Shown: positions 1-56,317, counted from the whole stretch's first letter. The stretch is DNA of 56,317 nucleotides, filler included, from Candidatus Desantisbacteria bacterium CG1_02_49_89 (GCA_001871075.1; 4 parts of 4 records of this genome joined end to end with filler, not necessarily neighbours in it); one strand, 5' to 3'. Notes: generated by a model not told the origin, from the sequence alone. Translations and numbers: made by a program.

Positions 1-9
1 CCTAAAAAT

Positions 10-46
10 CGAGATTGCCACGCTCCCTTTGGTCGCTCGCAATGAC
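10..46. repeat. REP-like palindrome half (GAGATTGCCACGC...CTCGCAATGAC)
   Basis: Matches the right half of the element at 10180-10262 (GAGATTGCTTCG...CTCGCAAAGAC). Confidence 0.6.
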
Positions 47-123
47 AACTCAAAGCAGAATCAAATGTCAAGGGATTTATGTAACACCACACTAGGATCT
101 AACATCCAGCATCCAGGATCTAT

Positions 124-1119
124 ATGTTAATACTCGGGATTGAAACTTCGTGCGATGAAACCGCGGTAGCGCTTGTCGAAGACGGCAGGAAGATATCGAT
201 AGATCTTGTTGCCTCGCAGGTCAGCTTCCATTCCCGCTACGGGGGCGTGATACCCGAGGTTGCGTCAAGAAAGCAGATAGAGCTTATAAACCCGCTGCTA
301 CGCGAAGCGCTTACGAAGTCCAAAACCAAATGGAAAAATATCGACGCGGTCGCGGTTACCGCGGAGCCGGGGCTGATCGGTTCCCTGCTTGTGGGGATCA
401 GCACAGCCAGCGTTCTTTCTTATGTGAACAAGATTCCTTTGTATGAAGTAAATCACGTTGAATCGCATCTCTACGCCAACTTCCTTGCGAACGTCGTACA
501 TCGCCCTAGCGGGTCGTACGTCGAACGTGAACTGCAGATGCCGTTTATCGGGTTAGTTGCTTCCGGGGGACACACAAGCCTTTTTCTTGTGAAGGACCAC
601 CAGCATCTTGAACTGCTGGGTTCAACCCGTGATGACGCGGCAGGCGAAGCATTCGACAAGGTCGCGAAGCTCCTGGGGCTTCCGTATCCCGGAGGGCCCC
701 AGATACAGAAATACGCTAAAATGGGAAACCCGGAAGCAATTAAATTTCCGCGTCCGTACCTGCACGGCTCATACGATTTCAGCTTCAGCGGTCTCAAAAC
801 CGCGGTCGCCTATTATTTAAAAAATACGATGCACGATGGACGATGCACGATGGACGGCAAATTAAAGGCGGATGTCGCGGCGGGTTTCCAGGCAGCGGTC
901 GTTGATACGCTTGTTTATAAAACAGTGAAGGCCGCGAAAAAAAATGGAATAAAGCGGATAGCGATTGGCGGCGGGGTTGCCGCGAACAAAGCCCTGCGCT
1001 TGATGCTTCGTTCCGAAACCGCAAAGCACGGCATCGAGCTTTTTATCCCGCCGGTCAGGCTCTGCCTTGACAACGCGGCGATGGTGGCGGTAAGAGCGTA
1101 TTTTAAATATCAATTATGA
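124..1119 (+). CDS. tsaD: tRNA N6-adenosine threonylcarbamoyltransferase TsaD
   Basis: ILGIETSCDET N-terminus, NHVESH metal motif, SGGHT, DDAAGEAFDK, YPGGP, FSFSGLKT, DNAAMV. Confidence 0.97.
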   Translation: MLILGIETSCDETAVALVEDGRKISIDLVASQVSFHSRYGGVIPEVASRKQIELINPLLREALTKSKTKWKNIDAVAVTAEPGLIGSLLVGISTASVLSYVNKIPLYEVNHVESHLYANFLANVVHRPSGSYVERELQMPFIGLVASGGHTSLFLVKDHQHLELLGSTRDDAAGEAFDKVAKLLGLPYPGGPQIQKYAKMGNPEAIKFPRPYLHGSYDFSFSGLKTAVAYYLKNTMHDGRCTMDGKLKADVAAGFQAAVVDTLVYKTVKAAKKNGIKRIAIGGGVAANKALRLMLRSETAKHGIELFIPPVRLCLDNAAMVAVRAYFKYQL

Positions 1120-1213
1120 ATTATGAATGATGAGTTATGAATTAGAAACAAGGATTTTATTTAAATTAACTCCTTGCTGTTGATTCATAATTAATAACTC
1201 ATAACTCATAATT
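1112..1213. repeat. Inverted pair of heptamer arrays (TTATGAA/TTATGAG ... CTCATAA/TTCATAA) around an AT-rich core
   Basis: Directly visible; related copy at 4311-4406; left array supplies the tsaD stop codon. Confidence 0.85.
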
Positions 1214-1226
1214 AAACGGAGTGCAA

Positions 1227-1670
1227 ATGATAACTAACACGGAAATGATCATACGGCTGGTGATGGCAATGGTGCTTGGAGGACTGGTAGGCTGGGAAAG
1301 GGAAATATATCACAAGCCAGCGGGGTTCCGCACCCATATACTTGTGTGCCTCGGCTCAAGCCTTTTTACCATTCTTTCGTTTTCATTTCCCTGCGGGCCG
1401 GGATTTCAGGCGGTAGACCCAAGCAGGATAGCGGCCGGCATCGTGATGGGGATAGGTTTCCTGGGAGCGGGCGCGATCCTGCACGGACAGGGAAGCGTCA
1501 GCGGCCTGACTACAGCCGCGAGCATCTGGGTTGTGGCAGCTATCGGCATGGCAGCAGGCAGCGGTTTTTATATGGCAGCGGCTGTGGCAACAGGCCTTGT
1601 GGTGCTTGTGCTTTTCGTCCTGAACAAGGTCGAAAAGTATTACATCGAAAAAACCAGCAAACCAAAATAA
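1227..1670 (+). CDS. MgtC/SapB family membrane protein
   Basis: GWERE..HKPAGFRTHILV, DPSRIAAGIVMGIGFLGAG, GLTTAASIW motifs; ATG 1227 follows GGAG. Confidence 0.93.
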   Translation: MITNTEMIIRLVMAMVLGGLVGWEREIYHKPAGFRTHILVCLGSSLFTILSFSFPCGPGFQAVDPSRIAAGIVMGIGFLGAGAILHGQGSVSGLTTAASIWVVAAIGMAAGSGFYMAAAVATGLVVLVLFVLNKVEKYYIEKTSKPK

Positions 1671-1715
1671 TCACCTCAACAAGTTGAGGCACCCAAAAAG
1701 GAAGGAGTAAAAGCA

Positions 1716-2717
1716 ATGCCAGAACTGAGGAAGGATCCGATAATAGGAAGGTGGGTTATTATATCGACAGAAAGGAAAAAAAGACCGTTTGATTACCCTC
1801 ATGTGCCGCTGGACGACAAGAACGGCGCTTCGTGCCCGTTCTGCCAGGGGAATGAGAGCAAAACCCCTCCAGAGATCATCGCTCTCAGGAACCCGGAGAC
1901 AAAACCCAACACCCCGGGATGGTGGGTCAGGGTTGTTCCCAATAAATTTCCGGCGCTTCAGATCGAGGGCCAGCTGGACCGCAGGGCGGAAGGAATGTTC
2001 GACGTGATGAGCGGGATAGGCGCCCACGAAGTCATTATTGAAACGCCTGACCATACCAAAGAACTCCCGGACCTGGAAGACAAGAATCTTGAGGACGTAA
2101 TATGGACGTACCGCGACCGAAGCGTGGACCTGCGCAAGGACAGCAGGTTCAGATACATTTTGATCTTCAAAAACAAGGGCGGGGAAGCGGGCGCGTCCCT
2201 GGCTCACGCGCACTCCCAGCTCATAGCAACCCCCATTGTGCCCAAAAGGGTCGTGGAGGAAATGGAAGGCGGGAAGGCGCATTACGATCTGAAGGAAAGA
2301 TGCATTTTCTGCGATATTATACGGCAGGAAATAGAGGAAAATATGCGCGTTGCCTGCGAGAACGAAAACTTTATCACGATCGAGCCGTTCGCGCCAAGGT
2401 TCCCGTTCGAGACCTGGATCCTGCCCAAGGTCCACGAGAGCGATTTTACCCGCATCCAGAAACACTCGGCGGCAAGCCTGGCGCAGATACTGAAGCTGAC
2501 CCTGAAGAAAATGAACAAGATACTGAACAACCCTCCTTATAATTTTATAATACACACCTCGGACTGCCAGTCTCCTTTTCTGCCGCATTACCACTGGCAC
2601 ATAGAAATAATACCCAGGCTCGTGAAGCACGCGGGTTTCGAGTGGGGGAGCGGTTTTTATATAAACCCCACGCCGCCCGAAGAGGCGGCGAAGTTCCTTA
2701 AGGAAGCCGAACTTTAA
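1716..2717 (+). CDS. galT: Galactose-1-phosphate uridylyltransferase family (GalT-like)
   Basis: ELRKDP..GRWV, CPFC.GNE, VVPNKFPAL, GASLAHAHSQ (HxHxQ), HWHIEI, GFEWGSG. Confidence 0.92.
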   Translation: MPELRKDPIIGRWVIISTERKKRPFDYPHVPLDDKNGASCPFCQGNESKTPPEIIALRNPETKPNTPGWWVRVVPNKFPALQIEGQLDRRAEGMFDVMSGIGAHEVIIETPDHTKELPDLEDKNLEDVIWTYRDRSVDLRKDSRFRYILIFKNKGGEAGASLAHAHSQLIATPIVPKRVVEEMEGGKAHYDLKERCIFCDIIRQEIEENMRVACENENFITIEPFAPRFPFETWILPKVHESDFTRIQKHSAASLAQILKLTLKKMNKILNNPPYNFIIHTSDCQSPFLPHYHWHIEIIPRLVKHAGFEWGSGFYINPTPPEEAAKFLKEAEL

Positions 2718-2721
2718 CTGC

Positions 2722-2826
2722 AGTTTACAAAGTTTATATAGTTTACTAGTTTACATAGTCAAGATTCAGAAACTTTGCAAACTGTGTAAACTCTGTAAAC
2801 TTGTCCCAAGGGGATCCCTTTGGGAG
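2722..2826. repeat. Nonamer array inverted pair (GTTTACAAA-like / TTTGTAAAC-like) followed by palindrome TCCCAAGGGGATCCCTTTGGGA
   Basis: Visible; same nonamer family at 5842-5883, 18131-18166, 19462-19507, 55667-55688; palindrome related to 38528-38549. Confidence 0.8.
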
Positions 2827-2852
2827 AAACTTTTAAGAAGAAAGGAAGCTAA

Positions 2853-4331
2853 ATGAAAGTGCTTATTGTGGCGTCAGAAGTAGTTCCGTTCGCGAAAACC
2901 GGGGGGCTTGCGGATGTGGCGGGCGCCCTGCCCAAAGCGCTGAAGTCGCTTGGGGTGGACGTGCGCGTCGCGATGCCCAGGCACAAGTGCGTAAGCGACG
3001 GAAAATTCGGGCTGAAACCTTCCCACATATCGCCGCTTTCCTTTGACGTGCAGACGGGATTATCGACAGAACGCGCGAACCTGCGGACCGGCAGTATTTC
3101 CGCCGGGCCGTCCGGAGGGGAGATCCCCGTTTATTTCATCGAGAACAATAAGTATTTCGACAGGGACGCGCTTTACGGGGACCAGCACGGTGATTATCCT
3201 GATAACGGCCTGAGGTTTTCGTTCTTCTGCAGGTCGGTGCTGGAAAGCCTGAGGGTTTCCCTGTTCCAGCCGGACGTGATACACTGCAACGACTGGCAGA
3301 CCGGCCTTATACCGGCGTACCTTAAGACGATCTACGGGGAGGACCTCTACCTTAAAGGCATAAAAACGCTTTACACGATACACAACATCGCCTACCAGGG
3401 CCTTTTTGAGCCGGGCATAATGGACTACGCGGGCCTGAACAAATCCCTGTTCAACTTCCGCCAGCTGGAATTTTACGGGAAGATGAATTTCGCGAAGGCA
3501 GGGCTTGTTTTTGCGGACGCTATAAATACTGTCAGCGAAAAATACGCCGGCGAGATAATGACTCCCGATTTCGGCTGCAAGCTTGAAGGCGTGCTGAAAG
3601 AAAGGAGCGGTGACGTTTACGGGATAATAAACGGGATCGACTACGAAGAGTGGAACCCTTCAACGGACGGCAGCCTTAAGACCGCGTATGATGGAAACAT
3701 GCTTGAGGGAAAGCTTGAAAATAAAAAAGCGCTCCAGGCTGAAAGCGGCCTGCCCGTTGACAGCGGCGTGCCGCTTTTCGGGTTTGTAGGCAGGCTTGCG
3801 GCGCAGAAAGGGCTTGATATCCTCTCGGAAGCGCTTCCCGGGCTTCTGGAAGAGGATGTCCAGGTGGTAATGCTGGGCAAAGGGGATACCTCGTATGAAA
3901 AACTGTGCGGCGAGATCGCGGCGAAATATCCGAAAAAAGTAAAGGTTATACTGGGTTTTGACGTTGCCATGTCGCACAGGATCTACGCGGGAAGCGATTT
4001 CTTCCTGATGCCTTCGTTTTTTGAGCCCTGCGGCCTGGGGCAGATGATAGCGATGAGATACGGTTCTATACCCGTCGTTCATTATACGGGCGGGCTTGCG
4101 GATACCGTGGCGGTTTACAATGAGGTAACCGGGGGCGGTAACGGCTTTGTGTTTAAGCGCTACTCCGCGGCAAAGCTGCTCGCGACCCTTAAGAACGCGC
4201 TTGGGGTTTTCCGCAGCAAGGAACGCTGGCTGGGCCTGGTAAGACAGGCAATGGGTTACCGCTTTTCGTGGGAGAAATCAGCGAAGAAATACCTTGAATT
4301 ATATAATAAAATTATGAGTGCTGAATTATGA
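2853..4331 (+). CDS. glgA: Glycogen synthase (GT5)
   Basis: KTGGLADV, HCNDWQT, TIHNIAYQG, GIINGID, PSFFEPCGLGQ, TGGLADTV. Confidence 0.97.
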   Translation: MKVLIVASEVVPFAKTGGLADVAGALPKALKSLGVDVRVAMPRHKCVSDGKFGLKPSHISPLSFDVQTGLSTERANLRTGSISAGPSGGEIPVYFIENNKYFDRDALYGDQHGDYPDNGLRFSFFCRSVLESLRVSLFQPDVIHCNDWQTGLIPAYLKTIYGEDLYLKGIKTLYTIHNIAYQGLFEPGIMDYAGLNKSLFNFRQLEFYGKMNFAKAGLVFADAINTVSEKYAGEIMTPDFGCKLEGVLKERSGDVYGIINGIDYEEWNPSTDGSLKTAYDGNMLEGKLENKKALQAESGLPVDSGVPLFGFVGRLAAQKGLDILSEALPGLLEEDVQVVMLGKGDTSYEKLCGEIAAKYPKKVKVILGFDVAMSHRIYAGSDFFLMPSFFEPCGLGQMIAMRYGSIPVVHYTGGLADTVAVYNEVTGGGNGFVFKRYSAAKLLATLKNALGVFRSKERWLGLVRQAMGYRFSWEKSAKKYLELYNKIMSAEL

Positions 4332-4406
4332 ATTATGAATCAACAGCAAGGTTTTAATTGAAATAAAATTCCTTCATTCATAATTCATAACTCATAATTC
4401 ATAATT
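4311..4406. repeat. Second TTATGAA/TTCATAA heptamer inverted-pair element
   Basis: Same units as 1112-1213 with the core in opposite orientation; overlaps the glgA 3' end. Confidence 0.85.
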
Positions 4407-4416
4407 GAGGTGTAGG

Positions 4417-5850
4417 ATGCAATTGCGGCAGGAGCAAAAACAAGACTTGAGGCAGGAGCAGTGGATGAAACTGCAGTTAGTGCAGTTCATGAAGTTACTG
4501 CAGCTGTCAAGCCTTGAGCTTCAGGACGCGGTAGAGCAGGAACTGGAACAGAACCCGGTGCTTGAAGCCAGAGAAACCAAGGAAAACGCCGTAGAAGACA
4601 TCGAACAGAAGGAGATAGAGGCAAAGCCCGGGTCGGACGAGGAAGTGTCGCCGGAAGAAGGGATGACTGCTGAAACAGCCGATTCAAAGTTTGAATATAC
4701 GAAAGCCCTTACCGGGTCCACTAAAGGCACCGCCGCGGTGATCGAGAAGGTCGTTTCACGGCATTCCTCTTTGCGCGATTACCTGATGGAACAGCTGGTG
4801 CTCAAACAGGCTCAGAGCCCAGCGGATTTCACCAGGTCAAAAATATGCGAATTTCTTATATGCAACATAGACGAAAGGGGGTACCTGAGGGCGGGGATAA
4901 AGGAAACCGCGGATATACTTCAGGTGGAAGAAGCCCTGGTAGAAAAAGCGTTAAAAAACGTGCAGGGCCTTGACCCGCCCGGCATCGGAGCCAGAGACCT
5001 GAAAGAATGCCTTCTGCTGCAGATTAAGACACTGCGGCTTGAACCTGCCAGAGAGGAACTTTTGAGGCAGGTGGTTGAAGGTCATCTGGACGATATGGCG
5101 GTCGGCAGGTTCAACAAGATCGCGAACGCGCTGGGCAGGACAGAGGATGAAATAAGGGAGATAAACGCGCTCATAAAAAAACTTAATCCATACCCCGGCC
5201 AGTCATATTCCTCCGAAGAAGCGTGTAAAGTAATACCGGAAATTTTCATTACCAAAAACAGGGATAAGCTTGAGGTTGCCGTTGATTCAAAAAGGATACC
5301 CAGGCTTCACCTGAACCCGCTGTACCTCAATATGTCGAGGGAGAAAAGAGCCGAAACAAAGGATTACCTTAAAAAAAAGATAGAATCGGCGAAGATTTTT
5401 ATGGGCGCTCTTGAAAAAAGGCAGGAGATGATGAGGAAGATATCGGAACTGGCCGCGCACAGGCAGGCGGATTTCATAGAAAAGGGCGTCAGTTACCTGA
5501 AACCTTTGACCATGGAGGAGACGGCAGGCATTGCCGGAGTGCATGTTTCCACGGTCAGCAGGGCAATAGCCAATAAATTCGTCCAGAGCCCCAGGGGAAT
5601 TTTCCCGCTTAAATTCCTGTTTTCCGCGCCGGTAACAAAGGGCGGGCAGATCTCTTCGCGCAGTGTCAAAGAGCGTATTGCACGGCTTATTGAAGGGGAG
5701 GACACAACAAATCCCCTGAGCGACGAGCAGGCGGCGCTGCGGCTGAAAAGCGAAGGTATTGATATAAGCCGCCGTGCTGTTGCCAAATACAGGGCCGCGA
5801 TGAACATATCGTCCACTTTCAAGCGACGCACTACAAAAAAAAGTTTATAG
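4417..5850 (+). CDS. rpoN: RNA polymerase sigma-54 factor
   Basis: Q/L-rich region I, ELEQNPVLE, DPPGIGARDLKECLLLQ, LKPLT, HVSTVSRA, RpoN box SRRAVAKYR. Confidence 0.97.
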   Translation: MQLRQEQKQDLRQEQWMKLQLVQFMKLLQLSSLELQDAVEQELEQNPVLEARETKENAVEDIEQKEIEAKPGSDEEVSPEEGMTAETADSKFEYTKALTGSTKGTAAVIEKVVSRHSSLRDYLMEQLVLKQAQSPADFTRSKICEFLICNIDERGYLRAGIKETADILQVEEALVEKALKNVQGLDPPGIGARDLKECLLLQIKTLRLEPAREELLRQVVEGHLDDMAVGRFNKIANALGRTEDEIREINALIKKLNPYPGQSYSSEEACKVIPEIFITKNRDKLEVAVDSKRIPRLHLNPLYLNMSREKRAETKDYLKKKIESAKIFMGALEKRQEMMRKISELAAHRQADFIEKGVSYLKPLTMEETAGIAGVHVSTVSRAIANKFVQSPRGIFPLKFLFSAPVTKGGQISSRSVKERIARLIEGEDTTNPLSDEQAALRLKSEGIDISRRAVAKYRAAMNISSTFKRRTTKKSL

Positions 5851-5914
5851 AGTTTACATAGTTTACAAAGTTTACACAGTTTTAAAAACCTTAATCTCAA
5901 TCTCAATCTTAATC
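5842..5914. repeat. GTTTACA.A nonamer array plus CTCAAT/CTTAAT hexamer array
   Basis: Visible; the first unit contains the rpoN stop codon. Confidence 0.8.
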
Positions 5915-5934
5915 TGTTTTTCAAAGGAGTCAAG

Positions 5935-6249
5935 ATGGCTGAAGAGACGATCGTGAAGGTGAAGGCAGCGGAAAAAGAATCGCAGGAAATCGTAAAAAAG
6001 GCGCATTCAGAGGCGGACACGATAATTTTAGAAGCAAGGGAAAAAGCAAAGAAGGATATTGAGAACGAGACCGCAAAAGCCGGGAAAAACGCCGAGGAAA
6101 CGGTCCTGAAAGCGGTCCGCAAGGGCGAAGAGGAATCCGGCGCGGTAATAAGGGAAAGCGAAGAGCAGAGAAAGAAGATCAGGGAAAAAGCCCGGTCAAA
6201 CCAGAGAAAAGCGGTTTCTTTCGTTATGGAGCAGGTTAAAAGATCCTGA
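5935..6249 (+). CDS. A/V-type ATP synthase peripheral stalk subunit (G/H)
   Basis: 104 aa E/K/A-rich coiled coil (KVKAAEKES..IV..A..EA..II.EA) directly upstream of subunit I. Confidence 0.8.
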   Translation: MAEETIVKVKAAEKESQEIVKKAHSEADTIILEAREKAKKDIENETAKAGKNAEETVLKAVRKGEEESGAVIRESEEQRKKIREKARSNQRKAVSFVMEQVKRS

Positions 6250-6259
6250 ATACATTTTT

Positions 6260-6293
6260 GCGACGAACGACGTACGACTTACGACGTACGACG
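6260..6293. repeat. CGACGTA heptamer array
   Basis: cgacgaa-cgacgta-cgactta-cgacgta-cgacgga. Confidence 0.8.
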
Positions 6294-6308
6294 GAATAAG
6301 AGGATAAA

Positions 6309-8333
6309 ATGGCTATAGGAAAAGTCAAAAAAATACAGATAATAGGCCATCGCAGCGAACAAAACGAGATCGCCGGTTTCCTGCAGGAGGCGGGCGCGGT
6401 CCAGCTGGTAAAACCCGTTATTTCCGAAGAAGAGTATCCTGAAATTTCCGCGGGTGAAGAGGAAGAGATCGGCAAAAAGATCTCGGTGCTTGAGCAGGCG
6501 ATAAACTACCTGGAGAAGATCGGGGAAAAGAAGGGCCTGCTTGCAGGGCTCATAAAATCCAGGATACTGCTGGATGCCGGGCAGCTCCGCGGCATACTTG
6601 GCGCTGACCATGAAAAAACCCAGAGCGATGTCCGGGCGTTGCAGGAGGAATTAAGCGGCCTGGACCAGAGAGAAAAACACCTTGTAGGAGAACTGAAGCT
6701 GGTCCTGCCGTGGCTGAAGCTCAATGCGGCGCTTGCGGACCTGGCCGCAGGCAGCGGCAGCGCGGAAGTGATACCGGGTATGCTCCCGTTAAAGAATATG
6801 GATGCGTTGCGCGCCTGCCTGGAAAAGGAATTCGGCGAAAGATATTCACTGGAAAACGTGAGCGTCGAAAAGGATGCGGCGTACGTCCTGCTTGTCCTGC
6901 TGAAGGAGGATTATCAAAGGTTCAAGCCTGCCGAGACAGGTTTCATCAGGATAGAACTGCCCCGCGTGCCAGGGACCCCTTCGCAGGCGGCGGAAGATAC
7001 CATGAAGGAGCTGGCGGAGATCTCGAAGCAGAAACTTGCAGCCAGGGAAGGAGCAACCGCTTTACTGAAGGAGAAAGCAAACCTGATGGCGCTGTATGAC
7101 CACCTTGTGAACCAGAAAAACAAGGAAGGGGCAAAAAAGGAGTTTTTCAATTTTCCGCACGCGTTTGTCCTGGAAGGCTGGATAAGGGCCGCGGACCTGG
7201 GAAAACTGCAGGCACAGCTGCGCGATAAATTCAGCGAGATAGAAATAACCGAAGTCGAGCCGGGAAAAGACGAACAGCCGCCTGTCGCGCTGGAAAACCC
7301 TGAGGGTTTAAAGCCGTTTGAAATGCTCACAAGGATGTACGGCATGCCGGGTTCGAAAGACATGGACCCCACACCTCTTATAACCCCGTTCTTTGTTCTC
7401 TATTTCGGGCTGTGCATAACTGACGCGGCCTACGGCGTCGTGATAATGCTGCTCGCGTATTTCTTCATAAGGCGCTCAAAAACAAAGCCAAGCAGCCTTT
7501 TATACATTCTTTTCTGGGGCGGCCTGCTTACGATCTTCGGCGGGGCGATCACAGGCTCCTGGTTCGGGGACGCCATCGACAAGTTCAGGATATTCTCGGT
7601 TTTCGGGGGGCTGAAAAAATTCATGATATTTGACCCTATGGTGAACCCGATAATATTCCTGGGACTTGCGTTGGTGCTTGGGTTCACGCAGATATGCTTC
7701 GGCCTGTGCGTCAAGATATACAAGCTGGCCAGGAATAAAATGGTGATAGACGCCATATGCGACCCGTTCTGCCTGCTTATGATGATGATGGGCATACCGA
7801 TGCTTGTTGCTTCATTCATGAAGATCCTTCCGCCTATTTATTTATCCGTATCCGCGGCAATGCTTATATTCGGGGTCCTGACCACGTTCTTCTACGTGTT
7901 CGTGAACACCAAAGAAACGTTCTTCATCCGGTTTTTCCTCAGCGCCTACTCCATTTATTCCGCTGTTACGGGGTGTTTTCTGGGAGACACGCTTTCGTTT
8001 TCCAGGCTGGTCGCCCTGGGAATGGCGACATCCGGCATAGCCCTGGCAGTGAACGTAATTGCGCAATTTGCCGCCGGGATACCGGTGGTCGGCATCGTGC
8101 TTGCCATAATCGTGCTTGTCGGCGGCCATGCCTTCAACATAGTGCTTCAGGCTTTCGGCGCGTTTGTGCATTCCATGCGCCTGCAATACGTTGAATTCTT
8201 TACAAAGTTTTATGACAGCGGGGGCAGGGAATTTAAGCCCTTCGCAAAGGAATATAAATATACAGCATTAAGCGAACCTGATAAAATAGTTAAGTCTATG
8301 CAGGAGAGAGTTGGTTATTTCCAAAAAACATAA
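6309..8333 (+). CDS. ntpI: A/V-type ATP synthase subunit I (a)
   Basis: EGWI, PPVALEN, PFEMLTRMYGMP, DPTP, GDTLSFSRLVALG, FVHSMRLQYVEFFTKFY. Confidence 0.95.
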   Translation: MAIGKVKKIQIIGHRSEQNEIAGFLQEAGAVQLVKPVISEEEYPEISAGEEEEIGKKISVLEQAINYLEKIGEKKGLLAGLIKSRILLDAGQLRGILGADHEKTQSDVRALQEELSGLDQREKHLVGELKLVLPWLKLNAALADLAAGSGSAEVIPGMLPLKNMDALRACLEKEFGERYSLENVSVEKDAAYVLLVLLKEDYQRFKPAETGFIRIELPRVPGTPSQAAEDTMKELAEISKQKLAAREGATALLKEKANLMALYDHLVNQKNKEGAKKEFFNFPHAFVLEGWIRAADLGKLQAQLRDKFSEIEITEVEPGKDEQPPVALENPEGLKPFEMLTRMYGMPGSKDMDPTPLITPFFVLYFGLCITDAAYGVVIMLLAYFFIRRSKTKPSSLLYILFWGGLLTIFGGAITGSWFGDAIDKFRIFSVFGGLKKFMIFDPMVNPIIFLGLALVLGFTQICFGLCVKIYKLARNKMVIDAICDPFCLLMMMMGIPMLVASFMKILPPIYLSVSAAMLIFGVLTTFFYVFVNTKETFFIRFFLSAYSIYSAVTGCFLGDTLSFSRLVALGMATSGIALAVNVIAQFAAGIPVVGIVLAIIVLVGGHAFNIVLQAFGAFVHSMRLQYVEFFTKFYDSGGREFKPFAKEYKYTALSEPDKIVKSMQERVGYFQKT

Positions 8334-8353
8334 AAATATAACGTGAGGCATAC

Positions 8354-9163
8354 ATGGTTAAAATAAAAGCCGGGATAATAGGGTGCGGGGCGATAGGAAG
8401 CGAGCTCGCGAAATTCATAGACACCCAGGTGGCGCACATGGAGCTTGCGGCGATCTGCGACGCTGTCCCTCAGAAAGCGAAGGAACTCGCGGATAACCTT
8501 GTGAAGCGCCCGGCCATAATTGACATGGACAGGCTTATTGACGGCTCGGAGCTCGTCATAGAGGCCGCCTCGAAGGACGCGGCAAAGGAAATTATCAGGA
8601 AGTGCTGCGACAAATCGAGGAATATGCTTGTTATGAGCGCGGGTGCCGTGCTTGAGGACCAGTCAATCCTGGACCACATAAGAAAAAAGGGAATACATCT
8701 CTACCTCCCTTCCGGCGCGATAGCCGGGCTTGATGCTTTGAAAGCAGCGCGCGCGGGTGAGATCAGCTCGGTGACGCTTACAACCAGAAAGCCGCTCAAA
8801 GCGCTTGAGGGAGCGCCGTTCATAGCCCAGAACAAAATAAAGCTCGAAGACATAAAGGAAGAGACCCTTATCTTTGAGGGAAGCGCTGCAGAGGCGGTTT
8901 CCGCGTTCCCGGCAAACATAAACGTGGCGGCGCTTCTGAGCCTTGCCGGCATCGGCCCAAAAAAGACAAGGGTGCGAATATTCGCCAGCCCCCAACTTGA
9001 AATTAATATGCACGAGATTGAAGTAGCGGGGGAATTCGGGAAATTCACAACACGAACGGAAAACCTGCCATCGCCGCATAATCCTAAAACAAGTTACCTT
9101 GCCGTTCTTTCCGCAATGGCAATGCTCAGGCAGATAGCGGATACAGTGAGGGTCGGCACCTAG
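8354..9163 (+). CDS. nadX: L-aspartate dehydrogenase
   Basis: GCGAIG Rossmann motif, PSGAIAGLD, TTRKP, FPANINVA, NPKTSYLA. Confidence 0.95.
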   Translation: MVKIKAGIIGCGAIGSELAKFIDTQVAHMELAAICDAVPQKAKELADNLVKRPAIIDMDRLIDGSELVIEAASKDAAKEIIRKCCDKSRNMLVMSAGAVLEDQSILDHIRKKGIHLYLPSGAIAGLDALKAARAGEISSVTLTTRKPLKALEGAPFIAQNKIKLEDIKEETLIFEGSAAEAVSAFPANINVAALLSLAGIGPKKTRVRIFASPQLEINMHEIEVAGEFGKFTTRTENLPSPHNPKTSYLAVLSAMAMLRQIADTVRVGT

Positions 9164-9167
9164 CTGC

Positions 9168-9272
9168 ATTGCAAAAGTCAAATTGTAAATTGTAAATTGC
9201 AAAAGTTAAAAGAAAACACATTCCGCAACTTTAAAAGCTTAAATTCGTGGAAATTCGTGTTAATTCGTGGTT
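9168..9272. repeat. AAATTGT heptamer array and AATTCGTG 10-mer array
   Basis: Visible; 9242-9272 is the reverse complement of 18095-18125. Confidence 0.75.
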
Positions 9273-9276
9273 GCAA

Positions 9277-10116
9277 ATGGGTAAAATAATAAGCTGGTGG
9301 CAGCATATTCCGGAGCACATCAACCCCAATCTTTTCGTGATAGGGCAGTTCCAGTTGAGGTATTACGGGTTGATGTATATAGCCGCGTTCGCGGCGGTCT
9401 ACCTGTTTTCTGTTCACAGGATAGAGAAGGAAAACCAGGGATACACAAAGGAAACGGTGCAGAATTATTTTTTATGGGCTGTGCCGGGGTTGCTGATAGG
9501 CGCAAGGCTCGGTTACGTTTTTCTGTACGATTTCGGCTATTTCGCGGCCCGCCCGCTTGAGATAATCCTGCCCCTGGATCTTTCGCGGGGCATACGCTAT
9601 ACGGGCATTTACGGGATGTCATACCACGGCGGTTTTTTAGGTTTATTAATTTCAACAGTGTTATTCTGCGCCAGAAATAAGCTGGATTTCTGGGGCCTTG
9701 CCGATCTTTTTGCGGTCGCGGCGCCGCTTGGTTTCACGTTCGGAAGGATAGGCAATTTTATAAACGGCGAGCTTTACGGAAGGATAACGTCCGTTCCCTG
9801 GGGCATGTATTTTCCCCTGGCCGGGGATGGAGCCCTGCGCCATCCTTCCCAGCTCTACGCGGCGTTCCTTGAAGGAATCTTGATCTTTCTTATCCTGCGG
9901 GCTGCCGAGAAGCGCAAGCTTCGCAGGGGCTTTCTGCTTTCCTTATATATAATACTCTACGGGGCAGCGAGGTTCGCGGGCGAGTTCGCAAGGGAGCCTG
10001 ATCCCCAGCTGGGGTTCGTGTGGGGAATATTTACCATGGGCCAGGTCCTTTCGCTTGTAATGGCGGCATGCGGCGTGTTTATCATGCTAAGGCCCCGAAA
10101 AAAAGAAAATACTTGA
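9277..10116 (+). CDS. lgt: Prolipoprotein diacylglyceryl transferase
   Basis: RYYGLMY, GARLGYV, GMSYHGG, FGRIGNFINGELYGR, RHPSQLY, EFAREPD. Confidence 0.96.
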   Translation: MGKIISWWQHIPEHINPNLFVIGQFQLRYYGLMYIAAFAAVYLFSVHRIEKENQGYTKETVQNYFLWAVPGLLIGARLGYVFLYDFGYFAARPLEIILPLDLSRGIRYTGIYGMSYHGGFLGLLISTVLFCARNKLDFWGLADLFAVAAPLGFTFGRIGNFINGELYGRITSVPWGMYFPLAGDGALRHPSQLYAAFLEGILIFLILRAAEKRKLRRGFLLSLYIILYGAARFAGEFAREPDPQLGFVWGIFTMGQVLSLVMAACGVFIMLRPRKKENT

Positions 10117-10141
10117 CAAATTTTGTCGGATATGATATAAT
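10113..10141 (+). promoter_or_regulatory. Sigma-70 promoter with an overlapping palindromic operator candidate
   Basis: TTGACA (10113-10118), 17 nt, TATAAT (10136-10141) with upstream TG; dyad GACAAATTTTGTC overlaps the -35. Confidence 0.8.
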
Positions 10142-10179
10142 GTTACCGATATGCGTTTAATCGGTCGGTGCTTTTGCGC

Positions 10180-10262
10180 GTCATTGCGACCCGCCAATAT
10201 TCGTGGCGGGGAAGCAATCCCGCAGTTAAAAGCGAGATTGCTTCGCTATTGCTCGCAAAGAC
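10180..10262. repeat. REP-like element GTCATTGCGA...GAAGCAATC...GAGATTGCTTCG...TCGCAAAGAC with nested CCCGCC...GGCGGG hairpin
   Basis: Imperfect inverted repeat; the nested hairpin recurs at 38582-38602. Confidence 0.7.
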
Positions 10263-10287
10263 ATCTGTAAACAGATAAGGGATAACC

Positions 10288-10986
10288 ATGAATATGGAAA
10301 CATTGCGCAGGATAAGCTACGGCATGTACATTATAAGCTCAAAAAAGGGCGAAAAGCTGAACGGCCAGATAGCGAATACCGTGTTCCAGATAACATCCGA
10401 GCCCCCGACGATAGCCGTGAGCATAAACAAGCAGAACCTGACCCACGACTGCATCAGCGGATCCGGTGTTTTCAGCGTTTCAATACTCGCGAAAGACACG
10501 CCCATGAAATTCATAGGGGCATTCGGTTTCAAGAGCGGCAGGGAAACCGATAAGTTTGCCGGGGTTAAATACCTTACGGGAAAGACGGGCGCTCCCGTTG
10601 TGCTGGACAATGCCGTGGGTTTCCTTGAAGCGGAAGTGTTGTCAAGGTCCGATGCCGGGACCCACACGATCTTTATTGGCAAGGTTATTGAGGCCGAGAT
10701 AATCGGTCCCGCGGAGCCAATGACCTACGCCTACTACCACGAGGTGAAAAAGGGCCTTTCTCCGAAAACCGCGCCGACCTATATCAGGGAGGGAGCTATG
10801 CCTGAAAAAAACGAGGCAAAAGCAAGCAGTTACAAATGCACCGTATGCGGGTATATATACGATCCTGCAAAAGGAGACCCGGACGGGGGCATCAAGCCCG
10901 GAACTCCTTTTGAGCAGATCCCTGATACCTGGGTATGCCCGGTGTGCGGGGCCGACAAATCCGTTTTTGAAAAGGTCAAAGAATAA
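10288..10986 (+). CDS. hrb: High-molecular-weight rubredoxin (flavin reductase domain + C-terminal rubredoxin)
   Basis: Flavin reductase-like N-domain ([16 protein letters not shown]); CTVCGYIY...WVCPVCG rubredoxin. Confidence 0.9.
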
Positions 10987-11122
10987 CCACGGAGGCACGG
11001 AGACACCGAGAAATACATTTTTGCCACTAAAGGCAATGAATTCACCGAGATAATTTTTTAACTTCCAGCATTCAGCATTCAGCAAACAAACTGGATACTG
11101 GATACTGGTCACCGGACACTGT
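10986..11122. repeat. CACGGAG array and CAGCATT / CTGGATA heptamer arrays
   Basis: Visible; CACGGAG family also at 14308-14433, 19180-19202, 43937-43964. Confidence 0.7.
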
Positions 11123-11140
11123 CGTTATTAGGAGGAGAAT

Positions 11141-12328
11141 ATGGCTGTAAGGGAGATAAGGCCCGGTGTCAGCTGGGTCGGGGTAATAGACTGGGACAGG
11201 AGGCTGTTTGACGAGCTTATACCGCTCCCTGAAGGGACAAGCTACAATTCCTATCTTGTGAAGGGCAGCGAAAAAACCGCTCTTATAGACACCGCGGACC
11301 CCAGCAAGGAAAAGGAATATATCGAAAACCTTAAAAACTCAGGTATAAACAGGATAGACTTTGTTATCTCAAACCACGCGGAACAGGATCATTCAGGCGC
11401 GATCCCCGCGGTGCTTAAAGCTTATCCTGAAGCAAAGGTCGTTACCAACCCCAAATGCAGGGATATGCTCAAAGACCTGCTCCTGATCCCTGATGAAAAA
11501 TTTATAACCGTGAATGACGCAGAGACACTTTCGCTGGGAAATAAGACGCTGGAATTTATAACCGCTGCCTGGGTTCACTGGCCAGAGACGATGTTCACAT
11601 ATCTCCGGGAAGACAAGATCCTTTTCTCCTGCGATTTCCTCGGTTCTCACCTGGCATCATCAGGCCTGTTCTCAACCGATGAGCCGCACGTGTACAGGTC
11701 CGCTAAACGCTATTACGCGGAAATAATGATGCCTTTCAGGGCGAACATAAAAAAACACCTTGAAAAAATAGGCAGCCTGCAGGCAGACGTGATCGCGCCA
11801 AGCCACGGCACAGTCCACAAAAACCCGAAGTTCATACTGGACGCTTACAGGGACTGGGTTTCGGATGAAGTTAAGAACGAGGTTGTGCTGCCCTACGTTT
11901 CAATGCACGGCACTACCCTTGCCATGGTCAGCCATTTCACGGACAGGCTTCTTGAAAAGGGGATCGCGGTGAAGCCGTTCAATCTCACGAAAACCGATAT
12001 CGGCGAGCTTGCGATGGCGCTGGTGGACGCCGCAACGGTTGTCATAGGCTGCCCTACGGTCCTCGCTGGCCCGCATCCCGCGGCTGTTTACGCGGCTTAC
12101 CTGGCAAACGCGTTAAGGCCGAAAACAAAATTTGCTTCCGTGATCGGTTCGTTTAGCTGGGGAGGCAGGATGCTCGAAACGATCACCGGAATGCTCTCAA
12201 ACCTGAAGGTTGAACTGATAGAGCCGGTGATCATAAAAGGATTTCCGCGCGATGAGGATTACAAGGCGCTTGACAGGCTGGTTGATACAATTGCTGAAAA
12301 ACATAAGGAACTTGCTATATTGAAATGA
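11141..12328 (+). CDS. fprA: Flavodiiron protein (A-type flavoprotein)
   Basis: GTSYNSYL, NHAEQDHSG, VHWPETM, SCDFLG, APSHG, C-terminal flavodoxin (YVSMHGTT, GSFSWGG). Confidence 0.95.
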   Translation: MAVREIRPGVSWVGVIDWDRRLFDELIPLPEGTSYNSYLVKGSEKTALIDTADPSKEKEYIENLKNSGINRIDFVISNHAEQDHSGAIPAVLKAYPEAKVVTNPKCRDMLKDLLLIPDEKFITVNDAETLSLGNKTLEFITAAWVHWPETMFTYLREDKILFSCDFLGSHLASSGLFSTDEPHVYRSAKRYYAEIMMPFRANIKKHLEKIGSLQADVIAPSHGTVHKNPKFILDAYRDWVSDEVKNEVVLPYVSMHGTTLAMVSHFTDRLLEKGIAVKPFNLTKTDIGELAMALVDAATVVIGCPTVLAGPHPAAVYAAYLANALRPKTKFASVIGSFSWGGRMLETITGMLSNLKVELIEPVIIKGFPRDEDYKALDRLVDTIAEKHKELAILK

Positions 12329-12340
12329 GAGTTCCTATTC

Positions 12341-12389
12341 ACCCTCACCCCACCCTCTCCCCTCGAGGGAGAGGATTAAGGTGAGGGGG
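12341..12389. repeat. CCCTCACCC..CCTCTCCC..GGGAGAGG..GGTGAGGGG palindromic element
   Basis: Strong hairpin; related half element at 26330-26366. Confidence 0.65.
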
Positions 12390-12432
12390 TCAAATTTTCT
12401 GTGTCCGAGCATTATTTATAAGGGAGGTAAGA

Positions 12433-12963
12433 ATGGCCGACGAAAAATATCTTGAAGCGCTGAAGATGGCGATCGGCATGGAAAGGAAGGGCCAGAAAGC
12501 GTATAGTGATATGGCCGCAAGGTCCAGGAACCAGCTGGGCATGAAGGTATTTGCCTATCTCGCGAAGGACGAGATCGCCCATATAGAGGCGATAAAGGAA
12601 TTCTCGGTAAAGCTCGCAGGCGGCAGAATCCTGCCTGATGTGGAAAAACTTGTAACGCGAGAGCACCATAAAGGGAACGAAACAATATTCAATAGACCCC
12701 TGGAAGAGCTGAAGGACAGTGCCGGGATCGGAGCAGGAGACCTGAAAGCATATAAAACAGCCATGCAGACAGAGAAAGACGGGTATGAATTTTATAAGGA
12801 GTGCCTTGAAGGCGCGACCGATGAAATGGTAAAGAAATTATTCACGTTCCTGATCGAAGAGGAGAGCTCGCATTACCAGATCCTGCAGGATACCTACCAG
12901 TACCTTGCCCACCCGGCAGACTGGTTCGCCAAGCAGGAGCGGCCGATATTTGAGGGCGGATGA
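12433..12963 (+). CDS. Ferritin-like / rubrerythrin family protein
   Basis: Two ExxH di-iron repeats (AIGME...DEIAH; AMQTE...EESSH). Confidence 0.88.
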   Translation: MADEKYLEALKMAIGMERKGQKAYSDMAARSRNQLGMKVFAYLAKDEIAHIEAIKEFSVKLAGGRILPDVEKLVTREHHKGNETIFNRPLEELKDSAGIGAGDLKAYKTAMQTEKDGYEFYKECLEGATDEMVKKLFTFLIEEESSHYQILQDTYQYLAHPADWFAKQERPIFEGG

Positions 12964-13028
12964 CGTGAAAAATATAAGTCAAAAGTTAAAAGGCAAAATT
13001 TAAAATGCAAAATTTCCATATTGTTACT

Positions 13029-13061
13029 CTGACACGTTGATACGCTGATACGTTGACACGC
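13029..13061. repeat. TGACACGT/TGATACGC octamer array
   Basis: Visible; family also at 20893-20925, 28470-28506, 35453-35571, 36410-36492, 37240-37316. Confidence 0.8.
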
Positions 13062-13076
13062 ATTTGTGAGGTTTTT

Positions 13077-14309
13077 ATGCGTAAAGTTTATTTAGATAAC
13101 CATTCCTGCACGAAAATCGACGAGCGGGTCCTGGCCGAAATGCTGCCCTTCCTGAAAGAGGAATACGGCAACGCCCAGAGCATGCACGCGCTCGGGGCAA
13201 AAGCGAAAGACGCGCTTGAAAAAGCGCGCTCGCAGGCCGCTTCCCTGATCGGCGTGAAGGCCGAGGAGATATATTTTGCGTCCTGCGGCTCAGAGGCGAA
13301 CAACCTTGCGGTAAAAGGGGTTGCGCAGGCTTACGCGCAGAAAGGCAGGCACGTGGTAGTTTCCGGAATAGAGCACTTTTCCGTTCTTTACGCGGCAAGG
13401 CGGCTCAGCCAGCAGGGTTTTGAGGTGACATACATTCCGGTGGACAAATACGGCGCTGTTTCACCGGAAGACGTGAAAAGATCGGTCAGGAAAGACACGG
13501 TCCTTGTTTCCGTGCAGCACGCGAACCCGGAGATAGGGACTGTCCAGCTTGTAGAGGAAATATCAAAGATCGTTCACGGGCAGGGAGCGGTTTTCCACAC
13601 GGATGCCGTGTGCACCGCGGGCATTGTTCCAGTGGACGCGGGCAGGTTCGGGGCAGACCTCCTGACCTTTTCAGGTTCTCAGTTCCACGGGCCCAGGGGA
13701 GCAGCTGCGCTTTATGTTAAAAAAGGCGTGAAGATAGTGCCTCAGATCGACGGGGGGATACAGGAAGGCGGAAGGCGGGCCGGCACTGAGAACATTCCGG
13801 CAATAGCCGGGTTTGGAAAGGCGTGCGAGATCGCCGCAGCTGAAATGGAAGGGAATATTGAAAAAATGATACTGCTCAGAGACAAGCTTATAAATGGGAT
13901 GCGGGAAAAAATAGAATATATATACCTGAACGGGCATCCTGAAAAAAGGCTTCCCAACAACGTGAATTTCTCGGTCGAGTTCATTGAGGGGGAAGGAATG
14001 ATGCTGCTTCTTGACGAGGCAGGGATCTGCGTTTCAAGCGGTTCTGCCTGCGCTTCAAAAGCACTGAAGATGTCCCATATCCTGACCGCGATCTGCGTTG
14101 ACGCCGCGGTTGGCCAGGGCTCGGTTCTTATGACGCTTTCAAAATACAATACCGCAGAAGATGTCGATTACGTGCTGGCCGAGTTCCCGCCCATCGTGAA
14201 AAAGCTGAGGGATATGTCCCCGCTTTACGCCTATTTCAAAAAGACCGGTAACCGGCAGGTTGCGGGTCCGGGTACAGATTACGATCACAAACACAAGGAC
14301 GAAAATTAA
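13077..14309 (+). CDS. iscS: Cysteine desulfurase IscS/NifS-like (PLP lysine replaced by Gln)
   Basis: VYLDN, GSEANN, IEH, NPEIGTVQ, HTDAV, RAGTEN, SSGSAC; SxHK motif reads SGSQ. Confidence 0.9.
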   Translation: MRKVYLDNHSCTKIDERVLAEMLPFLKEEYGNAQSMHALGAKAKDALEKARSQAASLIGVKAEEIYFASCGSEANNLAVKGVAQAYAQKGRHVVVSGIEHFSVLYAARRLSQQGFEVTYIPVDKYGAVSPEDVKRSVRKDTVLVSVQHANPEIGTVQLVEEISKIVHGQGAVFHTDAVCTAGIVPVDAGRFGADLLTFSGSQFHGPRGAAALYVKKGVKIVPQIDGGIQEGGRRAGTENIPAIAGFGKACEIAAAEMEGNIEKMILLRDKLINGMREKIEYIYLNGHPEKRLPNNVNFSVEFIEGEGMMLLLDEAGICVSSGSACASKALKMSHILTAICVDAAVGQGSVLMTLSKYNTAEDVDYVLAEFPPIVKKLRDMSPLYAYFKKTGNRQVAGPGTDYDHKHKDEN

Positions 14310-14467
14310 CCACAGAGGCCACGCCTTAAAGATTGGCGGGCACGGCACGGAGACATAGAGAATTATTAGAGTCAGAGATTCAAAGAGCCGTAGAGTCAAA
14401 GTAGAAACTCTGTGCCTCGGTGTCTCCGTGGTTTATCTTAAATCGGTGTAATCATATCGGAGGTTAT

Positions 14468-14845
14468 ATGCCATTTTATTCGGAAAAAGTGCTTGATCAT
14501 TTCAAGCATCCCAGGAACGTGGGGGAAATAGAGAATGCTGACGGGACAGGGGAGGTCGGGAACCCGGTTTGCGGGGACATGATGACTTTCTACGTCAAGA
14601 TCAAGGATAACAAGATCGAGGACGTTAAATTCAAAACCTTCGGCTGCGGCGCTGCGATAGCCGTATCGTCTATGGTGTCTGAGATGGCAAAGGGGAAAAC
14701 GCTTGAAGAAGCGATGAAGCTGACCAACGAGATGGTCGCACAGGAGCTTGGCGGCTTGCCGCCCAACAAGCTTCACTGCTCAAACCTGGGCGCGGACGCC
14801 CTTCACAAGGCCATAGAAAACTATCTCACCAAACAAAATAAATAA
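14468..14845 (+). CDS. iscU: Fe-S cluster scaffold IscU/NifU
   Basis: YSEKVLDHF.HPRNVG, GNPVCGD, FKTFGCGAAIA, LPPNKLHCSNL. Confidence 0.96.
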   Translation: MPFYSEKVLDHFKHPRNVGEIENADGTGEVGNPVCGDMMTFYVKIKDNKIEDVKFKTFGCGAAIAVSSMVSEMAKGKTLEEAMKLTNEMVAQELGGLPPNKLHCSNLGADALHKAIENYLTKQNK

Positions 14846-14912
14846 TTTCCACGAAAGCACGAAAGTGTCACGAAAGCACGAAAGTAGATCTATTTTGCTC
14901 ATGACACATGAC

Positions 14913-15012
14913 NNNNNNNNNNNNNNNNNNNNNNNNNNNNNNNNNNNNNNNNNNNNTTAATTAATTAANNNNNNNNNNNNNNNNNNNNNNNNNNNNNNNN
15001 NNNNNNNNNNNN
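14913..15012. other. Artificial contig spacer (N-run with TTAATTAATTAA)
   Basis: Identical 100-nt spacer occurs three times in the window. Confidence 0.98.
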
Positions 15013-15254
15013 CACCTGCATTTCACGCCCACATCCAGTTCGTGGGTAAACCTGGTGGAACGGTGGTTCTCCGAGATCACAACAAAAAGAATCCGCCGCG
15101 GGTCGTTCAAGAATGTTAAAGAGCTGATTATGGTTATTAAGAAATATATTGAATCGCATAATCAAAACCCGAAAGTATTCGTTTGGACTGCCTCTGTTGA
15201 AAGCATTATGAAAAAGATTTCAAATGTAAAGATCTGTTAGAGACACCACACTAG
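15013..15254 (+). mobile_element. IS630-family element, right end (transposase C-terminus, truncated by contig edge)
   Basis: HLHFTPTSSSWVNLVERWFSEITTKRIRRGSF...PKVFVWTAS; ends GAGACACCACACTAG. Confidence 0.9.
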
Positions 15255-18073
15255 AGTTGAGCGACGCATCTTTCACACAGCTGCGTATGGCTGCTGTTCT
15301 TCCCCACGCTTTCGCTATAATTCCAGCACCTTGAACACTTTGCGCCTTCGGCGCGGCCGGCACCTATCTTGTAAGCACCTAACCCTTCTATCGCCGCTTC
15401 GGGAATACTCATGCCTCCGTATTCCTTTTTTTCAAGTTTTGCTACATCGGCCTGGGAGACTATTAATATCGCTTTCCAGTCTTCGCATGAATTCAAAAAT
15501 CCGTATGCGGAATCGTCGAAGACGAACAGTTCAATTTTAGCTTCCAGGGAATTACCTATCTCGCCTTTGTTCCTCAGATTTTCAAGGCATTTATAAACCT
15601 CTTTCCTTATAAGGGCTATTTTACCCCATTTTGATTCCAGCCCGCTGTCCGTGAGCCCGGCATCCGCTTCAAGCCAGTCCGCAAGCAAAGGGCTTTCCGG
15701 ATCGTCGTGTTTCATGTACCCCCATATTTCCTGCGCGGTAAATGAAAGCATGGGCGTGATCATCCTTACCAGGATCGATAGCACCCTTTCAAGCACGGTC
15801 TGGGCAGAACGTCTTTCTTTTGAATCAGCCCTGAACGTATAAAGCCTGTCCTTGAGGATATCAAGATAAAAAGAACTAAGGTCCACAACGCAGTAATCAT
15901 AAATTGTCCTGAATACTCTGTGGAATTCGAAATTCTCGTATGACGAAGTGACCTCTTTCTCCACGCTGTTCAGAAGGCTGAGCATATACCTATCGATCTC
16001 GGTAAGCCCGGATAACGGGACCCTGTCTTTCTCCGTGAAATCATAAAGGTTGCCGAGCAGGAACCTTGCGGTGTTCCTGATCTTCCGGTACGCGTCACTG
16101 AGATGCTCAAGTATGTCCGGGGATATCCTGACGTCAACAGTATAGTCCTGCGACATGACCCAAAGCCTGAGGATATCGGCGCCGTATTTCTGTATTATCT
16201 CTTCCGGGCTTATGACGTTGCCAAGTGATTTTGACATTTTCCTGCCGTCCCCGTCCACCACGAAACCGTGCGTCAGGACCGATTTAAAAGGGCTGGTTCC
16301 AAGGAGAGCCGCTGAGGGGATCATACTGTGCTGGAACCACCCCCTGTGCTGGTCGCTGCCTTCCAGATAAAGGTCCGCGGGAAACGACAGGCTGGGATCG
16401 CTCCTCACAACCGCTTCATAACTCACGCCTGAATCGAACCACACATCAAGTATGTCTGTTTCTTTGCGGAATTTGCCGCTGCCGCATCCCGCGCATTTTA
16501 CGTCTTTGGGCAGTATGCTGCCCGCATCGTACCTGAACCAGGCATCCGAACCTTCTTTTTCAAACAGGTCCTGCACAACCCCTATGCTCTCTTTCGTCAT
16601 AAGGGGCTTGCGGCAGCTTTCACAGTAGAAAATTGGGAGGGGCACGCCCCAGTACCTCTGCCTGGACATGCACCAGTCAGGCCTTGTTTCCATCATTGAA
16701 GAGATCCTGTTCTCGCCGGCCGGAGGTACCCATTTCACTTTCTTGATTTCATCGAGGATCCTTTTACGCAGGCCGTTCCTGTCAATATCAAGGAACCACT
16801 GCTCGGTTGCGCGGAACACAATGGGGTTTGAACACCTCCAGCAGTGCGGGTAAGAATGGGTTATGAAATCAATATAATCATCGGCGTTTGACATTATTCT
16901 ATGAAGTAGTTTTTTTTCTTTCAAATACTCGACAACAATACCATTGGCTTCCTTGAGCACGGATCTGCCGACCATAAAATCAGGTGCTTCGTCCGTATAT
17001 CTGCCGCTGTTATCAACCGGGGAAAAAATCGGCAGGCCGTTTTTCTTCCCCGATTTATAATCCTCCTCTCCGTGCCCGGGCGCCGTATGCACGCAGCCTG
17101 TTCCGTCTTCAAGCGTAACGTAATTCTCAAGGATTATTCTCGATACTTTTCCCGGGAAGAAAGGATGTCTGCAGGCTATTCCCGCAAGCTCTTTGCCGGC
17201 TTTTGAATCTTTGATTTCAAATTTAATATCGCCGCCCAGCTTAGAATGAAGCTCATTATTCCATCTTTCCCTGGCAACGATCAAAACCTCGCCGTTCATC
17301 CCGATAAGATCATAAATGTAATCCGGATGCAGGGTGACAGCTTCATTCGCCACAAGGGTCCAGGGCGTTGTTGTCCAGATCAAAAACGAGACGGGTTCAT
17401 TTAGGCCGAATATTTTTTTCGGATCGATAACAGGGAATCGGACAAATATCGAAGGCGACTGTTTCTCTTTATATTCAACCTCGGCTTCCGCGAGAGCCGT
17501 CTCGCACGTGGCGCACCAGTATACGGGCTTTAAACCCTTGTAGATATACCCCTTGTCCACAAGATCCTTGAAAACTCCTATTATCCTGGCTTCATACGCC
17601 GGGTCCAAAGTCAGGTAAGGTTTCCCCCACTCGCCTACCAAGCCCAGCCTTTTAAATTCATCCCTCTGGATATTCATGAACCGCAGCGCGTAATCCTTTG
17701 CCTTCTTCCTGAATTCCAGCTGGTTGATCTCCGCCTTGGAAATGCCAAGTTCTTTTAAAAGCTGCAGCTCCACCGGCAGGCCGTGGCAGTCCCACCCGGG
17801 CACATACGGGGCATCAAAGCCCTTCATGGACTTATACTTCACAACGACGTCCTTAAGGATCTTGTTGAGCGCCGTCCCGATGTGCACGTGGCCGTTTGCG
17901 TAAGGCGGGCCGTCATGCAGCACATATTTAGGCTTCCCTTTGTTTTTCTGCCTCATTTTCTCATACAGGTTGATTTTTTCCCAGAACTCAAGTATCCCCG
18001 GCTCTTTTTTTGCCAGGTCAGCCTTCATGGGAAAATCAGTTTTCGGCAGGTTTAAGGTGTCCCTGTATTCCAT
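15251..18073 (-). CDS. ileS: Isoleucine--tRNA ligase (type 1)
   Basis: [48 protein letters not shown]-terminal CxxC...CxxC. Confidence 0.98.
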
Positions 18074-18226
18074 TTCCACTCCAAATAACCTTTAACCACG
18101 AATTAACACGAATTTCCACGAATTCTTACTTTGTAAACTCTGTAAACTATATAAACTTTGTAAACCAGCATGGATTGTATTTATCCGCATACATCCGGTC
18201 TTTTCATACGTATGCATCCGCCATAT

Positions 18227-19051
18227 TTATATTTTCTCGATGGTGCGGGCGACCAGTTGCGTCAGGATAGGCTCAGCCTTTGCCGCAGTTTTTAGTATCT
18301 CCTCGATATTCGCGGGCGCAAGAGCGTCGGGAAGGCACCTGTCAGTAACGCATGTTATGCCCAGCACCTTCAGGCCGCAATGCTTTGCGACTATGACCTC
18401 CGGGACAGTGGACATCCCTACCGCGTCCGCTCCGATCATCCTGAAAAACCTGTATTCAGCAGCAGTCTCAAGGTTCGGGCCGGTAACCCCGACATATACC
18501 CCCTTGCATACCTTGATCTTCTCATCCCTTGCCACTTCCTCGGTCAGCCTGATAAGTTCCGTATTGTAGGTATTATACATGTCGGGGAATCGCGGTCCCA
18601 GTGAATCGTCGTTAGGCCCAACGAGCGGGTTCATGCCCATAAGATTTATGTGGTCGGTTATTATCATCAGGTCCCCGAGGCTGAACTGCGGGTTCAGGCC
18701 TCCTGCAGCGTTGGATTCCACCAGGATCTTTATGCCCAGCGCCTTCATTACCCTTATGGGAAAAGTGATCTGCTCAACGGAAAAACCCTCGTAATAGTGG
18801 AACCTGCCTTCCATTGCAACCACTTTTTTACCGCCCAAATTTCCCAGCACAAGCTGTCCCTTGTGCCATTCGATCGTAGTGGACGGAAAATGCGGTATTT
18901 CATCGTATGGTATTTTTACGGGTTTTTCGATCCTGCCCGCAAGAGACCCGAGCCCTGTTCCCAGTATTATTCCTATCTGAGGGCCGAAGGTGCCGGACTT
19001 TGAAATAATGTGTTTTGCCGCTTCCTCGACTTTGTCTTTTAACTGCGACAT
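18227..19051 (-). CDS. punA: Purine-nucleoside phosphorylase (trimeric family)
   Basis: [50 protein letters not shown]. Confidence 0.95.
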
Positions 19052-19079
19052 TGATGCCTCCTGTAATAGAAATTAATAT

Positions 19080-19108
19080 ATTATAACATATTTAATACTT
19101 AAAGTCAA
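19080..19108 (-). promoter_or_regulatory. Sigma-70 promoter for punA-ileS
   Basis: TTGACT-17-TATAAT with TG on the minus strand. Confidence 0.7.
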
Positions 19109-19146
19109 GCAAAAAACGTCATTTTTTGTCGTAAAACAACCAAAGA

Positions 19147-19547
19147 TTTCCACGAAAGCACGAAAGTATAACGAAATAAACCACAGAGGCACGGAGGCAC
19201 AGTCCGCCCGTCTTTCAGCGGGCGAGACCTCGCCCCGATGTTAATCGGGGCGGGAGACTACCTTGTAAATTTTCTGGCTTTTGCTGATAACTGACCGTAT
19301 AAAACGAGTTCCCCTTTCTGCTTTCTTGAGAAAGCAGGGGAACAACTCATAACTGACAACTGCTTTTGCAACACCGAATTAACACGAATAATGCTTTGGG
19401 CGGGCAAGCCCGCCCCTACGCGCACGCAAGCCTAAAGGCTTGCCCTACGAAACCCAACCTGTATAAACTTTGTAGCCTGTGTAAACTTTATAAACTCTGT
19501 AAACTATTTTATGCTGACTGCTGGCCACTGGACACTGGACACTGTTT
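19147..19547. repeat. Intergenic mosaic of tandem arrays, GTAG/CTAC REP-like hairpins and a TCCGCC...GGCGGG mini-element (19203-19254)
   Basis: At least six repeat families seen elsewhere in the window are concatenated here. Confidence 0.8.
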
Positions 19548-19548
19548 A

Positions 19549-19890
19549 TCAGCCCGGAGGCCACTCCAGCTTCCTGCCTCCGAGCATGTGGTAATGGATA
19601 TGGTAAACCGCCTGCCCTGCGTTGGGCCCGCAGTTCACAACCACCCTGAACCCGTCAACAAGGTTTTTCTGCTGCGCTATGGTGATCGCGGCTTTGTGCA
19701 CGCTGTAAACCAGGTCTTTATCCTCATCTTTAAGCCCCAGCAAAGTCGGTATGTGTTTCTTAGGCACGATCAATATGTGGACAGGCGCCTTCGGGTCAAC
19801 GTCATTAATGGCAAGCACATTGTCGTCCTCATACTCAATTTTGCTCTGGACCTCCTTCTTTGCTATCTTGCAGAATATGCACTCCGCCAT
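19549..19890 (-). CDS. hinT: Histidine triad nucleotide-binding protein (HIT)
   Basis: CIFCKI, P.APVHILIVPKKH, AGQAVYHIHYH, LEWPPG. Confidence 0.95.
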   Translation of the reverse strand: MAECIFCKIAKKEVQSKIEYEDDNVLAINDVDPKAPVHILIVPKKHIPTLLGLKDEDKDLVYSVHKAAITIAQQKNLVDGFRVVVNCGPNAGQAVYHIHYHMLGGRKLEWPPG

Positions 19891-19964
19891 GCTTTCCTCC
19901 TTGATTACACAGATTTTTAAATATGATTACACTGATTTTAAATTTTGAATCTGTGTAATCAATT

Positions 19965-20870
19965 TCAAAACTCACGGATGGACTTGAACTCGTTAAACCT
20001 TCTTTCCACGTCAACGATGGAAATTTTCTTAAGAACTTCCAGGCCGAACCCCTCCGCGTTGTGGGACGCGATCGCGCTTCCGTATATCATCGCTTTCCTG
20101 ACGTTCCACTCGCTCACATCATCCGTCTTGGCAAGAAAACCTGTCAATCCCCCTCCGAAACAGTCCCCGCAGCCTGTTGGGTCAACTACGTTCTCCAGCG
20201 GGTAGCTTGGAGCGCTGAAATGCGCTGCCCTTGTGAAAAGCAGGGCGCCGTGCTCACCTTTTTTGATGATCACCGCCCTGGGCCCCATGCCCAGCGCCGA
20301 TTTACCTGCCCTGGAAAGATTGGGCATTTCGAAAAGCTCCCTTGCCTCTCCGTCGTTAAGGAGCAGCACGTCTATCTTCTTTATGACTTCCTTCACTTTT
20401 TCCCTTTTGTGCTCTATCCAGAAATTCATCGTATCCGCGATAACAAGATTAGGACTCCTTATCTGGGAAAGGACATCCAGCTGAAGCTGCGGGTCTATGT
20501 TCCCCAGAAAAATAAATCTTGCGTCCCTGTATTCCGCGGGCAGGTCCGGTTTGAATGACGCGAGCACGTTCAGTTCGGTTTTGAGGGTCTTTGCCTCGTT
20601 CATGTCGTATTCGTAAGATCCCTGCCACCTGAAAGTCTTCGCGTTCTTCTCTTTCTTCAGGCCGTCAAGTGAGATGTTCCTTTTTCCCAGTATCTGGAGC
20701 GCGTCCTGCGGGAAATCCTCGCCCACCACCGCGACTATGCCCGGCCTGCAGAAAAAACTCGCGGCGTATGAAGCGTATGTCGCGCTCCCGCCCAGCACAC
20801 CTTCGGCCTTGCCGAAAGGCGTCTCTATCGAATCGAGTGCCATTGTCCCGACTATAACTGCGTCAACCAT
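19965..20870 (-). CDS. PfkB family carbohydrate/nucleoside kinase
   Basis: GGSATY, DTMNFW, KKGEHGA, DPTGCGDCFGGG. Confidence 0.92.
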   Translation of the reverse strand: MVDAVIVGTMALDSIETPFGKAEGVLGGSATYASYAASFFCRPGIVAVVGEDFPQDALQILGKRNISLDGLKKEKNAKTFRWQGSYEYDMNEAKTLKTELNVLASFKPDLPAEYRDARFIFLGNIDPQLQLDVLSQIRSPNLVIADTMNFWIEHKREKVKEVIKKIDVLLLNDGEARELFEMPNLSRAGKSALGMGPRAVIIKKGEHGALLFTRAAHFSAPSYPLENVVDPTGCGDCFGGGLTGFLAKTDDVSEWNVRKAMIYGSAIASHNAEGFGLEVLKKISIVDVERRFNEFKSIREF

Positions 20871-20892
20871 TTTCGTCCTCCCGCTCAAATAC

Positions 20893-21032
20893 AGTATCAA
20901 AGTGTCAACGTGTCAGAGTATCAGAATTAATTCTAAATCAACTCAAAGGTCAAAGGTTAAAAGTCAAAGGTCAAAACTAATAATGTATTATACTTTTGAC
21001 TTTTGCGATTTGACATTTGCGATTTGCGATTC
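20893..21032. repeat. Octamer array plus GTCAAAA / TTTTGAC heptamer inverted pair
   Basis: Visible directly. Confidence 0.75.
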
Positions 21033-21036
21033 GAAT

Positions 21037-21804
21037 TTAATTATCGGACGTGATGGTATTCTTGACCCTGGGCTCGAACTCATAAAGGACTATCGCAGCG
21101 GTTACAAGGCCGGCTGTTTCCGTCCTCAGAACATTGGGGCCAAGGCTTACCGGGATCGCGTCATTATAGCGCGCGTGGCCTATTTCATCCCTGGTAAACC
21201 CTCCTTCAGGCCCTATGAATATGCCGATGCGGTAGGGGTAGGCTTCGATCCTGCATTTTTTCAGGACATCTTTCAATCCTGTTCCCCTTTCGTCTTCCCA
21301 GGGCACTATCTTCAGGTCAAGCTCTGCTTTGAACGCCTCTTTGAACGGTATGATCTTACCTATCTCGGTAACCCTGGTCCTGCCTGATTGCTTGGACGCT
21401 TCTTTCGCTATCCTTTCCCACCTGGACCTGCGCTCTTCCATCTTGCCCGTTTCAATATCCGGAACTACGCGCGAAGTAACAATGGGCACTATCCTGTGAA
21501 TGCCTATCTCGGTGCATTTCTCTACGATCAGGTCCATTTTGGTCGATTTCGGCAGGCCCTGAAAAAGCGTTACCTCAACGTAAGATTCCCTTTCCCTGAA
21601 TTTTTCGTGTATGACCCTCACGTCCACGCCGGAATCACCCGCGTTTTCAATGATAGCGAAATATTCTTTGCCTGTGCCGTCGAAAATGCTTATGGTATCC
21701 CCGCGCTCAAGCCTCAGCACCGTTGAGATATGCCTTGCTTCCCTGCCGCGAATGCTGAATTTATCCCCTTTTATTGTTTTCGGTTCAACGAAAAACCTCG
21801 GCAT
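21037..21804 (-). CDS. rsmE: 16S rRNA m3U1498 methyltransferase
   Basis: HI..VLRL, K.TEIG, EASKQSGR, IGPEGGF, LGPNVLRTETA. Confidence 0.96.
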   Translation of the reverse strand: MPRFFVEPKTIKGDKFSIRGREARHISTVLRLERGDTISIFDGTGKEYFAIIENAGDSGVDVRVIHEKFRERESYVEVTLFQGLPKSTKMDLIVEKCTEIGIHRIVPIVTSRVVPDIETGKMEERRSRWERIAKEASKQSGRTRVTEIGKIIPFKEAFKAELDLKIVPWEDERGTGLKDVLKKCRIEAYPYRIGIFIGPEGGFTRDEIGHARYNDAIPVSLGPNVLRTETAGLVTAAIVLYEFEPRVKNTITSDN

Positions 21805-21921
21805 TGCTTTTCTCCGTAAAATCGGTCATTGGTCATTAGTCATTTGTCATTAGTTAGAAATATTTATTTATTAAACTATCTTATATATGATTTTTAACTG
21901 GCTAAACTGACATAACTTATT

Positions 21922-21950
21922 ATTATATATCATTTTAAGCGAAAAGTCAA
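21922..21950 (-). promoter_or_regulatory. Sigma-70 promoter for rsmE-pfkB-hinT
   Basis: TTGACT-17-TATAAT on the minus strand. Confidence 0.7.
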
Positions 21951-21951
21951 C

Positions 21952-21983
21952 AAAAAAGCGGGGTTTTAACCCCGCTCTTTTTA
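21952..21983. terminator. Intrinsic terminator, probably bidirectional
   Basis: A6-GCGGGGTT-TT-AACCCCGC-TCTTTTT. Confidence 0.8.
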
Positions 21984-22031
21984 TTTATGTAACTCAAACC
22001 TTCAGGTTTGAGCCTGATTGTCTCTGTCCGT

Positions 22032-22238
22032 TTAACGTTTCAGCATCCCCTCAGGTTCCTTCAGGTTCTGGAATCCCTGGAGATAATCGTCATACCGGAG
22101 CGGAGACTCTATGCCGAAACCTGCAAGCATATCTATCGCTTCGCTCATGGAATAACCGAGTTCCTCAGCCATCTTCCCGATGGATGCCTTCCCCGAACGG
22201 TACATCTTGAACCAGTAGAAAGTCCAGCCTCCATTCAA
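22032..22238 (-). pseudogene. UPF0175-family antitoxin-like gene, C-terminal part
   Basis: Y..GK.S.GK.AE.LG.S..E..D.LA.FGI pattern; no RBS; begins right at repeat R1; N-terminal part appears at 23008-23097. Confidence 0.7.
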
Positions 22239-22239
22239 C

Positions 22240-22267
22240 GTAATTAAGTATTGTGTCCCCGGAATTA
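22240..22267. repeat. Repeat R1 copy a (GTAATTAAGTATTGTGTCCCCGGAATTA)
   Basis: 27/28 identical direct repeat at 23160-23187. Confidence 0.9.
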
Positions 22268-22295
22268 CGAATTACGGAATTATGCGGAATTAAAG

Positions 22296-22595
22296 TCAAG
22301 TACTAGACTTGACTTCTTGTCTTATTCCCCGGTCTATCCATTCGCGCATAAGTTTTTGGTAAGGGGCCTTTTTAATTTTAGCGATTTCTTTTGTTTTTTC
22401 TATTTCCCAATTTGCCAGGCGAATAGAGACTAATTTTTTAGTTGCTCTTTCTTTGATTTTATGAATTAAGGCAGGCGACAAAAGAAACAAGTCGTTTACT
22501 TCCTTAAGTTCCTCTAAATAGTCAGTTATACTATGTGTATCCCAAAACCTTAATTCATCTTCCAAATTTTTGAAATGCGGGATTTTTCTTTTCAT
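22296..22595 (-). CDS. BrnA/CopG-like antitoxin
   Basis: IPHFKN..DE..FWDTH, VSIRL, PYQ.LMREWI; overlaps the toxin stop. Confidence 0.85.
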   Translation of the reverse strand: MKRKIPHFKNLEDELRFWDTHSITDYLEELKEVNDLFLLSPALIHKIKERATKKLVSIRLANWEIEKTKEIAKIKKAPYQKLMREWIDRGIRQEVKSST

Positions 22596-22867
22596 AATTT
22601 TAATTTCCTCCTGTATAATCTTTTTTCTTCCTCATTCATATCCCTCGCAGTTATTACTTGAACATCCTTAACACCTTCTAAAAATTCAAAAACAACGATT
22701 AAATATCGGCCCGAAAATGTTCTGCCAAAAACCAAATATCTGCCTTGCCTTGTTTTTAAAAGAAAATATTTTGATACAAAAACTTCCTCTGTTTCATCTG
22801 GTCTGACATCGTGATTCCCGATATGTTCTATATTATTATCATTCCAAACAAACGATTTCATTTTCAA
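22592..22867 (-). CDS. brnT: BrnT family toxin
   Basis: F.W...NIEHI..H.V...E.EEVF, GRT..GRYL.VVF, VITARDM...E.RLY. Confidence 0.88.
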   Translation of the reverse strand: MKMKSFVWNDNNIEHIGNHDVRPDETEEVFVSKYFLLKTRQGRYLVFGRTFSGRYLIVVFEFLEGVKDVQVITARDMNEEEKRLYRRKLKL

Positions 22868-23007
22868 GGGATACTCCTACTACTGTATTTACATTATAGT
22901 ATATACAAAAAAGAAATTTTGTCAAGAAAAAAATGATTTTTTTATGGAATTAACTGTTGAGGTTGTTGCATTTGGGTTTCCAGTGATTTATTTCCTCGAG
23001 TTCAATT

Positions 23008-23097
23008 TTATCTTGATCGGTGCTCTTTATGTAACTTTGACAGCTTCTCTATCTTGTCAAGTTCTCCCCTATTTAAACGCAGGCTCATTACGCTCAT
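23008..23097 (-). pseudogene. N-terminal RHH-like fragment (MSVMSLRLNRGELDKIEKLSKLHKEHRSR*), likely 5' half of the UPF0175 gene
   Basis: Hand translation; GGGAGA RBS upstream; VMSLRL beta-strand then helix; premature stop after 29 aa. Confidence 0.6.
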
Positions 23098-23159
23098 TTT
23101 ATTTTTCTCCCTTTATCTTCTCTTCCGCGTCACCTACGGTAATCCGCTGGGAAATCCGA

Positions 23160-23187
23160 GTAATCAAGTATTGTGTCCCCGGAATTA
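23160..23187. repeat. Repeat R1 copy b
   Basis: Direct repeat of 22240-22267. Confidence 0.9.
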
Positions 23188-23247
23188 TTACTTGATCGCC
23201 TCAAAATAATTGATTGTGGGGCGTCTGAACGATCAAATTACACAAAA

Positions 23248-23853
23248 TTATAGTTTTTCTTTATCTTTTTGAGTGCCTTCTTGAATTGTTCGTTGCGAAT
23301 AAATAATGTCAATTGCAGCTACATTTGAATTAAACCAAGTCTTTGTCATTGTAATTTGGGTCGAACGGAGTAACCAGGTAATATCTAAAGAATTTTTTAC
23401 TTCCGTGAGCTTACCATATTTGTCTTCTAAAATTTTTACCAAAGAATTCCACACCTCATTCAATTCAATGCTGTTAAAATAGCCTCCGTCCTTTGGTTTT
23501 ACTGCAAGTGTAACTTCTTTTAATTTTTCATTACTATCAAAGTCAAATAGAACTATAGTAGGGTGATCAAACATTTTGTCTTCATATCTAATAGAATCAA
23601 CTTTGTTAAAAAACTTTGCCCACTTCTTATTTGTTTCCAATTTTAATGTTAATTCTTCCCACTTAACATCATTTATCGCAAGTTTTACTGCTTCTTTTGT
23701 CATTCCCCATTTTGCGTTTCTGTATCCGCCCGGGTCTAAAATGGTTTGAGTATTTAGGTCACCAATTTTTTCGACTATAGTATCAGCAAAACAATTAAGA
23801 GTGCAAAACATAATAATTGAGGCAGATAAAAAAATGAGTCTTTTCATGATCAA
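23248..23853 (-). CDS. Hypothetical exported protein
   Basis: AGGAG RBS, N-terminal signal peptide, GYRNAKWGMT..V motif, AT-rich. Confidence 0.8.
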   Translation of the reverse strand: MIMKRLIFLSASIIMFCTLNCFADTIVEKIGDLNTQTILDPGGYRNAKWGMTKEAVKLAINDVKWEELTLKLETNKKWAKFFNKVDSIRYEDKMFDHPTIVLFDFDSNEKLKEVTLAVKPKDGGYFNSIELNEVWNSLVKILEDKYGKLTEVKNSLDITWLLRSTQITMTKTWFNSNVAAIDIIYSQRTIQEGTQKDKEKL

Positions 23854-23865
23854 CTCCTGATATAA

Positions 23866-23913
23866 AAAAAGGGGGTCAGACCTTGAATATTGAATTATTT
23901 GTTACGCAGACCT
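23866..23913. repeat. Repeat R2 copy a (AAAAAGGGGGTCAGACCTTGAATATTGAATTATTTGTTACGCAGACCT)
   Basis: Perfect 48-bp direct repeat at 25163-25210. Confidence 0.93.
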
Positions 23914-24345
23914 CCCTCCTAACATAACTGGCGGGTCTTCGAAAAGGTCTGCCCTACGAAAGACGTCCCGATAAATCGGGACCGCTACAAAAATACGCAA
24001 ACCTCCCTCCTAAATAATTGGCAGCTTGCCCGCCAGTTAGTTTGGCGGGGGTCTTCGAAAAGCCTTGCCCTACGAAATTATTCGGGCTCAATCCTCCTTA
24101 AAAATTGGCGGACAGGTAAATTGGGCCCCTACGCGCAGGCTGAAGCCTGCGGCTACCAATGTGCGATGAATCGTCCACCAAACTGACTGGCGGACAGGCA
24201 CCGCTATCCGCCCCGACGAAAAGTCGGAGCGGGCAAAATCCCCTCCGAAGAGTCCGCATACTCCGTCCTTTCGGAGTCATCGGACCTGTGTCCCCCTTTA
24301 AAAAGGGGGAAATAGATCGGGCGTCATAAATACCGCCCCTACAGG
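23905..24345. repeat. REP-like palindrome mosaic (CTAC-ended hairpins with nested insertions)
   Basis: About 160 bp shared with 26052-26262 and partly, inverted, with 54291-54370. Confidence 0.85.
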
Positions 24346-24466
24346 TCACCTGATAATGATGCTTTTGCACAAAATAAAAGGTGCTTTACCCGCAAACCGG
24401 CGGTTCAGCGCCCTGTAATACATAAAATCAGTAAAGCCATATAAGGAATTTATCGGCGACAAAATA

Positions 24467-24643
24467 TCACACGCGGATAGGTTTTTTTTCCACCCGTTTT
24501 AATTTTAAGTTTGCTTCTTTGAGAAACTTCTCTGATTCTTCGTGAATCCTTTTGATCCTCTGCTCAGGAGTTAGGTGTTTTTCTTCTTCATAAACCTTTT
24601 CCATTATCTCGTGGATTTCTCTCATTACTTTTGATTCTTTCAT
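24467..24643 (-). CDS. Small charged protein (58 aa), probable partner/antitoxin of the PIN protein
   Basis: Hand translation MKESKVMREIHEIMEKVYEEEKHLTPEQRIKRI...KKPIRV; ATGA overlap with the PIN stop; below the ORF-track cutoff. Confidence 0.75.
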   Translation of the reverse strand: MKESKVMREIHEIMEKVYEEEKHLTPEQRIKRIHEESEKFLKEANLKLKRVEKKPIRV

Positions 24644-25110
24644 GGTTCAACCACCTCCAACGGTGAACAGATTTCTATTTCAGAATAGTCCAGTAATTTA
24701 TTCACTCCGTTTACTTCTGTCCTTGTTTTTAGTTTGACGATATGCTGAAAATTCCAGCTCACTATGACATCCATTTCATTTATTACCGCCACGGCAATAT
24801 GGATAGCGTCCGCACGGTACTTTTCAGGAATTATACCTTCCCTTATATACCTATCAGCCAATGCTTCTGCTTCAGAATCAATTTCCAGCATCTGAGGAGC
24901 AACCCTGCGCACTAAATCCTCCACCTGGGTCTTTCTTGGCTCAGACGCCCTGCCTATTTCTCTGGCGACTTCTTCAGAAATAAAGATTCCTTCAGCTTGC
25001 TTGGAAAGAATCTTAAAAAGCTTTTCTGTAACCTCCCTTTTTTCCGGAGCATCATCGGCAAACATAAAGTTAAATATACTGGTATCAAAGTAGTAGTTTT
25101 TCTTCTTCAA
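24640..25110 (-). CDS. PIN-domain (VapC-like) protein
   Basis: YFDTS, S.EV..EI, DAIHIAVA, IVSWNFQH, ICSP.EV. Confidence 0.9.
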   Translation of the reverse strand: MKKKNYYFDTSIFNFMFADDAPEKREVTEKLFKILSKQAEGIFISEEVAREIGRASEPRKTQVEDLVRRVAPQMLEIDSEAEALADRYIREGIIPEKYRADAIHIAVAVINEMDVIVSWNFQHIVKLKTRTEVNGVNKLLDYSEIEICSPLEVVEP

Positions 25111-25162
25111 TTATACTCCCGGACATTCCCCCGTTTCCCTTTTATTATAAGGGTAAAACGCG

Positions 25163-25210
25163 AAAAAGGGGGTCAGACCTTGAATATTGAATTATTTGTT
25201 ACGCAGACCT
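25163..25210. repeat. Repeat R2 copy b
   Basis: Identical to 23866-23913. Confidence 0.93.
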
Positions 25211-25313
25211 AAAGGTTTGCCACTACATTCCGATCTAAGGGTAATGATACTCAAATATTTGTGTTACAGAGCACTAGTTGTTTTTCTTGGTTGTTGTTGT
25301 TTGTTATTGTTTT

Positions 25314-25577
25314 TTAAGAAGAGTAGGTTCTTTCATTCCTTCGCCTTATATAGATGATTTCAATGAGTTTATTTATTAAATCAAACCTGTATCCAATCCT
25401 AAAATTACCTTGTCTTATTCTATAATAAAATTCTTTACCTTTTTTAATTTTCTTTACTCCTATTGGTAATGGATTAAATTTAAGAGCCTTAATATTATCA
25501 GCAATCCGTTGAAGGTCATCCCTGCTGATATTTTCAATATCTTTTTTAACGCTTTTCTTTACAATAAGATTAAACAT
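25314..25577 (-). CDS. relE: RelE/ParE family toxin
   Basis: L..NP.P.G.KK.K, YRIRQGNFRIGY, I..R...Y. Confidence 0.9.
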   Translation of the reverse strand: MFNLIVKKSVKKDIENISRDDLQRIADNIKALKFNPLPIGVKKIKKGKEFYYRIRQGNFRIGYRFDLINKLIEIIYIRRRNERTYSS

Positions 25578-25806
25578 TTAGACCTTTATGTTTTAAATGT
25601 TTATTCCATTCCGCTTCACTCATTGAGGGTTCATTCTTTCGGGACTCTATAATAACCAAATCTTCTTCATCTTCTTTCATTTCCTCGATCTTCTCGGCAA
25701 CCGCCTCAGTAACAAAATGAGATATTACGACCCCGTTTTGTTTGCGGATGTTTTGTAATTCTTTAATAAGAGCTTCAGGCATTCTGACAGCCATCAATTT
25801 TATCAT
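25570..25806 (-). CDS. RHH antitoxin (RelB/DUF6290-like)
   Basis: MAVRMPE.L N-terminal RHH, acidic EDEEDL tail; GGAGGTG RBS; overlaps the toxin start. Confidence 0.85.
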   Translation of the reverse strand: MIKLMAVRMPEALIKELQNIRKQNGVVISHFVTEAVAEKIEEMKEDEEDLVIIESRKNEPSMSEAEWNKHLKHKGLNV

Positions 25807-25827
25807 TTTTATCACCTCCAATATCTA

Positions 25828-25856
25828 ATTATAGCATATTATAACAATTATGTCAA
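25828..25856 (-). promoter_or_regulatory. Sigma-70 promoter of the relBE-like module
   Basis: TTGACA-17-TATAAT with TG; the 24 bp including and upstream of the -35 are identical to 22920-22943. Confidence 0.8.
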
Positions 25857-25954
25857 GAAAAAAATGATTTTTTTGTGTAAATTAGAAAATTTTTAAGAGC
25901 GTGGAAATTTGTTTATCGTCGGAAAAAACTGAAAATGGTAGGAATGGCATAACT

Positions 25955-26366
25955 ATGTCGGATGAATCCGACCGCTCCAAATATGCGATAAATCGCAGCG
26001 GACAAAATCCCCCTATGTCCCCCTTTATTAAAGGAGGAAACGGGAATTATTACGCAAGGCTCCCTCCTAATAAAATTGGCAGCTTGCCCGCCAGTTAGTT
26101 TGGCGGGGGTCTTCGAAAAGCCTTGCCCTATCCGCCCCGATGGACATCGGGGCGAGACCTCGCCCCAAAGGGGCGGGCGAAATATTCGGGTTCAATCCTC
26201 CTTAAAAATTGGCGGACAGGTAAATTGAGCCCCTACGCGCAGGCTGAAGCCTGCGGCTACCCACAAGGTTACCTTTGGGCGACCAAGGTCGCCCCTACGC
26301 GCATCTTCACCCACATCCCGCAAACAACACCCTCACCTCAATCCTCCCCCGTGTAAGGGGGAGGAA
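25955..26366. repeat. REP-like palindrome mosaic with a 47-bp mini-insertion at 26131-26177
   Basis: Aligns to 23995-24158 apart from the insertion. Confidence 0.85.
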
Positions 26367-26385
26367 GAATTAGGAGTAGTGAATT

Positions 26386-28347
26386 TTATAGAAAGGGCGC
26401 GACAGTATGGCCGCGTATGCCGGTGAACATATCTATCACGACCCAGAGACCCTTGACAAAGAATTCACCCAGGATCAGCCCCAGGAATCCGGGCATAAGC
26501 CTGCGGTAAACCTTTATCCCGCCGAACCTCATAACCAGGGACTTGATCGCCCATCCAAGCATTATCGGGAACCATATCTGGACAGTGGGCCATGAATCCC
26601 CCATTATGTAACCCAGGGGGTGGAACGGCCACCAGAGAAACATGCGCCGCATCCACAGCAGGAATATCATCGAGCCAACGCCTATGAACATTGACAGGAT
26701 GTATTTCGGGTTCGCCTTTACGGGATTGTTCAGAAGATTTGCAGAATGCATGCTCCCCCATTCAGGGCCATAAGCCCAGGTGTATCCCGTGCAGTTCACT
26801 CCCCCGATCTTATACATCAGCGCGATGTAGGTAGGGTATGAAATAAGGATCGTGACCAGGATGCCCAGTGCTATTACGATCGTGGTATGCCTGGGTTTTA
26901 ATTTTGCCGCGTCGGTGATCTTCATGCTGTCAAAAAGCGAAGGCATCAGCACGCTTCGCTGGTCCCTCATGAACACGTGCTCCACAGGGCCTATAAGCGT
27001 GGCTATGTTGTTCGTGCCCAGCATCGTGCTTCCGGTAAAAGCCATTATCAGGTCAGACGGCCTGAAGGATGCCTGGAAGAAATAAATGCCGCCTTCCGCC
27101 GCAAGCCTGGACGCTGAAATGACTATGAGGAAAAAGATGATGAAAATAATGAGGATCAGCCAGAAGGACGCGCCAGCTGCCATGCCCCAGAAACCGATGA
27201 AGAGCAGGCCGGCAATAAGGCCGAGCAGCGCGGTCCTGTATGAAACCGGCTCGTTCGCCTCTTCGGGATCCTTCTCCCTGCTGAAAGCCCTTGTGAAGAT
27301 CCTCTTTATCTCCGCCCTCGCAGCCCAGAAAAGGAACCCTGCGAAAACCATCATACCGCCCGCGATCTGGTACCCGATAAACGCCCTTGTGGGATACGTG
27401 AACATCATCGGCATCGGGAAACCCATCGCCGAACCGGCAATAGCCTGGAGCCTGAAGAAAAAGTAGAAAAACCACAGGCTGAATGAAAGCTGGGTGGGTA
27501 AAAGGTATGTAAGGCCCAGCGCGCTGAATATCATCGCCAGGTTTATCGGGTTCAAACCGTCCCACGGTTTGGTCTTGATGAACGACGAAAGCCACAGGTT
27601 CAGCTGTATCTGCGGCACGAACGGAAAATAATGGTGCAGGCCGTTCAGTGTAAGGATAACAGCCGGTATAGCGAACCCTATCCACATCACTTTGTCCCTA
27701 AAGAACGGCGAAAGGGCGTGCCCTTCTTCCTCTTTTGCCATCTCTAACGGAAGCGAAACCAGCGGGAACATAAGTTTCTCGTTCTGGACCCACTGCTTGC
27801 GCATGAGCACCACGACGCAGAACATTACAAGGTACATTGAAAGTGCGAGTATGATCCAGGACACAAAAGGCCTTACCCAGTCTCCCCAGGGTATTTTCAT
27901 CCCCAGGGGCAGCCCTTCCCAGAGGTAAGTTATGGAACTCGGGTTGGCAGGGACCAGCCATTTCACAAGGTACGGATGCAGTATCTGCGCCCACCTGTTA
28001 GTCGGGTTGGCAGCGTAAAACTCCTTTGTGGTTATCGGTATGAGTGAATGCACCAGGCCAAGGGACGCGATGCATCCGCTTACGAGCATCATGCTGTATA
28101 TGAACATGAGCTCGCTCTGGTTAAGCCCTACCTTCATTTTTTTCAGCAGGAAATTCACCACAAGGACAAGCACCGTGAACGTGAATACCACGTTAACGGG
28201 CAAAAATTCCGCGCCGCTCCAGACCGTGCCGACAACCAGGTCGCTGAAAGGGCTGAAAATGCTTATGAAAGCAACGCATATCAGGCCCACGATCACGCCT
28301 TTCCAGGTCAGGCCGTTCAGCTGACCCCCTCCCTTCTGCTCTTCCAT
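26386..28347 (-). CDS. Multi-pass membrane protein, DUF6785/DUF6784-like (putative peptide transporter)
   Basis: Many TM helices; RKQWV..EKL.FPL, SRLAAEGG, WWPFHPLGY, PGFLGLILGE motifs. Confidence 0.75.
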   Translation of the reverse strand: MEEQKGGGQLNGLTWKGVIVGLICVAFISIFSPFSDLVVGTVWSGAEFLPVNVVFTFTVLVLVVNFLLKKMKVGLNQSELMFIYSMMLVSGCIASLGLVHSLIPITTKEFYAANPTNRWAQILHPYLVKWLVPANPSSITYLWEGLPLGMKIPWGDWVRPFVSWIILALSMYLVMFCVVVLMRKQWVQNEKLMFPLVSLPLEMAKEEEGHALSPFFRDKVMWIGFAIPAVILTLNGLHHYFPFVPQIQLNLWLSSFIKTKPWDGLNPINLAMIFSALGLTYLLPTQLSFSLWFFYFFFRLQAIAGSAMGFPMPMMFTYPTRAFIGYQIAGGMMVFAGFLFWAARAEIKRIFTRAFSREKDPEEANEPVSYRTALLGLIAGLLFIGFWGMAAGASFWLILIIFIIFFLIVISASRLAAEGGIYFFQASFRPSDLIMAFTGSTMLGTNNIATLIGPVEHVFMRDQRSVLMPSLFDSMKITDAAKLKPRHTTIVIALGILVTILISYPTYIALMYKIGGVNCTGYTWAYGPEWGSMHSANLLNNPVKANPKYILSMFIGVGSMIFLLWMRRMFLWWPFHPLGYIMGDSWPTVQIWFPIMLGWAIKSLVMRFGGIKVYRRLMPGFLGLILGEFFVKGLWVVIDMFTGIRGHTVAPFL

Positions 28348-28511
28348 GGTCCCCTCCTTTTTTAAACTGACGATTACGGTGATTTAAAAATAACGATTAC
28401 GGAATTGAGCACCCACTCCCAAAACACGCAAACCTAAAGGTTTGCCCTACAATAAAATTCCTTGTTGTTGCGCTGACACGTTGATACGTTGACACGCTGA
28501 CACGCTTTTTA

Positions 28512-30911
28512 TTATTTAATGCGTACTTTGAAGCGGACGCTGCGCGTCTCGCCTGGAACAAGCGTGTTGATGAACCACCGCAGGCCTTTGACATCCGCGC
28601 CAACCGGGCCAGGAACACTTCCCCATGCTTCCCAAACCGCAAGCGCCGGGTCCGTGGAATAAGCCCACGAATCAACGGGATTGCCTGTCAGGACATGGGT
28701 GTTCAGGGAAACAAAAGCAACCGCGGAAAAAACAGACGTATCAAAAACATCCTTGTCGGTTACGATAACATTTATCGCTGTTTCTGTCCCGGCATTCCTT
28801 ATCAATAGCTTCCATTCAACCGTGTCTTCCTGCCCCACGGAGATCGGAGATGTTGTCGCGTAATCCGCGGGATCAACCCCGTCCTTTCTCTGGAATTTCT
28901 GAACAATGATGACCGGCATAGTGATATATTCCAGCTGGTAACCGGTCAGGTCAGAGGACGCAACGTAGATTGCGGATGTTCCTCCTTTTGCATCCTTATA
29001 AAAGAACGTGACCAGCCCGTCTGAAGCGTAGACGACCGTAGTATCGGACCACGGGGTCCTGCTTACGGAGAACCTGGCTTTGACCGAGTTTGAAACAAGT
29101 CCTATCGTATCGCTCCACCCCGCATCCGTGTTCCCGAGCTCGTCCTGCATCACAACCGTCACCGTATCGGAAACCTGCGTCGAAGGCATCCTGAACGAAG
29201 AAGAAGCGAATACAGCGCGCGACGCTGAAACGATCTCAGCCTGGGTATCCGCTGACAAACCCGCCCGTGAAACCGTTATCACCGGCCTGCCTGAAGCGTA
29301 ATCCAGGTAATAGAAAGATGCCTGCCCCTTGCTGAAATAAACGGAAGAATCGGACCCGGGCGCCGACCAGTCAATGCCGTTAGAAGAGAACGAGCCGCTC
29401 TCAGAACTGGTTGAAAGCAGGGCTGCTTCCCCGAACAGGTCATCCGTATTGCCTGCCGCGTCCGAAGCATTTATGGAAACAGCGGCAGAAACCCCTCCAG
29501 ATCTTACCCTGAACGGAGCAGAGGCGAATTTTAATTTTCCGGCGCTGAACCTCATCTGCCCGGCCCTGTTCTCATAATCCGCCTTTACCTCGTCACCCGT
29601 AAGGCTCTTGTTGTATATTTTCACTTCGTCTATAATTCCCTTGAAACACGCGTTGTGCCCGGTGCCGCTCACGTAGAACGTGGCTGAGTTGCCGAAGCTC
29701 TTCATATACGCGGTAGAACCTATAAGGCTGCCGTTCACGTAAAGCCTTATATTGCTGCCGTCGAATGTCCCTGCAAGGTGGTGCCACTGGTTGTTGGTTA
29801 TGGCACCGCCGGAAATTCCCCTCTGCACCCCGTCCAGGTCCAGGCCGAAATAAGCGGTGCTGTTCATTACCATCAGTATGTACGAACCTTCCGCGTCCCA
29901 CCCTTTCTCAATTACCCTGTTGAACTGCTTGGCTGAATCAGTCGGGTAGATCCACACCTCGACCGTTATCGCGTCCGTCAGATACATGCCGGGTGAATGG
30001 GGAACTGTCATGAACGCGTTCTCCCCGTCCATGTCAAGCCCGTACCCGAACCTGCCTGTTGTCCACCCCGCTCCTGAAAGGGTCCCGATATTATTGTTCC
30101 CGGAAAGGTCGGAAGAAGAAGCCCCGGTGCCTTCCTCAAAATTCCAGAACCCGGCAAGCGCGTCCTGATAATAAACCTGCGTTATTGTATCCGGATACCC
30201 GGTTACCGTGAACGCGGGGGTCACGCTGCCCAGCACCGACGAAACAACAACAGCAGTGCATTTCCCGCTGGCGTCAGTTGTCTGGCCGAACGGGTAGGCA
30301 ATGGTATCAAAACCCCGCCCCGTATGCAGGACCGCTTCCATTCCCTGCATGGGGTTGCGCGCCGAATCAGTTACCGAAACGATCATTGTGCAGGGAGTTA
30401 CGCCGTTGGCCGGAACCGTTGAACTGCTTACCGTAATATACGAAGCTGTGCCTGAGAATGAGCCCTGCGCCACTGAAGCCGTCTGGGTCGCCCCCTGCAG
30501 GCCGGCGGATGAAACCGTCAGTGTCGGCGAACCGGGCCTTGAATCCCTGTAGAACACATATGTCTCTCCGTTTTCCATTTTAACGGTGAGCGCCGAGGCC
30601 CAGGTATCCCCTGCCTGCGAAGCGCAAAACTTTCCAAGGCCCGAGGAGGTGGAGAACTGGCAGTAGCCGTTGTAACCCGAAGCTTTTGACCCGTCGCCCC
30701 ACTGCGCCTGCACCGCGATCGAATCCGAAACAAAACCCGGCTGCACGCTCCTCTCCGGGGTGATGAACGCGAGCTTGGAGGCGCCGATGAACCTAACGCT
30801 GGATGCCCCGGAAGCGTAGCGCATCGCGACCTCGTCAGCCGAAAGAGCCCGGTTGTAAATGCGCACGTCATCGATCATGCCGTTGAAGTAGTCGGTCCCG
30901 TATTCGTATCC
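28512..30911 (-). CDS. Large LamG/Ig-like surface protein with DUF11-like C-terminus (5' truncated at contig edge)
   Basis: LamG motifs (WNFEEG.G, WHHLAGTFDG, FKGIIDEVKIYN), Big_1-like VPANG...TDASG; open frame runs to the gap. Confidence 0.88.
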   Translation of the reverse strand, partial: GYEYGTDYFNGMIDDVRIYNRALSADEVAMRYASGASSVRFIGASKLAFITPERSVQPGFVSDSIAVQAQWGDGSKASGYNGYCQFSTSSGLGKFCASQAGDTWASALTVKMENGETYVFYRDSRPGSPTLTVSSAGLQGATQTASVAQGSFSGTASYITVSSSTVPANGVTPCTMIVSVTDSARNPMQGMEAVLHTGRGFDTIAYPFGQTTDASGKCTAVVVSSVLGSVTPAFTVTGYPDTITQVYYQDALAGFWNFEEGTGASSSDLSGNNNIGTLSGAGWTTGRFGYGLDMDGENAFMTVPHSPGMYLTDAITVEVWIYPTDSAKQFNRVIEKGWDAEGSYILMVMNSTAYFGLDLDGVQRGISGGAITNNQWHHLAGTFDGSNIRLYVNGSLIGSTAYMKSFGNSATFYVSGTGHNACFKGIIDEVKIYNKSLTGDEVKADYENRAGQMRFSAGKLKFASAPFRVRSGGVSAAVSINASDAAGNTDDLFGEAALLSTSSESGSFSSNGIDWSAPGSDSSVYFSKGQASFYYLDYASGRPVITVSRAGLSADTQAEIVSASRAVFASSSFRMPSTQVSDTVTVVMQDELGNTDAGWSDTIGLVSNSVKARFSVSRTPWSDTTVVYASDGLVTFFYKDAKGGTSAIYVASSDLTGYQLEYITMPVIIVQKFQRKDGVDPADYATTSPISVGQEDTVEWKLLIRNAGTETAINVIVTDKDVFDTSVFSAVAFVSLNTHVLTGNPVDSWAYSTDPALAVWEAWGSVPGPVGADVKGLRWFINTLVPGETRSVRFKVRIK

Positions 30912-30912
30912 T

Positions 30913-31012
30913 NNNNNNNNNNNNNNNNNNNNNNNNNNNNNNNNNNNNNNNNNNNNTTAATTAATTAANNNNNNNNNNNNNNNNNNNNNNNNNNNNNNNN
31001 NNNNNNNNNNNN
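30913..31012. other. Artificial contig spacer
   Basis: N-run with TTAATTAATTAA. Confidence 0.98.
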
Positions 31013-31076
31013 TGATTACGGTGATTATAATTAAAATTATGGTGATTTAAAAATAATCACTGTAATCATATTTTGA

Positions 31077-31820
31077 TTACATGGCCATTCCGCCGTCTAT
31101 CCTGATGACCTGCCCCGTTATGTAATCCGAATCCCCGCTTGCGAGGAACAGGACAAGCCTTGCGACGTCCTGCGGCATTCCGAGCTTTTTCAGCGGTATC
31201 AGGCCCAGAAGCTCCTGCCTCTGCTTTTCGTCAAGGGCCTGCGTCATCTTCGTGTCAATGAAACCCGGCGCTATCGCGTTCACGTTTATGTTCCACGCGG
31301 AAAGCTCTTTCGCGGATGTTTTTGTGAGCGCTATGACCCCTCCCTTGCTTGCGGCGTAGTTTGCCTGCCCCACGTTCCCTATAATGCCTATTATGGATGC
31401 CATGTTTACGATCTTGCCGCTGTGCTGCTTCATCATGACTTTTGCCGCTGCCTGGGTGCAGTTAAAAACACCTTTCAGGTTTATCGCCAGCACCTTGTCC
31501 CACGCATCCTCTTTCATGCGGACAAGCAGGGCATCCCGCGTGATCCCCGCGTTATTGACAAGTATGTCTATCCTCCCGTATTTATCAGTGACCTCTTTCG
31601 CCATCCTTTCGGCATCCGCGGCGCTGGAAACGTCGATCTGCATCGCCATCGAATCCCTGCCTGTTCCGGAGCGCAGTTCCTTCGCGGTATTTTCAGCCTC
31701 GTTTATGTCCACGTCGACAACAACGGGGTTCGCGCCTTCTCCGGCCAGCATCTCCGCTATTGCTCTTCCAATGCCCCTTGCCCCGCCGGTAATGATCGCT
31801 ACTTTATTCTCGAGTTTCAT
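31077..31820 (-). CDS. fabG: 3-oxoacyl-ACP reductase
   Basis: TGGARGIG, NNAGITRD, GNVGQANYAASK, APGFI; adjacent to fabD. Confidence 0.96.
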   Translation of the reverse strand: MKLENKVAIITGGARGIGRAIAEMLAGEGANPVVVDVDINEAENTAKELRSGTGRDSMAMQIDVSSAADAERMAKEVTDKYGRIDILVNNAGITRDALLVRMKEDAWDKVLAINLKGVFNCTQAAAKVMMKQHSGKIVNMASIIGIIGNVGQANYAASKGGVIALTKTSAKELSAWNINVNAIAPGFIDTKMTQALDEKQRQELLGLIPLKKLGMPQDVARLVLFLASGDSDYITGQVIRIDGGMAM

Positions 31821-31909
31821 ATTTTCTCCTGAAGATGATTACGGTGATTATTAACTGATGATTACGGTGATTATTTAATCGTGCGTAATCGTGTGGTTAT
31901 TTCCTGTCG

Positions 31910-32833
31910 TTAAGCGGTAACCAGTTTTTCTAAAGATTCAATGTCTTCCACGTTGAGGACCTGCTTTGTCCTGTCGAAACGCCCCCAAAGGCCTGAAAGC
32001 ACCTTTCCCGGCCCGACCTCAACGATCCTGTCTATCCCGCTGTCCAGCATCCGCTGCATTATATCCGTCCACCTGACCGGATTATTTACCTGCCTGACAA
32101 GGAACTCTTTTATATTCGCGGGGTCTTTTTCGAAATCTCCCGAATAATTCGAAAGGAAAGAAACATTGGGGATCTTTATGCTCACGGGCTCCAGCTCAGC
32201 TGCCAGCCTTCCGGAAGCCTCATCCATTAACCTTGAATGGAATCCGCCGCTGACCTGAAGCGGAACACACATCCTCGCACCCTTCTCTCCTGCGAGTCTC
32301 AACGCCTCTTCAAGCGCAGTGAGTTCCCCGGATATTACTATCTGACCGGGGCAGTTGTAATTCGCAACGTCAATTATACCTTTGTTAGAAACCTGTTTCA
32401 GGACCTCTTCAACCGCCGCCTTCTCAAGCCCGATCACCGCGGTCATTCCGGAACGGGCCTTCTGGCCCGCATCTTCCATGAAAAGCGCCCGTTTCTGGAC
32501 GATCCCCAGCGCCGCGTCAAAATCCAGGGAGCCTGCCGCCACCAGGGCCGAATACTCGCCGAGGCTGTGACCGGCGCACACCTGGGGTAGGAACCCCTTT
32601 TCCTCCAGCACCCTGAAAATAGCGGTCTCAACCGTGAGTAACGCGACCTGCGTAATGCTTGTTTTCTTTAGCTCTTCCCCGGTTCCTTCGAATATCGTTT
32701 TTGAAAGCGGGAACCCCAGGACCTTATCCGCCCTGTCAAAAACCTTTCTGGCAGCCGCGTACGACCCGGAAAGATCCTTTCCCATGCCCGGCTTCTGCGA
32801 GCCCTGCCCGGGAAAAACAAAAGCAGTTTTCAT
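31910..32833 (-). CDS. fabD: Malonyl CoA-ACP transacylase
   Basis: FPGQGSQ, GHSLGEY, ANYNCPGQ, VSGGFHS, EVGPGKVL; ATG overlaps the plsX stop. Confidence 0.96.
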   Translation of the reverse strand: MKTAFVFPGQGSQKPGMGKDLSGSYAAARKVFDRADKVLGFPLSKTIFEGTGEELKKTSITQVALLTVETAIFRVLEEKGFLPQVCAGHSLGEYSALVAAGSLDFDAALGIVQKRALFMEDAGQKARSGMTAVIGLEKAAVEEVLKQVSNKGIIDVANYNCPGQIVISGELTALEEALRLAGEKGARMCVPLQVSGGFHSRLMDEASGRLAAELEPVSIKIPNVSFLSNYSGDFEKDPANIKEFLVRQVNNPVRWTDIMQRMLDSGIDRIVEVGPGKVLSGLWGRFDRTKQVLNVEDIESLEKLVTA

Positions 32834-33852
32834 GTTCGGCTCTCTTTGCCAGGCCCCAGGACTTCCCTTTTGAAATATTCTATCGTATTGCGGTTCAGGC
32901 TGTGCGACACCGATTCCGACGCGACCCTTATCGCGTTCTTTATCGCCTTGGGAGACGACCTTCCGTGGCCGATGACACATACGCCGTTCACTCCCAGAAG
33001 CGGCATCCCGCCGTATTCGGCGTAATCCACCCTTTTCCTGAAATTCTCAAAAGCTTCCTGGAAGACCGAAGGCACTATTCTCTGCCGCACAAATTCCCGC
33101 CTTACCAGCAGTTCCGCGGCCCTGAAAAGGTTCTCGGCGAATTTTAAGACTATGTTGCCCACAAACCCGTCGCAGACAAGAACATCGACCTTGTTGCCCA
33201 CTATGTCATTTCCCTCTATGTTGCCGATGAAATTCAACTTGCTCTGCTGTATCAGTTCGTGGGCCGCGACGGTCAGCTCATTTCCTTTTGTTGGTTCCGA
33301 GCCGACGCTGAGCAACCCTACGCGCGGCTTTTTGTATCCGTAAACGTATTCCATTAAAACACTGCCCATCATGGCGAACTGCAGGAGGTTTTTAGGTTTG
33401 CAGTCTACAGTGGCGCCTCCGTCAACAAGGAGGAAGAAACCCTTTAGTGTGGGAAGCATGACCCCTATCGCCGGCCTGTCTATCCCCTCAAGCTTTCCCA
33501 GCGTGAAAAGCGATGACACGACAACAGCGCCGGTGTTGCCGGCAGAAAAGAAAGCGTCCGCCCTGCCTTCTTTCACAAGGCGCGCGCATACCATAATGGA
33601 GGATTCCGGCTTCTCCTTGCATGATGCCACAGGATGCTCTTCCATGCCGATAACCTGCGGCGAAGCAACAACAGTAAGCCTGGAGGCATCAAATTTATAT
33701 TTTGACAACTCGGAGTTAATCATGCTTACGGTGCCTACGAGCAGAATGTGCAGGTTTTCCTGCTGCAGCGCCTGGACAGACCCCTCAACAACCACGCGCG
33801 GGGCGTCGTCCCCTCCCATAGCATCAACAGCTACACGGATTATGTTCCCCAT
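32830..33852 (-). CDS. plsX: Phosphate acyltransferase PlsX
   Basis: VDAMGGD, SAGNTGA, DRPAI, GNIEG, VCDGFVGN, HGRS. Confidence 0.96.
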   Translation of the reverse strand: MGNIIRVAVDAMGGDDAPRVVVEGSVQALQQENLHILLVGTVSMINSELSKYKFDASRLTVVASPQVIGMEEHPVASCKEKPESSIMVCARLVKEGRADAFFSAGNTGAVVVSSLFTLGKLEGIDRPAIGVMLPTLKGFFLLVDGGATVDCKPKNLLQFAMMGSVLMEYVYGYKKPRVGLLSVGSEPTKGNELTVAAHELIQQSKLNFIGNIEGNDIVGNKVDVLVCDGFVGNIVLKFAENLFRAAELLVRREFVRQRIVPSVFQEAFENFRKRVDYAEYGGMPLLGVNGVCVIGHGRSSPKAIKNAIRVASESVSHSLNRNTIEYFKREVLGPGKESRT

Positions 33853-33863
33853 ATTCTATCAGC

Positions 33864-34079
33864 CTATTTTTTTTCCTCTTTCTTTTTCTTTTTTTCTTCT
33901 TCTGATTTCATCACCTTGCGCCCCTTGTAATATCCGCACTTGGGGCACGCGTTATAAGAAAGCTTGGGCTGATGGCACTGCGGGCACAAGCCAAGCGTAG
34001 GCGACACAGCTTTCCAGTGGCTCGCTCTCATATCGCGCTTTGATTTTGAAGTCCTGCGTTTCGGAACCGGAACCGGCAT
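33864..34079 (-). CDS. rpmF: 50S ribosomal protein L32
   Basis: VPKRRTSKSKRDMR, CPQC..CPKCGYYKG; AGGAGG RBS. Confidence 0.95.
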   Translation of the reverse strand: MPVPVPKRRTSKSKRDMRASHWKAVSPTLGLCPQCHQPKLSYNACPKCGYYKGRKVMKSEEEKKKKKEEKK

Positions 34080-34209
34080 ATTTCCTCCTTGAATGATGAT
34101 TACGGTGATTTCTAAATGATGATTACGGTGATTATTTTTAGTATCAAGAGTCAAGCAGAAAATTAAACTGTGCTAATCTGCGTTAATCTGCGTCTGATTT
34201 TTACGTGTT

Positions 34210-35439
34210 TTAACGGAGTTCTTTAACGTTATCCTTGATCTTCCGGACCGCGGTAACAATGTCCTTCATGTCTGACTTCGTTCCCAGAAGGACGGATTGA
34301 AAGATCCATGCCGCATCTCCGCAGATCTTTTCCGTATTTGGGCAGAAAACCGAGCTGTAATCTGTTTTCCCGCCGTAATAAGGGCAGGATAACGGGCAGT
34401 ATCTGGGTCCTTTGCCTTTGCGCTGGAAAAGGGGATTTTTATACAGCGGAAAAGGATAACCCTGGCTTCCCGGAACGCCCTCGGCGCTGAGCGCTTCCAG
34501 AAATTTTTCCCTTGTTACCCCGAATTCTTTCGGTTCGATCCTGAATATATAAAGATGGTACGAACGCCTTGTGACCCTTCGATCATTCCTCATAAGCTTT
34601 ATTCCGGGTATGCCCTTTAAGCCTTTGTCCAGAATTGCCGCGTTCTCTTCCCTCTTCTCGGTCTGGGCTTTCAGCCTGGTAAGCTGCGCCAGGAGTATCG
34701 CTGCCTGCAGTTCCGTCATGCGGTAGTTGCCCGCAAGTATATAGTGCTCGTACCACGGCTTGTCTTTGCCCCTTCCAACGTTTGTGTAAGAGCGCGCTGC
34801 ATCGGCTATTTCCCGGCTGTCAGTCAGGATTATTCCGCCTTCGCCTGACGTAATGTTCTTGCTCATCTGGAAACTGAAAACGCCGGCGTCGCCAAGCGCC
34901 CCTGTGCCCTTGCCCCTCCACCTGGAACCCCATGAATGGCAGGCGTCTTCGATGATCCTGAGGCGGTGCTTCTTCGCTATCCTGCCTATCGCATCCATAT
35001 CCGAAGGCAGTCCCGCGAAATGAACCGGTATCACTGCCTTTGTCCTTCTGGTTATCTTGGCTTCTATGTCGCGGGGGTCTATATTGCACGTGTCGGGCTC
35101 GATGTCCGCAAACACAGGGATCGCGTTTACCTTAAGCACCGCCGTGGAAGTAGCAACAAAAGTATAAGCGGGCACTATGACTTCGTCTCCCGCTCCTACC
35201 CCGCAGGAAATAAGCGATATCTCAAGCCCTGCTGTTCCGTTGGTGCAGGTAATACCGTATTTCGCGTCCTGAAATCCGGCGTATTTTTCCTCGAATTCCC
35301 TTACCTTCTCCCCGTACCACCACCTGCCGCTCTCGAACACTTTCAGCAGCATGCGCTTCTCAGGTTCTCCTGTTACGGGCCATGAAGGAAATCCTTTTGT
35401 CCTTACGGGCTTCCCGCCCTTTAAAGCAAGCTTTGCCAT
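34210..35439 (-). CDS. DegT/DnrJ/EryC1/StrS PLP aminotransferase
   Basis: NGTA, PAYTFVAT, PVHFAG, IIEDACH, FSFQMSKNITSGEGG, NYRMTELQAA. Confidence 0.93.
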   Translation of the reverse strand: MAKLALKGGKPVRTKGFPSWPVTGEPEKRMLLKVFESGRWWYGEKVREFEEKYAGFQDAKYGITCTNGTAGLEISLISCGVGAGDEVIVPAYTFVATSTAVLKVNAIPVFADIEPDTCNIDPRDIEAKITRRTKAVIPVHFAGLPSDMDAIGRIAKKHRLRIIEDACHSWGSRWRGKGTGALGDAGVFSFQMSKNITSGEGGIILTDSREIADAARSYTNVGRGKDKPWYEHYILAGNYRMTELQAAILLAQLTRLKAQTEKREENAAILDKGLKGIPGIKLMRNDRRVTRRSYHLYIFRIEPKEFGVTREKFLEALSAEGVPGSQGYPFPLYKNPLFQRKGKGPRYCPLSCPYYGGKTDYSSVFCPNTEKICGDAAWIFQSVLLGTKSDMKDIVTAVRKIKDNVKELR

Positions 35440-35452
35440 TGACACCTTCAAA

Positions 35453-35571
35453 GCGTGTCAGAGTATCAGCGTATCAGCGTGTCAAAGTAAAAACAAGGAA
35501 TTTATTTTCAAAAATTTATCTAATAATTTTAACTTGTTTTTTTACTCTGATACGTTGACACGTTGACACGT
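35453..35571. repeat. Octamer-array inverted pair (CGTGTCAG/CGTATCAG ... CTGATACG/TTGACACG) with inner AGTAAAAAC/GTTTTTTACT arms
   Basis: Visible MITE-like hairpin. Confidence 0.8.
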
Positions 35572-36041
35572 TATTTTGTGGGGCAGGAGCATTCCTCTTT
35601 ATTCAGGTTTGCCCCGCACCGGGAACAAAGGCCCTTACAATCGTCCCTGCATATATGTTTCATGGACATCCCCAGCAGAAGCTGCTGCCTTATAAGGTCT
35701 GTCAGGTCGATTATCCCGCTTGCAGGCAGAATGTCCTCATCAAGCTCGCCCGGCTCCAGCTCTGCTGCCGCATCCCTGCGGGATCTGCGGCCGCAGTACC
35801 TGGCCGAAAAAACCCGCCTTACCTTTAAAACATAGTTCTCAAGGCACCTCGTGCAGGAAAGCCTTATTTCAACCGCAACATCGCAGTCCAGCCCGATCGT
35901 GCCGTCGCTGTAACTCAAAGAGCATTTCACCCTGGCTGGTTTTTCCAGTTCGATCTCAGGCGCAAAAGCCTGAGTGTCTTCTTCATAATCAAGTTCTTTT
36001 GAAATTACATTTTTTTCAAGATCGCTTATGCTTATCTTCAT
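35571..36041 (-). CDS. yceD: YceD/DUF177 family protein
   Basis: CTRCL, IDL..LIRQ, C..DCKGLC.RCG.NLN...C.C. Confidence 0.92.
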   Translation of the reverse strand: MKISISDLEKNVISKELDYEEDTQAFAPEIELEKPARVKCSLSYSDGTIGLDCDVAVEIRLSCTRCLENYVLKVRRVFSARYCGRRSRRDAAAELEPGELDEDILPASGIIDLTDLIRQQLLLGMSMKHICRDDCKGLCSRCGANLNKEECSCPTK

Positions 36042-36081
36042 CTGGGCGCTCCCGGAAAGAAATTACGGCGCGAAGCGTGTC

Positions 36082-36390
36082 TTACTTTACGGGTTGCGCC
36101 TCCGGGGGAGCTGCCAGGTCCTGAAGTCCTGATATGGCGCCGCGGAGAACCATAAGAGTCGCCCTGTCGTCTATCCTGAGTATGACCTTATCTCCCTTGA
36201 AATCAAGAACGGTTCCGCATATGCCGCCGCTTGTTACCACGTTATCGCCCTTTTTGATCTCAGACCTCATCTTTTCCATTGCCTTTTCTTTCTTCATCTG
36301 CGGGCGTATGAGGATGAAGTAAAAAATTACGATGATCAGGATAAAAGGCATCAAACCCGTAAGTCCCATCAACGCGCTGTTTCCCTGCAT
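36082..36390 (-). CDS. yajC: Preprotein translocase subunit YajC
   Basis: FYFILIRPQ.KK.K, KKGD.VVT.GGI.G.V. Confidence 0.95.
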   Translation of the reverse strand: MQGNSALMGLTGLMPFILIIVIFYFILIRPQMKKEKAMEKMRSEIKKGDNVVTSGGICGTVLDFKGDKVILRIDDRATLMVLRGAISGLQDLAAPPEAQPVK

Positions 36391-36499
36391 GGTTCCCTCC
36401 TGTAATAAAAGTGTCAACGTGTCAAAGTATCAACGTGTCAAAGTTTAAAGCAGTAACTCTGATACTCTGATACTCTGATACTGTGATACTGTATTCAAA

Positions 36500-37034
36500 A
36501 ACGGGGGAGGTCATAAGCCGGGTCCTGTCCTCTTAAAACAGTGAGTAGTGATGAGTGAAGAGCGAAAAGTCAAAGACTTCCCACTTTTCACTTTACACTT
36601 TACACTGTATCTTGAGGTGCGATCATTTATCTACGCGACCTACCCGGAACCCTGCGATAAGCAGATGGCGAGCGGCCTTAAGTTCCTTTTTTGGTCTTGC
36701 TCCGGATGGGGTTTGCCGTGCCTCCGATGTTGCCATCGGAGCGGTAGGCTCTTAACCTCCGCCCCGACTTTCGTCGGGGCGAGACCTCGCCTCGCTTGCC
36801 CTGCCTTATCGGCAAGGATGGCGGGCGGGTGCCTTTTCACCCTTACCGGAAAAAGGAAGCGGAAAATTGGGACTGTCCCTTTTTTTCCGCCGTTTTTTCC
36901 GGCGGTATTTTTTCTGTGGCACTTTCCATTCCCGGCGTTCTGCCGGGATCCCTGATTGTTCAGGGCACCCTGCTCTTTGGAGCCCGGACTTTCCTCCCCG
37001 ATGTTACATCGGAGCGACCGCAACCTCCCCCGTT
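36500..37034 (-). ncRNA. rnpB: RNase P RNA, type A-like, enlarged to about 535 nt
   Basis: GAGGAAAGTCCGGGCTCC, GGAAAGTGCCACAGAAA, GGTAAGGGTGAAA, GGCAAACCCC..GGAGCAA, AGATAAATGA, ACAGGACCCGGCTTA; P1 GGGGGAGGT/ACCTCCCCC. Confidence 0.96.
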
Positions 37035-37039
37035 TAACA

Positions 37040-37325
37040 CTCTATTGCTCTATTGCTCTATTGTTCATTAGTATAAGGAATCAGGGCTCCCACCTTAAGG
37101 ATTTGCACCTTAGATATTGGCGCATCCGCCAATTCTTAAGGCGGAGGCGGGTCTTCGAGAAGCCCTGAGTTATCCGCCCCGATGTCCATCGGGGCGAGAC
37201 CTCGCCCCAAAGGGGCGGGCAATAAATTCCTTGTTGTTGCGTTGACACTTTGATGCGTTGTCCGATGACTCCGAAAGGACGTCGCATACGGACTCTTCGG
37301 AGACACTTTGACACGCAGTTTGCGT
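37040..37325. repeat. Intergenic mosaic: CTATTGCT octamers, mini-elements at 37173-37219 and 37261-37301, TGACAC octamers
   Basis: Components match 26131-26177, 24244-24284 (inverted) and 28450-28506. Confidence 0.8.
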
Positions 37326-37332
37326 CAGGTAG

Positions 37333-37755
37333 TTACTTTGAATCTTTCTCTGCATTCTGCGGCCAGAGGGCCTGGTCCGCAAGGTTATCCGCGTATTTGT
37401 TATTTTCCCTGTCGATATGACGCACCCTTATATCATTGAAGTTATGCATAAGGCCTTTTGCTTTAAGGAAAAGGTTTCTCAGGTTTTCGTCTTTTACTTT
37501 ATAAAATCCGTTTATCTGGCGGGCGAGGAGCTCGCTGTCCGTGTTGACATAAAGCACTTCGCATTTCAGTTCCACTGCTTTTTCAAGCGCGTGTATAAGG
37601 GCTTCATATTCGGCAATATTGTTTGTTGCTTCACCGATCGGCTTGCCTGTTTCGTATACTATTGCACCCGTTTCGTCGTAGATCACAACGCCTATGCCGG
37701 CCGGGCCGGGATTCCCCTTACAGGCCCCATCAATGTTAGCAGTCATTTTTTTCAT
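37333..37755 (-). CDS. rnhA: Ribonuclease HI family protein
   Basis: DGACKGNPGPAG, TNNIAEY.AL, DSEL, H..RE.N..AD.LA. Confidence 0.93.
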   Translation of the reverse strand: MKKMTANIDGACKGNPGPAGIGVVIYDETGAIVYETGKPIGEATNNIAEYEALIHALEKAVELKCEVLYVNTDSELLARQINGFYKVKDENLRNLFLKAKGLMHNFNDIRVRHIDRENNKYADNLADQALWPQNAEKDSK

Positions 37756-37773
37756 ATTTTTAATTTAGAATTT

Positions 37774-38496
37774 TTAATTGTCAGCCGGAATAGTGTCCGG
37801 GTAATAAAGAATGCGCGCGCAGTTCTCGCATCTGTTTATCTGGTCGTTCTTTTTTACCTCATTGGCAAGTTTAGGGGGCACAGCCATATGGCAGCCGCCG
37901 CATATGCCGTCCCTCATGGCTGCGACAGCGCAGTCTCCCTTGCTTTTCGCGATCCTTCTGTATTCCGTAAGCAGGGAGGCATCAACGCCTTTAAGTGCTT
38001 CTTCTTTCTTTACCGCCAGAGACTCAAGCTTCTTGCTTGCTTCGGAGAATATCTTCTCTGATTCAGCCAGCTTGCCGACCGCGTCCTTTGATTCCTGGCT
38101 TATCTCTTTCTCCTTGGTATTAACACCTTTGGATGACGTGTCTATCCTTTCCATTATTGCCAGCAGCTCTTCTTCATACGATGCTTTTTTCTTTTTGGCT
38201 TCTTTTATTTCCTCATCGATCGCGGCAAGCTCCTTCTGGTTGGTTATCTTGTAGATCTTTTCCCTGCACTTCGCCATCTGGGCGTTGACGTCTTCCAGCT
38301 GCCTTTCCTTGCTTCTCAGATCTTTTTCGGTTGATGCAAGTAAATTCTTTTCTTCGGCAAACGTGTTTTCTTTTGCGCTCAGGTTTCCCCTGATGCCGTT
38401 TACGGCATCGGTTGTCTCCTTGATGATAATTTCTTCTTTTCTTATCTCGGTATCTATTTTCTGCAGATTTACAAGCGACAACAATGACTGGTTCAT
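37774..38496 (-). CDS. Coiled-coil C4-type zinc ribbon protein (DUF164 family)
   Basis: LQKID, long coiled coil, CGGCHM...CENCARILY; usual neighbour of rnhA/rnpB. Confidence 0.9.
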   Translation of the reverse strand: MNQSLLSLVNLQKIDTEIRKEEIIIKETTDAVNGIRGNLSAKENTFAEEKNLLASTEKDLRSKERQLEDVNAQMAKCREKIYKITNQKELAAIDEEIKEAKKKKASYEEELLAIMERIDTSSKGVNTKEKEISQESKDAVGKLAESEKIFSEASKKLESLAVKKEEALKGVDASLLTEYRRIAKSKGDCAVAAMRDGICGGCHMAVPPKLANEVKKNDQINRCENCARILYYPDTIPADN

Positions 38497-38637
38497 TTTA
38501 ACACTCGCTTTCTTTGATCCTGGATTATCTCAAAGGGATCCCTTTGAGAATGGAGCAATAGAACAATAGACCACAATTTCGCCCGCCAATATTTGCGGCG
38601 GGCTCAATTGTTCTGATTTTTCGCTTTGCGAAAAATC

Positions 38638-38709
38638 TGGGTGGAACAGGATTTGAACCTGTGATCCCCGCCGTGTAAGGGCGATGCTCTGCCGCTGAGC
38701 TATCCACCC
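38638..38709 (-). tRNA. tRNA-Val (TAC)
   Basis: GGGTGGA acceptor stem, TAGCTCAG, anticodon loop CTTACAC, GGTTCAAATCC; CCA not encoded. Confidence 0.96.
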
Positions 38710-38733
38710 AATAATAATCTATTTTCTATTGCT

Positions 38734-39066
38734 CTATTTTCTGTCTTTCTTCTTTTTTACGTCCTGTGTCTTTGTATCGGGCGCGACGAATTTAACCCTG
38801 AGCTCTCCCTTTTTAACCCAGCCCAGTTTCCTCGCTATCTCTTCAATGGCTGCGGGATCTTTTTCAAGCCTTTCTATTTCAACACGCAGTTTTTCGTTCT
38901 CTTCACGCAGCCTGCTTAAATCCTTTTCCAGCAGGGCAAGGCTTTTCTTCAGCTTTGCAACCCTCATGTATCCCGGAAGGAGCACTATACAGCATGCGGC
39001 GCAGAAAACAACGGCGATTTTCCAGAACACGCCTGTTTTTCCCGAAGGTTCATTCTTTTTTATCAT
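38734..39066 (-). CDS. ftsB: Septum formation initiator FtsB/DivIC family
   Basis: Single TM helix, coiled coil, DP..IEEIARKLGWVK.GE. Confidence 0.88.
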   Translation of the reverse strand: MIKKNEPSGKTGVFWKIAVVFCAACCIVLLPGYMRVAKLKKSLALLEKDLSRLREENEKLRVEIERLEKDPAAIEEIARKLGWVKKGELRVKFVAPDTKTQDVKKKKDRK

Positions 39067-40584
39067 TTATCTTCTTGAAGCGAGCCTGTTAAGCGCGTTT
39101 AAGTATGCAAGAGCGCTTGCCTCTATTATGTCCGTGCTGATGCCCCTGCCGCTCATGATCCTGCCTTTTCGGTCCGCGATCTTAACGCTAACCTCTCCCA
39201 GCGCGTCCTTGCCCCTTGTAACCGCCTTGAGCGAATAATCAACAAGCCCGGCGGAAATTTTAGTGATCCTGTCGATCGCCTTGTATGCGGCGTCAACCGG
39301 GCCGTCCCCGCAGGAAGCCTCCTGGACAGTCGCTCCCTTTGTCTTTATCCTCACAGTCGCGGTGGGAACAGTGTTATTACCCGTTGTTACCTGGATGTAT
39401 TCAAGACGGAACGCCTGGGGCGATTCCTTTACATGCTCTTCGATAAGCGCTTCCACATCTTCGTCAAACACCTCTTTTTTCTTGTCAGCAAGGTTCTTGA
39501 AACTGGTAAAAGCCTTTTCGAACTCTGCGCCCCTGACAGCGCACCCGAGTTCCCGCAGTTTCTTCATAAACGCGTGCCTGCCCGAATGTTTTCCAAGCAC
39601 TATGCGGCCTGATTTCAAGCCTATGGTCCTGGGAGACATGATCTCGAACGTGCTGCTTTTTTTAAGCACACCGTCCTGGTGGATCCCGGACTCATGCGCG
39701 AAGGCATTTGCCCCCACAATGGCCTTGTTGGGCTGGACAGGGATACCGGTAAGAGCGCTGACAAGCCTGCTTGTGCGGTATATCTCCTCCGTCTTCACAC
39801 CCACTGTCTTACCGAAGAAATCTTTTCTGGTCTTGACCGCCATTACCACTTCTTCAAGAGAAGTATTGCCTGCCCGTTCTCCTATGCCGTTCACGGAACA
39901 TTCTATCTGCCCGGCGCCGGCCTTTACCGCGGCAAGCGAATTCGCAACTGCCAGGCCAAGGTCATTATGGCAGTGGACGCTTATTACCGCCCTTGCTGCG
40001 CCGGGAATATTCGCTTTTATATCGCTGATGAGCGCGGCGAACTCATCGGGGGTCGTATAGCCTACGGTATCCGGTATGTTGACAACATTAGCCCCGGCTT
40101 TTATAGCGCCTTCCACCACCCTGAAAAGAAAATCTCTTTTGCTGCGGGTAGCGTCCATTGGCGAGAATTCCACGTCATCCGTGAACCTGCGGCAGTATTT
40201 CACAGCCCAAACAGCCCTGCTGAAAACTTCGTTTTCCGTCATGCGGAGCTGGTATTTCATGTGGATCGGTGATGTCCCTACGAACACGTGGATCCTGGGG
40301 CGCCCTGCTTTTTTAAGCGCAAGCGCTGCCTGGTCTATGTCTTTCTGCATCACGCGCGCAAGCCCTGTTATGACCACGCCTTTTATCTTTCCGGCTATGA
40401 GCCTGACAGATTCGAACTGCTCCGGGGAAGAAACGGGAAAACCTGCCTCGATAACGTCAACCCTGAGCCTTGCAAGCGCAGCGGCTATTTCAAGCTTCTC
40501 GTTTATATTAAGGCTTGCTCCGGGAGACTGCTCCCCGTCCCTTAAGGTGGTGTCGAAAATAATTATCCTGTCTTTGCTTTTCAC
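39067..40584 (-). CDS. leuA: 2-isopropylmalate synthase
   Basis: FDTTLRDGEQ, PDTVGY, HCHNDLG, GERAGN, AHESGIHQDG, regulatory domain GDGPVDA. Confidence 0.97.
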   Translation of the reverse strand: MKSKDRIIIFDTTLRDGEQSPGASLNINEKLEIAAALARLRVDVIEAGFPVSSPEQFESVRLIAGKIKGVVITGLARVMQKDIDQAALALKKAGRPRIHVFVGTSPIHMKYQLRMTENEVFSRAVWAVKYCRRFTDDVEFSPMDATRSKRDFLFRVVEGAIKAGANVVNIPDTVGYTTPDEFAALISDIKANIPGAARAVISVHCHNDLGLAVANSLAAVKAGAGQIECSVNGIGERAGNTSLEEVVMAVKTRKDFFGKTVGVKTEEIYRTSRLVSALTGIPVQPNKAIVGANAFAHESGIHQDGVLKKSSTFEIMSPRTIGLKSGRIVLGKHSGRHAFMKKLRELGCAVRGAEFEKAFTSFKNLADKKKEVFDEDVEALIEEHVKESPQAFRLEYIQVTTGNNTVPTATVRIKTKGATVQEASCGDGPVDAAYKAIDRITKISAGLVDYSLKAVTRGKDALGEVSVKIADRKGRIMSGRGISTDIIEASALAYLNALNRLASRR

Positions 40585-40594
40585 TCTTCACTCC

Positions 40595-41599
40595 TCACTT
40601 TTCTCTGTCTTTTTGCATCCACGGCATCATGGACCTGAGTTTCCTGCCCACGATCTCAACCGGGTGGTTCTCGTCCTTCCTGACAAGGGCGTTGAAAACC
40701 GGACGCCCTGCCCTGTTTTCCAGTATCCACTCTCGCGCGAACTCGCCGTTCTGGACCTCTTTCAGGATGCGCCTCATCTCGTTCTTTGTTTCATCCGTGA
40801 TAACCCTGGGTCCCCTGGTCAGGTCCCCGTATTCGGCAGTATCGCTTACCCTTTCCCTCATTCCCATGATGCCCGATTCCTGTATCATATCGGTTATGAG
40901 TTTCAGCTCGTGCAGGCACTCAAAATACGCCATTTCAGGCGCGTAACCGGCTTCCACAAGCACCTCAAAACCGGCCTTTATAAGGGCGCTTGCCCCGCCG
41001 CACAGAACAGCCTGCTCGCCGAAAAGATCCGTTTCGGTCTCTTCCTTGAAAGTGGTTTCAATAACCCCGGCCCTTGTCCCGCCGATCGCCCTCGCGTAGG
41101 CAAGGCCTGTCTGCCTGGCTTTACCCGTCGAATCCTGGTAAACCGCAAGAAGGCAGGGAACGCCTTTGCCTGCCTCGTACATCTGCCTGACCAGGCTTCC
41201 CGGGCCCTTCGGGGCCACCATGATCACGTCGATATCCGTCGGGGGTACTATCTGGTTGTAGTGTATGTTGAAACCGTGAGAAAAAAGTATCGTCTTGCCC
41301 TTTTTCAGCCCCGGCTTGATCTCTTCGCCGTAAACTTTCGGCTGGACAACGTCTTCCGTCAGGACTGAAATAAGGTCGGCTCCGCCGGATGCTTCAGCCG
41401 CGGAAAGCGGCTTGAACCCGTCTTTTTCCGCCTGTTTCCAGTTCGCGGTGCCTTTCAGGTCGCAGACCGTCACGCTCATGCCGCTGTCCCTCAGGCACAT
41501 CGCCTGGGCGCGGCCCTGGATCCCGTATCCGACGATCGCGATCTTCTTTCCTTTCAGAAACTTCAGATCAGCGTCTTTATCGTAGTAGATCTTTACCAT
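40595..41599 (-). CDS. ilvC: Ketol-acid reductoisomerase
   Basis: [43 protein letters not shown]. Confidence 0.97.
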
Positions 41600-41617
41600 G
41601 TTCCCCTCCCTGTGCAG

Positions 41618-41700
41618 AGATTACGGTGATTTTCAACTAATGATTACGGTGATATTAAAATAATCACTGCAATCATCTTCTAGAAATCACTGTAATCAGT
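41618..41700. repeat. GATTACGGT nonamer inverted pair
   Basis: Family also at 19902-19960, 28368-28403, 31013-31072, 31835-31873, 34094-34133. Confidence 0.8.
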
Positions 41701-41702
41701 TT

Positions 41703-43010
41703 TTACTGGGGGTCGACTATCGAAAGCATTATCTCGGCTTCGGCGGCAAGTTTTCCGCCCACAAAAGCCTGCCCTTTCATGACCCCTATCCTTGCCCTCA
41801 TCCTCAGCACTTCCACTTCAAGGCGCAGCTGGTCTCCGGGCACAACAGGCCTCCGCAGCCTTATTTTATCCATCCCGGTGAAATATATCAATTTTCCAAG
41901 GTTTTCGCCTTTCCTGAGCATTAATATCCCGGCTGCCTGCGCCATACCCTCAAGCATAAGCACTCCGGGCATAACAGGCTGGCCCGGGAAATGGCCCTGG
42001 AAATACCACTCGTTTATTGAAACGTTCTTTATCGCGACTATGCGCTTGTCTTCGACCCACTCAAGGACCCTGTCTATCATCAGGAACGGGTACCGGTGGG
42101 GGAGGATATGCGAGATGGCATCTATGCTCAGGCCTTCCTTGTCCGGTTCAACGCGGGCGCTTACAAGAAGCCCTCCTCTTTTTGCCTCCTCCATTTTCTG
42201 CAGTATTTTCTTCGCGAGCTTTGAATCGAGCGTATGCCCGCCCTTTGCCACTATGATATGCCCCACAAGGGGCTGGCCGAGAAGGTTCAGATCGCCTATC
42301 AGGTCCAGTATCTTGTGAAAAACGAACTCTTTTTCGCTCCGCAGCTGCACGAGGAATTTGTCATCCTCGATGGGAACGACGTTCTTGGCGCTGGCGCCCT
42401 TTATAAGGCCTTTCTTCTTCATGTCGTTCACGTCCTTCATGAAACCGAAAGTCCTTGCAGGCGCTATATCCCTTATAAATGTTTCCTCGTCAACCACCAC
42501 GGACGCGAACTGCGCGCCCAGCATCTTATGCCCGTAATCGATCGTATAGCTTATCCGCAATTCTTCCCCTGGAAGGAAAACAAGATGCCTGTCGCCTTCC
42601 ACCACCCACGCGGCATCCTGGAAAGACAGGTATTCCCTTTCCTTTGCCTGTTCAACTATCCCGGCATCCGTTATGAGCTTTACGAAAGGAAGGGCGCTTC
42701 CGTCAAGTATCGGGACCTCCGGGCCGTCCACCTCAACAAGCAGGTTGTCTATCCTCATGCCCGCAAGGGCTCCCAGGATATGCTCGACCGTGGTGATGGT
42801 TATGCCGCCTTCGGCAAGCGTCAGGGCGTACTGCGCGTCCGAAAGGTTTGAAATGTGGGCCCCTATACGGGGGTTTCCCGGAAGGTCAGACCTTGAAAAG
42901 ATTATGCCGCTGTCTTCAGGCAGCGGGAGTATGCGCATGGAAATTTCCTCTCCGGTGTGAAGCCCCAGGCCCTTGATACCCATCTCATTTTTTATTGTTC
43001 TCTGCATCAT
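41703..43010 (-). CDS. lpxC-fabZ: Bifunctional LpxC / FabZ
   Basis: QRTI, GLHTG, TVEH, PILDGS, ARTFGF, HKILDLIGDL; then LPHRYPFLMIDR, GHFPGQPVMPGVL. Confidence 0.95.
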   Translation of the reverse strand: MMQRTIKNEMGIKGLGLHTGEEISMRILPLPEDSGIIFSRSDLPGNPRIGAHISNLSDAQYALTLAEGGITITTVEHILGALAGMRIDNLLVEVDGPEVPILDGSALPFVKLITDAGIVEQAKEREYLSFQDAAWVVEGDRHLVFLPGEELRISYTIDYGHKMLGAQFASVVVDEETFIRDIAPARTFGFMKDVNDMKKKGLIKGASAKNVVPIEDDKFLVQLRSEKEFVFHKILDLIGDLNLLGQPLVGHIIVAKGGHTLDSKLAKKILQKMEEAKRGGLLVSARVEPDKEGLSIDAISHILPHRYPFLMIDRVLEWVEDKRIVAIKNVSINEWYFQGHFPGQPVMPGVLMLEGMAQAAGILMLRKGENLGKLIYFTGMDKIRLRRPVVPGDQLRLEVEVLRMRARIGVMKGQAFVGGKLAAEAEIMLSIVDPQ

Positions 43011-43036
43011 CTTCGTCTCCAAAAATATCGCCTATT

Positions 43037-43996
43037 TTAAAACTTCGCTGCCACCGATACCCTGTGGGTATATCCTAAATCTCCGTAAGGCACCATCGCA
43101 TAATCAATGTCTATTATGCCTATTTTGAAACCGACGCCGCAGGTTAAACCGGACAAAGCTCCCAGCGTGTTGTTTATCGCGTTGTTATACTTATATCCTG
43201 CCCTTATGGCAAGCACAGGATGGACCCAGTATTCAATACCTGCTCCTATCGCCCAAATGCTATCCAGGATGCTATAGTTAAGGTCAGCCGCGAGCGTCAA
43301 CTTACTGTCAGCAGACTTGTTGGCAATGCCTATCCTCAGGTTCATAGGCAGGATGTTCGCCTCTGTGATGAACGGGGCTTCATAACCCATATTCTGCAGG
43401 GCAAGACCCGCAACCAAACCTTCCTTATTTAACTTGTATTGCAGGCCAAGGTCTGCGACTATACCAAGCGCGGACTTGTCATCCAGCTGCTGGTTGATGA
43501 TCTTGGCTGTTCCGCCAAGGTTCAGGCGCTCTGAGAGCGCCCTGGCGTAGGATATGGCTATTGCAAGGTCGTTTGCGGGCACCGTAGTCCCAAGCAGGCC
43601 TCCGGCAATATCTCTCCTCTCAATATCCGTGATATACAGGTAGGTTATGCCTGCCCCTATCGTACCGCCAAAAGCCTGCTGGCAATAAGCAAGGTACTCG
43701 TACCTGATAGCCTGAAACCACTCTGTATGGGTGAATATTACCTGCTTCCCTTCTGCAAGGGACAGGCCTGATGGGTTCCAGTACAGGGCATTGATATCAT
43801 CTGCTGCAGCAACAAAAGCTTCGCCCATTGCAACCGGTCTTGAACCAACTCCGAGCTTTAAGAAGGTTGCGCCTGTAGTTCCTGGCCCGGCGGAAAAACA
43901 GTTGAAAGTTAAAAGTTGAAAGGTGAAAGCAAAAATAACCACGGAGACACAGAGGCACGGAGAAAGTTTTATTTTTTGAACTTGAATCTGTCTCAT
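43037..43996 (-). CDS. PorV/PorQ (UPF0164) family outer-membrane beta-barrel
   Basis: GTTGATFLK..VG.R..AMG.A..A.ADD..A.YWNP.GL, AIRAGY, DYA.VP.GDLG.THR.S...F; start uncertain. Confidence 0.88.
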   Translation of the reverse strand: MRQIQVQKIKLSPCLCVSVVIFAFTFQLLTFNCFSAGPGTTGATFLKLGVGSRPVAMGEAFVAAADDINALYWNPSGLSLAEGKQVIFTHTEWFQAIRYEYLAYCQQAFGGTIGAGITYLYITDIERRDIAGGLLGTTVPANDLAIAISYARALSERLNLGGTAKIINQQLDDKSALGIVADLGLQYKLNKEGLVAGLALQNMGYEAPFITEANILPMNLRIGIANKSADSKLTLAADLNYSILDSIWAIGAGIEYWVHPVLAIRAGYKYNNAINNTLGALSGLTCGVGFKIGIIDIDYAMVPYGDLGYTHRVSVAAKF

Positions 43997-44067
43997 AACT
44001 TTTCCTTCTTGAATTTTATTATTATAAACTGGCAAAACTGGCTCAACAGACCAAACAGACCAAACTG

Positions 44068-46809
44068 TTACCTAATGATCATTATCTTGCCGATCTTCCT
44101 TTCCAAAGTACTATCTGTCAGGAAGTAGATATAAACACCTGAAGCGATAGGCTCATCCCAGTTGTTTACAACGCTCCAGACGAATGGATCTGTGGTTATG
44201 TCTGTTTTTTCAAACACAAGCTCCCCTGCTATGTTATAAATCCTAAGCAGGACGTTTAAGGTGCTGTAGAGTTTAAAACTTATGGCGGTATGACCCTGGG
44301 ACGGCTTGAATGGTATTGGGTAGGCATATGCATCCTTTATAGTCACCGCTGCCTTAGGCAGAGAGAATCCTCTCATTCCTGATGTCTCTCCGGGCATTGC
44401 AGGGCAACTGATCTTCAATATCCTTTCATTTTTCTCGTCCACGATCCAGAGGTTTCCATTGTTGTCAAGGCAGATGCCCGCGGGTTTGTCAAGGGCTGTG
44501 GTGTTCACACCTGCAAATGTCATAAGGAGCTGCCCATACCCGTTGTATTTCTTAACTGCATCATTCTTGCTGTCTGAAACGTATATGTATCCCCTGTTGT
44601 CAGCACAGACCGCTCTTGGATCATCAAAACCTTTTATACTCAAGGTCGGGGTAAGGGCTGATGTGTAGACGCCAACCGTGTCTTTGCCTGTGTTAGCAAT
44701 ATAAATACTAATTTGCCCTGAACCTGAACCCTGTGAATGGTTAAGGGCAAACACACCTTCCGGATCCTTAAGGCCCGAAATTGTAGAAAGCAGATTCCCT
44801 TCATAATCAAATATGGCTATCCTGTCCTTTTTCTCATCTGCCACATAGACTGCCTTTGTGCAGGAATAAGATGCGTCTGAATAGGAATAGAACAGGCCTA
44901 TAGATATCTGTTCGGGTCTCTTTATGTCGTGTCTTTCACCGAATGAGAACAGGAAATTGCCGAACAGATTAAATGCCTGTATCCTGTCATTGTCCCTGTC
45001 AGCTACGAATACCATTGGTCTTGTGTCTGCTGACCACTCACCACTGACCACTGTTGTTACAGCTATTCCTGAAGGTTTCTTTAACTTGTGGTATTCCTCG
45101 CTCCTGCCGTTGAACGAGAGCAGGAAGTTGCCGTTCAGGTCAAACTTCTGCACCCTGTCGTTCTTGTTATCCGTGATAAAGATACAGCCTGAATTGTCAG
45201 AGCCAGTCTGGGTAGGGCTGAATGCTATGCCGTAAGGCTCTTTAAATTCTGCATCGTCATTTCCTCTTTTACCGAATACAAGATTGACCTCGGGGTTGCC
45301 TAGATAAATTGCAACGCTGTCATAAGAGGTGTTATACAATTTATCGTCCGAAACAATACTTATAAGATACCAGCCGTCTGCAAACCTGCTCCTGTTCAAC
45401 ACTGCAAGGGTCTGCGTGCCTTCCTCAATTATATCCTGGGAAATCAGTGTTTCTGCAAATGGAGTTTCCCCTATCGCCAGTATGCTTATCCTGTAATTCA
45501 GGAAATTGGCATCCCCGATCACGCCAATTATTGAAGCCGTGTCGCTGTTGATTACGCTGCTGATACCAATGGCGCCTTTTGCCGGGTAGATAAGCCGGAT
45601 GTCCGGAGGATTGTTGTCAAGCACGACCATGATTGAATTTGAATCCTCAACATTGCCTGCATTGTCGACTGCGCGATAATAAATAGTATAAATCCCGTCG
45701 GAATAAGAAGAAAGAATTGTAAACTTGTAATTTTCAGCTACATGCCATTGTGTTTCGCCGTTTATCAGCCACTCCACATGATGAACACCCGAAGCGACTA
45801 CGTTGTTTGTTTCGCTATCTTTTACCATGAAATAGAAAGGAGTTGAAGAAGTAACGATATAAGGCAAGGTATCTGTTTCTCTGTATTTTGGATTTCCAAT
45901 GCTTATTGCGGTCCCGAAAGGCGAGGCATTGTCAGCCAGAAGCGTAGTAATCTTTACTGCCGCATCGCCGAATCTGTTGGCGGCTGTTAACCTGAGGGTA
46001 TAAGAACCGTTAAGCCCTGATGTGTTCCAGACAGCAAGAGTTTCGCTGTCGATTTCATACGAAATAGCGTTGCCAATCATAGTCCATTCATCACCAAGAT
46101 AAGGTAAATATTCCAGTTTGTAATTACTGAAGAATTGTCCCTTGGCGATTCCTATAATATTTACATTGCCGCTGACAAAACTGCCCTGGGCTGGCCGGAT
46201 GATCTCTGCCATAGGCATTCCTATACCGGCAACGTCCCTTGGAACAAGCAGGGAGTACAAAGACAAATGCGTTATGGGAACTCTGATACAGTTGTTTACG
46301 GTATCTAATACCTGCCCGGGCACTATTTCCCACTTATCCTCTGATTCATCGTACTTATAGATCTTCAGTTCACTCTCAAAACCAGCCACTGCCTGTTTAT
46401 TGTAATATATCGTAAGCATCGCGGCAGGTTCAAACACTGCCCCGGGAGGCCCGATATCGTAAATTGAACTTGCCGATATTAGGTCTTGGCTCTTTAAAGC
46501 AAAGGACGCGGTGGAAACCTTCGGATTTGCCGATGAAAAAGGAATGATTTTTATGCTTGCGTTGCCCGGATTGTAAATCCCCGCGCCTTCTGTATTAACG
46601 CTTATGTTCTTAAGCACTGTCACCTGCCCGTATTTGGGCACCGAGGGACTGTAAGCAACATAATTATAAGGATAAGCTATTAACTTATACGTATAAATGC
46701 CCTCTTCCACTTCTTTTCCCGTATTGTCCTTTCCGTCCCAGACATAAGTCTGGTCAATGCCCCAGGAAACAAACCAGCACACAGTATTTTTAACCAGGGC
46801 GCCCATTTC
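44068..46809 (-). CDS. Large secreted protein: FlgD-type Ig, Ig-like domains, NHL propeller, T9SS-like C-terminal domain (5' truncated)
   Basis: WDGKD..G..V..G.YTY, NHL repeats (P.GIA...FI.D..N.RVQKF), AYP.PF...IYNIAGELV...W..N....IASGVYIY...K...IR. Confidence 0.88.
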   Translation of the reverse strand, partial: EMGALVKNTVCWFVSWGIDQTYVWDGKDNTGKEVEEGIYTYKLIAYPYNYVAYSPSVPKYGQVTVLKNISVNTEGAGIYNPGNASIKIIPFSSANPKVSTASFALKSQDLISASSIYDIGPPGAVFEPAAMLTIYYNKQAVAGFESELKIYKYDESEDKWEIVPGQVLDTVNNCIRVPITHLSLYSLLVPRDVAGIGMPMAEIIRPAQGSFVSGNVNIIGIAKGQFFSNYKLEYLPYLGDEWTMIGNAISYEIDSETLAVWNTSGLNGSYTLRLTAANRFGDAAVKITTLLADNASPFGTAISIGNPKYRETDTLPYIVTSSTPFYFMVKDSETNNVVASGVHHVEWLINGETQWHVAENYKFTILSSYSDGIYTIYYRAVDNAGNVEDSNSIMVVLDNNPPDIRLIYPAKGAIGISSVINSDTASIIGVIGDANFLNYRISILAIGETPFAETLISQDIIEEGTQTLAVLNRSRFADGWYLISIVSDDKLYNTSYDSVAIYLGNPEVNLVFGKRGNDDAEFKEPYGIAFSPTQTGSDNSGCIFITDNKNDRVQKFDLNGNFLLSFNGRSEEYHKLKKPSGIAVTTVVSGEWSADTRPMVFVADRDNDRIQAFNLFGNFLFSFGERHDIKRPEQISIGLFYSYSDASYSCTKAVYVADEKKDRIAIFDYEGNLLSTISGLKDPEGVFALNHSQGSGSGQISIYIANTGKDTVGVYTSALTPTLSIKGFDDPRAVCADNRGYIYVSDSKNDAVKKYNGYGQLLMTFAGVNTTALDKPAGICLDNNGNLWIVDEKNERILKISCPAMPGETSGMRGFSLPKAAVTIKDAYAYPIPFKPSQGHTAISFKLYSTLNVLLRIYNIAGELVFEKTDITTDPFVWSVVNNWDEPIASGVYIYFLTDSTLERKIGKIMIIR

Positions 46810-46810
46810 A

Positions 46811-46910
46811 NNNNNNNNNNNNNNNNNNNNNNNNNNNNNNNNNNNNNNNNNNNNTTAATTAATTAANNNNNNNNNNNNNNNNNNNNNNNNNNNNNNNNNN
46901 NNNNNNNNNN
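46811..46910. other. Artificial contig spacer
   Basis: N-run with TTAATTAATTAA. Confidence 0.98.
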
Positions 46911-46911
46911 G

Positions 46912-49900
46912 CTGTGGACGTTCAATATCGGAGTGCCGGTGGCTTCGTCTCCGGCAGTGACCGGGAACGCGCTTTATGTCGGGGCGTATGACGGCAACGT
47001 TTACGCGTTCGCGTCCCCTGTGGTAACCCCGCCTCCTGTCAGCGACACGGCTTCGTTCATGTATATCAGTTCCGCGTCCGTTCAGGGGGATGGTTCTTCA
47101 CCGTGCACCGTAACAATCACACTCTTGGAATCAGACGGAACGCCTGTGCCTGAAAGGAGCGTGACGATCTCGTCGTCGCGCGGCCCGGCATATGACATTA
47201 TCACCCAGCCCGGTTCAACCACGGATTACAACGGGCAAAGCACCGCGGTTATAAGATCAGTATATACGGGAACAACGACCATTACCGCGCACGCAGGACC
47301 GGTGGAGGTTACGGGCGCGGTGAACAGGGATGGCTCAGCTGGCATATGGCGCTTTGACGAGAATTCCGGTGTTGCGGCCGGCGACGATTCCGGTAACAAC
47401 AACACAGGGACGATAGCGAACGGGATATGGATACCCGGGAAGCGCGGACCCTGCCTGGATTTCAACGGCACCAGCGGGAAGGTTTCGCTTGCCCTGCAGC
47501 CGGAAATGTCAGGCGGGTTCACGTTCATGGCATGGTGCAGGTGCGACAACCAGACCTGGTACCAGGATCTGTTCAACAACAACAGGTTCTTTATAAGGAA
47601 GGACGGGCCTGCGGAGGGGAACGATTTTACCGCGTTCGTCAAGCTGACAGACGGAAGCCCCGAACCCAGGGCTTCGTCAGGTGTGGTTGCCGATACCGGG
47701 GCGTGGCATCATGTGGCTGCTTCCTGGGACGGGGTTTCCTTAAAGATCTACGCGGACGGGGATTTTAAGCAGTCGCAGGCCAGGCCAGGTTCCTTATACG
47801 AAACTCCTGTTACCGCGCAGATAGGCGCTGGCGAGCAGGCAAGCCTTGATTCAAACTGGTGGGACGGCGCTATAGACGACGTGCGCCTTTACAGCAGGGC
47901 GCTGTCAGCTGACGAGATAAAGGCGGCCTGCGAGAACAGGGCGACAATAAGTTTCACCGCTTACGCGCAGGGCGGCGCGTATATAAGGCAGCCGCCCTTA
48001 GTCATCGCGCACCGCGGATTTTCATCGCAGGCTCCTGAGAACACGCTCATAGCTTTCGAGAAAGCCATTGAAGTCGGGGCGGATTACGTGGAGCTGGACG
48101 TGTATACAACTTCGGATAACGCTCTGGTAATAATGCACGACCCCACTGTTGATCGCACGACCGACGGCACCGGAACTGTTGCCAGCAAGACCCTCGCGGA
48201 ACTGAAGGCCCTGGATGCCGGTTCCTGGTTCAGCGCGAGGTTCACAGGCGAAAGGGTGCCTACACTGGAAGAATCCCTGCTGGTCACTAAGGGCAGGATA
48301 AGGATGGTGATTGAGATCAAAGCGGCTGACGTGGCAGCGGTATGCGCCCTTGTTGACAGCCTTGGAATGAGGGATGAGGTGATAATTTCGGCTTTCAGCA
48401 TGGCTCAGGTCACCCAGGCGCACAACCTTGGTTTCAGGACAGTGGGCCTGATAGGTGACATCAAGACCTGGCAGAGCGTAAAGACCGCTTTGGGTGACGT
48501 TGTCGGGTGCGACCAGAGCTATCTTAACGACGATAGCTTTTCTTACGTTGCCGCGGCGGAAAGCGCGGGGCTGGAAGTGTGGCCCTGGACCTGCGACAAT
48601 GAAATGGCTATGATGAGGCTGACAGACCTGGGAGTGGGCGGGATCTACACAGACTATCCTGACTGGGCAATGAATATCAGGAACGATATAAAGCGAACAG
48701 GCTGGTGGGCAAGGTGGCAGGTTGAGGACAAGGCAAGGGACGGAGGCGCGGGCAATCCCACAGAATCAAACCGCAACATAATAAAGCCTTCGGCGATCAG
48801 GTCTTCAGGCACCAGGATAAGGATAAAATTCCGTTCCCGCACAACCCTGCCTTCCGCGATGATCTTCTCAAGCGTGTATATCGCGCAGGCGGATACCGAT
48901 ACCAGGAACATCGTGGATTCCACGAAGGCCCCGATCACATTCAGGGGTTCGGAAAGCATCACGCTCCCGCAGAATTCATACGAATACAGCGACTGGTTTG
49001 ATTTTGATCTCAATGCCTCCAATACCTATTCGTTAACCTACCGCATGGACCCGGGATACGCGCGCGCGTGGAACGGGGCTGCGGGCACTGTGAACGCCTA
49101 CTGGGCCGTGGGGGACAGCACGGCAATAAACGACTGGGCAGGGCTTTCCGGAGTGAACGCGAGCGTGTCTCTTTACAACATGGAGCTTATTGAGGTTCAG
49201 GGCCCCAGGGAAGGCACTTCTTATTTCCTGAATTCTCCTTCAGCTGTCCCTGCTGACGGCAGTTCTTCTTCGAGCGTTTCGTTCTTCGTGAAGGACAGCG
49301 TTGGCAGCGCCCTGGGCGGCAAGGCCTTGACTTTTTCAACGCCGCGCTCCGCCAAAGACATACTTATCCAGCCCGGGACAACTGACGCTAACGGCCAGGC
49401 AACAGGGACGATAAAGTCTTTCTACGCGGGGCAAGGAGATGTAACCGGTTATTGCGGCCCGGAAAGGGTAATGCAGAATCTTCTTATTAATCCTTCTTTC
49501 GAGCAGGGTTCTTCAGGCTGGTCCCTTGGGGTAAACCACGCCATAGACACCGCCGCGCGCACGGGTTACGGGACAATAAGGTTCACAGGCACTGCTGCTC
49601 CGGGACAGGCTTCCTTTCAGACCGCAGGCGTTTCCGCGAATACCGCCTACAGGATAAGCGCCTGGATAAAAAGCAGTCTTTCGGCTGGCAGCGCGACGAT
49701 AGACTGGCTTGAATACACCTCCGGGGATACTCTGCTTGAGGACGGCATCAATGTCGGGCCTTATTCAATGAACTCAGGGGTTTGGTCTTTCTGCTCCTGG
49801 AAGTTCACATCAGAATCAACGACAGCAAAGGTCACAGTCAGGTTCGTGACAGACGGAAACCCCACAGGCACTGCCTGGTTTGACGATGCCAGACTTGAAA

Positions 49901-52900
49901 GGGTGCCTGCAGTGGATTTCAGGGCTACAAGATTAAAGTTCATCACCCCTTCATTCTATGCTGTCAGGAACAGCAATTCCCCGCAGATCGTTGTTGCGGC
50001 AGTCGGGGAGCTGGGTGACGATACTGACCCGGCTTTTTCAGAAACCGTTTCCGTTCTTTCTTCGTCTTCAGGCGGCAAGTTCTCAGTTTCAGGCACTCCA
50101 TGGAAAGACACGAGCGTCCTTAAGTTCGTATCCGGTTCAGCGGTTTTCTATTACAAGGACGCCAACACGGGCAGTCCCGTTATTACCGTTACACGTTACA
50201 CGTTACACGTTGATACACAAACAGAGTTCATATACGACGCGAGTATGTCCGATACCCGCTCTTACCTTTCCTCCCAGGATTTCCTGGCCCTGCCTGACGG
50301 CGCTGATTCAATAACTATTTTCGCTTTCATAATGGATACCTACGCGAATCCGATCTCGGGCAAAACCGTCACGCTTTCAGCTGCAAGGGGCAATTCCACG
50401 ACTATCAGCGCAAACCCGCAGGTCACTGACGCGGACGGGCGCGCGACGTTCACTCTTTCTTCAGCAAATGCCGGCGTTGATACTATAAGCGCGTTCTGCA
50501 ACGGCGAAACATTTTCAACGCTCTTCTTTGACGATTTTGAATTCCCGTCTTTTTCACAGGAAGCCTGGGTTGTTTATGACGGAGACTGGTCCTGCACCGG
50601 CGGTTATTACAAAGGGCTGGACAGCGGGGACGACAATTATATCGCGTACGGTTCAGCTGCAGGCAGCGTGAACTGGAGGAATTACACGGTTGAGCTTGCG
50701 TTCAGAAGCGTTTCCTTCGGAAGCGACTGGAGGGACAGCGCCAGGGTGAGTTTCAGGTACAAGGACGCGGGTAACGCTTATACAGCGGATTTCATGAAGA
50801 ACAACCACGTCCGCCTGCACAAGAAAAGCCAGGGCATTTCCACCGGCGATTCAGACTGCGCCGTTGACTACGACGCTGCAGCGATAGATTACGCGGCTGG
50901 CGGCTGGCACACCGTTAAAATAACATGCTTGGGGAATTACGTGCAAGCCTGGCTGGACGGCGTAAAGATATTCGACTGGCAGGATAACGATTACAACGGG
51001 GTAAGATGGGTGGAAAAAGGAAGGCTGATGCTTTCCGCGCGCAAAGCCAGCGGCGCGAGCGGGAACACGGAGATCCATTTCGACAATATCCGCGTTTATC
51101 CCTGCCTTGTGGAGTTCTCCCAGCCTTCTCCCAGCGCGATCAGTTCCTACATAACGTTCAGCCCTTATGATGTTATTACGGGCGGAAACTCAGAATGCGT
51201 TGTTGTTGTTACGATTAACGACGCGGACGGCGTTCCGCTTTCCGGCAAAACTATCACGTTTGTTACCGCGAGGGGAAGTTCCGATACAGTTACACCTTCA
51301 GGCTCCCAGGTAACAGGCGCGGACGGCAGCTGTACCTACACGATAAAGTCAGACCTTGCAGGATTGGATACCATTACCGCATTCTGTTCCGGGACGATCT
51401 CGCGAGGGATAAACAAATACGGGGCAAGGGGTATCTGGCACCTGGACGGCAGCACCGCGGACGCGTCAGGCTGCGGTAACAACGGTGTTAACACCGGTGC
51501 TGTCTGGACAGAGGGAAGGTACGGCTCAGGCCTGCAGTTTGACGGCGTAAACGATTACGTAAGGGTAACCGATACGGACACTCTTGATGTAACCGACGCG
51601 ATCACTATAGAGGCGTGGATCTACCCCACAGGCCTTCCGAATTCCTACAACTCAATAGCGGCAAAGTACTGGTCAGCTTCGAACCAGAGGTCGTACGAAT
51701 TCACGATCTCGGCTGCCACGCAGAAACTGCAGGTATGGCTTTCCACCAACGGCACAGGCGGCGCGGCGTACGACGGGAACGGCGTCATACCGCTGAATGC
51801 ATGGTCGCACGCCGCGTTCACCTGGAACAGGGCGGACGGGAGCATAAAGATGTATCTGAACGGCAATACCGACGCGATCCGCAGCGGCCCGGTTTCGGCG
51901 CTTTTCCCAAGCACAGCGGATTTCATCATAGGGGACAAGCACGACCTGGCGAACCACTTCAAGGGTATCATCGACGAGCTCAGGATCTACAGCCGGGTCC
52001 TGGCAGACGATGAAATAAGATCTTCCTATAACGCGAAAGCAAACTTTTTATTCGTGTCCTTTGAACCAAGCCTTGCGTTCGTGTCTTCACCGGTCACAAC
52101 CACTGCCAACAACCCGTCTCCCTATATAACCGTGGAAGCAAGGATCGGCTCAGGCGTAAAAGACACAACGTTCAACGACTCGGTTATCCTTTCTTCGTCT
52201 TCTTCAGGCGGAAGGTTCTCAACAAGCAGGACTGCCTGGGCTGATACCACGGTTATTTTCTTCTCAGCCGGGTCAGGCAGTTTTTATTATAAGGATCCTG
52301 CGGCGGGGAATCCTGTAATAACCGCGTATCGCGTATTGTTTATCGCGGATACACAAACTGAGACGATATTAGAGCAGGGAGTGAACGAGACCGCTTCATA
52401 CATAACCTTTACGCCTTACCGGATACTTGCGGATGGGACATCTGTATGCTCCGCGGTTGTGACCATAAGCGACACATTCGGGTTCCCGATGAGCGGCAGG
52501 ACAGTGACTCTTATAACAGCCAGGGGAGCGCAGGACACTGTAGCCGGAAATCCGGGGACAACGGATACATCCGGGCAAAGCGTGTTTTCAATATCTTCGA
52601 TATATTTAGGCCAGGACACGATAACCGCTGTTTGCGGCGCGAACACTGTTACAAGGGGTGTGCAGAAATATTCCGCTGTTGCCATATGGCACCTGGACAC
52701 TGACACGAACGACGTATCCGGCAACGGCTATAACGGCATCCTGCGCGGAGCGCTCTGGACAAGCGATGGTTTCGGCTCAGCCGCGGAATTCGACGGCGTT
52801 AACGACTACATAACAATTCCTGCCATGAACGTGACTATGACCGGGGTCACTATCGAAGCGTGGGTAAAACTGCACAAACTTCCTGCCGAGATGCCGGAGA

Positions 52901-54294
52901 ACATAGGCGGGATATACGATTCGCTGGACGATAAATACATTCTGTATGAAGACAAGGGTAACAACGAGCTCAGGTTCAAGGTCACAACCGGGGTCAGCGC
53001 TGAGCGGCCCGGGATCCCCGCGGCTTCGCTTGTCAAGGACCAGTGGGTCCACATAGCAGGCGTGTATAACGGGACCCAGGCAAAGATCTATATGAACGGG
53101 ACCCTGCGGGACACGCACGCGCTTACCGGCGCGATCTCAGGCGCGCAGAACGCGGCAATAGGAAGGAACGGGCTGGATACAACCGCTTATTTCGACGGGA
53201 TGGTCGACGAGGTCAGGATATACAACAGGGCGTTCAGCCCTGAGGAGGTCAGGGCGGAGTATGAATCGCGCGCGAACATCTATTTCACGGCGAGCATGCT
53301 GAATATCACCACTCCCCAGTTCAGGATAAGGGCAGGGGACACTTCGCCGCTTATGATAGTAGCGGCTCAGGATGCGAGCATGAACACCGACGTTTCATTC
53401 AATAATACAATAAACCTATCCACAAGCTCTAATTCAGGTTCATTTTCAGTATCAGATGTTCTCTGGCAGAATACCAGTTCAATAACGTTCTCAAGCGGCG
53501 TCGGTTCTTTCTATTATAGGGATTTCGCCGTCGGTTATCCTGTGCTGACTGCTGACCACTGGCCACTGACCACTGATACACAAACCGAAACAGTTTCCAT
53601 CCGCGCTCTCAAGTTCGCGAACACCGTGCCGTTCACGATAACAAGCATATCAACTGCCCCTGTGTTCTTAAAGGCAGAAGACGGTTCTGGGAATACAGCG
53701 GTTCTCTTTAACGATACGGTTCAACTGCTGACCACTTCAGCAAAAGGTTCGTTCTCCGTGTCAGGCACGATCTGGGCTAACACAAGCGTTATCTATCTTG
53801 CCTCAGGCTCAAAGACCGTATACTACAGGGACAAGACAGGGGGCAACCCTGTCATAACCGTTACCAGGACAGACTCCTGGACATGGACAGACACTCAACA
53901 GGAGACGGTTACAAAACCAACGGTTCTTACTTCCAAGGTACAGATGAACCTGCGTTCAGGTGAAACAGGCGTAATGCCGATGATATTCTGGCAATCAGAC
54001 ACTGTTGAATACACTGTTTACATTAGAAACATTGGAACTGAAACTGCCATTAACAACATTGTCGTAGATACAAGGTCCTTTGATACTAATTCCAACAACG
54101 CGGTGGATTACATATCCATGGATACGAACACGGTCGCAAACACGTGGGCTTATACAATAGATCCCGCGTTTACCGTTTGGATTGCAGGTGAACCTGCAAC
54201 AGGCGCAAGTAACGTGAAAGGCCTTAGATGGAGAATCGCGGTCCTTGGGATAAATGAGAGCAAGGCGATTAGATTCCGCATCCGCGTTAAGTAG
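46912..54294 (+). CDS. Giant multidomain surface protein (5' truncated): PQQ-propeller tail, Big_1 Ig, 3 LamG, GDPD, CBM-like, DUF1080-like, DUF11-like C-terminus
   Basis: SSPAV...YVGAYDG.VYA; IAHRG..APENT...ELDV...HD (GDPD); NLLINPSFE...WFDD; FFDDFE...FDNIRV; LamG WHH.A..WDG and IDE.RIY. Confidence 0.92.
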   Translation: MWTFNIGVPVASSPAVTGNALYVGAYDGNVYAFASPVVTPPPVSDTASFMYISSASVQGDGSSPCTVTITLLESDGTPVPERSVTISSSRGPAYDIITQPGSTTDYNGQSTAVIRSVYTGTTTITAHAGPVEVTGAVNRDGSAGIWRFDENSGVAAGDDSGNNNTGTIANGIWIPGKRGPCLDFNGTSGKVSLALQPEMSGGFTFMAWCRCDNQTWYQDLFNNNRFFIRKDGPAEGNDFTAFVKLTDGSPEPRASSGVVADTGAWHHVAASWDGVSLKIYADGDFKQSQARPGSLYETPVTAQIGAGEQASLDSNWWDGAIDDVRLYSRALSADEIKAACENRATISFTAYAQGGAYIRQPPLVIAHRGFSSQAPENTLIAFEKAIEVGADYVELDVYTTSDNALVIMHDPTVDRTTDGTGTVASKTLAELKALDAGSWFSARFTGERVPTLEESLLVTKGRIRMVIEIKAADVAAVCALVDSLGMRDEVIISAFSMAQVTQAHNLGFRTVGLIGDIKTWQSVKTALGDVVGCDQSYLNDDSFSYVAAAESAGLEVWPWTCDNEMAMMRLTDLGVGGIYTDYPDWAMNIRNDIKRTGWWARWQVEDKARDGGAGNPTESNRNIIKPSAIRSSGTRIRIKFRSRTTLPSAMIFSSVYIAQADTDTRNIVDSTKAPITFRGSESITLPQNSYEYSDWFDFDLNASNTYSLTYRMDPGYARAWNGAAGTVNAYWAVGDSTAINDWAGLSGVNASVSLYNMELIEVQGPREGTSYFLNSPSAVPADGSSSSSVSFFVKDSVGSALGGKALTFSTPRSAKDILIQPGTTDANGQATGTIKSFYAGQGDVTGYCGPERVMQNLLINPSFEQGSSGWSLGVNHAIDTAARTGYGTIRFTGTAAPGQASFQTAGVSANTAYRISAWIKSSLSAGSATIDWLEYTSGDTLLEDGINVGPYSMNSGVWSFCSWKFTSESTTAKVTVRFVTDGNPTGTAWFDDARLERVPAVDFRATRLKFITPSFYAVRNSNSPQIVVAAVGELGDDTDPAFSETVSVLSSSSGGKFSVSGTPWKDTSVLKFVSGSAVFYYKDANTGSPVITVTRYTLHVDTQTEFIYDASMSDTRSYLSSQDFLALPDGADSITIFAFIMDTYANPISGKTVTLSAARGNSTTISANPQVTDADGRATFTLSSANAGVDTISAFCNGETFSTLFFDDFEFPSFSQEAWVVYDGDWSCTGGYYKGLDSGDDNYIAYGSAAGSVNWRNYTVELAFRSVSFGSDWRDSARVSFRYKDAGNAYTADFMKNNHVRLHKKSQGISTGDSDCAVDYDAAAIDYAAGGWHTVKITCLGNYVQAWLDGVKIFDWQDNDYNGVRWVEKGRLMLSARKASGASGNTEIHFDNIRVYPCLVEFSQPSPSAISSYITFSPYDVITGGNSECVVVVTINDADGVPLSGKTITFVTARGSSDTVTPSGSQVTGADGSCTYTIKSDLAGLDTITAFCSGTISRGINKYGARGIWHLDGSTADASGCGNNGVNTGAVWTEGRYGSGLQFDGVNDYVRVTDTDTLDVTDAITIEAWIYPTGLPNSYNSIAAKYWSASNQRSYEFTISAATQKLQVWLSTNGTGGAAYDGNGVIPLNAWSHAAFTWNRADGSIKMYLNGNTDAIRSGPVSALFPSTADFIIGDKHDLANHFKGIIDELRIYSRVLADDEIRSSYNAKANFLFVSFEPSLAFVSSPVTTTANNPSPYITVEARIGSGVKDTTFNDSVILSSSSSGGRFSTSRTAWADTTVIFFSAGSGSFYYKDPAAGNPVITAYRVLFIADTQTETILEQGVNETASYITFTPYRILADGTSVCSAVVTISDTFGFPMSGRTVTLITARGAQDTVAGNPGTTDTSGQSVFSISSIYLGQDTITAVCGANTVTRGVQKYSAVAIWHLDTDTNDVSGNGYNGILRGALWTSDGFGSAAEFDGVNDYITIPAMNVTMTGVTIEAWVKLHKLPAEMPENIGGIYDSLDDKYILYEDKGNNELRFKVTTGVSAERPGIPAASLVKDQWVHIAGVYNGTQAKIYMNGTLRDTHALTGAISGAQNAAIGRNGLDTTAYFDGMVDEVRIYNRAFSPEEVRAEYESRANIYFTASMLNITTPQFRIRAGDTSPLMIVAAQDASMNTDVSFNNTINLSTSSNSGSFSVSDVLWQNTSSITFSSGVGSFYYRDFAVGYPVLTADHWPLTTDTQTETVSIRALKFANTVPFTITSISTAPVFLKAEDGSGNTAVLFNDTVQLLTTSAKGSFSVSGTIWANTSVIYLASGSKTVYYRDKTGGNPVITVTRTDSWTWTDTQQETVTKPTVLTSKVQMNLRSGETGVMPMIFWQSDTVEYTVYIRNIGTETAINNIVVDTRSFDTNSNNAVDYISMDTNTVANTWAYTIDPAFTVWIAGEPATGASNVKGLRWRIAVLGINESKAIRFRIRVK

Positions 54295-54612
54295 GGCAAG
54301 CCTTTTCGAAGACCCCCGCCAAACTGACTGGCGGGCAAGCTGCCAATTTTGTTGGGAGGGAGGCTTGCGTCGTTTTGTAGCGGTGCGACGTTTCGTCGCA
54401 CCCGAATATTTCGCCCGCCCCTTTGGGGCGAGGTCTCGCCCCGACCGTAGCCCGCCACGGTTATTGGCGGGCGCAGGTCCCTGTGTTAAGTCCCGGTTTT
54501 ATCGGAACTACAGGGATCGGGGCGGATAGGGGCTCAATTCATTGAACCCGGATATTTCGTAGGGCAAACCTTTAGGCTTGCGTGTTTTGGGAGTAGGGGC
54601 TTTAGCCCCGTG
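54291..54612. repeat. REP-like palindrome mosaic (GTAG-initiated hairpins) with nested 113-bp insertion at 54414-54526
   Basis: Reverse-complement matches to 26052-26200 and 28412-28452. Confidence 0.85.
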
Positions 54613-54750
54613 ATCTTATGAATGGTTCAGGGAGACCCTTGATTTTCCTTGTGTTAAACAACAAATATTAACTTTTCGCTATTTTATACTTGACAAAGCA
54701 TTCATAAACCACTCCTTATCCACCTTCAAAACGGTGGATTTTTTCTTTTT

Positions 54751-54778
54751 TTGACAAATCATAGAAAATGGTTATAAT
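54751..54778 (+). promoter_or_regulatory. Sigma-70 promoter
   Basis: TTGACA-16-TATAAT upstream of AGGGAG and ATG 54814. Confidence 0.65.
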
Positions 54779-54813
54779 ATATAAGCCGTATTCTTTAATG
54801 TAAGGGAGAAATC

Positions 54814-55626
54814 ATGCATCCGGCTATGGCTGATTCTTTGAAACGCCTGCTGAAGCGATTATCCGAAGATAAAAGGTGCCTGGGTATTTTTCTCAGTGGT
54901 TCTTACGCGAAGCAGACCGAGGACGAATATTCTGACCTGGACCTGGTCGTTGTAGCGGAAAGATCGGGTTACACGGAATTCAGGGACAGCCTGCGCAGGG
55001 TCTGCGAAGAAATTATGGGCTCGATACCCGCGTGGCTGCCTGAGGGCGAGACCCCTGAAGCCGTGAACTACGCCTTCCTTTTTGAGGCAGAAGACGGTAT
55101 ATTTCTCTACGATGTTTATGTTATCAAGGATAAAGATCTTCCGAATTGCCACCCGTATGACGCGAAACACATATTGTTCGACCGGACAGGGGTTTTGGCA
55201 GGTTCTGTGAAAGAGCGCAGGCCCGCCGGCTTCAACGCGGACGATCTTTTAAGGATGGTAACCTGCTACTGGGTTTACATGTACCTGAACGGCAAGTACC
55301 TGAAACGCTCTGATGTTTACAAGCTGCTTTACATCCAGCAGACACTTTTCCAGGACCATATCGCGGTCCTGCATGCTTTCTGCCCTGACAAGGACTGGAC
55401 TTGGTGGGCGGTAAACGTCAAGTACCTGACGAAAACTAAAAGAGAAGAAATGCTCATCTATTTTAAGAACACCACTCCTAAGGACATAGCCTCGGTTCTC
55501 AAGAAAGAAATGGACATATTTTCCCAAGACGCGAAAAAGGCCTGCCTGAAATACGGCCTGGAATATCCCGCAGACGCCGAGAAGGCGGTGCGAAAGCATC
55601 TTGTAGAATTTTTCAGTAACAAGTAA
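54814..55626 (+). CDS. Nucleotidyltransferase (Pol-beta superfamily; aminoglycoside/lincosamide NTase-like architecture)
   Basis: LSGSYA....DEYSDLDL, ILFDRTG, helical C-terminal domain. Confidence 0.8.
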   Translation: MHPAMADSLKRLLKRLSEDKRCLGIFLSGSYAKQTEDEYSDLDLVVVAERSGYTEFRDSLRRVCEEIMGSIPAWLPEGETPEAVNYAFLFEAEDGIFLYDVYVIKDKDLPNCHPYDAKHILFDRTGVLAGSVKERRPAGFNADDLLRMVTCYWVYMYLNGKYLKRSDVYKLLYIQQTLFQDHIAVLHAFCPDKDWTWWAVNVKYLTKTKREEMLIYFKNTTPKDIASVLKKEMDIFSQDAKKACLKYGLEYPADAEKAVRKHLVEFFSNK

Positions 55627-55812
55627 CAAACGCCAAGTAACAAGTTTAATACATGTTTGCAGACTCAGTTTACATAGTTTACAAAGTTATTTATTTCGTG
55701 CTTTCCTCGCCCATCCTTTCAGGTGGGCGAAGTCTCGCCCGCTGAAAGACGGGCGGAGTGCTTTCGTGGAAATTTGTGGTTTCAAATGCAGCAGTTTGTC
55801 AGTGGTGGGAAA

Positions 55813-56317
55813 ATGGATTACAAGAAGCACAATGAGGAGAACGCGAAACTCTGGGAGGATTACGGGAACAGGGCCAACGCGAGGGTCCCTGTTACTATTG
55901 CTTTTGACGAGCAGTTCCATTTGCACAGGCTGGGCCGCACGTTCAGGCAGTATTACGGGGACGTGAGAACTCAGGTCGAAATCCAGCTGGACGGTCAGAA
56001 ATGGGTGAGGGAGAATGTCCTGCAGGACGCGGAAATGGGGATCCCGGAAAGCTGGAACATATCCCCGCCGTGCTGGATGGGAGAGAACGAATTCTTCGGA
56101 GCGGATATAGTTGTCCAGGAAAACGATTATTCATGGGGCATGCCGCTGGAATTATCAAAGGCAGAGCTCCTGAAAAAGCTACAGGGCATAGATGTGAAAG
56201 AACGCGTTCAGGCATGGACGCCTTTCCGCCATTATACCGAGATGACGGAACTGGTTAAGGATATGGAGTTCTGCGGGAGGCCGGTAAAAACAATTGCTCC
56301 GCTGCTGGGAACCCACG
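55813..56317 (+). CDS. Partial CDS, probably uroporphyrinogen-decarboxylase/methyltransferase-like family (runs off window)
   Basis: Hand translation MDYKKHNEENAKLWEDY...RVPV...QDAEMGIPE.W...E.EFFGA; open to window end; family call tentative. Confidence 0.6.
   Translation, partial: MDYKKHNEENAKLWEDYGNRANARVPVTIAFDEQFHLHRLGRTFRQYYGDVRTQVEIQLDGQKWVRENVLQDAEMGIPESWNISPPCWMGENEFFGADIVVQENDYSWGMPLELSKAELLKKLQGIDVKERVQAWTPFRHYTEMTELVKDMEFCGRPVKTIAPLLGTH

Follow-up and report, generated by a model that had tools for sequence, protein, structure and literature searches.

The window analysed here, a stretch of 56,317 nt (filler included) from Candidatus Desantisbacteria bacterium CG1_02_49_89 (GCA_001871075.1), contains paired GC-rich hairpins that recur at scattered positions, raising the question of whether they constitute one family of mobile DNA and, if so, how its members reached their sites. 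The family is represented in the window by six twin-hairpin copies, GC-rich and 47 to 113 nt in length, and one 27-nt single-hairpin relative, distributed over three of the four contigs joined in the window (Table 1). The copies follow the fixed frame T-CCGCCC(tip)GGGCG-AGACCT-CGCCC(tip)GGGCGG-G, in which two short hairpins, H1 and H2, are arranged head-to-head (inverted) with the invariant linker AGACCT between them. The H2 frame is the reverse complement of the H1 frame in all six twins, and the ends form terminal inverted repeats (TCCGCCC/GGGCGGG, six of seven terminal positions complementary). While the frame is constant, the tips vary, flip, and take up further hairpin or REP inserts. The copy at 54414–54526 carries in its H1 tip a nested segment of 71 nt (54445–54515), made up of one hairpin and a GTAG-tagged REP (GTAG at 54447–54450); the view that the tips accept such insertions is supported. 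All seven copies proposed in a first-pass annotation of this DNA were recovered where it had placed them, the one given as starting at about 55705 beginning exactly at 55706.

Table 1. Hairpin elements, their host repeats, and associated features in the window. Insertion points are marked by ^; bit scores of family copies are from the twin-hairpin covariance model.
Feature	Position	Strand	Description
Twin copy	19203–19254	+	52 nt; H1 tip TCTTTCAG, H2 tip GATGTTAATC; in CACRGAGG 8-mer array (CACAG^AGAC); −21.1 kcal/mol, z −6.2; 69.8 bits
GTAG-tagged REP modules, head-to-tail array, differing stems	23925–24345	−	Host mosaic; includes R repeat 23981–24073
Empty site GCCCTA^CGAAAT	24072–24073		In paralogue of filled site 26130/26178
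Single-hairpin relative	24207–24233	+	27 nt; outer arms TCCGCCCCGAC...GTCGGAGCGGG; after ...ACCGCTA, before CAAAAT; 8.6 bits with twin model
41-nt hairpin family, copy 1	24244–24284	+	TCCGAAGAG...CATCGGA; terminal inverted repeat TCCGA/TCGGA; filled; empty paralogue 26012^26013
Paralogous REP array with filled site	25960–26300	−	Paralogue comparison
Canonical twin copy	26131–26177	+	47 nt; splits CTA^C end of GTAG-type REP in R repeat; 64.6 bits
RNase P RNA gene (rnpB)	36498–37032	−	Bacterial type A; 535 nt vs 367-position model; 201.8 bits
Twin copy in rnpB	36758–36829	+	72 nt; antisense to rnpB; nested hairpin CTTGCC...GGCAAG in H2; 58.9 bits
Canonical twin copy	37173–37219	+	47 nt; after diverged R repeat ending GTTA; 66.9 bits
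41-nt hairpin family, copy 2	37261–37301	−	Inside TTGACAC-type tandem array
Third R repeat copy and REP array	54291–54610	+	Starts directly after stop codon of 2453-aa ORF
Twin copy	54414–54526	−	113 nt; inserted at GAGCCCCTA^C; 48.2 bits
Twin copy	55706–55757	−	52 nt; in CACGAAAG array at CAC^GAAAG; 69.0 bits

The recurrence of the frame exceeds chance expectation. With up to two mismatches, the 16-nt core GGGCGAGACCTCGCCC was found at six loci (10 matches, counting both strands of a near-palindrome) against 0.03 expected, and none of 100 shuffles reached 10 matches. The 7-mer TCCGCCC alone was not significant, occurring 18 times against 11.0 expected, a count reached by 3 of 100 shuffles. 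A covariance model (R2), as the first-pass annotation had recommended, was built and applied, unfiltered, to the entire window, and returned exactly the six twin copies with scores of 48–70 bits, the best score elsewhere being 10.9 bits. The nested copy at 54414–54526 was recovered although it was outside the training set. DNA folding of the seven window copies and one copy (L020) from a second genome described below (n = 8) predicted hairpins in all eight, with z-scores from −2.9 to −6.2, and each of the eight contains a palindrome able to form a stem-loop, as required of REPs (20–50 nt). The twin-hairpin repeat family is real and non-autonomous. In the single hairpin at 24207–24233, the loop reverse-complements that of H1 in the copy within the RNase P RNA gene, and the 11-nt 5′ arm is identical to H1 of that copy. 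A loop flip is also visible as TTTC in the 36758 copy versus GAAAA in the 24207 copy.

The same twin frame was found twice in the metagenome-assembled genome (MAG) UBA9627 (33–35% GC), at loci L020 and L085, with unrelated flanks. Both loci scored 50.4 bits, compared with at most 28.3 bits for 98 chance 16-mer loci; these values come from the 100 loci searched of 116 fetched 16-mer loci. Judged by its frame, the family appears to be spread beyond the Desantisbacteria genome.

Comparison of filled and empty sites allowed the borders of the element to be defined. The filled site at 26131–26177 and the empty site at 24072^24073 lie in paralogous repeats with flanks that are 95% (80 nt) and 97.5% (79 nt) identical, and the 47-nt element is the sole gap. 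Its ends are unambiguous and no duplication is present, although two copies alone do not give the polarity of the event (gain or loss). This pair, proposed earlier as 24067/26125, is the clean one of three suggested empty sites, the others being module boundaries. For 23981 versus 24200, only about 8 + 5 nt are common (ACCGCTA and CAAAA), which is a recurring REP-module boundary, and for 28448 versus 37171 the right flank alone is homologous (37 nt, 92%), the left flanks being different REP modules; both were rejected. In the RNase P RNA gene, the P13 loop measures 83 nt, compared with 11 nt in the Rfam consensus, and removal of the 72-nt element leaves exactly 11 nt. Since the extended loop equals the element plus the consensus loop, the 36758–36829 copy is derived: one twin copy entered the loop of the RNase P ribozyme gene. 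The 55706 copy interrupts the CACGAAAG array, whose 17-nt left flank recurs unchanged at two loci that lack the interruption.

No flanking direct repeat of at least 2 nt was found at eight of nine copies (seven in the window and two in UBA9627). At the remaining copy, 19203, the flanks match over 2 nt (AG), which is unlikely to be a duplication because of the 8-mer register of the host array. Target-site duplication, which marks classical MITEs (cut-down DDE transposons) beside terminal inverted repeats and is TA for the IS630/Tc1 type, was thus not observed, and no TA follows the element at its TA^C sites. The filled/empty paralogue pair, the P13 loop and the 8-mer array uphold the earlier proposal that insertion leaves no target duplication: copies of the family entered new sites precisely and without duplicating the target. 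The two 47-nt copies, at 26131 and 37173, are alike at 45 of 47 positions and differ solely in a GGAC/GTCC loop flip, as had been noted from the sequence; their left flanks agree in 43 of 64 aligned columns, and the right flanks (21/43) show no relationship. Because the elements match far better than their flanks, the twin element is either more recent than the DNA around it or under stronger constraint.

The insertion sites are not random. In agreement with the first-pass annotation, TA^C is the site of four of the seven window copies, and three of these interrupt a CTAC (= GTAG) tag belonging to a GTAG-type REP. Treating all copies as independent gives a chance probability of about 4e-7, which rises to about 1e-3 when the R-linked three are counted as a single event. 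The 26131, 37173 and 54526 copies (the last being that at 54414–54526) may not be independent because the same R repeat precedes two of them and a 14-nt right flank is common to 26131 and 54526. The target is nevertheless variable, the other three window sites being CACAG^AGA, CAC^GAAAG and AACC^TGCC. The left flank reads YTA in four of the seven, CACAG, GCAC or AACC in those three, and TCG in both UBA9627 copies. The host GTAG-type REPs are themselves real, as GTAG-tagged hairpins with stems of at least 7 bp occur 9 times against 0.74 expected (maximum of 3 in 50 shuffles). The twin element favours the unpaired CTA^C (= G^TAG) tag of these REPs to a non-random degree. A GTAG/CTAC or CGTC tag of its own is absent from the element in the seven window and two UBA9627 copies; the CTA beside three copies belongs to the interrupted host REP, because the empty site at 24072 also has it. 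The broader proposal that the family targets other hairpins holds for five of the seven window copies (four at REP tags and one in the P13 loop) and fails for two, which lie inside tandem 8-mer arrays. In UBA9627 both copies lie apically, between inverted 8-mer arrays, which fits hairpin targeting.

All copies are intergenic or lie in a non-coding RNA gene. In the window, the T...G strand is opposite to the coding strand of both neighbouring genes for seven of seven copies, and at L085 it is likewise opposite to the surrounding ORFs; L020, flanked by convergent ORFs, gives no information. Gene direction coincides with strand composition in this DNA, so RNA-level selection is another possible source of the orientation bias. 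Direct reading of the flanks revealed no T/U run after either hairpin on either strand (CGAAAT, CAATAA, CAAAAT, AGACTA, TGCCTT and GAAAGC after the last hairpin; TAGGGC or similar on the other strand), and the copies therefore do not resemble intrinsic terminators.

A search of 47 window ORFs against Pfam identified no HUH/Y1 (Y1_Tnp) transposase or other copy-linked recombinase, and the suggestion that copies might flank a nuclease or transposase gene found no counterpart among them. Transposase sequence is represented in the window solely by an IS630-type DDE_3 tail at the edge of a contig. No reverse transcriptase is present in the window, as the RVT_3 match at 37333–37755 is an RNase H-like domain. 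We consider it probable that the twin hairpins form a family of miniature palindromic elements of the REP/REPIN type, non-autonomous and precisely inserted without duplication, which would move by means of a strand-specific HUH/Y1 single-stranded DNA (ssDNA) enzyme encoded elsewhere. The element would be excised and pasted as folded single-stranded DNA, and the enzyme, presumably located elsewhere in the genome, may be either RAYT/TnpA_REP or a TnpA of the IS200/IS605 type. Such a route would account for the hairpin ends, the lack of duplication, the uniform orientation and the link to REP tags.

Several other explanations were weighed against this one. The twin hairpin might be a module of BIME-like REP mosaics that changes place, appears and disappears through homologous recombination, gene conversion and hairpin-promoted deletion between paralogous arrays, with no transposition as such. 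Palindromes are prone to deletion, three of the six twins (26131, 37173 and 54526) and the single hairpin lie in arrays of the same modules (R, m1 and m2) in differing orders, the 26131 and 54526 copies are alike over 14 nt past the element, and the slot of the single hairpin at 24207–24233, which may thus have come by a route other than insertion, is occupied by another hairpin in the paralogous mosaic. We nevertheless regard module shuffling as unlikely: the copies in the P13 loop and in two different 8-mer arrays are without homologous flanks for recombination, the element borders are without short direct repeats for slippage deletion, at two sites with far less similar left flanks the element shows 96% identity, and the same frame occurs between unrelated flanks in another genome. 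An assembly or binning artefact, or plain segmental duplication, could be suspected in a draft assembly whose window consists of four contigs joined by N linkers, yet we give it practically no weight. It is already contradicted by copies on three separate contigs, with flanks, tips and nested inserts all differing, by the copy within a well-scoring RNase P gene, and by two more copies in an independent public MAG.

If the motif were selected for its structure rather than selfish, it might bind a protein, serve as a factor-dependent terminator, or act as a 3′ hairpin pair that stabilises RNA or blocks its decay; REPs have been credited with such roles in the accounts of PMC8266576 and PMC3733652. 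The invariant frame with variable tips, its conservation in a genome of 33–35% GC, the placement of copies between genes or in a non-coding RNA gene, and their single orientation relative to transcription (7/7) are consistent with such a role. A terminator or decay signal would, however, be harmful within RNase P RNA, where a function for an additional P13 extension is not expected, and the hairpins are followed by no T/U run on either strand. Selection also fails to account for an identical 47-nt block arriving precisely at new sites; since function leaves this arrival unexplained, it is compatible with mobility and no substitute for it, and as a full explanation we hold it to be very unlikely. 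The elements might instead be tiny mobile elements of the small dispersed repeat (SDR) type, as in Nostocaceae, with a mechanism that is neither RAYT- nor IS200-like and possibly involves RNA. Nesting, lack of duplication and palindromic or tagged insertion sites match SDR descriptions as far as the published accounts go, and the uniform orientation relative to transcription, the copy in the highly expressed RNase P RNA gene and the clean filled/empty pair of a second, unrelated 41-nt family point the same way. Against this, SDRs are described in PMC5861425 as found in Nostocaceae only and the host here is not a cyanobacterium, and the window is without a reverse transcriptase; we judge this reading distinctly unlikely.

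The 41-nt family (Table 1) bears on a broader reading. Both it and the twin family start with TCCG and end with CGGR, and both show precise filled/empty pairs without target duplication. Desantisbacteria-like bacteria may, in a speculative and in our judgement improbable reading, carry an undescribed class of ultra-small (27–47 nt) hairpin-invading elements, possibly with a dedicated structure-guided nicking and joining enzyme unlike known RAYT or IS200 TnpA. In this reading, the twin family is strictly strand-specific and enters hairpin tags and loops, including that of a ribozyme gene, with a frame invariant at 33% and 50% GC. If it were true, the same structure-guided enzyme might also build head-to-tail REP arrays with ever-changing stems.

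Returning to the preferred reading of a REP/REPIN-type element, the twin family resembles REPs and BIMEs in being short (20–50 nt in REPs), GC-rich, extragenic and palindromic, present in many copies, often as head-to-head pairs or in mosaic clusters, and sometimes inside genes. In the account of PMC8266576, REPs are palindromes handled as ssDNA by TnpA_REP, which cuts beside the hairpin via the GTAG tag. The twin element differs in being without the GTAG or CGTC tag by which the described REP superfamilies are defined, its conserved unpaired parts being T..., AGACCT and ...G, and in interrupting, as an insert, the GTAG tag of other REPs. The GTAG REPs that serve as hosts stand head-to-tail with differing stems, an arrangement reported in PMC3733652 to be rare. 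The likeness to REPINs, as described in PMC3116915, lies in two inverted REP-like hairpins forming the apparent replicative unit, in the rarity of single hairpins, and in non-autonomy. In contrast to REPINs, the spacer is merely a 6-nt linker, and a long hairpin is possible in one of the six twins alone, because the tips of H1 and H2 usually differ; the exception is the 55706–55757 copy, which folds as one long REPIN-like hairpin because its H2 reverse-complements H1, loop included. The REPIN-RAYT system is defined by a RAYT gene flanked by the same repeats (Bertels and Rainey 2011, PMC3116915). A RAYT gene, with which REPs are associated as a REPtron, is absent from the window. In Thermomicrobium roseum, REPs are inserted in CCGSSCC(n3-4)GGSSCGG palindromes (PMC3733652), a consensus that the H2 sequence CCGCCCC-AAA-GGGGCGG fits, and the 54414–54526 copy has a GTAG REP within such a palindrome, the T. 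roseum case concerning GTAG-23 REPs. Those palindromes are described there as targets alone, whereas here the palindrome pair is the inserted unit that interrupts REP tags.

With IS200/IS605 elements, the twin family shares hairpin ends, the lack of terminal duplication, strand-specific ssDNA 'peel and paste' (here conjectural), and insertion beside a short specific sequence, as outlined in PMC8266576. Miniature elements derived from IS200/IS605 are expected 3′ of one conserved tetra- or pentanucleotide. The guide and cleavage tetranucleotides of IS200/IS605 flank hairpins in a subterminal position, whereas the hairpins of the twin element are terminal, and no parent IS was seen in the window. 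Palindrome-associated miniature derivatives of IS200/IS605 are known as PATEs. Rickettsia palindromic elements, which are 100–150 bp and known mostly as in-frame insertions in proteins, are without sequence or size similarity to the twin family. They share with it the character of palindromic selfish repeats tolerated in functional genes, among them one for a structural RNA: of 526 such elements, one lies in the tmRNA gene of R. bellii (PMC1458961). The likeness to SDRs is one of description: the twin family is nested and without duplication, and its 27-nt single form alone falls in their size range. SDR4–6 of Nostoc are reportedly very small (21–27 nt), nested in each other and in MITEs, and inserted without target duplication. 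They belong to another phylum, and the twin is about twice as long (47 nt versus 21–27 nt). The insertion site of SDR5 is given as the HIP1 palindrome in PMC5861425. The twin-hairpin family seems to add a further variety to the miniature mobile DNA of the REP/REPIN type and not to be a wholly new kind of element.

The twin-hairpin repeats form a genuine family of short palindromes that has reached its sites by insertion, and they look like miniature mobile DNA of the REP/REPIN/SDR kind in an uncultivated phylum. All seven copies proposed by the first-pass annotation were present, the last being delimited at 55706-55757: six consist of two hairpins (H1 and H2) joined by an AGACCT linker, and one is a single-hairpin relative; copies are named here by their start coordinates. 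The 16-nt centre GGGCGAGACCTCGCCC, searched over the whole window with up to two mismatches, was found at six loci against 0.03 expected, and its 10 strand-wise matches were reached in none of 100 shuffles. The end motif TCCGCCC by itself (18 occurrences in the window, 11.0 expected) carried no significance. A covariance model of the twin hairpin (R2), suggested earlier as a check, was trained on five of the window copies plus a foreign one and run on the whole window with filters off. It recovered exactly the six twin copies at 48-70 bits, including the 113-nt copy left out of training; the next match scored 10.9 bits and the 27-nt single hairpin merely 8.6 bits. In a control on 100 of at least 116 loci matching the 16-mer exactly, 98 chance loci scored 28.3 bits or less and two foreign copies 50.4 bits.

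The predicted fold was obtained for all copies with DNA parameters, and in the alignment the frame T-CCGCCC[tip]GGGCG-AGACCT-CGCCC[tip]GGGCGG-G is invariant. Since H2 repeats the frame of H1 as its reverse complement, the unit amounts to a single REP-like hairpin paired head-to-head with itself. The tips fall into a few types that recombine among copies. H1 and H2 tips are unlike in five of the twins; in the 55706 copy the loops are complementary too, and the entire copy folds into a single long hairpin. The 19203 and 55706 copies have H1 in common, with arms 94% complementary over 36 nt. Variable loops, one of them inverted, had been described from the sequence, and the 26131 and 37173 copies bear this out: they are alike at 45 of 47 positions, the sole difference being a flipped 4-nt loop. 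The single hairpin has the 11-nt 5' arm of H1 in the 36758 copy, and its loop is the reverse complement of that copy's. Tips also take insertions, with an additional hairpin in H2 of the 36758 copy and 71 nt, comprising one hairpin and a GTAG-tagged REP, in the H1 tip of the 54414 copy.

Coordinates of repeats, genes and contig joins in the window
Feature	Position	Strand	Remark
Twin hairpin	19203-19254
Single-hairpin relative	24207-24233
Twin hairpin	26131-26177		linked to R repeat
Twin hairpin	36758-36829		in RNase P RNA gene
Twin hairpin	37173-37219		linked to R repeat
Twin hairpin	54414-54526		linked to R repeat
Twin hairpin	55706-55757
Second hairpin element	24244-24284	+	41 nt
Second hairpin element	37261-37301	-	41 nt
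GTAG-tagged REP array	19398-19450
GTAG-tagged REP array	23925-24160
GTAG-tagged REP array	26230-26300
GTAG-tagged REP array	54370-54610
Tandem array	2722-2801
Tandem array	4310-4406
Tandem array	5840-5882
Tandem array	18092-18165
Tandem array	28471-28506
Tandem array	36411-36490
Tandem array	41619-41698
RNase P RNA gene	36498-37032	-	201.8 bits
Low-GC island	21805-26000		36-39% GC
UPF0175	22032-22238		low-GC island; weak match
BrnT/CopG-type antitoxin	22296-22867		low-GC island
PIN	24640-25110		low-GC island
ParE-like + DUF6290	25314-25821		low-GC island
DDE_3 (IS630-type) tail	15013-15237	+	very edge of contig 2
ORF	19366-19920	+	no Pfam match
ORF	46933-54294	+	2453 aa
ORF	55723-56316	+	no Pfam match
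Contig join	14913-15012		N run
Contig join	30913-31012		N run
Contig join	46811-46910		N run

Insertion without duplication is seen in the paralogues 23994-24157 and 26051-26261, which match at 95% over 80 nt and at 97.5% over 79 nt. What the second has in addition is exactly the 47-nt element, which stands between GCCCTA and CGAAAT with unambiguous borders and nothing duplicated. Of the three empty sites put forward by the first-pass annotation, this pair (24072/26131) is clean, whereas the 23981/24200 pair proved to be only a recurrent module boundary and the 28448/37171 pair corresponds in the right flank only. The 55706 copy breaks an array of CACGAAAG that continues past the element, and its left flank, the 17-nt ATTTCCACGAAAGCAC, is identical at two unbroken loci, 14832 and 19133. 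Between the 26131 and 37173 copies identity is 96%, but the left flanks, each a version of the R repeat (a module of the host REP arrays), agree in only 43 of 64 aligned columns, and the right flanks show no relationship, which speaks against simple co-duplication.

The RNase P RNA gene provides the polarity. Its P13 loop measures 83 nt against 11 in the Rfam consensus, and 83 is the sum of the 72-nt element and 11 nt; a conserved gene has thus gained this copy. Folded as RNA, the two hairpins of the copy form independently, and the adjacent P14 is intact.

The same gene is 535 nt long, whereas the model has 367 positions. In addition to the P13 twin hairpin it contains a long P12 extension and, near the 3' end, a ~95-nt insert of inverted 7-mer tandem repeats (about 36540-36620), and nothing lies opposite a 24-position segment of the model, a P18-like region. 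Tandem-repeat inserts have been reported in cyanobacterial RNase P RNA, and those found here resemble them. The host is not a cyanobacterium, judging from the gene content of the window, which includes sigma-54, rubrerythrin, an LpxC-FabZ fusion and a PorV-like protein. The closest Atlas clusters of the LpxC-FabZ protein are mainly Verrucomicrobiota and Planctomycetota; for IleRS, Candidatus Desantisbacteria is the nearest named match (65% identity), with Omnitrophota at ~53%, and one of the nearest relatives has an IleRS at 73% identity. On these grounds the host is taken to be a Desantisbacteria-like bacterium.

A second, unrelated hairpin element of 41 nt, TCCGAAGAG...CATCGGA, is present in two oppositely oriented copies. 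It has the terminal inverted repeat TCCGA/TCGGA, starting with TCCG as does the twin hairpin, and shows a clean filled/empty pair (empty 26012^26013, ^ marking the insertion point) without duplication.

Scanning a genome collection with the exact 16-nt core returned at least 116 loci. Among the 116 matches listed, 114 were chance 16-mers in high-GC genomes and two carried the frame, both in the MAG 'Elusimicrobia bacterium UBA9627' (33-35% GC), as a compact 38-nt version. In UBA9627 the element lies between inverted 8-mer arrays and adjoins the right arm, so it falls within the apical region of a long, imperfectly paired hairpin. The copy at locus L085 is antisense to both flanking ORFs, and the ORFs at locus L020 are convergent. 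An identical stretch of 15 nt, CACAATCCCACTATC, comes after both copies (L020 940-1060; L085 225-360) and is the first unit of an 8-mer array whose inverted partner is upstream; element and array may travel together in this genome. A distant blastn search of plasmids with the 47-nt element gave nothing significant, the five matches, with E=0.8 and within Streptomyces and Azospirillum coding sequence, being taken as chance, and the phage collection gave no match. Within the limited body of literature searched, no paper was found to contain the core string, nor to combine rnpB with a miniature inverted-repeat insertion.

The TA^C target described earlier was confirmed for four of the seven copies, three of them within CTAC. 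The chance probability is ~4e-7, or ~1e-3 when the three R-linked copies are counted as one event. Two of the remaining sites, CACAG^AGA and CAC^GAAAG, belong to 8-mer arrays, and the third, AACC^TGCC, to the P13 loop. A GTAG-type REP is a palindrome following a conserved GTAG required by TnpA_REP, with cleavage at CT or CA beside the hairpin (PMC8266576). CTAC is the complement of this tag, so the element, by landing there, parts G from TAG in the sequence by which another repeat family is recognised. Strict GTAG hairpins (stem ≥7 bp, loop 3-8 nt) number nine in the window against 0.74 expected and at most three in 50 shuffles, and they are GTAG-type REPs as the literature defines them (PMC8266576); a loose count (stem ≥6 bp, loop ≤30 nt) gave 13 versus ~10.8 in shuffles, showing no excess. 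All nine REPs are in sense orientation, and in 7/7 copies of the element the T...G strand is opposite the coding strand of both neighbours. Replication-strand and transcription-related biases are inseparable here, because on any one contig the genes share a direction and strand composition goes along with it. Insertion into the loop of a host hairpin is shown for RNase P P13 and the UBA9627 apical regions only, since the R repeat (z -0.84) and the m2 module of the REP arrays (z -0.36) fold no better than shuffles.

The GTAG-tagged REPs stand in direct head-to-tail arrays, sharing an architecture (7-bp stem, 4-nt loop) with differing stem sequences; PMC3733652 describes head-to-tail REP dimers as absent or rare in most genomes. 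Almost every intergenic region also contains short tandem arrays with a period of 7-10 nt (most of 89 Tandem Repeats Finder rows), often as an inverted pair around a spacer, so that a long imperfect hairpin is possible in each intergenic region. The unit sequence changes from locus to locus, and the UBA9627 loci show the same style.

The window comprises four draft-assembly contigs joined by N runs around TTAATTAATTAA, so the order and orientation of the parts are arbitrary. Its low-GC island is dense in small toxin-antitoxin genes interleaved with REP arrays, and within it 23866-23913 is identical to 25163-25210. The 2453-aa ORF encodes GDPD, five Big_1 stretches, three Laminin_G_3 stretches and a 3-keto-disaccharide hydrolase domain, and directly after its stop codon a REP array opens with GTAG. 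The two ORFs lacking a Pfam match have 5' parts that cross REPs, tandem arrays or the twin hairpin; probably their listed start codons are wrong, or they are not genes.

The transposase or nuclease gene anticipated near the copies was not found in the window: of the 47 ORFs scanned, none carried a recombinase domain, whether Y1/HUH or of another type, except for the C-terminal tail of a DDE_3 transposase, which is probably why the assembly broke at that edge. An IS630/Tc1-type MITE, suggested by this fragment and the TA target, was ruled out by the lack of TA duplication, and an intrinsic terminator by the lack of a T run and by the copy inside rnpB.

Part of the pattern is accounted for by recombination between mosaic REP arrays, but this fails for the RNase P copy, the copies in 8-mer arrays and the foreign copies, and a purely functional motif gives no account of the precise arrival at new sites. 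From the hairpin ends, the lack of duplication, the single orientation and a target in the tag read by RAYT-type enzymes, we infer that an HUH/Y1 enzyme resembling RAYTs or the IS200/IS605 transposases, one that acts on single strands and recognises hairpins, would move the element. Comparison of the element ends by eye gave no consistent IS608-style guide/cleavage pairing.

What makes the family stand out is how small it is, that it enters the tag of other REPs precisely and leaves no footprint, and that one copy has entered RNase P RNA. If this reading is true, REP/REPIN-type miniature mobile DNA reaches an uncultivated phylum, and the element would rank with the smallest insertion units of defined frame, landing precisely and without footprint both in a catalytic RNA gene and in the tag by which other repeats are recognised. 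Such a compact system (47-nt element, 4-nt target, paralogous empty sites) would suit the study of target and strand choice by single-strand hairpin elements, and of how mosaic REP arrays get built. For annotation, these repeats corrupt ORF starts (19366, 55723), stretch the RNase P gene and probably break assemblies.

The element works like REPs and REPINs as presented in PMC3116915 and PMC8266576, but differs from RAYT- and IS200/IS605-associated families in having no GTAG or CGTC tag, hairpins that are terminal rather than subterminal, and non-uniform targets. It resembles the small dispersed repeats of Nostoc, for which PMC5861425 gives a palindrome as the insertion site. In Thermomicrobium roseum, GTAG REPs lie inside CCGSSCC(n3-4)GGSSCGG palindromes (PMC3733652), a consensus fitted by CCGCCCC-AAA-GGGGCGG, the sequence of H2 here. 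Rickettsia palindromic elements, one of 526 being located in the tmRNA gene of R. bellii according to PMC1458961, are alike in being tolerated within a structural RNA gene.
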